Under the pieces are notes generated by a model, which ran no database searches, was not told the origin of the DNA, and saw only the letters and a program-made list of their open reading frames with translations. The position numbers and the translations under genes are program-made. Positions 1-64,000 of a stretch of DNA of 64,000 bases are shown piece after piece. The DNA lies in NCBI RefSeq assembly GCF_964204645.1, contig NC_134032.1, positions 13,628,275-13,692,274 of the forward strand. Direction: 5' to 3'. This DNA comes from Tubulanus polymorphus. Its lineage: Eukaryota; Animalia; Nemertea. The first letter of the stretch is position 1. Every line of letters starts with the position of its first letter.

Positions 1-399
1 GTTGATGATTCAACTCAAAGCGTTTCTATTATTTAATTGAAATCAAAAGTGGCAGTCAAAAAACGGACAATTAAATAATCGATCAAACAAAACTTTTGAA
101 AATTTGATTTACTTACTTGGAACAAGTGCAATAGATATTGAATGAATGGTCTGTTTGTGATGAGATGGTAACAGGAGATACGCCCATATTTAATATCTCT
201 GAAGAATAAAAAAGTAAATGAAAAACTCATTTCAAAATGTGTGATTGATAATTTCTTAAAAACAAAATCGAGTTTCAGTCTGAATACATACCACATATAT
301 TTCTATCATAATCAACGATTGACTGAAAGTGTCAAGGGCTGCTGCTGTTGAGGCTGTTCATTACATGGTGAATCAACCTCTCACATGGTATTGGACTGA

Positions 400-1210
400 C
401 TCACTGGAGGTAGATTCTGCAGCACTTTCAAGTCAAGTTCACCAGACAGTGTCTCACTGGGGATAGATTCTGAGCACTTTGAAGTCAATTTCACCAGACT
501 GTGTCTCACTGGGGATAGATTCGGCAGCACTTTTAAGTCAATTTCACCCGACAGTTTCCCACTGAGGGTAGATTATGCAGTACTTTGAAGTCAAGTTCAC
601 AACACAGTGTCTCACTGGGGATGGATTCTGCAGCACTTTGAAGTCAATTTCACCAGACAGTTTCCCACTGAGGGTAGATTCTGCAGTACTTTGAAGTCAA
701 GTTCACCACACAGTGTCTCACTGGGGATGGATTCTGCAGCTCTTTGAAGTCAATTTCACCAGACTGTGTCTCACTGAGGATAAATTCTGCAGTACCTTGA
801 TGTCAAATTCACCAGACAGTGTCTCACTTGGGGTAGATTCTGCAGCACTTTGAAGTCAAGTTCACCAGGCAGTTTCTCACTGGGGGTAGATTCTGCAGCA
901 CTTTCAAGTCAAGTTCATCAGGCAGTGTCTCACTGGGGATAGATTCTGCAGCACAATGAAGTCAAGTTCACCAGCCAGTGTCTCACTGGTGATAGATTCT
1001 GCATTTCTTTGAAGTCAATTTAACCAGACAGTCTCTCACTGGGGATAGATTCAACAGCACTTTGAAGTCAAGTTCACCAATGTCTCAGTTGGGATATATT
1101 TTGCAGTACTTTGAAGTCAAGTTCACCACACAGTGTCTCACTGGGGAGAGATTCTGCAGCACTTTGAAGTCAAGTTCACCAGATAATGTCTCACTAGGGG
1201 TAGATTTCTG
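400..1210. repeat. 53-bp minisatellite, ~15 copies
   Basis: Unit TAGATTCTGCAGCACTTTGAAGTCAAGTTCACCAGACAGTGTCTCACTGGGGA; starts at 411, 464, 516, 569, 622 and onward. Confidence 0.95.
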
Positions 1211-1215
1211 ACAGA

Positions 1216-2820
1216 CGTTGGGAGGGACAGTCAAGGGTTTGATTAACGGATGTCGGGAGGTACAGTTGAGGGTTTGATGAACGGATATCGGGAGGGACAG
1301 TCGAGGGTTTGATGTACTGATGTCGGGAGGTACAGTCGAGGGTTTGATTAACGGATGTCGGGAGGTACAGTGGATGGTTTGATGTATGGATGTCAGGAGG
1401 TACAGTCGAGGGTTTGAACGGGTTTCGAGAGGTTGTCATGGGTTTGATGTACGGATGTCGGGAGGTGCAGTCGAGGGTTTGATGTACAGATGCCGGGAGG
1501 TACAGTCGAGGGTTTGGTGAACAGATGTCGGGAGGTACAGTCGAGGGTTTGGTGAACGGATGTCGGGAGGTATAGTCAAGGGTTTGATGTACTGAGGTCG
1601 GGAGGTACAGTCGAGGGTTTGAACGGGTTTCGAGAGGTTGTCATGGGTTTGATGTACGTATGTCGGGAGGTACAGTCGAGTGTTTGATGAACGGATGTCG
1701 GGAGGTACTGTCGAGGGTTTGATGTACGGATGTCGGGAGGAAGTCGGGGGTTTGATGAACGGATGTCAGGAGGTAGAGTCGGGGGTTTGATGAACGGATG
1801 TCGGGAGGTACAGTCGAGGGTTTGGTGCACTGATGTCGGGAGGTACAGTCGAGGGTTTAATGTATGGATGTCAGGATGTACAGTCGAGGGTTTAATGTAT
1901 GGATGTCGGGATGTACAGTCGAGAGTTTGATGTACTGATGTCGGGAGGTACAGTCGAGGGTTTGATGAACGGATGTCGGGAGGTGCAGTCGAGGGTTTGA
2001 TGTACGGATGTCGCGAGGCGCAGTCGAGGGTTTGATGAACAGATGTCGGGAGGTACAGTCGAGGGTTTGATGTACTGATGTCGGGAGGTTCAGTCGAGGG
2101 TTTGACGTAAGGATGTCGGGAGGTACAGTCGAGGGTTTGACGTAGGGATGTCGGAGGTTCAGTCGAGGGTTTGATGAAGGGATGTCGGAGGCACAGTCGG
2201 GGGTTTGAACGGGTTTCGAGAGGTACAGTCGAGGGTTTGATGTACTGATGTCGGGAGGTACAGTCGAGGGTTTGATGAACGGATGTCGGGAGGTGCAGTC
2301 GAGGGTTTGATGTACGGATGTCGCGAGGCGCAGTCGAGGGTTTGATGAACAGATGTCGGGAGGTACAGTCGAGGGTTTGATGTACTGATGTCGGGAGGTT
2401 CAGTCGAGGGTTTGACGTAAGGATGTCGGGAGGTACAGTCGAGGGTTTGACGTAGGGATGTCGGAGGTTCAGTCGAGGGTTTGATGAAGGGATGTCGGAG
2501 GCACAGTCGGGGGTTTGAACGGGTTTCGAGAGGTACAGTCGAGGGTTTGATGTACAGAGGTCGGGAGGTAAAGTCGAGGGTTTGATGTACGGATGTCAGG
2601 AGGTGCAGTCAAGGGTTTGATGTACTGATGTCGGGAGGTACAGTCGAGGGTTTGATGTATGGATGTCGGGAGGTACAGTCGAGGGTTTGATGTATGGATG
2701 TCGGGAGGTACAGTCGAGGGTTTGATGTATGGATGTCGGGAGGTTCAGTCGAGGGTTTGATGTACGGATGTCGGGAGGTACAGGCGAGGGTTTGAATGGG
2801 TTTCGAGAGGTTGTCATGGG
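1216..2820. repeat. 35-bp G-rich minisatellite, ~46 copies, with an internal 310-bp duplication
   Basis: Unit GATGTCGGGAGGTACAGTCGAGGGTTTGATGTACG (1249, 1284, ...). The variant block at 1981 recurs at 2291. Confidence 0.95.
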
Positions 2821-2867
2821 TGAATCGCTGTAGTAGGGTATTAAAGAGTTCAGGGTAATGATTACAC

Positions 2868-3155
2868 AAGCCTATTGTCCACAATTCTATCAATTACAGC
2901 CACCTTTCAAGTGCAAGGTTTTAGAAGATTCGTTAGGTGGAAGAATTAGTATTTAAGTGGGAGATTTTGATAGATTAAGAGTTAGGTTGAAGAAGGAATA
3001 TTTATACGTGCTATAAGTTGAGAAGAGTTTGTCAAAAGGTGGCTGTAACTGATAGGATTGAAGACACCTGGCAGTAGAATGGAGATTGAAATAAGGTAAA
3101 ATGAGATGCCTGGGCTGGGGAGAGAGAAGGGATAGTTTTTGAGTTATGGGAAGAC
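2868..3155. repeat. Conserved core of G-rich cassette, copy 1
   Basis: agcctattgtcc..tttcaagtgcaag..tttatacgtgctataagttgagaagagtttgtc..ggcagtagaat is shared with 25331-25610 and 29849-30130. Confidence 0.9.
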
Positions 3156-3885
3156 AGTTGAAGTCAAGGTGGGAATATGGGATGTCAAGGGGCGTGGTAC
3201 AGGTTGAAGTCGAGGTGGGATGAGGGGATGTCGAGGGGCGTGGTACAGGTTGAAGTCAATGTGGGATGAGGGGATGTCGAGGGGCGTGGTACAGGTTGAA
3301 GTCAATGTGGGATGAGGGGATGTTGAGGGGTGTCGTACAGGTTTAAAGGAGGGGATATCAAGGGGCTTGGGATAGGTTGAAGTCAAGGTGGGATGAGGGG
3401 ATGTCGAGGGGTGTGGTACAGGTTGAAGTCGAGGTGGGGGGGGGATGTCGAGGGGTGTGGTACAGGTTGAAGTCGAGGTGGGATGAGGGGATGTCGAGGG
3501 GCGTGGTACAGGTTGAAGTCAATGTGGGATGAGGGGATGTTGAGGGGTGTCGTACAGGTTTAAAGAAGGGGATATCAAGGGGCTTGGTATAGGTTGAAGT
3601 CAAGGTCGGATGAGGGGATGTCGAGGGGTGTGGTACAGGTTGAAGTCAAGGTGGGATGAGGGGATGTCGAGGGGCGTGGTACAGGTTGAAGTCAAGGTGG
3701 AGGGATGTCGAGGGGTGTGGTACAGGTTGAAGTCGAGGTGGGGGGGATGTCGAGGGGTGTGGTACAGGTTGAAGTCAAGGTGGGGGATGTCGAGGGGTGT
3801 GGTACAGGTTGAAGTCGAGGTGGGGGATGTCGAGGGGTGTGGTACAGAAGTCAAAGAGAGGGGTTGCAGGGGGTTGAAGTGAGAA
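3156..3885. repeat. 46-bp G-rich minisatellite, ~16 copies
   Basis: Unit GATGTCGAGGGGCGTGGTACAGGTTGAAGTCGAGGTGGGATGAGGG (3181, 3227, ...); units shorten toward the right end. Confidence 0.93.
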
Positions 3886-6165
3886 CTGGTGTTTGCAGCG
3901 CACTTGACTAATTTCATGGTTTCACAGCACTTGGGATGTCAGGTTCGCCAGACAGTGCCTCAATGGAGCAGTTCTGCGGCACTTGGAATCCATGTCACAT
4001 TTGTGGAACTTAATTGTGATGACAGTTTCATTTCTGCTCTATTGGTTTTCAGAGCTCTCCGTAAATGATTCCACAACAGGTGTTTCTAAAATCAATACAA
4101 ACATACATGCCTTAAGAACGTTGCTATTTTTCTTCATCTTGAAATAGGGGATTGGCCTTGTTATTCATTGATTTGTTTTGATTCAGTGTCCCTTACAAGC
4201 GCCAGAATGGGGTTAACGTTGTTGGTTGCCTAGTTTAACAAGTTGAAATATTCGAAATAACCGTAACTATATTAAGGTAGCCAAATAACGACATCATTGA
4301 TAATGGATGAGACCAAAATTTGAAAATATGTTTTACTTACTGGGAATCTTTTGTTGAATAATTGGTCAGTTCGTGAAAAGATGGCGAGTTCACCAGACAG
4401 TGTCTTACTATGGGGTAGATTCTGCAGAACTTGAATCCATCTCATCTCAAATGGTACTGAACTGTAAATGAAATACAAGATTCATTATGAACATACTTAG
4501 AAACAATAGGAAAGATCTTAAATTTCCAATTTTACACAGTTCTTCTCACATTCTGTAGCACTTAGGATGCCTCCAGTTCACCAGACCATATCTCATTGGG
4601 GGTAGATTCTACAATACCCGGTACTTCGATCGGATGGTGGTGTTGCACCTTTCATCTGAGGGAAACCAAAAAATCCTGCAGTATTTGGAACTCAAGTTCA
4701 CTGGACAGTGTCTCACTGGGGATAGATTCTGCAGTACTTGCAAATCATTTTTCATGGCGCTGATCTAAAGTAGAATTAAGAATTAGAAATTGATATACAT
4801 TTTCAAACATGGAAACCAATAGTTAGATTTCCAAATTTACACGTTTCTCCTCACATTCTGTAACACTCCGATGCTGAGGTCACCAGTCTCTCATTGGAGG
4901 TGGATGGAGTCTACAATAGTTGCATATCAAGTTGATCAGGGTCTCACCAGTGACAGATTCTGCAGCACTCTTGAATTCAATAGTGGAATTTGTGAATTAA
5001 TCAACACCAAGCATTTCTAAATCAGTACAAAATTGTATAAAAGGCGAGTATTTGCCAAAGAGGAAGCCAAAAATGGGAATAATTGATAATGGATGATATC
5101 AAACTTTGAAAACTAGTTTTACTTACTCAGACTTAATGTCGAATGAATGAGTCTGTTTGTGAAGAGAACATATTGCACCATTTATCTGAAGGAAAACAAA
5201 AAATAGATGAAAAACTCATCACTAAAGATAATTGATGATTTCTTGATTTCGGTGTGTATACATACCACTAGTATTTCTATCATAATCTGTAAGTTTCAAG
5301 GGCTGCTGCTGTTCCTGCTGCTGCTGCTCAAGTCGTCCTATCTAAATGATGTTCTTTATAGACTTGTTCATTACATAGAGGATCAACCTTTAAAATAGTA
5401 TTGAACTGAAAATAAAATAAAAGATACTTCATTCATTTTCAAACATAGAAACCATATAGGGAGGATTACCAATATGACATGATTCTACTCACATTCTTCA
5501 GCATTTGGGCGTCAAGATTACCAGACAGTGTCTCAATGGGGATGGATTATGCACGAGTACTTGAAATCCATCTCACGTGGGAATGAACTGAAAATCAAAT
5601 GAAAGATTCATTTTGAATATTTTTTCACAAAGACAGAAAAAAATGGAGGGTTTTCAAATTCCAATTTTACATATTTCTTCTGACATTCTGCAACACTTGG
5701 ATGCTGAGTTCACCAGGCTTTCACTGAGGGAAAATTCTAAAACACTTGGGTATCGAGTTAATCAGGCAGATTCTGCAGCACTTGAATCCTTTTGTGGAGT
5801 TTGTGATTGATCCAACTTTGAATAGATGGCAAGAAAAGATATTTCGCCTTTCATCTGAAAGAAGGCCCAGAGAACATCCGAATTAGTCAATAAGGACAGC
5901 CAAACAACAGGCATTACTGATGATGGATTAAATCAAATTTTGAAAACATGTGTAACTTACTTGGAATATAATGTCGAATGAATAGTCCATTTGTGAAGAG
6001 AGGATTAGAGAACAAATAGCATCTTTCAACTGAAGAAAAACAACAAATTTATAAATGCACTTCAAAGAATGACTGGTGTGACTTCTTAAAAGAAAATCGA
6101 TTTTCGGTTTGGATACAAACCACTTATATTTTTATCGTAATCAACAATGGACAGTAAGTGACGGG

Positions 6166-6166
<1 letters not shown>

Positions 6167-6233
<67 letters not shown>

Positions 6234-6259
6234 TGCTGCTACTGCTGTTGGCGCTGCTC
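6167..6259. repeat. (CTG)n/(CAG)n microsatellite, ~30 triplets with interruptions
   Basis: 16 pure CTG at 6170-6217, then an interrupted continuation. Confidence 0.97.
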
Positions 6260-9099
6260 AAGTGCGATCAAAATGATGTTCTTTATGGACTTGTTCATTA
6301 CACATTGATCGACCTTTTACATGGTATTGAACTGAAAATAAAATAAAAGATTCTTTATTAATTCATTTTCAAATATAGAAACCAATAGGGAGAATTGCCA
6401 ATTTTACACAATTCTACTTACATACTGCAGTAATTGGACGTCAAGTTTACCAGACAGTGTCAGGGGTGAAGATTTTGCAGTACTTGCAAATCATTTTTCA
6501 TGGCGCTGATCTAAAGTAGAATTAAGAATTCGAAATTGATATACATTTTCAAACATGGAAACCAATAGTTAGGATTTCCAAATTTACACGTTTCTCCTCA
6601 CATTCTGTAACACTCCCATGCTGAGGTCACCAGCCACTCATTGGAGGTGGATGGAGTCTACAATAGTTGCATATCAAGTTGATCAGGGTCTCACCAGTAA
6701 CAGATTCTGCAGCACTCTTGAATCCAATTGTGGAATTTGTGAATGATTCCACACCAGGTGTTTCTAAATCAGTACAATATTGTATAGCAGATGAGTATAA
6801 ACAGCGCCAGCCAAAAAACAGGCATAATTGATAATGGATGATATCAACTTTGAAAACTAGTTTTACTTACTCAGACTTAATGTCGAATGAATGAGTCTGT
6901 TTGTGAAGAGAACATATTGCATCATTTATCTGAAGGAAAACAAGAAATAGAAAAAAATTATTTCTGCAGATTATTGATGATTTCTTTATTTTGGTCTGAA
7001 TACATACCACTAATATTTCTATCGTAATCAAATGAGTGTCAGGGCGGCGGCTTCTCAGGCCCGATCAAAATGATGTTCTTTATGGACTAACTTGTTCATT
7101 ACTTAGAGAATCAGCTTGTTACATGGTATTGAACTGAACATGAAATGAAAGATTCTTCATAGATTAATTTTCAAACAAAGAAACTAGTAGGGGTAATTTC
7201 CAATTCTAACTTTTTCTACTCACATTCTGGAGCACTTGTATGCTGATTTCACCAGATAAAAACGGGCATTATCAATAATGGACGATACCAAACTTAAAAA
7301 AATATGTTTTACTTACTAGAAATCAACTGCGATCAAGTGTCCAATTTAGTGTTTGTGGAGAGGATGGTGAGAGAACATACGGCTCATATTTCTTTCATCT
7401 AAAGAAAAATAGAAAATTATTGGAAATGTATTTCAAAAGATGATTATTATATTATATAAAATGAAATTGAATTTCGGTCTGAACACATACCACTTATGTT
7501 TCTATTGTAATCAACGATGGACTGTAAGTGTCAAGGGCTGCTACAGTTCAGATCACTTTGATCAAAATGAAAATCCTTATAGACCCGTGCATTACATAGA
7601 TATTCCAACCTTTTACATGGTATTGAACTGAAAATAAAAGATTCTTCATAAATCCATTTTCAAACATAGAAACCAATAGGGAGCTTTTCCAATTTTGCAG
7701 AATTCTACTCACATTCTACAGCACTTGGACGTCAAGTTTACCGGACAGTGTCTCACTGGGGATAGATTCTGCAGTACTTGCAAATCATTTTTCATGACAC
7801 TGAACTAGATTAGAATAAATAATTCATCAGGAATAATTCATTTTCACACATAGAAAACAACAGTGAGGATTTCCAAATTTACACATTTCTTATTACATTC
7901 TTTGGCACTTCGATGCCGAGTTTACCAGTATCTATCTTGCATATCAAACTGATCAGCGTCTCACCAGTGACAAATTCTGCAGCACTCTGAATCCAATTGT
8001 GGAATTTGTAAATGATTCCACACCAGGTGTTTCTAAAACAGTACAAAATTGTTTAGAAGTTTTAACCAACAGTGCCAGCCACAAAAAAAAACGGGCATAA
8101 TTAATAACGGATATCAAACTTTGAACATTTCTTTTACTTACTCGGAATCAATGTCAAATGAATGGATCTGTTTGTGAAGAGAACGTATTGCATCATTCTA
8201 TCTGAAGAAAAACAAAAGATAGATGAAAAATTCATTTCTACAGATAATAGATGATTTCTTAATTTCAGTCTGAATACAAACCACTAATATTTCTATCGTA
8301 ATCAAACAATGTTCTGTAAGTTTGAAGGGCTGCTGCTGCTACTGCTGCTGCTGCTACTGTTGGTGCTGCTCAAGTCCGATCAAAATGATGTTCTTTATGG
8401 ACTTGTTCATTACATAGAGGATTGACCTTTCACACAGTATTGAACTGAAAATAGAATGAGATTTTCCATTACCGGTATTCATTTTCAAACATAGAAACCG
8501 ATTAGGGAGGATTTCCAATATGACATGATTCTATACTCACATTCTGCAGCACTTGGGTGTGAGTTCACCAGACAGTGTCTCACTGGGGGTAGATTCTACA
8601 GCACTCGGACGTCAAGTTCACGGGACAGTGCACTTGACTAATTTCACGGTTTCGCACTTGGGATGTCAGGTTCGCCAGACAGTGCCTCAATGGAGCAGTT
8701 CTGCGGCACTTGGAATCCATGTCACATTTTGTGGAACTTAATTATGATGACAATTTCATTTTTTGCTTTATCAGTTTTCAGAGCTTTCCGTAAATAATTC
8801 CACACCAGGCGTTTCTAAAATCAATACATTCATACATGTAAAAGCCGTAGGCATTTTTCTTCATCTTCAAATACGGGATTGGCCCTGTTATTTATTTAAT
8901 TGGTAGATTTCATTTGATTTGTTTTGATTGAGTGTCCCTTACAAGCGCCAGATTGGGGTTTTCGTTGTTGGTTACTTAGTTTAAAACATTGAAATTTTCT
9001 TAATATCCGTAACTATACTAAGCAGAGATGCTAGGGCCAAAGTACCAAAATTTCGGAATTCAGAACGGGGGCCTGGGGATCCTCCCCCAGAAAAAATTT

Positions 9100-9444
9100 T
9101 GCGTTTTTGCATCGCCGGAGATGCAGTATCACGATCGGCATCTTTCATCTGAAAATATGACGGCAGGCATTCGTTGTGCTTCACACCCCTCACTGCTTAT
9201 GCCGCGCGCTATCCGGATGACGAAGAATATCTTTTTTCCCGCCACTACCGTATTTGACCTGGTCTTTACAAACGACGCAGTACGCCACGCCAGCTAAGTC
9301 TAACTTACGAATGTAGTTCGATAAGTAGTCCCCGTTACTGTCCTTACACTCTAGCCAGTGCCAGTTAAATTTATTTTTTATACCGCTGTCAATTGCCTTT
9401 ATATCGGCCGACTCCCGACTGACAATCTTTCCGTGCGTGCTCAT
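9100..9444 (-). pseudogene. Truncated, frameshifted transposase N-terminus with BED/TTF-like C2H2 zinc finger
   Basis: ORF 9190-9444: KNKFNWHWLE...YCVVCKDQVKYGSGGKKDILRHPDSARH = C-x2-C-x16-H-x5-H. An overlapping frame continues AVRGVKHNECLPSYF. No DDE catalytic region is present. Confidence 0.75.
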
Positions 9445-9520
9445 TTTGCAGACCGTCCCGCTTGACAGCCGCAGGCAAAAAGAAAGTTACAAAGCTGCGT
9501 GCCTCAGGACATAGCACGCG

Positions 9521-9573
9521 CGTGGTTATAATTAAGATGATATTTATTAAATATCATCTTAATTAATACCACG
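9521..9573. other. AT-rich palindrome inside the element
   Basis: Perfect 18-bp arms TAATTAAGATGATATTTA-T-TAAATATCATCTTAATTA (9529-9565), extended by CGTGGT/ACCACG. Also at 12203-12255, 14844-14896 and 17547-17599. Confidence 0.95.
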
Positions 9574-11704
9574 TGCATCTTCACATTGTTGGCCGTCAGC
9601 GGGACGATGTACAACGGCGCGTTAAGATAATTGACTTTCAATTGGAAATGGCGTCACAACAGTGGCGCTCCGCCTACGCACGCGCACAGATACCACAACA
9701 AGCACACATATATACATTGTAGCAGAACGTCCTCGGAAACGGAGACCAAGATAAAATAACACAGAAGCTACGATGAGTGTAAGCAAACGAACGCTTTTAC
9801 GGTCCGTGCCATTACTGGTCGCCGCGAGGAATTCTCACCAAATTTCCGGAATTCTGGATATTTCCGGAAAACTAGCATCTCTGATTAATACAAAACTATA
9901 TAGGCATGAAGAACGTATCTAAAAGCTGATAGTAGCAGCTAAAAATGGGCATTATTAATAATGGACGATACCAAGTTTTGAAAATATGTTTTACTTACTA
10001 GAAATCAACTGCGATCAAGTGTCCAATTTAGTGTTTGTGGAGAGGATGGTGAGAGAACATATGGCTCATATTTCTCTCATCTGAAGAAAAAAAGAAAATT
10101 ATTGGAAATGTATTTCAAAAGATGATTATTATATTATATAAAATGAAATTGAATTTCGGTCTGAACACATACCACTTATGTTTCTATTGTAATCAATGAT
10201 GGACTGTAAGTGTCAGAGCTGCTGCAGTTCAGATCACTTTGATCAAAATGAAAATCCTTAAAGACCGTGCATTACATAGATGTTCCAACCTTTTACATGG
10301 TATTGAACTGAAAATAAAATAAAAGATTCTTCACAAATCCATTTTCAAACATAGAAACCAATAGGAACCTTTCCAATTTTGCAGAATTCTACTCACATTC
10401 TACAGCACTTGGACGTCAAGTTTATCTCACTGGGGATAGATTCTGCAGTACTCGCAAATCATTTTTCATGACACTGAACTAGATTAGAATAAATAATTCA
10501 TCAGGAATAATTCATTTTCACACATAGAAAACAACAGTGAGGATTTCCAAATTTACACATTTCTTATTACATTCTTTGGCACTTCGATGCCGAGTTTACC
10601 AGTATCTATCTTGCATATCAAACTGATCAGCGTCTCACCAGTGACAAATTCTGCAGCACTCTGAATCCAATTGTGGAATTTGTAAATGATTCTACACCAG
10701 GTGTTTCTAAAACAGTACAAAATTGTTTAGAAGTTTTAACCAACAGTGCCAGCCACAAAAAAAAAACCGGCATAATTAATAACGGATATCAAACTTTGAA
10801 CATTTCTTTTACTTACTCGGAATCAATGTCAAATGAATGGATCTGTTTGTGAAGAGAACGTATTGCATCATTCTATCTGAAGAAAAACAAAAGATAGATG
10901 AAAAATTCATTTCTACAGATAATAGATGATTTCTTAATTTCAGTCTGAATACAAACCACTAATATTTCTATCGTAATCAAACAATGTTCTGTAAGTTTGA
11001 AGGGCTGCTGCTGCTACTGCTGCTGCTGCTACTGTTGGTGCTGCTCAAGTCCGATCAAAATGATGTTCTTTATGGACTTGTTCATTACATAGAGGATTGA
11101 CCTTTTACACAGTATTGAACTGAAAATAGAATGAGATTTTCCATTACCGGTATTCATTTTCAAACATAGAAACCGATTAGGGAGGATTTCCAATATGACA
11201 TGATTCTATACTCACATTCTGCAGCACTTGGGTGTGAGTTCACCAGACAGTGTCTCACTTGGGGATATTCTACAGCACTCGGACGTCAAGTTCACGGGAC
11301 AGTGCACTTAACTAATTTCACGGTTTCGCACTTGGGATGTCAGGTTCGCCAGACAGTGCCTCAATGGAGCAGTTCTGCGGCATTTGGAATCCATGTCACA
11401 TTTTGTGGAACTTTATTATGATGACAATTTCATTTTTTGCTTTATCAGTTTTCAGAGCTTTCCGTAAATAATTCCACACCAGGCGTTTCTAAAATCAATA
11501 CAAACATACATTCATACATGTAAAAGCCGTAGGCATTTTTCTTCATCTTCAAATACGGGATTGGCCCTGTTATTTATTTAATTGGTAGATTTCATTTGAT
11601 TTGTTTTGATTGAGTGTCCCTTACAAGCGCCAGATTGGGGTTTACGTTGTTGGTTACTTAGTTTAAAACATTGAAATTTTCTTAATATCCGTAACTATAC
11701 TAAG

Positions 11705-12565
11705 CAGAGATGCTAGGGCCAAAGTACCAAAATTCCGGAATTTAGAACGGGGGCCTGGGGATCCTCCCCCAGAAAAAATTTTGTGTTTTTGCATCGCCGG
11801 AGATGCAGTATCACGATCGGCATCTTTCATCTGAAAATATGACGGCAGGCATTCGTTGTGCTTCACACCCCTCACTGCTTATGCCGCGCGCTATCCGGAT
11901 GACGAAGAATATCTTTTTTCCCGCCACTACCGTATTTGACCTGGTCTTTACAAACGACGCAGTACGCCACGCCAGCTAAGTCTATCTTACGAATGTAGTT
12001 CGATAAGTAGTCCCCGTTACTGTCCTTACACTCTAGCCAGTGCCAGTTAAATTTATTTTTTATACCGCTGTCAATTGCCTTTATATCGGCCGACTCCCGA
12101 CTGACAATCTTTCCGTGCGTGCTCATTTTGCAGACCGTCCCGCTTGACAGCCGCAGGCAAAAAGAAAGTTACAAAGCTGCGTGCCTCAGGACATAGCACG
12201 CGCGTGGTTATAATTAAGATGATATTTATTAAATATCATCTTAATTAATACCACGTGCATCTTCACATTGTTGGCCGTCAGCGGGACGATGTACAACGGC
12301 GCGTTAAGATAATTGACTTTTAATTGGAAATGGCGTCACAACAGTGGCGCTCCGCCTACGCACGCGCACAGATACCACAACAAGCACACATATATACATT
12401 GTAGCAGAACGTCCTCGGAAACGGAGACCAAGATAAAATAACACAGAAGCGACGATGAGTACAAGCAAACGAACGCTTTTACGGTCCGTGCCATTACTGG
12501 TCGCCGCGAGGAATTCTCACCAAATTTCCGGAATTCCAGATATTTCCGGAAAACTAGCATCTCTG
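11705..12565 (-). mobile_element. Non-autonomous hAT-like DNA transposon, copy 2
   Basis: Same TIRs, flanks and internal sequence as copy 1. Confidence 0.85.
11782..12126 (-). pseudogene. Transposase zinc-finger fragment, copy 2
   Basis: ORF 11872-12126 plus frameshifted continuation. Confidence 0.75.
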
Positions 12566-14345
12566 ATTAATACAAAACTATATAGGCATGAAGAACGTAT
12601 CTAAAAGCCGATAGTAGCAGCTAAAAACGGGCATTATTAATAATGGACGATACCAAACTTTGAAAATAAGTTTTACTTACTACAAATCAACTGCGATCAA
12701 GTGTCTAATTTAGTGTTTGTGGAGAGGATGGTAAGAGAACATACGGCTCATATTTCTTTCATCTTAAGAAAAATAGAAAATGATTGGAAATGTATTTCAA
12801 AAGATGATTATTATATTATATGAAATGAAATTGAATTTCGGTCTGAACACGTACCACTTATGTTTCTATTGTAATCAACGATGGACTGTAAGTGTCAAGG
12901 GCTGCTACAGTTCAGATCACTTTGATCAAAATGAAAATCCTTATAGACCCGTGCATTACATAGATGTTCCAACCTTTTACATGGTATTGAACTGAAAATA
13001 AAATAAAAGATTCTTCACAAATCCATTTTCAAACATAGAAACCAATAGGGAGCTTTTCCAATTTTGCAGAATTCTACTCACATTCTACAGCACTTGGACG
13101 TCAAGTTTACCGGACAGTGTCTCACTGGGGATAGATTCTGCAGTACTCGCAAATCATTTTTCATGACACTGAACTAGATTAGAATAAATAATTCATCAGG
13201 AATAATTCATTTTCACACATCGAAAACAACAGTGAGGATTCCCAAATTCACACATTTCTTATTACATTCTTTGGCACTTCGATGCCGAGTTTACCAGTAT
13301 CTATCTTGCATATCAAACTGATCAGCGTCTCACCAGTGACAGATTCTGCAGCACTCTGAATCCAATTGTGGAATTTGTAAATGATTCTACACCAGGTGTT
13401 TCTAAAACAGTACAAAATTGTTTAGAAGTTTTAACCAACAGTGCCAGCCACAAAAAAGCGGGCATAATTAATAACGGATATCAAACTTTGAACATTTCTT
13501 TTACTTACTCGGAATCAATGTCAAATGAATGGATCTGTTTGTGAAGAGAACATATTGCATCATTCTATCTGAAGAAAAACAAAAGATAGATGAAAAATTC
13601 ATTTCTACAGATAATAGATGATTTCTTAATTTCAGTCTGAATACAAACCACTAATATTTCTATCGTAATCAAACAATGTTCTGTAAGTTTGAAGGGCTGC
13701 TGCTGCTACTGCTGCTGCTGCTACTGTTGGTGCTGCTCAAGTCAGATCAAAATGATGTTCTTTATGGACTTGTTCATTACATAGAGGATTGACCTTTTAC
13801 ACAGTATTGAACTGAAAATAGAATGAGATTTTCCATTACCGGTATTCATTTTCAAACATAGAAACCGATTAGGGAGGATTTCCAATATGACATGATTCTA
13901 TACTCACATTCTACAGCACTCGGACGTCAAGTTCACGGGACAGTGCACTTGACTAATTTCACAGTTTCGCACTTGGGATGTCAGGTTTGCCAGACAGTGC
14001 CTCAATGGAGCAGTTCTGCGGCACTTGGAATCCATGTCACATTTTGTGGAACTTTATTATGATGACAATTTCATTTTTTGCTTTATCAGTTTTCAGAGCT
14101 TTCCGTAAATAATTCCACACCAGGCGTTTCTAAAATCAATACAAACATACATTTATACATGTAAAAGCCGTAGGCATTTTTCTTCATCTTCAAATACGGG
14201 ATTGGCCCTGTTATTTATTTAATTGGTAGATTTCATTTGATTTGTTTTGATTGAGTGTCCCTTACAAGCGCCAGATTGGGGTTTACGTTGTTGGTTACTT
14301 AGTTGAAAACATTGAAATTTTCTTAATATCCGTAACTATACTAAG

Positions 14346-15205
14346 CAGAGATGCTAGGGCCAAAGTACCAAAATTCCGGAATTTAGAACGGGGGCCTGGG
14401 GATCCTCCCCCAGAAAAAATTTTGCGTTTTTGCATCGCCGGAGATGCAGTATCACGATCGGCATCTTTCATCTGAAAATATGACGGCAGGCATTCGTTGT
14501 GCTTCACACCCCTCACTGCTTATGCCGCGCGCTATCCGGATGACGAAGAATATCTTTTTTCCCGCCACTACCGTATTTGACCTGGTCTTTACGAACGACG
14601 CAGTACGCCACGCCAGCTAAGTCTATCTTACGAATGTAGTTCGGTAAGTAGTCCCCGTTACTGTCCTTACACTCTAGCCAGTGCCAGTTAAATTTATTTT
14701 TTATACCGCTGTCAATTGCCTTTATATCGGCCGACTCCCGACTGACAATCTTTCCGTGCGTGCTCATTTTGCAGACCGTCCCGCTTGACAGCGGCAGGCA
14801 AAAAGAAAGTTACAAAGCTGCGTGCCTCAGGACATAGCACGCGCGTGGTTATAATTAAGATGATATTTATTAAATATCATCTTAATTAATACCACGTGCA
14901 TCTTCACATTGTTGGCCGTCAGCGGGACGATGTACAACGGCGCATTAAGATAATTGACTTTTAATTGGAAATGGCGTCACAACGTGGCGCTCCGCCTACG
15001 CACGCGCACAGATACCACAACAAGCACACATATATACATTGTATCAGAACGTCCTCGGAAACGGAGACCAAGATAAAATAACACAGAAGCGACGATGAGT
15101 ACAAGCAAACGAACGCTATTACGGTCCGTGCCATTACTGGTCGCCGCGAGGAATTCTCACCAAATTTCCGGAATTCCAGATATTTCCGGAAAACTAGCAT
15201 CTCTG
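14346..15205 (-). mobile_element. Non-autonomous hAT-like DNA transposon, copy 3
   Basis: Same TIRs and flanks; 860 bp. Confidence 0.85.
14423..14767 (-). pseudogene. Transposase zinc-finger fragment, copy 3 (second Cys lost)
   Basis: ORF 14513-14767 reads CVVRK instead of CVVCK. Confidence 0.75.
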
Positions 15206-16337
15206 ATTAATACAAAACTATATAGGCATGAAGAACGTATCTAAAAGCCGATAGTAGCAGCTAAAAAGGGGCATTATTAATAATGAACGATACCAAACTT
15301 TGAAAATATGTTTTACTTACTACAAATCAACTGCGATCAAGTGTCTAATTTAGTGTTTGTGGAGAGGATGGTAAGAGAACATACGGCTCATATTTCTTTC
15401 ATCTTAAGAAAAATAGAAAATGATTGGAAATGTATTTCAAAAGATGATTATTATATTATATAGAATGAAATTGAATTTCGGTCTGAACACGTACCACTAA
15501 TGTTTCTATTGTAATCAACGATGGACTGTAAGTGTCAAGGGCTGCTGCAGTTCAGATCACTTTGATCAAAATGAAAATCCTTATAGACCCGTGCATTACA
15601 TAGATGTTCCAACCTTTTACATGGTATTGAACTGAAAATAAAATAAAAGATTCTTCACAAATCCATTTTCAAACATAGAAACCAATAGAGAGCTTTTCCA
15701 ATTTTGCAGAATTCTACTCACATTCTACAGCACTTGGACGTCAAGTTTACCGGACAGTGTCTCACTGGGGATAGATTCTGCACTACTCGCAAATCATTTT
15801 TCATGACACTGAACTAGATTAAAATAAATAATTCATCAGGAATAATTCATTTTCACACATAGAAAACAACAGTGAGGATTTCCAAATTTACACATTTCTT
15901 ATTACATTCTTTGGCACTTCGATGCCGAGTTTACCAGTATCTATCTTGCACATCAAACTGATCAGCGTCTCACCAGTGACAGATTCTGCAGCACTCTGAA
16001 TCCAATTGTGGAATTTGTAAATGATTCCACACCAGGTGTTTCTAAAACAGTACAAAATTGTTTAGAAGTTTTAACAAACAGTGCCAGCCACAAAAAACGG
16101 GCATAATTGATAACGTATATCAAACTTTGAACATTTATTTTACTTACTCGGAATCAATGTCAAATGAATGGATCTGTTTGTGAATTGCATATTGCATCAT
16201 TCTATCTGAAGAAAAACAAAAGATAGATGAAAAATTCATTTCTACAGATAATAGATGATTTCTTAATTTCAGTCTGAATACAAACCAGTAATATTTCTAT
16301 CGTAATCAAACAATGTTCTGTAAGTTTGAAGGGCTGC

Positions 16338-16371
<34 letters not shown>

Positions 16372-17048
16372 GCTACTGTTGGTGCTGCTCAAGTCCGATC
16401 AAAATGATGTTCTTTATGGACTTGTTCATTACATAGAGGATCAGCCTTATACATGGTATTGAACTGAAAAAAGAATGAGATTTTCCATTACCGGTATTCA
16501 TTTTCAAACATAGAAACCGATAGGGAGGATTTCCAATATGACATGATTCTATACTCACATTCTGCAGCACTTGGGTGTGAGTTCACCAGACAGTGTCTCA
16601 CTGGGGGTAGATTCTACAGCACTTGGACGTCAAGTTCACGGGACAGTGCACTTGACTAATTTCACGGTTTTGCACTTGGGATGTCAGGTTCGCCAGACAG
16701 TGCCTCAATGGAGCAGTTCTGCGGCACTTGGAATCCATGTCACATTTTGTGGAACTTTATTATGATGACAATTTCATTTTTTGCTGTATCGGTTTTCAGA
16801 GCTTTCCGTAAATAATTCCACACCAGGCGTTTCTAAAATCAATACAAACATACATTCATACATGTAAAAGCCGTAGGCATTTTTCTTCATCTTCAAATAG
16901 GGGATTGGCCCTGTTATTTATTTAATTGGTAGATTTCATTTGATTTGTTTTGATTGAGTGTCCCTTACAAGCGCCAGATTGGGGTTTACGTTGTTGGATA
17001 CTTAGTTTAAAACATTGAAATTTTCTTAATATCCGTAACTATACTAAG

Positions 17049-17900
17049 CAGAGATGCTAGGGCCAAAGTACCAAAATTTCGGAATTCAGAACGGGGGCCT
17101 GGGGATCCTCCCCCAGAAAAAATTTTGCGTTTTTGCATCGCCGGAGATGCAGTATCACGATCGGCATCTTTCATCTGAAAATATGACGGCAGGCATTCGT
17201 TGTGCTTCACACCCCTCACTGCTTATGCCGCGCGCTATCCGGATGACGAAGAATATCTTTTTTCCCGCCACTACCGTATTTGACCTGGTCTTTACAAACG
17301 ACGCAGTACGCCACGCCAGCTAAGTCTATCTTACGAATGTAGTTCGATAAGTAGTCCCCGTTACTGTCCTTACACTCTAGCCAGTGCCAGTTAAATTTAT
17401 TTTTTATACCGCTGTCAATTGCCTTTATATCGGCCGACTCCCGACTGACAATCTTTCCGTGCGTGCTCATTTTGCAGACCGTCCCGCTTGACAGCCGCAG
17501 GCAAAAAGAAAGTTACAAAGCTGCGTGCCTCAGGACATAGCACGCGCGTGGTAATAATTAAGATGATATTTAATAAATATCATCTTAATTAATACCACGT
17601 GCATCTTCACATTGTTGGCCGTCAGCGGGACGATGTACAACGGCGCGTTAAGATAATTGACTTTTAATTGGAAATGGCGTCACAACAGTGGCGCTCCGCC
17701 TACGCACGCGCACAGATACCACAACAAGCACACATATATACATTGTAGCAGAACGTCCTCGGAAACGGAGACCAAGATAAAATAACACAGAAGTGACGAT
17801 GAGTACAAGCAAACGAACGCTTTTACGGTCCGTGCCATTACTGGTCGCCGCGAGGAATTCTCACCAAATTCCAGATATTTCCGGAAAACTAGCATCTCTG
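17049..17900 (-). mobile_element. Non-autonomous hAT-like DNA transposon, copy 4
   Basis: Same TIRs and flanks; 852 bp owing to a 9-bp deletion in the subterminal TTCCGGAA repeats. Confidence 0.85.
17126..17470 (-). pseudogene. Transposase zinc-finger fragment, copy 4
   Basis: ORF 17216-17470 plus frameshifted continuation. Confidence 0.75.
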
Positions 17901-20876
17901 ATTAATACAAAACTATATAGGCATGAAGAACGTATCTAAAAGCCGATAGTAGCAGCTAAAAACGGGCATTATTAATAATGGACGATACCAAACTTTGAAA
18001 ATATGTTTTACTTACTACAAATCAACTGCGATCAAGTGTCTAATTTAGTGTTTGTGGAGAGGATGGTAAGATAACATACGGCTCATATTTCTTTCATCTT
18101 AAGAAAAATAGAAAATGATTGGAAATGTATTTCAAAAGATGATTATTATATTATATAGAATGAAATTGAATTTCGGTCTGAACACGTACCACTAATGTTT
18201 CTATTGTAATCAACGATGGACTGTAAGTGTCAAGGGCTGCTGCAGTTCAGATCACTTTGATCAAAATGAAAATCCTTATAGACCCGTGCATTACATAGAT
18301 GTTCCAACCTTTTACATGGTATTGAACTGAAAATAAAATAAAAGATTCTTCACAAATCCATTTTCAAACATAGAAACCAATAGGGAGCTTTTCCAATTTT
18401 GCAGAATTCTACTCACATTCTACAGCACTTGGACGTCAAGTTAACCGGACAGTGTCTCACTGGGGATAGATTCTGCAGTACTCGCAAATCATTTTTCATG
18501 ACACTGAACTAGATTAAAATAAATAATTCATCAGGAATAATTCATTTTCACACATAGAAAACAACAGTGAGGATTTCCAAATTTACACATTTCTTATTAT
18601 ATTCTTTGGCACTTCGATGCCGAGTTTACCAGTATCTATCTTGCACATCAAACTGATCAGCGTCTCACCAGTGACAGATTCTGCAGCACTCTGAATCCAA
18701 TTGTGGAATTGTAAATGATTCCACACCAGGTGTTTCTAAAACAGTACAAAATTGTTTAGAAGTTTTAACCAACAGTGCCAGCCACGAAAAAAACAGGCAT
18801 AATCAATAACGGATATCAAACTTTGAACATTTCTTTTACTTACTCGGAATCAATGTCAAATGAATGGATCTGTTTGTGAAGAGAACATATCGCATCATTC
18901 TATCTGAAGAAAAACCAAAGATAGATAAAAAATTCATTTCTACAGATAATAGATGATTTCTTAATTTCAGTCTGAATACAAACCAGTAATATTTCTATCG
19001 TAATCAAACAATGTTCTGTAAGTTTGAAGGGCTGCTGCTGCACTGCTACTGTTGGTGCTGCTCAAGTCCGATCAAAATGATGTTCTTTATGGACTTGTTC
19101 ATTACATAGAGGATTGACCTTTTACACGGTATTGAACTGAAAATAGAATGAGATTTTCCATTACCGGTATTAATTTTCAAACATAGAAACCGATTAGGGA
19201 GGATTTCAAATATGACATGATTCTATACTCACATTCTGCAGCACTTGGGTGTGAGTTCACCAGAAAGTGTCTCACTGGGGGTAGATTCTACAGCACTCGG
19301 ACATCAAGTTCACGGGACAGTGCACATGACTAATTTCACGGTTTGGCACTTGGGATGTCAGGTTCGCCAGACAGTGCATCAATGGAGCAGTTCCACGGCA
19401 CTTGGAATCCATGTCACATTTTGTGGAATTTTATTATGATGACAATTTCATTTTTTGCTGTATCGGTTTTCAGAGCTTTCCGTAAATAATTCCACACCAG
19501 GCGTTTCTAAAATCAATACAAACATACATTCATACATGTAAAAGCCGTAGGCATTTTTCTTCATCTTGAAATAGGGGATTGGCCCTGTTATTTATTTGAT
19601 TGGTAGATTTCACTGGATTTTTGATTCAGTGTCCCTTACAAGCGCCCGATCGGGGTTTACATTGTTGGCTACTAAGTTTAACACATCGAAATTTTCGTAA
19701 CAACTGGAACTATACTAAGGTTTAAGAATGGGTCGCCAAATAACGACATTATCGACAATGGATGAGACCAAAATTCTAAAATATGTTTTACTTACTGGGA
19801 ATCTATCGGCAAATAATTGGTCTTTCATGAAGAGATGGCAAGTTCACCAGACAGTGTATTACTATAGGGTAGATTCTGCAGCACTTGAATCCATCTCAAA
19901 TGGTACTCAACTGTAAATGAAATACAAGATTCATTATGATACTTAGAAAACAATAGGAAACATTTAAAATGTACAATTATACACAGATATCATGTTTACC
20001 AGATAGCGTCTCACTGAGGGTAGATTCTGCATCACTTGGAATCCATGTGTGGAATTTGTGAACGATTCTACACCAGGCGTTTCTAAATCAGTACAAAATT
20101 GTATAGAAAGTGAGTATTATCCAAAAGTGGCGGCCAAAAATGGGAATAATTGGTAAATGGCTGATATCAAACTTAATATATAAATTTGTTTTACTCACTC
20201 AGAATCAATGTCAAATGAATGTCCGGTTTGTGACAAGATGTTGAGAGAAAAGATTTCAGCATCTAAAAACATAAAATAGATGAAAAACTCATTTCTAAAG
20301 ATGATTGATCATTTATGTCCGAGTACATACCACTTATAATTTCGATTGTAAAAAACTATATGAATTGTAAGTGCTGCTGATTCTATAATATGTGATATCT
20401 ATTTGTAGAAAATTTCAATGATTCCACACCAGCCCTATCTGAATTAATACAAAACTATATAGGCATGAAGAACGTATCTAAAAGCCGATAGTAGCAGCTA
20501 AAAACGGGCATTATTGATAATGGACGATACCAAATTTTGAAAATATATTTTACCTACTCGAAATCAACTGCGATCAAGTGTCTAATTTATTGTTTGTGGA
20601 GAAATGGTGAGAAAACATTTGGCTCATATTTCCTTCATCTGAATGAAAAAACAAAATAATTGGAAATGCATTCCAAAAGATTATTAATATAAGATTAAAT
20701 TGAATTTCGGTCAAAGATATACCACTTATGTTTCTAACGTAATCAATGACTTGTTCATTACATAGATGATTACATGGTACATTAAACTGAAAATAAAATG
20801 AAATATTCTTTACAAATACATTTTCAAACATAGAAACCAATAGGGAGGTTTTCCAATTTTACACAATTCTACTCAC

Positions 20877-21420
20877 ATTCTGCGGTATTGGACGGTGATT
20901 TCACCAGACAGTGTCTCACTGGGGGTAGATTCTGCAGCACTTGGATGTCAAGTTCACCAGACAGTGTCTCAATGGGGGTAGACTCTGCAGTACTTGGATG
21001 TCGAGTTCACCGGACAGTGTTTCACTGGGGGTAGTTTCTGCAGCACTTTGATGTCAAGTTCACCAGACAGTGTCTCAATGGGGGTAGACTCTGCAGTACT
21101 TGGATGTCGAGTTTACCGGACAGTGTTTTACTGGGGGTAGATTCTGCAGCACTTTGATGTCAAGTTCACCAGACAGTGTCTCAATGGGGGTAGACTCTGC
21201 AGTACTTGGATGTCGAGTTTACCGGAAAGTGTTTCACTGGGGGTAGATTCTGCAGCACTTTGATGTCAAGTTCACCAGACAGTGTCTCACTGGGGTAGAC
21301 TCAGCAGTACTTGGATGTCAAGTTCACTGGACAGTGTCTCAATGGGGCTAGATTCTGCAGTACTTGGATGTCAAGTTTACCGGACACTGTTTCACTGGGG
21401 GTGGACTCTGCAGTACTTGT
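20877..21420. repeat. 53-bp minisatellite, ~10 copies, with alternating A/B variants (106-bp dimer)
   Basis: Period 20901 to 20954; alternation of tctcaatg..gactctgcagtac and tttcactg..gattctgcagcac. Confidence 0.95.
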
Positions 21421-24074
21421 AATCCATTTTTCATGGTCCTCTATAAATTAGAATAAAGAATTCATCGTGAATAATACATTTCGGACATAGAAAGCAATAG
21501 TGAGGATTTCCAAAATTACAGTATTTCTTCTCACATTCTGTAACACTTTGATGCTGAGTTCACCAGTCTCCAACTGCAGCACTCTGAATCCAATTGTGGA
21601 ATCTGTGAATGATTCCACACCAGGCATTTCTGAATCAGTCCAAAATTGTATAGAAGGTGGTTGGATATTGCACCATTTATCTGAAGGAAAACAAGAAATA
21701 GAAAAATCCGTTTCTACAGATAATTGATGATTTCTTAATTTCGTTCTGAATACATACCACTAATATTTCTAACGTAATCGATCGATGGACTGTAAGGGTC
21801 AGGGGCTGCTGCTGCTCAAGTTCATTCAAAATGATGTTCATTATGGACTTGTTCATTACTGATACATAGAGATCAACCTACATGATGTTGAACTGAAGAT
21901 AAAATAAAACATTTCTCATTATTTCATTTTCAAACATAGAAACCAATAGGGAATATTTCCAATTTCCCACAATTCTACTCACATTCGGCAGGACCTGGAC
22001 GTCAAGTTCACCAGACAGTGTCTCACTGGGACAGATTATGCAGTACTTGCAAATCTATCTCACATGGGAATGAACTGAAAATAAAATCAAAGATTCATTA
22101 CGAATATATTTTCACTTTTAGAAAACAAAATTAGGAGGATTTATAAATTCCAATTTACATAGTTCTTCCCACATTCGGTAACACTTGGATGCTGAGTTCA
22201 CCAGTCTGTAACAGATTCTGGAGTACTCTGAATCCTTTTGTGGAATTTGTGATTGATTCATCTCCAAATAGATGGTAAGAGATATGCCGGGTTCACCAGT
22301 CTCTCATTGGAGGTGGATGGAGTCTACAATAGTTGCATATCAAGATGATCAGCATCGCGAACACCTCTGCAGTACTCTGAATCCTTTTGTGGAGTTTGTG
22401 AATAATCAATCTTCAAATAGATGGAGAGAGAAGATATTTCACCTGTTAACCGAAAGAAGGCCCAAAGAACATACGAATTAGTCAATAAGGGCAGCCAAAC
22501 AACAGGCATTACTGATTACTGGTGATGGATGAAATCAAACTTTTAAAACATGTAATAACTTACTCAGAATATTATGTCGAATGAATGGATCTGAAGAGAT
22601 GATGAGAGAACAAAGTGCAGCTTTCATCTGAAGGAAAACGAAAAGAGTTGCAAATCAACAATCCTCTTTTGAGGTGCATTTTTCAAATACCCGTAATGGA
22701 TGAAACCAAACTGAAAATGAAATTGAATTTCGTCTGCATTCGTACCATTTATATGTTTCGATTGCAAATAGCTATGGACTGTCAGTGTGTCAAAGTCTGC
22801 TGCCGTTCAAACCAAATCAATCAAGATAAAAATCTCTGTGGACTTGTGAGAATCAACCTCTTACTTGGTACTGGACTGAGAATTGAACACTTGACATGTT
22901 CACTAGACATTGTTTCACCAGTGGCAGAATGATTCCACACCAGGCGTTTCTAAATCAGTACCAAATTATATAGAGGGCGAATGAATGTTCTGTTTATCAA
23001 AAGATGTTGAGAGAAGGTATTGCAGCATTTGTCTGAAAGAAAATATAAATGAAAAACTCATTTTTAATGATGAATGATGATTTTTTAATCTCGGTCTGAA
23101 AATGCATACCACTAATATTTCTATCCTAATCAACCGATGGATGGAAAGTGACAAGGGCTGCTACTGCTGCTCAATCCAGATCAAAATGATGTTATGGTTT
23201 TGTACTGAAATGAAAAATGTGATTCTCCATTAATTCATTTTCATACATAGAAACCAACACGAAGGATTTCCGATTTTACATGATTCTACCGGTACTCACA
23301 TTCTGCAGCACTTGGATGTTAAGTTCAACTGACAGTGTCTCGACTATGGACAGATTATGCAGGACTAGAAATCAATTTTTCAAGGCACTGATCTATCAAG
23401 ATAGAATAAAAATTTTTTATTAATACATTTTCACACATAGAAACCAATAGGTTAGATTTCCAATTTTACACAGTTCTACTCACATTCTACAGCATTTGGA
23501 CATAAGTTTACCACACAATGTTTCACTAGGGGTAGATTCTGCACAACTTGAAATCCATTTCACATGGAAATGAACTGAAAATAAAATGAAATATTCATTT
23601 TGAATATTTTCAAACTTAGGAAACAAAAGGAAAAATTTCCAATTTCAAATCTTAAAAATTTCTTCTTACATTCCGTAGCACTTGGATGCAGAGTTCACCA
23701 GGCTCTCACTTAGGATAGTTTCTGCATCTTGGATGTCAAATTGATCAAACAACATTTCACCAGTGGCAGATTCTGCAGCACTCGATTCTTTTTGTGGAAT
23801 TTGTGAGTGATTCCACACCATTCGTTTCTAAAACAGTACAAAAACTGCATTGAAGGCGAGTACTAGCCATGGCATAAAAACATCTGGCTTAATTGATAAT
23901 GGATATGATAAATAATTGAAGATGCACTTCAAAAGATGATATATAATTTTTTCAAAATGAAATTGAATCCCGGTCCACATACATACCATTGATATTTCTA
24001 TCGTAATCAACAATAGACTTTAAGTACCAAGGGCTGCTGCTGTTCAGGTCACAACGATCAAAATGAATATCTCC

Positions 24075-24780
24075 ATAGACTCGTTCATTACATGGTAAAT
24101 CAACCTCTGATGTGGTACTGAATGGAAATGAAATTGCAGATTCTCCATGAACATATTTTCAACAAACCAATAAGGAAGATTTCTAATGTTACACAATCCT
24201 ACTCACATTCTGCAACATTCGGACGTCAAGTTTACCAGGCAATCGTCTCACTGGGGACTCGTTCATTGAATGGTGGATCAACCTCTGATATGGTACTGAA
24301 CTAAAAATGAAATTGCAGATTCTCCATAAATATATTTTCAAACATAAGGGGGATTTCTAATTTTACACAATGCTAACCACACTCTGCAGCACTTGGATGT
24401 CAAGTTTACCAGGCAACTGTCTCACTGGGGACTCGTTCATTACATGGTGAATCATCAACCTATGATATGGTACTGAACTGAACTGAAAATGAAATTCCAG
24501 ATTTTCCATTAAACACATATTCAAGAACATCGAAACCAATAAAATTTCTAATTCTACAAAATTCTACTCACATTCTGCACTTGGACGTCAAGTTTACCAG
24601 GCAACTGTCTCACTGGGTACATGTTCATTACATGGTGAATCATCAATCTCTGATATGGTACTGAACTGAAAAATGCAATTGAAGATACTCCATTAAACAC
24701 ACATTCAAGAACATAGAAACCAATAAGATTTCTAATTTTTCACAATTCTACTCACATTCTGTAGCACTTGAACGTCAAGA
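24075..24780. repeat. ~180-bp tandem repeat, ~4 copies (one chimeric exon plus one intron per unit)
   Basis: ctcactggggactcgttcatt..aacctctgatatggtactgaact recurs at about 24247, 24421 and 24608. Example: exon 24207-24300, intron 24301-24380. Confidence 0.88.
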
Positions 24781-24991
24781 TTAGCGGGCATTCTAACAGG
24801 GGGTAAATTCTGTAGAACTTCTTTAATCTGAACAAAACAAAAGGAAATAGAAACAAAAAATACATTTTCGTTTTCTCATTGACGGCGAATTTTCAATTTG
24901 ACTGCATACATACTTATGCCATTGAATCAGCTGTAGATTGATTTGCATCTTCACAAACGCCATCTACAAGTTCTTTTCATGTTCCTCGTAC

Positions 24992-25042
24992 CTTCCTGAC
25001 GAGTTCGCCGATCATACCGTTCCACGTTCCGTTGCTGTCCTT
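24992..25042 (-). pseudogene. Captured exon fragment of an ionotropic glutamate receptor / IR-family gene (ligand-binding S1 region)
   Basis: Translates KDSNGTWNGMIGELVRK, followed directly by the donor AAG|GTACGA. WNGM(I/V)GELV is the hallmark iGluR S1 motif. There is an in-frame TAA five codons upstream and no proper acceptor. Confidence 0.8.
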
Positions 25043-25084
25043 GCAGTTATCAGTTTAGACGGGTTTCAGGAACTATAGGTGGTT

Positions 25085-25320
25085 GTCGAGGGTGTGGGTG
25101 GAAGTCAGTAGCTGCAGTCGAGGGTGTGGGTGGAAGTCAGTAGCTGCAATCGAGGTTTTGGGTGGAAGTCAGGAGATGCAATCGAGGGTGTGGGTGGAAG
25201 TCAAGAGGTCTAGTCGAGGGTGTAAGTGGAAGTCGGGAGCTGTGCGTGGCAGTCGAGGGCTCGGATGGTTGTCGGAAGGTTTAGGTTGCAGTCAAGGGTT
25301 CGGACGGGTTTTCGAGAGGT
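25085..25320. repeat. 32-bp G-rich minisatellite, ~7 copies (cassette 2)
   Basis: Unit GTCGAGGGTGTGGGTGGAAGTCAGTAGCTGCA at 25085, 25117, ... Confidence 0.9.
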
Positions 25321-25330
25321 TTTGCAGGTG

Positions 25331-25745
25331 TAGCCTATTGTCCAAAATTCTATCAATTACAACCGACTTTCAAGTGCAAGTTATAGAGGATTAAGAGTAG
25401 GTTGAAGAAGAATTAGTGTGGGAAGTGTTGAGAGATTAAGAGTTAGGTTGAAGAAGGAATATTTATACGTGCTATAAGTTGAGAAGAGTTTGTCAAAAGT
25501 TGGCTGTAACTGATAGGATTGAAGACACGTGGCAGTAGAATGAAGATGCAAATTAAGCGTAAATGAGATGTTTGGGCCGGGGAGAGGGAAGTGAGAGTTG
25601 TCCGAAGACAGTAGAGGGCAAGGGGAGGTAGGGGGAGGGAGGTAAGTCAAGAGGTGCATGGGGAAAGGAGGTAGAAGGTAACGTAAGGGGGGAAGGAGGG
25701 TTGAAGTTAGAACTGGCGTTTATTTTAGCGTGTTTGACTAATTCC
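25331..25745. repeat. G-rich cassette core and tail, copy 2
   Basis: Homologous to 2868-3155 and to the cassette 1 end (ggttgaagt.agaactgg.gttt). Confidence 0.9.
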
Positions 25746-25748
25746 ACT

Positions 25749-26240
25749 ATTCTGCAGCACTTGAAAGTCAAGTTCACCAGATAGTGTCTCACTGGGGGTT
25801 GATTCTGCAGCACTTGGATGTTGAGTTCACCAGTGTCTCACTGGGGGTAGATTCTTCAGCACTTGGATGTCGAGTTCACCAGACAGTGTCTCACTGGTGG
25901 TAGATTCTGCAGCACTTGGATGTCGAGATCACCAGACAGTGTCTCACTGGGGGTAGATTCTGCAGCACTTGGATGTCGAGTTTACCAAACAGTCTCTCAA
26001 TGGGGGTAGATTCTGCAGCACTTGGATGTCGAGTTCACCAGACAGTGTCTCACTGGTGGTAGATTCTGCAGCACTTGGATGTCGAGTTCACCAAACAGTC
26101 TCTCAATGGGGGTAGATTCTGCAGCACTCAAATGTTGAGTTCATCAGACTGTGTCTCACAGGGGGTAGATTCTGCAGCACTTGGATGTCCGGTACACCCA
26201 GACAGTGTCTCAATGGTTGAGTAGATTTTGCAGCACTCGA
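25749..26240. repeat. 53-bp minisatellite, ~9 copies
   Basis: Same unit family as 400-1210. Confidence 0.95.
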
Positions 26241-28479
26241 AATCCATTTGTGAAACTTCATCATGATGGCAATTCTATTCTGTATATCAGTTTTCAGTTC
26301 TTTGTGAATGATTCCACACAAGGCGTTTCTAAATTAATACAAACATGTTAAGGCCCAGAAAACGTACAAATTAGTCATTGAGGGCAGCCAAACAACGGGC
26401 ATTACTGATAATGGATGAAAGTGCAAACTTAGGAACTTACTAGAAATCGATGTTGAATGAATCGTCTGTTTGTGAATAGATGGCAAGAGAACATATTGCA
26501 GCATTTGATTGATCTGAAGGAAAAAATACTCTAAAGCTCATTTCTTAAGATGATTGACGATGAAATTGAATTCCAGTCTGATTACATACCACTTATGTTT
26601 CTATTGTAATCAACGATGGACTGTAAGTGTCAAGGGCTGCTACTGTTCAGGTACCTTCAATCAAAATAATGTTCGTAGGGACGTGTTAACTACATAGAGG
26701 ATCAACCTACACGGTGTTGAAAGGGAAATAAAATAAAACATTCTTCATGAATACATTTTCTTCAAACTAAGAAACCAATAGGGAAGATTTCCACTTTTCC
26801 GCAATTCTACTCACATTCTGCAGCATTGGATCCTGATTTCACCAGACAGTGTATCACTGGGGGTAGACGCTGTAGTTCTTGTAATTCATTTTTCATAGTG
26901 CTGATCTACGACATAGAATTTGAAATTCTTTATGAATACATATTCAAACGTAGAAACCAAAAGAGAGGATTACCAATTTTACACTTTTCTACTCACATTC
27001 TGCAGCGCTTGGACGCCGAATTCACCAGACAGTGTTTCACTAGGGGTAGATTCTGCACAACTTGGAATTCATTTATCATGTCATTGATCTTCATCAAATG
27101 GGAATGAACTGAAAATATGATTAAAGATTCATCACAAATTTATTTTCACACCTAGAGAACAATTGTAAAGATTTTCAATTTCCAATTTTACAAGTTTCTC
27201 CTCACATTCTTGAACACTTGGATTCACTGAGGGTCGAGTCTACAATAGTTGCATATCAAGTTGATCAGACAGCGTCTCACCAGTAATAGATTCTGCAGCA
27301 CTCTTAAATCCAATCGTGGAATCAATGTCGCATGAATGATCTGTTGGCGAATAGATGATGATATTGCAACTCATCTGAACCTCATCTGAAAGAAACAAAT
27401 GGATGAAAAATACACTTCAAAAGATGATTAATAATTTCTTTAATATGAAATTGAATTTCGGTCTGAACACAAACCACTTATATTTCTATCACAATCAACG
27501 ATGGACTGTAAGTGTCGAGGGCTGCTGCTGTTGAGGTCCCATTGATCAAAATATAAATCTCTGTTGACTTAAGAGAATCAGCATCTTTCATGGAACTGAA
27601 AATCTGAAAATAAAAGAAAAGATTCTCGATAAATACATTTTCAAATTTAGAAAAAAATTGGGATTTTCCAATATTACACTTCTACTCACATTCTGCAGTA
27701 CTAAAATACCAAGTTCACCACACATTGTCTCAGTAGGGGTCGATTCTGTAGGAGATTCTGTATCCATCTTACATGGTACTGAACATAGAATAAGAGAGTC
27801 TTCACGAATTCAATTTCTAACATAGAAATGGGGTGGATTTCAAATTCTTTGCATTTCTACTCACATTTTGTAGCACTTGGATGCAATTCAGCGAGTCAGC
27901 GAGTAGTAAGTAGATCAGCATCTCACCAGTGACAGATTCTGCAGCACTCTTGAATCCAATTGTGGAATTTGTGAATGATTCTACACCAGGGGTTTCTGTA
28001 TCAGTACAAAATTGCATAAAAGGTGAATATTTGCAAAAAAGGGAAGCCAAAAATGGGAATAAATGGTAATGGCTGATATCAAAATATGCTTTACTTTATC
28101 GGCATCAACGTTGAAGGAATGTTCTGTTTGTGAAGAGATGTTGAGAGAAGATATTTCAGCATCTAAAAACATGTAATAGATGGAAAACTCATTTCTAAAG
28201 ATAATTGATGAATTCTTTAAAAGAAAATTGAATTTCAGTCAGCATACATACCACATTTCGATTGTAATCAATGATGAACTGTAAGTGTCAGGGGCTTCTG
28301 CTGCTACTCAGACTTGATCAAAATAATGTTCTTTATGGACTTGTTCATTACTTAGAGGATCAACCTTTTACATCAAGTTGAACTGAAAATAAAATAAATC
28401 ATTTTTCATTAATTCATTTTCAAACATAGAAACCAATAGGAAGATATTCAAATTTCACTCTTTTCTACTCACATTCTGC

Positions 28480-29290
28480 AGCACTTGGACGTCAAGTTTA
28501 CCACGCAACTGTCTCACTGGGGACTCGTTCATTAAACGGTGAATCAACCTCTGATATGGTACTGAACTAAAAATGAAATTGCAGATTCTCGATAAATATA
28601 TTTTCAAACATAGAAACCAATAAGGAGGATTTCTAATTTTACACAATGCTAACCACACTCTGCAGCACTTGGATGTCAAGTTTACCACGCAACTGTCTCA
28701 CTGGGGACTCGTTTATTACATGGTGAATCAACCTCTGATATGGTACTGAACTGAAAATTAAATTGCAGATTCTATATTAAACATATATTCAAGAACATCG
28801 AAACCAATTAGATTTCTAATTTCACACAATCCTACTCACATTCTGCAGCACTTGGACGTCAAGTTTACCAGAAAGTAGGGGTATAGATTCTGCAGCACTT
28901 GGATGTCAAGTTTACCTGGCAACTCACTCACTGGGGACTCGTTCATTACATGGCGAGTCATCAACCTCTGATGTGGTACTGAACTAAAAATGAAATTGCA
29001 GATTCTCCATAAATATATTTTCAAACATAGAAACCAATAAGGGGGATTTTTAATTTTACACAATGCTAACCTCCACTCTGCAGCACTTGGATGTCAAGTT
29101 TACCAGGCAACTGTCTCACTGGGGACTCGTTCATTACATGGTGAGTCATCAATCTCTGATATGGTACTGAACTGAACTGAAAATGAAATTGCAGATTCTC
29201 CACTAAACACATATTCAAGAACATAGAAACCAATAAGATTTCTAATTTTACACCATTCTACTCACATTCTGTAGCACTTGGACGTCATGA
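28480..29290. repeat. ~180-bp tandem repeat, ~4 copies plus a short variant
   Basis: Same unit as 24075-24780. Confidence 0.88.
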
Positions 29291-29492
29291 TTACCGGGCA
29301 TTCTAACAGGGGGTAAATTCTGTGGAACTTCTTTAATCTGAACAAAAACAAAAGGAAATAGAAACAAAAAATACATTTTCATTTTCTCATTGACGTCGAA
29401 TTTTCAATTTGACTGCATTCATACTTATGCCATTGAATCAGCTGTAGATTGCAGTCATCAGTTTAGACAGGTTTCAGGAACTATATGTGGTT

Positions 29493-29830
29493 GTCGAGGG
29501 TGTGGGTTGAAGTCAGTAGCTGCAGTCGAGGGTGTGGGTGGAAGTCAGTAGCTGCAGTCGAGGGTGTGGGTGGAATTCGGGAGCTACAGTCGAGGGTTTG
29601 GGTGGAATTCAGGAGCTGCTGTCGAAGGGTGATGTGGAAGTCAGGAGCTGTGCATGGCAGTCGAGGGTTTGGGTGGAAGTCAGGAGATGCAGTCGAGGGT
29701 GTGGGTGGAAGTCAGGAGGTCTAGTCGAGGGTGTAAGTGGAAGTCGGGAGCTGTGCGTGGCAGTCGAGGGCTCGGATGGTTGTCGGAAGGTTTAGGTTGC
29801 AGTCAAGGGTTTTGACGGGTTTTCTAGAGG
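29493..29830. repeat. 32-bp G-rich minisatellite, ~10 copies (cassette 3)
   Basis: Same unit as 25085-25320. Confidence 0.9.
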
Positions 29831-29848
29831 TTTTGTGGGTGTAACTGA

Positions 29849-30265
29849 AGCCTATTGTCCAAAATTCTATCAATTACAACCGACTTTCAAGTGCAAGTTA
29901 TAGAGGATTAAGAGTAGGTTGAAGAAGAATTAGTGTGGGAAGTGTTGAGAGATTAAGTTAGGTTGAAGAAGGAATATTTATACGTGCTATAAGTTGAGAA
30001 GAGTTTGTCGAGAGTTGGCTGTAACTGATAGGATTGAAGACACGTGGCAGTAGAATGAAGATGCAAATTAAGCGTAAATGAGATGTTTGGGCCGGGGAGA
30101 GGAAGTGAGAGTTGTCAAGGTGACGGAAGACAGTAGAGGGCAAGGGGAGGTAGGGGGAGGGAGGTAAGTCAAGAGGTGCATGGGTAAAGGAGGTAGAAGT
30201 CAAGGTAAGGGGGAAGGAGGGTTGAAGTTAGAACTGGCGTTTATTGTAATGTGTTTGACTAATTC
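29849..30265. repeat. G-rich cassette core and tail, copy 3
   Basis: Near-identical to 25331-25745. Confidence 0.9.
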
Positions 30266-30268
30266 CAC

Positions 30269-30654
30269 GATTCTGCAGCACTTCAAGTCAAGTTCACCAG
30301 ATAGTGTCTCACTGGGGGTAGATTCTGCAGCACTTCAGTCAAGTTCACCAGATAGTGTCTCACTGGGGGTAGATTCTGCTGCACTTGGATGTCGAGTTCA
30401 CCAGACAGTGTCTCACTGGGGGTAGATTCTGCAGCACTTCAGTCAAGTTCACCAGATAGTGTCTCACTGGGGCTAGATTCTGCTGCACTTGGATGTCGAG
30501 TTCACCAGACAGTGTCTCACTGGGGGTAGATTCTGCAGCACTTGGACGTTGAGTTCATCGGACTGTGTCTCACAGGGGGTAGATTCTGCAGCACTTGGAT
30601 GTCCGGTACACCCAGACAGTGCCTCAATGGTTGAGTAGATTTTGCAGCACTCGA
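30269..30654. repeat. 53-bp minisatellite, ~7 copies
   Basis: Same unit family as 400-1210. Confidence 0.95.
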
Positions 30655-32399
30655 AATCCATTTGTGAAACTTCATCATGATGGCAATTCTATTCTGTATA
30701 TCAGTTTTCAGTTCTTTGTGAATGATTCCACACAAGGCGTTTCTAAATTAATACAAACATGTTAAGGCCCAGAAAACGTACAAATTAGTCATTGAGGGCA
30801 GCCAAACAACGGGCATTACTGATAATGGATGAAAGTGCAAACTTAGGAACTTACTAGAAATCGATGTTGAATGAATCGTCTGTTTGTGAATAGATGGCAA
30901 GAGAACATATTGCAGCATTTGGTTGATCTGAAGGAAAAAATACTCTAAAGCTCATTTCTTAAGATGATTGACGATGAAATTGAATTCCAGTCTGATTACA
31001 TACCACTTATGTTTCTATTGTAATCAACGATGGACTGTAAGTGTCAAGGGCTGCTACTATTCAGGTACCTTCAATCAAAATAATGTTCGTAGGGACGTGT
31101 TAACTACATAGAGGATCAACCTACACGGTGTTGAAAGGGAAATAAAATAAAACATTCTTCATGAATACATTTTCTTCAAACATAGAAACCAATAGGGAAG
31201 ATTTCCACTTTCAGCAATTCTACTCACATTCTGCAGCATTGGATCCTGATTTCACCAGACAGTGTCTCACTGGGGGTAGACGCTGTAGTACTTGTAATTC
31301 ATTTTTCATGGTGCTGATCTACGACATAGAATTTGAAATTCTTTATGAATACATATTCAAACGTAGAAACCAAAAGAGAGGATTTCCAATTTTACACTTT
31401 TCTACTCACATTCTGCAGCGCTTGGACGCCAAATTCACCAGACAGTGTTTCACTGGGGGTAGATTCTGCACAACTTGGAATTCATTTATCATGGCATTGA
31501 TCTTCATCAAATGGGAATGAACTAAAAATATAATTAAAGATTCATCACAAATTTATTTTCACACCTAGAAAACAATTGTAAAGATTTTAAATTACCACTT
31601 TTACAAGTTTCTCCTCACATTCTTGAACACTTGGATTCACTGAGGGTCGAGTCTACAATAGTTGCATATCAAGTTGATCAGACAGCGTATCACCAGTAAT
31701 AGATTCTGCAGCACTCTTACATCCAATCTGGGAATCAATGTCGCATGAATGATCTGTTGGCTGAACCTCATCTGAAAGAAACAAATGGATGAAAAATACA
31801 CTTCAAAAGATGATTAATAATTTCTTTAAAATGAAATTGAATTTGGGTCTGAATACAAACCAGTTATATTTCTATCACAATCAACAATGGACTGTAAGTG
31901 TCAAGGGCTGCTGCTGTTGAGGTCCCATTGATCAAAATAAAAATCTCTGTTGACTTGAGAGAATTAACCTCTTTCATGGAACTGAACTGAAAATCTGAAA
32001 ATAAAAGAAAAGATAAATACATTTTCAAATTAAGAAACAGATAGGAAGGATGGATTTTCCAATAATTATACTTTTAGTCTCATACCGCAGTACTAAAATA
32101 CCAAGTTCACCACACATTGTCTCAGTAGGGGTCGATTCTGTATGAGATTCTGTATCCATCTTATAAACATGGTACTGAACATAGAATAAGAGAGTCTTCA
32201 TGAATTTATTTCAAACAGAGAAACCAATAGGATGGATTTCGAATTTATTGCAATTCTACTCACATTCTACAGTACATGAATGCAATGCATACCAGACATA
32301 GTCTTGGGGGTTGATTCCGCAGCACTTGGAATCCATTTCACACGGCATTGACAACTGAAAAAAAAATGAAAGATTCATTTTGCATTTATTTTCAAACTT

Positions 32400-35300
32400 A
32401 GAAAACAAAAGGGAGAATTTCCAAATTACACGTTTCTCCTCACATTCTGTGGCATTTTGTCACATGAATGATCTGTTTGTGAATAGATGATGATATCGCA
32501 CTTCATCTGAAAGAAACAAATAAATGAGAAATACACTTCAATAGATGATTAATGATTTCTTTAAAAGAAAATTGATTTCAGTCTGAATACAAACCACATT
32601 TCTATCGTAATCAACAATGGACAGTAAGAGTCGGGGGCTGCTGCTGCTGCTCAGGCCAGGTCAAAATGACGTTCTTTATGGACTTGTTCATTACGAAGAG
32701 AGGATCAACCTTTTACATGATGTTGAACTGAAAATAAAACGAATCATTTTTCATTAATTTTCAAGCATAGAAACCAATAGGAAGATATTCCAGTTTCACA
32801 CTTTTCTACTCACATTCTACAGCACTTGGATATCAAGTTTACCAGAAAGTGTTTCACTAGGGGTAAATTCTGTAGCACTTGGAATCCATCTCTTATCGGA
32901 ATGAACTGTAAATATAATGAAAGATTCATTTTTCACACCTTGTAAACTAAAGGGTGGATTCTGAATTTCCATTTAAAAATTTCTTCTCACATTCTGTAGT
33001 ACTTAGATGCTGAGTTCACCAGACAAAGTCTCCCTGACGGTTGTTTCTACAATACTTTGATATGAAAGTTGCTAAGACAGCTTCTCACCAGTGACAGATT
33101 CTGCAGCACTCTGAATCCAACTGTGGAATTTGTAAATGATTCTACACCAGGCATTTCTAAATAAGTACAAAATTATATAGAAGATGAGTATTAAATGTGG
33201 TGGCCAAAAGTGGGCATAATTGATAATGGGTATCAAATTCATATATGATTTACTTGCAATCAATGTCACATGAATGGTCTGTTTGCAAATAGATGATGAT
33301 ATTGCACCTCATCTGAAAGAAACAAATAGATGGAAAATACACACTTCAATCAGATGATTAATAATTTCTTTAAAATGGAATTGAATTTCGGTCTGAACAC
33401 AAACCAGTTATATTTCTATCACAATCAACAATGGACTGTAAGTGTCAAGGGCTGCTGCTGTTGAGGTCCCATTGATCAAAATAAAAATTTCTGTTGACTT
33501 GAGAGAATAAACCTCTTTCATGGTACTGTAAAAGAAAAGATTCTCAATAAATACATTTTCAAATTTAGAAACTGATAGGTACGGGTTTTCAATAATTACA
33601 CTTTTACTCACATTCTGCAGCACTAAAATACCAAGTTCACCACATATTGTCTCAGTAGGGGTCGATTCTGTAGGAGATTCTGTATCCATCTTACATGGTA
33701 CTGAACATAGAATAAGAGAGTTTTCACGAATTCAATTTCAAACATAGAAACCAATGGGGTGGATTTCAAATTCTTTGCATTTCTACTCACATTCTGCAGC
33801 ACTTGGATACAATGCATACCGGACAGAGTCTCACTTGGGGGTTGATTCCGCAGCACTTGGAATACATTTCACACGGCATTGACAACTGAAAATAAAATGA
33901 CAGATTCATTTTGAATATATTTTCAAACTTAGAAAACAAAAAGAATTTTTAATTTCCAATTTTACACATTTCTCCTCGCATTCTGTGGCACTTCCATGCT
34001 GAGTTCCTCAGACAGTCTCACTGAGGGTCGAGTCTACAATACTTGCATATTGTTGATCAGTCAGCAAGTTGCAAGTTGATCAGCTTCTCACCAGTGACAG
34101 ATTGTGCAGCACTCTGAATCCAATTGTGGAATTTGTGAACAATTCTACACCAGACATTTCTAAATCAGAACAAAATTGTATAAAAGGTGAATATTTGCAA
34201 AAAAGGAAGCCAAAAATGGGAATAATTGGTAATGGCTGATATCAAGCTGATATCAAACTTTGAAAATATACTTTACTTTATCGGTATCAATGTTGAAGGA
34301 ATGTTCTGTTTGTGAAGAGATGTTGAGAGAAGATATTTCAGCACCTAAAAACATAAAATAGATGAAAAACTCATTTCTAAAGATGATATGACTTCCTTAA
34401 AAGAAAATTGAATTTTGGTCTGAATATACATACCACTTATATTTTGATTGTTATCAACGATGATTAGTTTCGGGGGGCTGCTGCTGCTAGACTAGATCAA
34501 AATGATGTTCTTTATGGACTTGTTCATTACATAGAGGATCGACCTTTAACATGACGTTGAACTGGAAATAGAATAAAACATTCTCCATTAATTCATATTC
34601 AAACATAGAAACCAATAGGGAGGATTCCAATGTCACACTATTCTACTAACATTCTACAGCACTTGAACGTCAAGTTTACCAGAAAGTGTTTCACTAAGGG
34701 TAAATTCTGCAGCACTTGGAATCCAACTCTCATGGGAACAAACTGAAAACATAATGAAAGATTCATCACAAATATATTTTCACTCCTAGAAAACAAAATG
34801 GGGTCCAAGATTACACATTTCTTCTCACATACTGTAGCACACCGATGCCGAGTTCACCAGTCTCTAACTGATGGTAGATTCTACAACTCTCGGATATCAA
34901 GTTGATCAGACAGCGTCTTACCGGCAACAGATTCTGCAGCACTTTGAATCCAATTGTGGAATGTGTGAACGATTCTACACCAGTCGTTTCTAAATAAGTA
35001 CAGAATTATATAGGAGATGAGTATTATCCTAAAGTGGCAGCCAAACGAAGCATAATTGATAATGGATATCAAACTCATATATGATTTACTTGGAATCAAT
35101 GTCGCATGAATGGTCTGTTTGCAAATAGATGATGATATTGCACCTCATCTGAAAGAAACAAATGGATGAAAAATACACACTTCAAAAGATGATTAATAAT
35201 TTCTTAAAGATGAAATTGAATTTCGGTCTGAATACAAACCAGTTATATTTCTATCATAATCAACGATTGACTGTTAAGCATCAAGGGCTGCTGCTGTTGA

Positions 35301-38300
35301 GGTCCCATTGATCAAAATAAAAATTTCTGTTGACTTGAGAGAATCAACCTCTTTCATGGTACTGAACTGAAAATAAAAGAAAAGATTCTCAATAAATACA
35401 TTTTCAAATTTAGAAACTGATAGGTATGGGTTTTCAATTCTACTCACATACTGCAGTACTAAAATACCAAGTTCACCACAGATTGTCTCAGTATGGGGTC
35501 GATTCTGTAGGTGATTCTGTATCCATCTTACTAACATGGTACTGAACATAGAATAAGAGAGTCTTCACGAATTCTATTTCAAACATAGAAACTTATGGGG
35601 TGGATTTCAAATTCTTTGCATTTCTACTCACATTCTGCAGCACTTGGATACAATGCATACCGGACAGAGTCTCACTTGGGGGTTGATTCTGCAGCACTTG
35701 GAATACATTTCACACAGCAATGAACTGAAAAATAAAATGGAAGATTGATTTTTGAATATATTTTCAAACTTAGAAAACAAAAAGGAGAATTTTTGATTTC
35801 CAATTTTACACATTTCTCCTCACATTCTGTGGCACTTCCATGCCGAGTTCCTCAGACAGTCTCACTGAGGGTCGAGTCTACAATACTTGCATATTGTTGA
35901 TCAGTCAGCGAGTTGCAAGTTGATCAGCTTCTCACCAGTGACAGATTCTGCAGCACTCTGAATCCAATTGTGGAATTTGTGAACAATTCTACACCAAACA
36001 TTTCTAAATCAGAACAAAATTGTATAAAAGGCGAGTATTTGCAAAAAAAGGGAAGCCAAAAATGGGAATATATGGTAATGGCTGATATCAAAATATGCTT
36101 TACTTTATCGGAATCAATGTTGAAGGAATGATCTGTTTGTGAAGAGATGTTGAGAGAAGATATTTCAGCATCTAAAAACATAGAATAGATGAAAAACTCA
36201 TTTCTAAAGATGATATGACTTCCTTAAAAGAAAATTGAATTTTGGTCTGAATATACATACCACTTATATTTTGATTGTTATCAACGATGATTAGTTTCGG
36301 GGGGCTGCTGCTGCTAGACTAGATCAAAATGATGTTCTTTATGGACTTGTTCATTACATAGAGGATCGACCTTTAACATGACGTTGAACTGGAAATAGAA
36401 TAAAACATTCTCCATTAATTCATTTTCAAACATAGAAACCAATAGGGAGGATTCCAATGTCACACTATTCTACTAACATTCTACAGCACTTGACCGTCAA
36501 GTTTACCAGAAAGTGTTTCACTAAGGGTAAATTCTGCAGCACTTGGAATCCAACTCTCATGGGAACAAACTGAAAATATAATGAAAGATTCATCACAAAT
36601 ATATTTTCACTCCTAGAAAACAAAATGGGGTCCAAGATTACACATTTCTTCTCACATACTGTAGCACACCGATGCCGAGTTCACCAGTCTCTAACTGATG
36701 GTAGATTCTACAACTCTCGGATATCAAGTTGATCAGACAGCGTCTTACCAGCAACAGATTCTGCAGCACTTTGAATCCAATTGTGGAATTTGTGAACGAT
36801 TCTACACCAGTCGTTTCTAAATAAGTACAGAATTATATAGGAGATGAGTATTATCCTAAAGTGGCAGCCAAACGAAGCATAATTGATAATGGATATCAAA
36901 CTCATATATGATTTACTTGGAATCAATGTCGCATGAATGTTCTGTTTGTGAATAGATGATGATATTGCACCTCATCTGAAAGAAACAAATAGATGAAAAA
37001 TACACACTTCAAAAGATGATTAATAATTTCTTCTAAATGAAATTGAATTTCGGTCTGAACACAAACCACTTATATTTCTATCACAATCAACGATGACTGT
37101 AAGTGTCAAGGGCTGCTGCTGTTGAGGTCCCATTGATCAAAATAAAAATCTCTGTTGACTTGAGAGAATCAACCTCTTTCATGGTACTGAACATCTGAAA
37201 GTAAAAGAAAAGATTCTCAATAAATACATTTTCAAATTTAGAAACTGATAGGTACGGGTTTTCAATAATTACACTTCTACTCACATACTGCAGCACTAAA
37301 ATACCAAGTTCACCACACATTGTCTCAGTAGGGGTCGATTCTGTAGGTGATTCTGTATCCATCTTACTAACATGGTACTGAACATAGAATAAGAGAGTCT
37401 TTACGAATTTATTTTCAAACATAGAAACAAATAGGATGGATTTCGAATTTATTGCAATTCTACTCACATTCTGCAGTAAATGGATGCAATGCATACCAGA
37501 CAGAGTCTTGGGGGTTGATTCCGCAGCACTTGGAATCCATTTCACACGGCATTGACAACTGAAAATAAAATGAGAGATTCATTTTGCATTTATTTTCAAA
37601 CTTAGAAAACAAAAGGGAGAATTTCCAAATTACACGTTTCTCCTCACATTCTGTGGCATTTTGTCACATGAATGATCTGTTTGTGAATAGATGATGATAT
37701 CGCACCACATCTGAAAGAAACAAATAAATGAAAAATACACTTCAATAGATGATTAATGATTTTTTTAAAAGAAAATTGATTTCGGTCTGAATACAAACCA
37801 CATTTCTATCGTAATCAACAATGGACAGTAAGAGTCGGGGGCTGCTGCTGCTGCTCAGGCCAGGTCAAAATGACGTTCTTTATGGACTTGTTCATTACGA
37901 AGAGAGGATCAACCTTTTACATGATGTTGAACTGAAAATAAAATAAATCATTTTTCATTAATTTTCAAGCATAGAAACCAATAGGAAGATATTCCAGTTT
38001 CACACTTTTCTACTCACATTCTACAGCACTTGGATATCAAGTTTACCAGAAAGTGTTTCACTAGGGGTAAATTCTGTAGCACTTGGAATTCATCTCTTAT
38101 CGGAATGAACTGTAAATATAATGAAAGATTCATTTTTCACACCTTGTTAACTAAATGGTGGATTCTGAATTTCCATTTAAAAATTTCTTCTCACATTCTG
38201 TAGCACTTGGATGCTGAGTTCACCAGACAAAGTCTCCCTGACGGTTGTTTCTACAAAACTTTGATATGAAAGTTGCTAAGACAGCTTCTCACCAGTGACA

Positions 38301-41300
38301 GATCCTGCAGCACTTCGAATCCAATTGTGGAATTTGCAAATGATTCCATACCAGGCATTTCTAAATAAGTACAAAATTATATAGAAGATGAGTATTAAAT
38401 GTGGTGGCCAAAAGCGGGCATAATTGATAATGGGTATCAAATTCATATATGATTTACTTGCAATTAATGTCACATGAATGATTTGTTTGTGAATAGATGA
38501 TGATATTGCACCTCATCTGAAAGAAACAAATAGATGAAAAATACACTTCAAAAGATGATTAATTATTTCTTTAAAATGAAATTGAATTTCTGTCTGAATA
38601 CAAACCACTTATATTTCTATCATAATCAACAATGGACTGTAAGTACAAAGCTGCTGCTGTTAAGGTCCAATTGATCAAAATAAAAATCTATGGTCACTTG
38701 AGAAAATTAACCTCTTTCATGGAACTGAACTGAAAATCTGAAAATAAAAGAAAAGATTCTCGATAAATACATTTTCAAATTTAGAAACCGATAGGGAGGA
38801 TTTTCCAATATTACACTTCTACTCACATTCTGCAGTACTAAAATACCAAGTTCACCACACATTGTCTCAGTAGGGGTCGATTCTGTAGGTGATTCTGTAT
38901 CCATCTTACTAACATGGTACTGAACATAGAATAAGAGAGTCTTTATGAATTCAATTTCAAACATAGAAACCAATGGGGTGGATTTCAAATTCTTTGCATT
39001 TCTACTCACATTCTGCAGCACTTGGATACAATGCATACCGGACAGAGTCTCACTTGGGGGTTGATTCTGCATCACTTGGAATCCATTTATCACGGCAATA
39101 AACTGAAAATAAAATGAAAGATTGATTTTTTAATATAACTTAGAAAACAAAAGGGGAATTCATAATTTCCTAATTACACTTTTCTCCTCACATTCTGTGG
39201 CACTTGCATGCTGAGTTCATCAGACAGTCTCACTGAGGGTCGAGTCTACAATAGTTGCATGTCAAGTTGATAAGACAGGGTCTCACCAGTGACAGATTCT
39301 GCAGCAATTTGAATCCAATTGTGGAATTTGTGAACGATTCTACACCAGGCGTTTCTAAATCAGTACAAAATTATATAAAAAGTGAGTATTATCCAAAAGT
39401 GGAAGCCAAAAATGGGAATAATTGGTAAATGGCTGATATCAAACTTTGATAATATGTTTTACTCACTCAGAATCAATGTCAAATGAATGTTCTGTTTGTG
39501 ACAAGATGTTGAGAGAAGAGATTTCAGCATCTAAAAACATAAAATAGATGAAAAACTCATTTCTTAAGATGATTGATCATTTTGGTCTGAGTACATACCA
39601 CTTATAATTTCGATTGTAATCGTAGTGCTGCTGCTGCTGCTGCTGCTGCTCCTCAGGCCATATCAAAATGATGTTCTGTATGGACTTACTTGTTCATTAC
39701 TTAGAGAATCAGCCTTTTACATGGTATTGAACTGAAAATAGAATAAAACATTCCCAATTGATTTATTTTCAAACATAGAAACCAATAGGGAGGATTTCCA
39801 ATTTTACACAATTCTACTCACACGCTGCAGCACTTTGAATCCAATTGTGTAATTTGTAAATGATTCCACACCAGGCACTTCTAAATAAGTACAAAATTAT
39901 ATAGAAGATGAGTATTAGCTAAATGGGGCAGCCAAAAGCGGGCATAATTGATGATGGATATCAAATTCATATATGATTTACTTGCAATCAATGTCGCATG
40001 AATGATCTGTTTGTGAATAGATGGTGATATGGCACCTCATCTGAAAGAAACAAATAGATGAAAAATACACACTTCAAAAGATGATTAATCATTTCGTTAA
40101 AATGAAATTGAATTTCTGTCTGAATACAAACCACTTATATTTCGATCACAATCAACAATGGACTGTAGGCTGCTGCTGTTGAGGTCCCATTGATCAAAAT
40201 AAAAATTTCTGTTGACTTGAGAGAATCAACCTCTTTCATGGAACTGAACTGAAAATAAAAGAAAAAGATTCTCGATAAATACATTTTCAAATTCAGAAAC
40301 CGATAGGGAGGGTTTCCAATATTACACTTCTACTCACATTTTGCAGCACTAAAATACCAAGTTCACCACATATTGTCTCAGTAGGGGTCGATTCTGTAGG
40401 AGTTTCTATATACATCTTGGTACTGAACATAGAATAAGAGTCTTCATGTATTCATTTTCAAACATAAAAACAAATAGAAAGGATTTCGAATTTTTTGCAA
40501 TTCTAATCACATTCTTTGGATGTCAAGTTTACCGGAGAGTCTTACTGGGGATAGATTTTGTAGCATTTGAAATCCATCTCTCACAGGAATGGACTGTAAA
40601 TATAATGAAAGATTCATTTTTCACACCTTGTAAACAAAAGGGTGGATTTTAAATTTGCAATTTAACATTTCTTCTCACATTCTGTAGCACTTCTCACAGT
40701 CTGTAGCACTTGGATGCTGAGTTCACCAGACAAAGTCTCCCTGACGGTTGTTTCTACAATACTTTGATATGAAAGTTGCTAAGACAGCTTCTCACCAGTG
40801 ACAGATTCTGCAGCACTTCGAATCCAATTGTGGAATTTGTAAATGATTCCACACCAGGTGTTTCTAAATAAGTACAAAATTATATAGAAGATGAGTATTA
40901 GCTAAAAGTGGCAGTGGGCATAATTGATAATGGATATAAAATTCATATATGATTTACTTGCAATCAATGTCGCATGAATGTTCTGTTTGTGAATAAATGA
41001 CGATATTGCACCTCATCTGAAAGAAACCAATAGATGAAAAATACACACTTCAAAAGATGATTAATAATTTCTTTAAAATGAAATTGAATTTCGGTCTGAA
41101 TACAAACCAGTTCTATCATAATCAACAACGGACTGTTAGTGTCAAGGGCTGCTGCTGTTGAGGTCCAATTGATCAAAATAAAAATCTCTGTTGACTTGAG
41201 AGAATTAACCTCTTTCATGGAACTGAACTGAAAATCTGAAAAGAAAAGATAAATACATTTCAAATTTAGAAACTGATAGGGAGGATGGATTTTCCAATAT

Positions 41301-42001
41301 CACACTTCTACTCACATACTGCAGTACTAAAATACCAAGTTCATCACACATTGTCTCAGTAGGTGTCGATTGCGTACTTGAAATCTAAACATGGCAATGA
41401 ACTGAAAATGAAATGAAAGATTCATTTTGAATATATTTTAGAACTTAGAGAACAAAAGGGAGAGTTTCTAATTTCTAATTTTACACATTTCTCCTCACAT
41501 TCTGTGGCACTTCCATGCTGAGTTCACCAGACAGTCTCACTGAGGGTCGAGTCTACAGTAGTACCATATTGTTGATCAGTAAGCGAGTTGCAAGTTGATC
41601 AGCTTCTCACCAGTGACAGATTCTGCAGCACTCTTGAATCCAATTGTAGAATTCGTGAACGATTCCACACCTGGCATTTCTAAATCAGTACAAAATTGTA
41701 TGAAAGGTGAATATTTGCAAAAAAGGAAGCCAAAAATGGGAATAATTGGTAATGGCTGATATCAAGCTGATATCAAACTTTGAAAATATGCTTTACTTTA
41801 TCGGAATCAACATTGAAGGTATGTTCTGTTTGTGAAGAGATGTTGAGAGAAGATATTTCAGCACCTAAAAACATAAAATAGATGAAAAACTCATTTCTAA
41901 AGATGATATGACTTCCTTAAAAGAAAATTGAATTTTGGTCTGAATATACATACCGCCACTTATATTTTGATTGTAATCAACGATGAACTATAAGTGTCGG
42001 G

Positions 42002-42043
<42 letters not shown>

Positions 42044-45000
42044 GGCTGCTGCTGCTGCTGCTCAGACTAGATCAAAATGATGTTCTTTATGGACTTGTTC
42101 ATTACATAGAATATTGACCTTTTACATAAAGTTGAACTGGAAATAGAATAAAACATTCTCCATTAATTCATTTTCAAACATAGAAACCAATAGGAAGGAT
42201 TTCCAATGTTACACAATTCTACTCACATTCTGCAGCACTTGGACGTCAAGTTCCCCGGACATTGTCTCACTCGGGGTAAATTCTGCAGCACTTGGAATCC
42301 GACTCTCATGGGAATGAACTGAAAATATAATGAAAGATTCATCACAAATATATTTTCACTTCTAGAAAACAAAAGGGGGTCCAAGATTACACATTTTTTC
42401 TCACATACTGTAGCACACCGATGCTGAGTTCACCAGTCTCTAACTGATGGTAGATTCTACAACTCTCGCATATCAAGTAGATCAGCGTCTCACCAGTGAC
42501 AGATTCTGCAGCACTTTGAATCCAATTGTGGAATTTGTGAACGATTCTACACCAGACATTTCTAAATCAGTACAAAATTATATAGAAGGTGAGCATTATC
42601 CTAAAGTGGCGGCCAAAAGAAGCATAATTGATAATGGATATCAAACTTATATATGATTTACTTGGAATCAATATCGCATGAATGGTCTGTTTGCAAATAG
42701 ATGATGATATTGCACCTCACCTGAAAGAAACAAATAGATGAAAAATACACTTCAAAAGATGATTAATAATTTCTTAAAGATGAAATTGAAATTCGGTCTG
42801 AATACAAACCACTTATATTTCTATCACAATCAACAATGGACTGTAAGTGTCAAGGGCTGCTGCTGTTGAGGTCCCATTGATCAAAATAAAAATCTCTGTT
42901 GACTTGAGAAAATCAGCATCTTTCATGGTACTGAACTGAAAATCTGAAAATAAAAGAAAAGATAATTACATTTTCAAATTTAGAAACAGATAGGGAGGAT
43001 GGATTTTCCAATAATTATACTTTTAGTCGCATACCGCAGTACTAAAATACCAAGTTCACCACACATTGTCTCAGTAGGGGTCGATTCTGTAGGAGATTCT
43101 GTATCCATCTTACTAACATGGTACTAAACATAGAATAAGAGAGTCTTTATGAATTTATTTTCAAACATAGAAACAAATAGGATGGATTTCGAATTTATTG
43201 CAATTCTACTCACATTCTGCAGTAAATGGATGCAATGCATACCAGACAGAGTCTTGGGGGTTGATTCCGCAGCACTTGGAATCCATTTCACACGGCATTG
43301 ACAACTGAAAATAAAATGAAAGATTCATTTTGCATTTATTTTCAAACTTAGAGAACAAAAGGGAGAATTTCCAAATTACACGTTTCTCCTCACATTCTGT
43401 GGCATTTTGTCACATGAATAATCTGTTTGTGAATAGATGATGATATCGCACCTCATCTGAAAGAAACAAATAAATGAAAAATACACACTTCAATCAGATG
43501 ATTAATAATTTCTGTTAAAACAAAATTGATTTCGGTCTGAATACAAACCACATTTCTATGGTAATCAACAATGGACAGTAAGAGTCGGGGGCTGCTGCTG
43601 CTGCTCAGGCCAGGTCAAAATGACGTTCTTTATGGACTTGTTCATTACGAAGAGAGGATCAACCTTTTACATGATGTTGAACTGAAAATAAAACGAATCA
43701 TTTTTCATTAATTTTCAAGCATAGAAACCAATAGGAAGATATTCCAGTTTCACACTTTTCTACTCACATTCTACAGCACTTGGATATCAAGTTTACCAGA
43801 AAGTGTTTCACTAGGGGTAAATTCTGTAGCACTTGGAATCCATCTTTTATCGGAATGAACTGTAAATATAATGAAAGATTCATTTTTCACACCTTGTAAA
43901 CTAAAGGGTGGATTCTGAATTTCCATTTAAAAATTTCTTCTCACATTCTGTAGTACTTAGATGCTGAGTTCACCAGACAAAGTCTCCCTGACGGTTGTTT
44001 CTACAATACTTTGATATGAAAGTTGCTAAGACAGCTTCTCACCAGTGACAGATTCTGCAGCACTCTGAATCCAATTGTGGAATTTGTAAATGATTCCACA
44101 CCAGGCATTTCTAAATAAGTACAAAATTATATAGAAGATGAGTATTAAATGGGGCAGCCAAAAGCGGGCATAATTGATAATGGGTATCAAATTCATATAT
44201 GATTTACTTGCAATCAATGTCACATGAATGGTCTGTTTGCGAATAGATGATGATATTGCACCTCATCTGAAAGAAACAAATAGATGAAAAATACACACTT
44301 CAATCAGATGATTAATCAGATGATTAATAATTTCTTTAAAATGAAATTTAATTTTGGTCTGAATACAAACCAGTTATATTTCTATCATAATCAACAATGG
44401 ACTGTAAGTGTCAAGGGCTGCTGCTGTTGAGGTCCCATTGATCAAAATAAAAATCTCTGTTGACTTGAGAGAATCAGCATCTTTCATGGAATTGAACTGA
44501 AAATCTGAAAATAAAAGATAAATACATTTTCAAATTTGGAAACAGATAGGGAGGATGGATTTTCCAATAATTACACTTTTACTCACATCTATACTGCAGT
44601 ACTAAAATACCAAGTTCATCGCACATTGTCTCAGTAGGGGTCGATTCCGTACTTGAAATCTAAACATGGCAATGAACTGAAAATAAAATGAAAGATTCAT
44701 TTGAATATATTTTCAAACTTAGAAAACAAAAGGGAGAGTTTTTAATTTCTAATTTTACACATTTCTCCTCATATTCTGTGGCACTTGCATGCTAAGTTCC
44801 TCAGACAGTCTCACTGAGGGTCGAGTCTACAGTAGTTGCATATTGTTGATCAGTCAGCGAGTTGCAAGTTGATCAGCTTCTCACCAGTGACAGATTCTGC
44901 AGCACTCTTGAATCCAATTGTGGAATTTGTGAACGATTCTACGTTACACCAGGCATTTCTAAATCAGAACAAAATTGTATAAAAGGCGAGTATTTGCCAA

Positions 45001-48000
45001 AGAGGAAGCAAAAAATGGGAAAAATTGATAATGGCTGATATCAAAATATGCTTTACTTAATCGGAATCAATGTTGAAGGAATGATCTGTTTGTGAAGAGA
45101 TGTTGAGAGAAGATATTTCAGCACCTAAAAACATAAAATAGATGAAAAACTCATTTCTAAAGATGATATGACTTCCTTAAAAGAAAATTGAATTTTGGTC
45201 TGAATATACATACCACTTATATTTTGATTGTTATCAACGATGATTAGTTTCGGGGGCTGCTGCTGCTAGACTAGATCAAAATGATGTTCTTTATGGACTT
45301 GTTCATTACATAGAGGATCGACCTTTAACATGACGTTGAACTGGAAATAGAATAAAACATTCTCCATTAATTCATTTTCAAACATTGAAACCAATAGGGA
45401 GGATTCCAATGTCACACTATTCTACTCACATTCTACAGCACTTGAACGTCAAGTTTACCAGAAAGTGTTTCACTAAGGGTAAATTCTGCAGCATTTGGAA
45501 TCCAACTCTCATGGGAACAAACTGAAAATATAATGAAAGATTCATCACAAATATATTTTCACTCCTAGAAAACAAAATGGGGTCCAAGATTACACATTTC
45601 TTCTCACATACTGTAGCACACCGATGCCGAGTTCACCAGTCTCTAACTGATGGTAGATTCTACAATTCTCGGATATCAAGTTGATCAGACAGCGTCTCAC
45701 CAGTGACAGATTCTGCAGCACTTTGAATCCAATTGTGGAATTTGTGAACGATTCTACACCAGTCGTTTCTAAATAAGTACAGAATTATATAGGAGATGAG
45801 TATTATCCTAAAGTGGCAGCCAAACGAAGCATAATTGATAATGGATATCAAACTCATATATGATTTACTTGGAATCAATGTCGCATGAATGGTCTGTTTG
45901 CAAATAGATGATGATATTGCACCTCATCTGAAAGAAACAAATGGATGAAAAATACACACTTCAAAAGATGATTAATAATTTCTTAAAGATGAAATTGAAT
46001 TTCGGTCTGAATACAAACCAGTTATATTTCTATCATAATCAACGATTGACTGTTAAGCATCAAGGGCTGCTGCTGTTGAGGTCCCATTGATCAAAATAAA
46101 AATTTCTGTTGACTTGAGAGAATCAACCTCTTTCATGGTACTGAACTGAAAATAAAAGAAAAGATTCTCAATAAATACATTTTCAAATTTAGAAACTGAT
46201 AGGTATGGGTTTTCAATTCTACTCACATACTGCAGTACTAAAATACCAAGTTCACCACAGATTGTCTCAGTATGGGGTCGATTCTGTAGGTGATTCTGTA
46301 TCCATCTTACTAACATGGTACTGAACATAGAATAAGAGAGTCTTCACGAATTCTATTTCAAACATAGAAACTTATGGGGTGGATTTCAAATTCTTTGCAT
46401 TTCTACTCACATTCTGCAGCACTTGGATACAATGCATACCGGACAGAGTCTCACTTGGGGGTTGATTCTGCAGCACTTGGAATACATTTCACACAGCAAT
46501 GAACTGAAAAATAAAATGGAAGATTGATTTTTGAATATATTTTCAAACTTAGAAAACAAAAAGGAGAATTTTTGATTTCCAATTTTACACATTTCTCCTC
46601 ACATTCTGTGGCACTTCCATGCCGAGTTCCTCAGACAGTCTCACTGAGGGTCGAGTCTACAATACTTGCATATTGTTGATCAGTCAGCGAGTTGCAAGTT
46701 GATCAGCTTCTCACCAGTGACAGATTCTGCAGCACTCTGAATCCAATTGTGGAATTTGTGAACAATTCTACACCAAACATTTCTAAATCAGAACAAAATT
46801 GTATAAAAGGCGAGTATTTGCAAAAAAAGGGAAGCCAAAAATGGGAATATATGGTAATGGCTGATATCAAAATATGCTTTACTTTATCAGAATCAATGTT
46901 GAAGGAATGATCTGTTTGTGAAGAGATGTTGAGAGAAGATATTTCAGCATCTAAAAACATAGAATAGATGAAAAACTCATTTCTAAAGATGATATGACTT
47001 CCTTAAAAGAAAATTGAATTTTGGTCTGAATATACATACCACTTATATTTTGATTGTTATCAACGATGATTAGTTTCGGGGGGCTGCTGCTGCTAGACTA
47101 GATCAAAATGATGTTCTTTATGGACTTGTTCATTACATAGAGGATCGACCTTTAACATGACGTTGAACTGGAAATAGAATAAAACATTCTCCATTAATTC
47201 ATTTTCAAACATAGAAACCAATAGGGAGGATTCCAATGTCACACTATTCTACTAACATTCTACAGCACTTGACCGTCAAGTTTACCAGAAAGTGTTTCAC
47301 TAAGGGTAAATTCTGCAGCACTTGGAATCCAACTCTCATGGGAACAAACTGAAAATATAATGAAAGATTCATCACAAATATATTTTCACTCCTAGAAAAC
47401 AAAATGGGGTCCAAGATTACACATTTCTTCTCACATACTGTAGCACACCGATGCCGAGTTCACCAGTCTCTAACTGATGGTAGATTCTACAACTCTCGGA
47501 TATCAAGTTGATCAGACAGCGTCTTACCAGCAACAGATTCTGCAGCACTTTGAATCCAATTGTGGAATTTGTGAACGATTCTACACCAGTCGTTTCTAAA
47601 TAAGTACAGAATTATATAGGAGATGAGTATTATCCTAAAGTGGCAGCCAAACGAAGCATAATTGATAATGGATATCAAACTCATATATGATTTACTTGGA
47701 ATCAATGTCGCATGAATGTTCTGTTTGCAAATAGATGATGATATTGCACCTCATCTGAAAGAAACAAATAGATGAAAAATACACTTCAAAAGATGATTAA
47801 TAATTTCTTTAAAATGAAATTGAATTTCGGTCTGAATACAAACCACATATATTTCTATCACAATCAACGATGAACTGTAAGTGTCGAGGGCTGTTGCTGT
47901 TGAGGTCCCATTGATCAAAATAAAAATTTCTGTTGACTTGAGAGAATAAACCTCTTTCATGGTACTGTAAAAGAAAAGATTCTCAATAAATACATTTTCA

Positions 48001-51000
48001 AATTTAGAAACTGATAGGTACGGGTTTTCAATAATTACACTTTTACTCACATTCTGCAGCACTAAAATACCAAGTTCACCACAGATTGTCTCAGTAGGGG
48101 TCGATTCTGTAGGAGATTCTGTATCCATCTTACTAACATGGTACTGAACATAGAATAAGAGAGTCTTTACGAATTCAATTTCAAACATAGAGACTTATGG
48201 GGTGGATTTCAAATTCTTTGCATTTCTACTCACATTTTGTAGCACTTGGATGCAATTCAGCGAGTCAGCGAGTTGCAAGTCGATCAGCATCTCACCAGTG
48301 ACAGATTCTGCAGCACTCTTGAATCCAATTGTGGAATTTGTGAATGATTCTACACCAGGGGTTTCTGAATCAGTACAAAATTGCATAAAAGGTGAATATT
48401 TGCAAAAAAGGGAAGCCAAAAATGGGAATAAATGGTAATGGCTGATATCAAAATATGCTTTACTTTATCGGCATCAACGTTGAAGGAATGTTCTGTTTGT
48501 GAAGAGATGTTGAGAGAAGATATTTCAGCATCTAAAAACATGTAATAGATGGAAAACTCATTTCTAAAGATAATTGATGAATTCTTTAAAAGAAAATTGA
48601 ATTTCGGTCAGCATACATACCACATTTCGATAGTAATCAATGAGGAACTCTAAGTGTCAGGGGCTTCTGCTGCTGCTCAGACTTGATCTGAATAATGTTC
48701 TTTATGGACTTGTTCATTATTTAGAGGATCAACCTTTTACATCACGTTGAACTGAAAATAAAATAAATCATATTTCATTAATTCATTTTCAAACATAGAA
48801 ACCAATAGGAAGATATTCAAATTTCACTCTTTTCTACTCACATTCTGCAGCACTTGGATGTTAAGTTTACCAGAAAGTGTTTCATTAGGGGTAAATTCTG
48901 CAGCACTTGAAATCCATCTCTTATCGGAATGAACTGAAAATATAATGAACGATTCATCACAAATATATTTTCACACCTAGAAAACAAATGTGGTCCAAGA
49001 TTACACATTTCTTCTCACATTCCGAAGCACTTCAATGCTGAGTTCATCAGTCTCTCACTGAGAGTTGATTCCACAACACTTGCATATCAAGTAGATCAGA
49101 CAGCGTCTCACCAGTGACAGATTCTGCAGCATCCCGAATCCAAATGTGGAATTGTGAATGATTCCACACCAGGCATTTCTAAATCAGTACAAAATTATAT
49201 AGAAGGTGAGTACTAGCTAAAAGTGGTGGCCAAAAGCGGGCATAATTAATGATGGATATCAAACTTATATGATTTACTTGGAATCAATGTCACATGAATG
49301 ATCTGTTTGTGAATAGATGATGATATTGCACCACATCTGAAAGAAACAAAAAAATGAAAAATGCACTTCAATAGATGATTAATGATTTCTTTAAAAGAAA
49401 ATTGATTTCGGTCTGAATACAAACCACATTTCTATCGTAATCAACAATGGACTGTAAGAGTCGGGGGCTGCTGCTGCTGCTCAGGCCAGGTCAAAATGAC
49501 GTTCTTTATGGACTTGTTCATTACGAAGAGAGGATCAACCTTTTACATGATGTTGAACTGAAAATAAAACGAATCATTTTTCATTAATTTTCAAGCATAG
49601 AAACCAATAGGAAGATATTCCAGTTTCACACTTTTCTACTCACATTCTACAGAACTTGGATATCAAGTTACCAAAAAGTGTTTCACTTGGGGTAAATTCT
49701 GTAGCACTTGGAATCCATCTCTTATCGGAATGAACTGTAAACATAATGATAGATTCATTTTTCACACCTTGTAAACTAAAGGGTGGATTCTGAATTTCCA
49801 TTTAAAAATTTCTTCTCACATTCTGTAGTACTTAGATGCTGAGTTCACCTGACAAAGTCTCCCTGACGGTTGTTTCTACAATACTTGGATATGAAAGTTG
49901 CTAAGACAGCTTCTCACCAGTGACAGATTCTGCAGCACTCTGAATCCAATTGTGGAATTTGTAAATGATTCCACACCAGGCATTTCTAAATAAGTACAAA
50001 ATTATATAGAAGATGAGTATTAAATGTGGTGGCCAAAAGCGGGCATAATTGATAATGGGTATCAAATTCATATATGATTTACTTGCAATCAATGTCACAT
50101 GAATGATTTGTTTGCGAATAGATGATGATATTGCACCTCATCTGAAAGAAACAAATAGATGGAAAATACACACTTCAATCAGATGATTAATAATTTCTTT
50201 AAAATGAAATTGAATTTCGGTCTGAACACAAACCAGTTATATTTCTATCACAATCAACGATGCACTGTAAGTGTCGAGGGCTGCTGCTGTTGAGGTCCCA
50301 TTGATCAAAATAAAAATTTCTGTTGACTTGAGAGAATCAACCTCTTCCATGGTACTGAACATCTGAAAGTAAAAGAAAAGATTCTCAATAAATACATTTT
50401 CAAATTTAGAAACTGATAGGTACGGGTTTTCAATAATTACACTTCTACTCACATACTGCAGCACTAAAATACCAAGTTCACCACATATGGTCTCAGTAGG
50501 GGTCGATTCTGTAGGAGATTCTGTATCCATCTTACTAACATGGTACTGAACATAGAATAAGAGAGTCTTCACGAATTCAATTTCAAACATAGAAACCAAT
50601 GGGGTGGATTTCAAATTCTTTGCATTTCTACTCATATTCTGCAGCACTTGGATACAATGCATACCGGACAGAGTCTCACTTGGAGGTTGATTCTGCAGCA
50701 CTTGGAATCCATTTCATACGGCAATGAACTGAAAATAAAATGAAAGATTGATTTTTGAATATATTTTCAAACTTAGAAAACAAAAGGGGAATTCATATTT
50801 CCTAATTACACTTTTCTCCTCACATTCTGTGGCACTTGCATGCTGAGTTCATCAGACAGTCTCACTGAGGGTCGAGTCTACAATAGTTGCATATCAAGTT
50901 GATCAGACAGCGTCTCACCAGTGACAGTTTCTGCAGCAATTTGAATCCAATTGTGGAATTTGTGAACGATTCTACACCAGGCGTTTCTAAATCAGTACAA

Positions 51001-54000
51001 AATTATATAAAAAGTGAGTATTATCCAAAAGTGAAAGCCAAAAATGGGAATAATTGGTAAATGGCTGATATCAAACTTCGATAATATGTTTTACTCACTC
51101 AGAATCAATGTCAAATAAATGTTCTGTTTGTGACAAAATGTTGAGAGAAGAGACTCAGCATCTAAAAACATAAAATAGATGAAAAACTCATTTCTAAAGA
51201 TGATTGATCATTTTGGTCTGAGTACATACCACTTATAATTTCGATTGTAATCAATTATATGAACTGTAAGTGCTGCTGCTGCTGCTCCTCAGGCCATATC
51301 AAAATGATGTTCTGTATGGACTAACTTGTTCATTACTTAGAGAATCAGCCTTTTACATGGTATTGAACTGAAAATAGAATAAAACATTCCCAATTAATTC
51401 ATTTTCAAACATAGAATCCAATAGGGAGGATTTCCAATTCAGCACAATTTCTACTCACATTCTGCAGCACTTGGATATCAAGTTTACCAGAAAGTGTTTC
51501 ACTAGGGGTAAATTCTGTAGCACTTGGAATTCAACTCACATAGGAATGAACTGTAAATATAATGAAAGATTAATTTTTCACACCTTGTAAACCAAATGGT
51601 GGATTCTAAATTTCCATTTAAGAATTTCTTCTCACATTCTGTAGTACTTAGATGCTGAGTTCACCAGACAAAGTCTCCCTGACGGTTGTTTCTACAATAC
51701 TTTGATATGAAAGTTGCTAAGACAGCTTCTCACCAGTGACAGATTCTGCAGCACTACGAATCCAGTAGTGGAATTTGTAAATGATTCCACACCAGGCATT
51801 TCTAAATCAGTACAAAATTATATAGAAGATGAGTATTAGCTTAAAAGTGTATGAAAATGGATGAAAAATACACTTCAAAGGATGATTAATAATTTCTTTA
51901 AAATGAAAGTGAATTTCGGTCTGAATACAAACCAGTTATATTTCTATCACAATCAACAATGCACTGTAAGTGTCAAGGGCTGCTGCTGTTGAGGTTCCAT
52001 TGATCAAAATATAAATCTCTGTTGACTTAAGAGAATCAGCATCTTTCATGGAACTGAAAATCTGAAAATAAAAGAAAAGATTCTCGATAAATACATTTTC
52101 AAATTTAGAAAAAAATTGGGATTTTCCAATAATTACACTTCTACTCACATACTGCAGCACTAAAATACCAAGTTCACCACACATTGTCTCAGTAGGGGTC
52201 GATTCTGTAGGAGATTCTGTATCCATCTTACAAACATGGTACTGAACATAGAATAAGAGAGTCTTCACGAATTCAATTTCTAACATGGAAACTTATGGGG
52301 TGGATTTCAAATTCTTTGCATTTCTACTCACATTTTGTAGCACTTGGATGCAATTCAGCGAGTCAGCGAGTTGCAAGTAGATCCACGTCTCACCAGTGAC
52401 AGATTCTGCAGCACTCTTGAATCCAATTGTGGAATTTGTGAATGATTCTACACCAGGGGTTTCTGAATCAGTACAAAATTGCATAAAAGGTGAATATTTG
52501 CAAAAAAGGGAAGCCAAAAATGGGAATAAATGGTAATGGCTGATATCAAAATATGCTTTACTTTATCGGCATCAACGCTGAAGGAATGTTCTGTTTGTGA
52601 AGAGATGTTGAGAGAAGATATTTCAGCATCTAAAAACATGTAATAGATGGAAAACTCATTTCTAAAGATAATTGATGAATTCTTTAAAAGAAAATTGAAT
52701 TTCGGTCAGCATACATACCACATTTCGATTGTAATCAATGATGAACTGTAAATGTCAGGGGCTTCTGCTGCTGCTGCTCAGACTTGATCAAAATAATGTT
52801 CTTTAAGGACTTGTTCATTACTTAGAGGATCAACCTTTTACATCAAGTTGAACTGAAAATAAAATAAATCATTTTTCATTAATTCATTTTCAAACATAGA
52901 AACCAATAGGAAGATATTCAAATTTCACTCTTTTCTACTCACATTCTGCAGCACTTGGATGTTAAGTTTACCAGAAAGTGTTTCACAAAGGGTAAATTCT
53001 GCAGCACTTGAAATCCATCTCTTATCGGAATGAACTGAAAATATAATGATAGATTCATCACAAATATATTTTCACACCTAGAAAACAAATGTGGTCCAAG
53101 ATTACACATTTCTTCTCACATTGCGAAGCACTTCAATGCCGAGTTCATCAGTCTCTCACTGAGAGTTGATTCCACAACACTTGCATATCAAGTTGATCAG
53201 ACAGCGTCTCACCAGTGACAGATTCTGCAGCATCCCGAATCCAAATGTGGAATTGTGAATGATTCCACACCAGGCATTTCTAAATCAGTACAAAATTATA
53301 TAGAAGGTGAGTATTAGCTAAAAGTGGCGGCCAAAAGCGGGCATAATTAATGATGGATATCAAACTTATATGATTTACTTGGAATCAATGTCACATAAAT
53401 GATCTGTTTGTGAATAGATGATGATATCGCACCACATCTGAAAGAAACAAATAAATGAAAAATACACTTCAACACATGATTAATGATTTCTTTTAAAACA
53501 AAATTGATTTCGGTCTGAATACAAACCACATTTCTATCGTAATCAACAATAGACAGTAAGAGTCGGGGGCTGCTGCTGCTGCTCAGGCCAGGTCAAAATG
53601 ACGTTCTTTATGGACTTGTTCATTACGAAGAGAGGATCAACCTTTTACATGATGTTGAACTGAAAATAAAATGAATCATTTTTAATTAATTTTCAAGCAT
53701 AGAAACCAATAGGAAGATATTCCAGTTTTACACTTTTCTACTCACATTCTACAGCACTTGGATATCAAGTTTACCAGAAAGTGTTTCACTAGGGGTAAAT
53801 TCTGTAGCACTTGGAATCCATCTCTTATCGGAATGAACTGTAAATATAATGAAAGATTCATTTTTCACACCTTGTAAACTAAAGGGTGGATTCTGAATTT
53901 CCATTTAAAAATTTCTTCTCACATTCTGTAGTACTTAGATGCTGAGTTCACCAGACAAAGTCTCCCTGACGGTTGTTTCTACAATACTTTGATATGAAAG

Positions 54001-57000
54001 TTGCTAAGACAGCTTCTCACCAGTGACAGATTCTGCAGCACTCTGAATCCAATTGTGGAATTTGTAAATGATTCTACACCAGGCATTTCTAAATAAGTAC
54101 AAAATTATATAGAAGATGAGTATTAAATGTGGTGGCCAAAAGCGGGCATAATTGATAATGGGTATCAAATTCATATATGATTTACTTGCAATCAATGTCG
54201 CATGAATGATCTGTTTGTGAATAGATGATGATATTGCAACTCATCTGAAAGAAACAAATAGATGGAAAATACACACTTCAATCAGATGATTAATAATTTC
54301 TTTAAAATGGAATTGAATTTCGGTCTGAACACAAACCAGTTATATTTCTATCACAATCAACAATGGACTGTAAGTGTCAAGGGCTGCTGCTGTTGAGGTC
54401 CCATTGATCAAAATAAAAATTTCTGTTGACTTGAGAGAATAAACCTCTTTCATGGTACTGTAAAAGAAAAGATTCTCAATAAATACATTTTCAAATTTAG
54501 AAACTGATAGGTACGGGTTTTCAATAATTACACTTTTACTCACATTCTGCAGCACTAAAATACCAAGTTCACCACATATTGTCTCAGTAGGGGTCGATTC
54601 TGTAGGAGATTCTGTATCCATCTTACATGGTACTGAACATAGAATAAGAGAGTTTTCACGAATTCAATTTCAAACATAGAAACCAATGGGGTGGATTTCA
54701 AATTCTTTGCATTTCTACTCACATTCTGCAGCACTTGGATACAATGCATACCGGACAGAGTCTCACTTGGGGGTTGATTCCGCAGCACTTGGAATCCATT
54801 TCACACGGCATTGACAACTGAAAATAAAATGACAGATTCATTTTGAATATATTTTCAAACTTAGAAAACAAAAAGAATTTTTAATTTCCAATTTTACACA
54901 TTTCTCCTCGCATTCTGTGGCACTTCCATGCTGAGTTCCTCAGACAGTCTCACTGAGGGTCGAGTCTACAATACTTGCATATTGTTGATCAGTCAGCAAG
55001 TTGCAAGTTGATCAGCTTCTCACCAGTGACAGATTGTGCAGCACTCTGAATCCAATTGTGGAATTTGTGAACAATTCTACACCAGACATTTCTAAATCAG
55101 AACAAAATTGTATAAAAGGTGAATATTTGCAAAAAAGGAAGCCAAAAATGGGAATAATTGGTAATGGCTGATATCAAGCTGATATCAAACTTTGAAAATA
55201 TACTTTACTTTATCGGTATCAATGTTGAAGGAATGTTCTGTTTGTGAAGAGATGTTGAGAGAAGATATTTCAGCACCTAAAAACATAAAATAGATGAAAA
55301 ACTCATTTCTAAAGATGATATGACTTCCTTAAAAGAAAATTGAATTTTGGTCTGAATATACATACCACTTATATTTTGATTGTTATCAACGATGATTAGT
55401 TTCGGGGGGCTGCTGCTGCTAGACTAGATCAAAATGATGTTCTTTATGGACTTGTTCATTACATAGAGGATCGACCTTTAACATGACGTTGAACTGGAAA
55501 TAGAATAAAACATTCTCCATTTATTCATATTCAAACATAGAAACCAATAGGGAGGATTCCAATGTCACACTATTCTACTAACATTCTACAGCACTTGAAC
55601 GTCAAGTTTACCAGAAAGTGTTTCACTAAGGGTAAATTCTGCAGCACTTGGAATCCAACTCTCATGGGAACAAACTGAAAACATAATGAAAGATTCATCA
55701 CAAATATATTTTCACTCCTAGAAAACAAAATGGGGTCCAAGATTACACATTTCTTCTCACATACTGTAGCACACCGATGCCGAGTTCACCAGTCTCTAAC
55801 TGATGGTAGATTCTACAACTCTCGGATATCAAGTTGATCAGACAGCGTCTTACCAGCAACAGATTCTGCAGCACTTTGAATCCAATTGTGGAATTTGTGA
55901 ACGATTCTACACCAGTCGTTTCTAAATAAGTACAGAATTATATAGGAGATGAGTATTATCCTAAAGTGGCAGCCAAACGAAGCATAATTGATAATGGATA
56001 TCAAACTCATATATGATTTACTTGCAATCAATGTGGCATGAATGATCTGTTTGTGAATAGATGATGATATTGCACCTCATCTGAAAGAAACAAATAGATG
56101 AAAAATACACACTTCAAAAGATGATTAATAATTTCTTAAAGATGAAATTGAATTTCGGTCTGAATACAAACCAGTTATATTTCTATCATAATCAACGATT
56201 GACTGTTAAGCATCAAGGGCTGCTGCTGTTGAGGTCCCATTGATCAAAATAAAAATTTCTGTTGACTTGAGAGAATCAACCTCTTTCATGGTACTGAACT
56301 GAAAATAAAAGAAAAGATTCTCAAAAAATACATTTTCAAATTTAGAAACTGATAGGTATGGGTTTTCAATTCTACTCACATACTGCAGTACTAAAATACC
56401 AAGTTCACCACAGATTGTCTCAGTATGGGGTCGATTCTGTAGGTGATTCTGTATCCATCTTACTAACATGGTACTGAACATAGAATAAGAGAGTCTTCAC
56501 GAATTCTATTTCAAACATAGAAACTTATGGGGTGGATTTCAAATTCTTTGCATTTCTACTCACATTCTGCAGCACTTGGATACAATGCATACCGGACAGA
56601 GTCTCACTTGGGGGTTGATTCTGCAGCACTTGGAATACATTTCACACGGCAATGAACTGAAAAATAAAATGGAAGATTGATTTTTGAATATATTTTCAAA
56701 CTTAGAAAACAAAAAGGAGAATTTTTGATTTCCAATTTTACACATTTCTCCTCACATTCTGTGGCACTTCCATGCCGAGTTCCTCAGACAGTCTCACTGA
56801 GGGTCGAGTCTACAATACTTGCATATTGTTGATCAGTCAGCGAGTTGCAAGTTGATCAGCTTCTCACCAGTGACAGATTCTGCAGCACTCTGAATCCAAT
56901 TGTGGAATTTGTGAACAATTCTACACCAAACATTTCTAAATCAGAACAAAATTGTATAAAAGGCGAGTATTTGCAAAAAAGGGGAAGCCAAAAATGGGAA

Positions 57001-60000
57001 TGATTGGTAAATGGCTGATATCAAAATATGCTTTACTTTATCAGAATCAATGTTGAAGGAATGATCTGTTTGTGAAGAGATGTTGAGAGAAGATATTTCA
57101 GCATCTAAAAACATAAAATAGATGAAAAACTCATTTCTAAAGATGATATGACTTCCTTAAAAGAAAATTGAATTTTGGTCTGAATATACATACTACTTAT
57201 ATTTTGATTGTTATCAACGATGATTAGTTTCAGGGGCTGCTGCTGCTAGACTAGATCAAAATGATGTTCTTTATGGACTTGTTCATTACATAGAGGATCG
57301 ACCTTTAACATGACGTTGAACTGGAAATAGAATAAAACATTCTCCATTAATTCATTTTCAAACATAGAAACCAATAGGGAGGATTCCAATGTTACACTAT
57401 TCTACTAACATTCTACAGCACTTGAACGTCAAGTTTACCAGAAAGTGTTTCACTAAGGGTAAATTCTGCAGCACTTGGAATCCAACTCTCATGGGAACAA
57501 ACTGAAAATATAATGAAAGATTCATCACAAATATATTTTCACTCCTAGAAAACAAAATGGGGTCCAAGATTACACATTTCTTCTCACATACTGTAGCACA
57601 CCGATGCCGAGTTCACCAGTCTCTAACTGATGGTAGATTCTACAACTCTCGGATATCAAGTTGATCAGACAGCGTCTTACCAGCAACAGATTCTGCAGCA
57701 CTTTGAATCCAATTGTGGAATTTGTGAACGATTCTACACCAGTCGTTTCTAAATAAGTACAGAATTATATAGAAGATGAGTATTATCCTAAAGTGGCAGC
57801 CAAACGAAGCATAATTGATAATGGATATCAAACTCATATATGATTTACTTGGAATCAATGTCGCATGAATGGTCTGTTTGCAAATAGATGATGATATTGC
57901 ACCTCATCTGAAAGAAACAAATGGATGAAAAATACACTTCAAAAGATGATTAATAATTTCTTTAAAATGAAATTGAATTTCGGTCTGAATACAAACCACA
58001 TATATTTCTATCACAATCAACGATGAACTGTAAGTGTCGAGGGCTGTTGCTGTTGAGGTCCCATTGATCAAAATAAAAATTTCTGTTGACTTGAGAGAAT
58101 AAACCTCTTTCATGGTACTGTAAAAGAAAAGATTCTCAATAAATACATTTTCAAATTTAGAAACTGATAGGTACGGGTTTTCAATAATTACACTTTTACT
58201 CACATTCTGCAGCACTAAAATACCAAGTTCACCACAGATTGTCTCAGTAGGGGTCGATTCTGTAGGAGATTCTGTATCCATCTTACTAACATGGTACTGA
58301 ACATAGAATAAGAGAGTCTTTACGAATTCAATTTCAAACATAGAAACTTATGGGGTGGATTTCAAATTCTTTGCATTTCTACTCACATTTTGTAGCACTT
58401 GGATGCAATTCAGCGAGTCAGCGAGTTGCAAGTAGATCAGCATCTCACCAGTGACAGATTCTGCAGCACTCTTGAATCCAATTGTGGAATTTGTGAATGA
58501 TTCTACACCAGGGGTTTCTGAATCAGTACAAAATTGCATAAAAGGTGAATATTTGCAAAAAAGGGAAGCCAAAAATGGGAATAAATGGTAATGGCTGATA
58601 TCAAAATATGCTTTACTTTATCGGCATCAACGTTGAAGGAATGTTCTGTTTGTGAAGAGATGTTGAGAGAAGATATTTCAGCATCTAAAAACATGTAATA
58701 GATGGAAAACTCATTTCTAAAGATAATTGATGAATTCTTTAAAAGAAAATTGAATTTCGGTCAGCATACATACCACATTTCGATTGTAATCAATGAGGAA
58801 CTGTAAGTGTCAGGGGCTTCTGCTGCTGCTCAGACTTGATCTGAATAATGTTCTTTATGGACTTGTTCATTACTTAGAGGATCAACCTTTTACATCACGT
58901 TGAACTGAAAATAAAATAAATCATATTTCATTAATTCATTTTCAAACATAGAAACCAATAGGAAGATATTCAAATTTCACTCTTTTCTACTCACATTCTG
59001 CAGCACTTGGATGTTAAGTTTACCAGAAAGTGTTTCACTAGGGGTAAATTCTGCAGCACTTGAAATCCATCTCTTATCGGAATGAACTGAAAATATAATG
59101 AACGATTCATCACAAATATATTTTCACACCTAGAAAACAAATGTGGTCCAAGATTACACATTTCTTCTCACATTCCGAAGCACTTCAATGCTGAGTTCAT
59201 CAGTCTCTCACTGAGAGTTGATTCCACAACACTTGCATATCAAGTAGATCAGACAGCGTCTCACCAGTGACAGATTCTGCAGCATCCCGAATCCAAATGT
59301 GGAATTGTGAATGATTCCACACCAGGCATTTCTAAATCAGTACAAAATTATATAGAAGGTGAGTACTAGCTAAAAGTGGTGGCCAAAAGCGGGCATAATT
59401 AATGATGGATATCAAACTTATATGATTTACTTGGAATCAATGTCACATGAATGATCTGTTTGTGAATAGATGATGATATTGCACCACATCTGAAAGAAAC
59501 AAAAAAATGAAAAATGCACTTCAATAGATGATTAATGATTTCTTTAAAAGAAAATTGATTTCGGTCTGAATACAAACCACATTTCTATCGTAATCAACAA
59601 TGGACTGTAAGAGTCGGGGGCTGCTGCTGCTGCTCAGGCCAGGTCAAAATGACGTTCTTTATGGACTTGTTCATTACGAAGAGAGGATCAACCTTTTACA
59701 TGATGTTGAACTGAAAATAAAACGAATCATTTTTCATTAATTTTCAAGCATAGAAACCAATAGGAAGATATTCCAGTTTCACACTTTTCTACTCACATTC
59801 TACAGAACTTGGATATCAAGTTACCAAAAAGTGTTTCACTAGGGGTAAATTCTGTAGCACTTGGAATCCATCTCTTATCGGAATGAACTGTAAACATAAT
59901 GATAGATTCATTTTTCACACCTTGTAAACTAAAGGGTGGATTCTAAATTTCCATTTAAAAATTTCTTCTCACATTCTGTAGTACTTAGATGCTGAGTTCA

Positions 60001-62000
60001 CCTGACAAAGTCTCCCTGACGGTTGTTTCTACAATACTTGGATATGAAAGTTGCTAAGACAGCTTCTCACCAGTGACAGATTCTACAGCACTCTGAATCC
60101 AATTGTGGAATTTGTAAATGATTCCACACCAGGCATTTCTAAATAAGTACAAAATTATATAGAAGATGAGTATTAAATGTGGTGGCCAAAAGCGGGCATA
60201 ATTGATAATGGGTATCAAATTCATATATGATTTACTTGCAATCAATGTCACATGAATGATTTGTTTGCGAATAGATGATGATATTGCACCTCATCTGAAA
60301 GAAACAAATAGATGAAAAATACACACTTCAATCAGATGATTAATAATTTCTTTAAAATGGAATTGAATTTCGGTCTGAACACAAACCATTTATATTTCTA
60401 TCACAATCAACGATGCACTGTAAGTGTCGAGGGCTGCTGCTGTTGAGGTCCCATTGATCAAAATAAAAATTTCTGTTGACTTGAGAGAATCAACCTCTTC
60501 CATGGTACTGAACATCTGAAAGTAAAAGAAAAGATTCTCAATAAATACATTTTCAAATTTAGAAACTGATAGGTACGGGTTTTCAATAATTACACTTCTA
60601 CTCACATACTGCAGCACTAAAATACCAAGTTCACCACATATTGTCTCAGTAGGGGTCGATTCTGTAGGTGATTCTGTATCCATCTTACTAACATGGTACT
60701 GAACATAGAATAAGAGAGTCTTTACGAATTTATTTTCAAACAAAGAAACCAATAGGATGGATTTCGAATTTATTGCAATTCTACTCACATTCTGCAGTAC
60801 ATGGATGCAATGCATACCAGAAATAGTCTTGGGGGTTGATTCCGCAGCACTTGGAATCCATTTCACACGGCATTGACAACTGAAAATAAAATCAAAGATT
60901 CATTTTGCATTTATTCTCAAACTTAGAAAACAAAAGGGAGAATTTTCAAATTACACGTTTCTCCTCACATTCTGTGGCATTTTGTCACATGAATAATCTG
61001 TTTGTGAATAGATGATGATATCGCACCTCATCTGAAAGAAACAAATAAATGAAAAATACACACTTCAATCAGATGATTAATAATTTCTGTTAAAACAAAA
61101 TTGATTTCGGTCTGAATACAAACCACATTTCTATGGTAATCAACAATGGACAGTAAGAGTCGGGGGCTGCTGCTGCTGCTCAGGCCAGGTCAAAATGACG
61201 TTCTTTATGGACTTGTTCATTACGAAGAGAGGATCAACCTTTTACATGATGTTGAACTGAAAATAAAACGAATCATTTTTCATTAATTTTCAAGCATAGA
61301 AACCAATAGGAAGATATTCCAGTTTCACACTTTTCTACTCACATTCTACAGCACTTGGATATCAAGTTTACCAGAAAGTGGTTCACTAGGGGTAAAATTC
61401 TGTAGCACTTGGAATCCATCTCTTATCGGAATGAACTGTAAATATAATGAAAGATTCATTTTTCACACCTTGTAAACTAAAGAGTGGATTCTGAATTTTC
61501 ATTTAAAAATTTCTTCTCACATTCTGTAGTACTTAGATGCTGAGTTCACCAGTCAAAGTCTCCCCGACGGTTGTTTCTACAATACTTTGATATGAAAGTT
61601 GCTAAGACAGCTTCTCACCAGTGACAGATCCTGCAGCACTCTGAATCCAATTGTGGAATTTGTAAATGATTCCACACCAGGCACTTCTAAATAAGTACAA
61701 AATTATATAGAAGATGAGTATAAGCTAATTGTGGCAGCCAAAAGCGGGCATATTTTATAATGGGTATCAAATTCATATATGATTTACTTGGATTCAATGT
61801 CGCATGAATGATCTGTTTGTGAATAGATGATGATATTGCACCTCATCTGAAAGAAACAAATGGATGAAAAATACACTTCAAAAGATGATTAATAATTTCG
61901 TTAAAATGAAATTGAATTTCTGTCTGAATACAAACCACTTATATTTCTATCATAATCAACAATGGACTGTAAGTGTCAAAGGCTGCTGCCGCTTAGGTTC
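32400..62000. repeat. Higher-order repeat domain, ~10.2-10.8 kb period with nested 1.83-kb and ~4.1-kb duplications
   Basis: Near-identical ORF-track entries at constant offsets: 34881/45660/55813, 35274/46053/56206 and 36708/47487/57640 (10779 and 10153 bp); 34881/36708 (1827 bp); 48195/52293 (4098 bp). Confidence 0.92.
42004..42062. repeat. (CTG)n/(CAG)n microsatellite, ~19 triplets
   Basis: 13 CTG, one CGG, 5 CTG. Confidence 0.95.
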
Positions 62001-62612
62001 CATTGATCAAAATAAATTGCGAGAATCACCCTCTTTCAAGGTACTGAACTGAAAATCTGAAAATTAATGGAAGATTCTTAATAAATACATTTTAAAATTC
62101 AGAAACCGACGAGAAGGATTTTCCAATATCACACTTCTACTCACATTCTGCAGTACTAAAATACCAAGTTCACCACACATTGTCTCAGTAGGGGTCGATT
62201 CTGTAGGAGGTTCTGTATTAATCTTACATGGTTCTGAAAATGGAATAAGAGAGTCACTTAGAATTTCTTGCAATTCAACTCACATTCTGCAACACATTGG
62301 ATGTAATGCATACCAGACAGTCTCACTTGGGTAGATTCTGCAGCACTTGAAATCTATTTCACATGGCAATGAACTGCAAATATAATGAAAGATTCATCAC
62401 AATGATATTCTCACATCTAGAAAACAAAAGTGGGTCCAAGATTACATTTTTTCTCCCATACCGTAGCACTCCGATGCTGGGTTCACCAATCTCCAACTGA
62501 TGGTAGATTCTCTTGCATATCAAGTTGATCGTACAGCATCTCACCAGTAACAGATTCTGCAGCATTCAGAATCCAATTGTTGAATTTGTGAACGATTCTA
62601 CACCAGGCGTTT

Positions 62613-63910
62613 CTAAATCAGTACAAAATTGTATAAAAGGTGAGTATTATCCAAAAGTGGAAGCCAAAAATGGGAATAATTGGTAAATGGCTGATATCAA
62701 ACTTTGATAATATGTTTTACTCACTCAGAATCATTGTCAAATGAATGTCCGGTTTGTGACAAGATGTTGAGAGAAAAGATTTCAGCATCTAAAAACATAA
62801 AATAGATTAAAAAAACTCCTTTCTAAAAAGATGATTGATAATTTTGGTGTGAATAAATACCACTTATGATTTCGTTTGTAATCAGCAATGGACTGTAAGT
62901 GTCAGGGCTGCTGAAGCTGCTGCAAGCTAAATCAAAATGATGTTCTTCATGGACTTGTTCATCGCATAAAGGATCGATCTTTTACATGGTTTTGAACTTA
63001 AAATAAGATAAAACATTCTCTTTTCAAGTCATTTTGAAGCATAGAAACAAATAGGTTAGATTTCCAATTTGACACTTTTCTACTCACATTCTGCAGCGCT
63101 TGGACGTCAAGTTTACCAGACAGTGTTTCACTAGGGGTTGGATTCTGCAGCACTTGGAATTCATCTCTTATGGGAATGAACTGAAAATATAATGAAAGAT
63201 TCATCGTGAATACATTTTCACACCTAGAAAACAAAATGGAGTATTTCAATTTCCAATTTTACACATTTTTTCTCACATTCTGCAGCACTTTGATGCTGAG
63301 TTCACCAATCTCTAACTGATGGTAGATTCCAAAATACTTGTATATCAACGTTGATCAGACAGCGTCTCACCAGTAACAGATTCTGCAGCACCCTGAATCC
63401 AATTGTGGAATTTGTGAATGATTCTACACCCGACATTTCTAAATCAGTACAAAATTATATAAAAAGTGAGTATTATCCAAAAGTGAAAGCCAAAAATGGG
63501 AATAATTGGTAAATGGCTGATATCAAACTTTGATAATATGTTTTACTCACTCAGAATCAATGTCAAATAAATGTTCTGTTTGTGACAAAATGTTGAGAGA
63601 AGAGACTCAGCATCTAAAAACATAAAATAGATGAAAAACTCATTTCTAAAGATGATTGATCATTTTGGTCTGAGTACATACCACTTATAATTTCGATTGT
63701 AATCAATTATATGAACTGTAAGTGCTTCTGCTGCTGCTGCTCAGGCCATATCAAAATGATGTTCTGTATGGACTTACTTGTTCATTACTTATAGAATCAG
63801 CCTTTTACATGGTATTGAACTGAAAATAGAATAAAACATTCCCAATTAATTCATTTTCAAACATAGAATCCAATAGGGAGGATTTCCAATTTAGCACAAT
63901 TTCTACTCAC
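62613..63910 (-). other. Worked example: eight consecutive predicted-exon boundaries giving seven canonical GT-AG introns
   Basis: Introns: 63820-63910 (GTGAGT..TTTTCAG, 91 nt), 63614-63681 (GTATGT..TTTTTAG, 68), 63439-63550 (GTGAGT..GATTTAG, 112), 63181-63276 (GTGAGA..TTTTCAG, 96), 62997-63087 (GTGAGT..TTTTAAG, 91), 62789-62860 (GTATTT..TTTTTAG, 72), 62613-62724 (GTGAGT..GATTTAG, 112). Exons between them: 138, 63, 162, 93, 136 and 64 nt. Confidence 0.75.
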
Positions 63911-64000
63911 ACTCTGCAGCACTTGGATATCAAGGTTACCAGAAAGTGTTTCACTAGGGGTAAATTCTGTAGCACTTGGAATTCAACTCTCATAGGAATG

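Follow-up and report, generated by a model that had tools for sequence, protein, structure and literature searches.

Does the tandem array that fills the window (the whole stretch of DNA analysed, 64 kb) belong to a spliced gene, and which of its properties is under selection? The initial annotation had proposed a non-coding transcript in which splicing rather than coding is maintained. Selection on splicing is borne out by the behaviour of GT and AG and by the absence of a codon-phase signal, whereas the transcript itself is one that we infer from sequence patterns. With a probability of roughly 0.55, the array is, or is part of, a giant spliced repeat long non-coding RNA (lncRNA) gene whose selected property is splicing itself.

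Profile HMMs without any GT or AG requirement identified 247 full-length short introns (~50-120 nt) on the minus strand of the window, in alternation with exons of 59-180 nt. These were 136 A-B/B-C, 61 C-D, and 50 D-A introns. Together with about nine further introns, long or chimeric, identified by eye, they give a total of ~250 exons in the window; the many-exon array originally described therefore stands, but its estimate of about 200 exons was too low. The A-B and B-C introns form one homologous family, which brings the intron types down from four to three, and the three families are unrelated in sequence. The array is arranged head-to-tail without inverted blocks and continues past both ends of the window (Table 1). 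The example module first annotated at 62613-63910 proved exact. Four donor/acceptor pairs per unit in strict alternation, as initially described, is the commonest form (31 of 60 units), but the other 29 differ, with five introns in nine units and fused or deleted variants in 20, and a few orphan splice sites occur, for example near 23000, 21680, and 7260. Regular exons and introns cover 75% of the window; minisatellite and transposon-like spacers make up the remainder. The GC content is 40% in exons and 28% in introns, and the median identity among copies is only 67-77%. No promoter or transcript end was seen within the window, apart from two AATAAA candidates at 30245 and 25724; the promoter would probably lie past the high-coordinate end. 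These are possible 3' ends, and the two AATAAA-plus-spacer breaks may divide the array into several transcription units. Assembly artefact or collapse was rejected as a source of the array: contigs of two samples contain the sequence, and depth scales with the copy number in the window.

Table 1. Positions of the array, its example modules, and associated elements in the window.
Feature	Position	Strand	Remarks
Exon-intron module array, head-to-tail	1..64000	-	HMM map, coordinates, no inverted blocks
Main regular block of 0.78-1.03 kb modules	30270..64000	-	Higher-order duplications of 1.2-6.2 kb, 93-98% identity
Example, first intron, 91 nt	63910-63820	-	Followed by exon C 138, intron 68 (63681-63614), exon D 63, intron 112 (63550-63439)
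Example exon A, 162 nt (family median 161)	63277..63438	-	53-nt motif at its end
Example A-B intron, 96 nt	63181..63276	-	GTGAGA..TTTCAG
Example exon B, 93 nt (median 92)	63088..63180	-	~1.5 copies of 53-nt motif
Example B-C intron, 91 nt	62997..63087	-	A-B intron family
Example exon C, 136 nt (median 131)	62861..62996	-	Variable CAG run
Example C-D intron, 72 nt (family 68-118 nt)	62789..62860	-	GT and AG intact in 61/61 copies
Example exon D, 64 nt (median 60)	62725..62788	-	
Example D-A intron, 112 nt	62613..62724	-	AG intact in 50/50 copies
Replacement donor GTATGG	62456..62461	-	4 nt upstream of lost GT
53-nt exonic motif run, 15 copies	400..1206	-	
53-nt motif run, ~10 copies	20879..21419	-	Donor directly at its end
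53-nt motif run, 9 copies	25749..26237	-	Then AATAAA at 25724-25719
53-nt motif run, 7 copies	30269..30651	-	Then AATAAA at 30245-30240
Spacer interrupting the array	1220..3890	.	35-nt and 46-nt minisatellites around 32-nt inverted repeat
Spacer with 32-nt minisatellite	24941..25745	.	Paralogue at ~29430-30265; this copy with 103-bp iGluR-like insertion
Fourth intron type, 86 nt, GTATGT..TTCAG	24828..24913	-	After spacer; twin at 29424-29338
MITE-like element, terminal inverted repeats	14339..15212	.	Within long D-A intron 15320-14130; four copies in 2.7-kb repeat zone

Both splice dinucleotides were present, at the aligned site or beside it, in 240 of the 247 introns (216 at the aligned columns; 24 with a site shifted by a few nucleotides). 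Two of the remaining introns have GC donors and five lack one site; the donor is missing outright from three recent copies (50635, 44772, and 18600) and the acceptor from two. Splice signals are strongly strand-biased, both for the acceptor-like TTTTYAG (112 vs 8) and for a donor followed by an acceptor 60-120 nt further on (261 vs 49).

The initial annotation had held that GT and AG mutating at the background rate, together with no spliced minus-strand reads in any tissue, would speak for a dead satellite; the rate proved to be lower than background. Across modules, the GT/AG columns underwent 19 parsimony changes where same-base columns predict 61 (p<1e-5), which is about three times less change than in matched columns. 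Taken singly, the three families of introns are all significantly depleted (p=0.006, 7e-5, and 0.002). In neutral simulations with the same trees and the same aligner, as few GT/AG changes were obtained in 0/60, 0/80, and 0/80 cases. Non-splice GT and AG in the same alignments changed at the background rate (median 1.04 vs 0-0.56 for splice sites; p=0.0004). Variation at the sites obeys splice rules: G is kept at +5, and only C, T, or A occur at -3. Intron interiors drift as fast as exons.

The donor of the D-A intron is shifted by 4 nt in a lineage of 11 copies, and donor turnover of the kind seen at 62456..62461 recurs at 43034 and 32085; a further shifted donor lies at 58616. Among 14 copies with a spare upstream GT, three had lost the old GT and gained a G at -1 of the new site, as against 6 of 99 copies without a spare GT (Fisher p=0.08), which is suggestive of turnover to the spare site. 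The age of the branches also matters. Splice-site changes numbered 6 on old branches, where 33 were expected, and 6 on recent branches, pooled, where 12.9 were expected (p=0.035). In the youngest copies (at least 90% alike), the A-B/B-C donor changed at the neutral rate: the four splice positions of this family had 6 changes against an expectation of 6.4, and each of the 6 fell in the donor. No recent change was found at C-D sites, D-A sites, or A-B acceptors, although ~6.5 were expected for C-D and D-A sites alone. Splice-site constraint is thus weaker among the youngest copies than on old branches.

Conservation of splice sites could be a relic of a former coding role, the array being the remnant of a protein-coding repeat gene. 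An open frame runs through consensus exons B and D and through most of consensus exon C, and genomic ORFs of 100-158 aa are present. Against this stand exon lengths that occupy all three phases, also when old lineages are compared, exon indels of which 70 of 88 are not multiples of 3, and the lack of any codon-phase bias or third-position excess in the exons. Stops occur in all three frames in 54 of 58 C exons, and the longest stop-free stretch of the joined spliced model is 161 codons, vs 126 in shuffles of its 26 kb. Searches with genomic ORFs gave no match in Pfam and, for the one ORF tested, no relative among 1.84 billion proteins. Coding ancestry was rejected on these grounds; the remnant reading is largely refuted and hardly credible, and the frameshifting indels and stops noted initially are confirmed. 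Since GT and AG are depleted of change and the exons lack coding constraint, purifying selection has acted on splicing, not on coding. Equally implausible is a neutral satellite of the amphioxus 'mirage' type (PMC3087553), in which duplicated boundaries are unused and the sites are kept by the youth of the copies or favoured by the aligner. The copies are too divergent for this and retain whole introns with both of their ends, and when neutral evolution was simulated and passed through the same aligner, only 27/113, 16/52, and 16/43 GT/AG pairs stayed intact in the three families, vs 97, 52, and 34 observed. The constraint tests refute this reading, barring a mutational shelter specific to splice dinucleotides. 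A selfish or DNA-level persistence, without benefit to the host, would have spliceable arrays escape repeat silencing and amplify, or conserved blocks bind protein on DNA. The conserved block around the A-B donor (~-5 to +8) does extend past GT. No direct evidence, however, ties splicing to amplification, and the six site contexts have only the splice consensus in common, which argues against a DNA-binding motif; we regard this explanation as very improbable.

Splicing may instead serve to free intronic small RNAs, in the manner of SNHG14, Bsr, C19MC, or mirtrons, or to feed piRNA or siRNA production. The repeated-exon layout resembles that of such hosts, and some copies fold. One of them, the A-B intron copy 53841-53913, has z -2.1 in the sense orientation, and scores 24.5 with the mir-1175 model on the opposite strand (cut-off 51). 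A hairpin in exon C (38606-38690, z -4.5), considered as an miRNA candidate, was dismissed as restricted to one sublineage; the family has a mean z of -0.3 and no consensus fold. A mirtron formed by pairing of the D-A donor with a downstream TACTCAC was likewise limited to a small sublineage, and the 53-nt motif, considered as a stem-loop, did not fold more stably than shuffled sequence (z +0.9 and +1.8). Against a small-RNA host, Rfam searches at gathering and E-value thresholds gave nothing real, the matches to CAG runs and mir-1175 being far under the cut-off. Box C/D or H/ACA snoRNAs were not recognised in the introns: 0/247 contain a C box with a D box after it, and there was no Rfam snoRNA match and no conserved fold. 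Intron folding had a mean z of 0 to -0.5, a consensus fold was absent or not clearly beyond shuffles, and covariation was not detected; the drift of intron interiors also counts against a cargo. The hairpin scan for conserved pre-miRNAs returned isolated copies and the MITE palindrome only. Tests for conserved motifs in exons yielded only weak signals (p=0.017 for exon D and p=0.09 for exon C, both uncorrected), and the 53-nt motif had no match in metagenome contigs. We regard a small-RNA host as improbable. A somewhat better case, though still an unlikely one, can be made for a once-functional spliced non-coding gene that is now silent, with constraint dating from the divergence of the module types and with recent duplications (1-10 kb) as neutral satellite turnover. 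The far stronger depletion on old than on recent branches and the recent losses of donors and acceptors agree with it, as does the sole RNA-labelled run, which contained no array sequence. That run, however, may be from a Pacific sister species, the zero count of recent changes at C-D sites, D-A sites, and A-B acceptors is unexpected in a silent array, and ongoing weak selection also predicts an excess of young, mildly harmful changes. In the three runs with array sequence, the contigs were DNA-like, running unspliced through introns with no CT..AC joint; contig joints in the reads link paralogous modules, and none corresponds to an intron, nor was any spliced read found.

For the preferred reading, a giant spliced repeat lncRNA, we infer transcription and present-day activity, as well as the number of transcription units (one or several) and the purpose of splicing. 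A very long non-coding transcript would be made by RNA polymerase II from the minus strand. Its ~250 mini-exons would stem from tandem duplication and unequal exchange of a small spliced unit that had three types of intron. Selection would since have purged mutations from the GT and AG dinucleotides at the ends of every intron, with the interiors of exons and introns drifting at similar rates. The selected property would be efficient co-transcriptional splicing, which may allow the polymerase to traverse 64-100 kb of AT-rich repeat and would remove the introns of 28% GC. The outcome may be chromatin marked in cis or a stable repeat RNA, of which this window's part would be ~26 kb. This explanation gives no reason why one lost site in 500 matters to a non-coding RNA. 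More tentatively, such 'spliced satellites' might form a class of living non-coding genes with hundreds of mini-exons and no protein or small-RNA cargo, present with unrelated sequences at many loci of the genome and kept only to be spliced, be it to mark chromatin, to seed nuclear bodies, or to escape silencing.

It is an open question whether selection maintains lncRNA splicing for the sake of the RNA made or of the splicing act (PMC4245815). With ~250 paralogous replicates at one locus, in which the splice sites and little else are conserved, this question becomes testable within a single genome. If the array is expressed, its transcript would rank in exon number with the most exon-rich genes known, without coding, and some satellite-masked sequence would be a gene. 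Within the searchable literature, we found no paper on this locus or on such arrays in spiralians.

In human lincRNAs, selection is centred on splice signals, with little in exon cores or folding (PMC4245815). The array shares this splice-centred constraint, and the 'process' model fits; ordinary lincRNAs, however, have a few unique exons, whereas the present signal comes from hundreds of paralogous modules at one invertebrate locus. Splice signals copied in tandem repeats are also known from the amphioxus mirages. These concern one boundary, in the cited cases in 3-6 units of 10-160 bp with 81-100% identity, and are unused decoys in coding genes (PMC3087553), in contrast to the whole introns, ordered four-exon modules, and sites under purifying selection found here. 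The SNHG14/SNORD115-116 host and rat Bsr (RBII-36) are likewise huge non-coding loci of tandem exons and introns. Their introns contain box C/D snoRNAs (PMC3413130), unlike the short array introns, which have no C..D pair, Rfam match, or conserved interior. The C19MC host gene is similar in its size (~100 kb), its repeated ~120-nt exon, and its lack of an ORF, but has 37 exon copies around miRNA-bearing, Alu-rich introns (PMC2691840), as opposed to ~250 exons of four types, minimal introns, and no conserved pre-miRNA in the array. The layout of SNHG14 and C19MC, to which the initial annotation had pointed, is thus matched, while their snoRNA or miRNA payload was searched for and not found; they are architectural look-alikes, not family. 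Repeat-rich architectural lncRNAs, such as hsr-omega, Xist, Firre, and Rsx, carry their repeats mostly within a few large exons. As a putative long non-coding RNA built of tandem motifs, with its 53-nt unit and CAG runs, the array resembles them, but differs in that its repeat is cut into ~250 spliced pieces.

Nearly end to end, the window is repetitive, and most of it is AT-rich (GC content 34–41%). The exon–intron example of the initial annotation at 62613-63910 matches the minus-strand reading at every base. Introns, named here for the exons A to D that they separate, were collected with profile HMMs seeded with one copy per intron plus 25 nt of flank; the searches were iterated and GT/AG was not demanded. 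Because the A-B and B-C seeds merged, three families were obtained in the window: A-B/B-C (136 full-length copies, median 90 nt), C-D (61 copies, 89 nt), and D-A (50 copies, 100 nt). The median exon lengths are 161 (A), 92 (B), 131 (C), and 60 nt (D). All modules lie on one strand. The proposed minus-strand array of exons is borne out, with about 250 exons in the window (HMM hits plus long and chimeric introns counted by eye) instead of some 200. The four-intron unit is the commonest form but not, as had been proposed, the universal one: it accounts for 31 of 60 units and measures 0.78–0.89 kb, two insertion-bearing units excepted. Nine of the 60 units have five introns, and the remainder are fused or deleted variants. 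Blocks of 1.2–6.2 kb were recently recopied (93–98% identity). Several exon–exon fusions are present. Many deletions appear to have removed donor and acceptor jointly, preserving the alternation; a few left orphan splice sites (about 23000, 21680, and 7260).

Contigs of three public sequencing runs from two samples span 58001-64000, and their depth is proportional to copy number within the window, at roughly 20–50 per copy. These two observations rule out an assembly artefact or a badly collapsed array; the array is a real feature. Some contig joints in this interval omit whole modules, e.g. 62853 to 63675, which points to additional paralogous copies or to module numbers varying between samples.

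Median pairwise identities of 67%, 72%, and 77% in the three families indicate that the intron copies have diverged enough for a test of constraint. GT and AG occupy the aligned columns in 216 of 247 introns; a usable site lies a few bases off in 24, two have a GC donor, and five lack one site. The test of GT/AG conservation suggested in the initial annotation gave the predicted outcome: in trees built for each family, the twelve splice positions show 19 changes versus 61 predicted by same-base columns (p<1e-5). The depletion is significant within every family separately. Since the aligner could draw stray AGs into register, neutral evolution of the consensus was simulated on these trees and the output passed through the identical alignment pipeline. 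Splice-site changes exceeded the observed number in all 220 simulations, and intact GT+AG pairs numbered 97, 52, and 34 versus neutral means of 27/113, 16/52, and 16/43. Outside the splice sites, GT and AG in these alignments evolve at the background rate; the depletion is therefore not a matter of dinucleotide mutability. The permitted variation obeys splice rules (+5 G retained, G absent at -3), and GC content is 40% in exons versus 28% in introns. Three copies that had acquired an extra GT four bases upstream have lost the original one and strengthened the new donor, a turnover that is suggestive only (p=0.08). Depletion is clearest on old branches (6 changes versus 33 expected). Recent branches carry 6 changes versus 12.9 expected (p=0.035); every one of them falls in the A-B/B-C donor, and C-D, D-A, and A-B acceptor sites did not change on these branches. 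This pattern is consistent with weak selection that still acts but takes effect with a lag; it may also reflect partial relaxation of constraint.

A coding array was ruled out. Exon lengths are distributed over all phases, stops interrupt every frame in 54 of 58 C exons, and 70 of 88 distinct exon indels have lengths not divisible by three. Exon substitutions show no codon phase, six genomic ORFs had no Pfam match, and an ORF spanning B, B, and C exons had no relative among 1.84 billion proteins. By script count only, the longest stop-free length in the joined spliced model is 161 codons versus 126 in shuffles.

The search for small-RNA cargo was also negative. Rfam gave no match at threshold, no intron of the array has a C box with a D box downstream, introns fold on average no better than shuffles, and consensus folds are weak with no covariation. 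Intron interiors and exons drift at about equal rates. Hairpins limited to single sublineages were treated as chance, and the mir-1175 candidate, far under its cut-off, was judged likewise.

The contigs of the three public runs pass through introns unbroken and contain no intron-type joint; accordingly, these runs behave as DNA. The sole RNA-labelled run (2015) has no match to the array. This blank is of little weight if run and genome differ in species, or if the RNA is confined to certain tissues or lacks a poly(A) tail. A public transcriptome named Tubulanus polymorphus was made from San Juan Island material (PMC4986456); animals of the Pacific belong to a distinct species, T. ruber (PMC8468679).

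Features located in the array and its spacers
Feature	Position	Strand	Remarks
Chimeric introns	51932-51802; 23986-23828	-	C-D donor, D-A acceptor
Imperfect 29-bp hairpin	38606-38690	-	z -4.5; CAG run in loop; one C-exon sublineage, not family-wide
Weak mir-1175 model match	53841-53913; 43863-43935; 32909-32981	+	24.5 bits, cut-off 51; antisense to A-B intron
103-bp insertion	24941-25043	-	missing from paralogous spacer at about 29440
MITE-like element, about 860 bp	14339-15212		copies near 9000-9880, 11700-12560, 17000-17900
Related spacer cores	1220-3890; 25085-25745; 29490-30265
Expanded exon C CAG runs	6166-6258; 42003-42062; 16333-16389		31, 20, and 19 repeats, respectively

The 103-bp insertion encodes 16 residues typical of the end of the iGluR/IR ligand-binding S1 region, followed by a GT donor; it is a captured gene fragment. 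The MITE-like element lies within a long D-A intron and has CAG-starting terminal inverted repeats, the terminal CAG resembling an acceptor, and an internal near-perfect 29-bp palindrome. Each spacer core adjoins a different G-rich minisatellite (35, 46, and 32 nt), and one contains a 32-nt inverted repeat (2876-2907/3035-3066). We presume that these cores resemble non-autonomous elements that seed satellites. The exon C CAG run has 3–6 repeats in most copies. The exonic 53-nt units each contain an internal donor-like CA/GTGAGA (e.g. 25887-25939, minus strand) and three TGA triplets, all in the same frame.

The locus is a one-strand exon–intron array that shows purifying selection at its splice sites and neither coding constraint nor recognisable cargo. 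Within the window, the putative transcript would yield some 26 kb of mature RNA, composed of 53-nt motifs and CAG runs, which could serve as a scaffold. Two runs of the 53-nt motif terminate at an AATAAA, beyond which lie a minisatellite spacer and a fourth intron type; the array may therefore comprise several units instead of one.

Our literature search found no account of this locus or of comparable arrays in spiralians. SNHG14 and rat Bsr release snoRNAs from repeated introns (PMC3413130), and C19MC releases miRNAs (PMC2691840). The array shares the repeated exon–intron layout of all three, and to this extent the initial analogy with SNHG14 and C19MC holds; the defining intronic cargo of these hosts was not found (Rfam, C/D boxes, and folding), and the array is not a member of their class. 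Nor does it belong with the 'mirage' minisatellite, which copies a single boundary, an unused decoy (PMC3087553). The putative transcript would work like a splice-constrained lncRNA.
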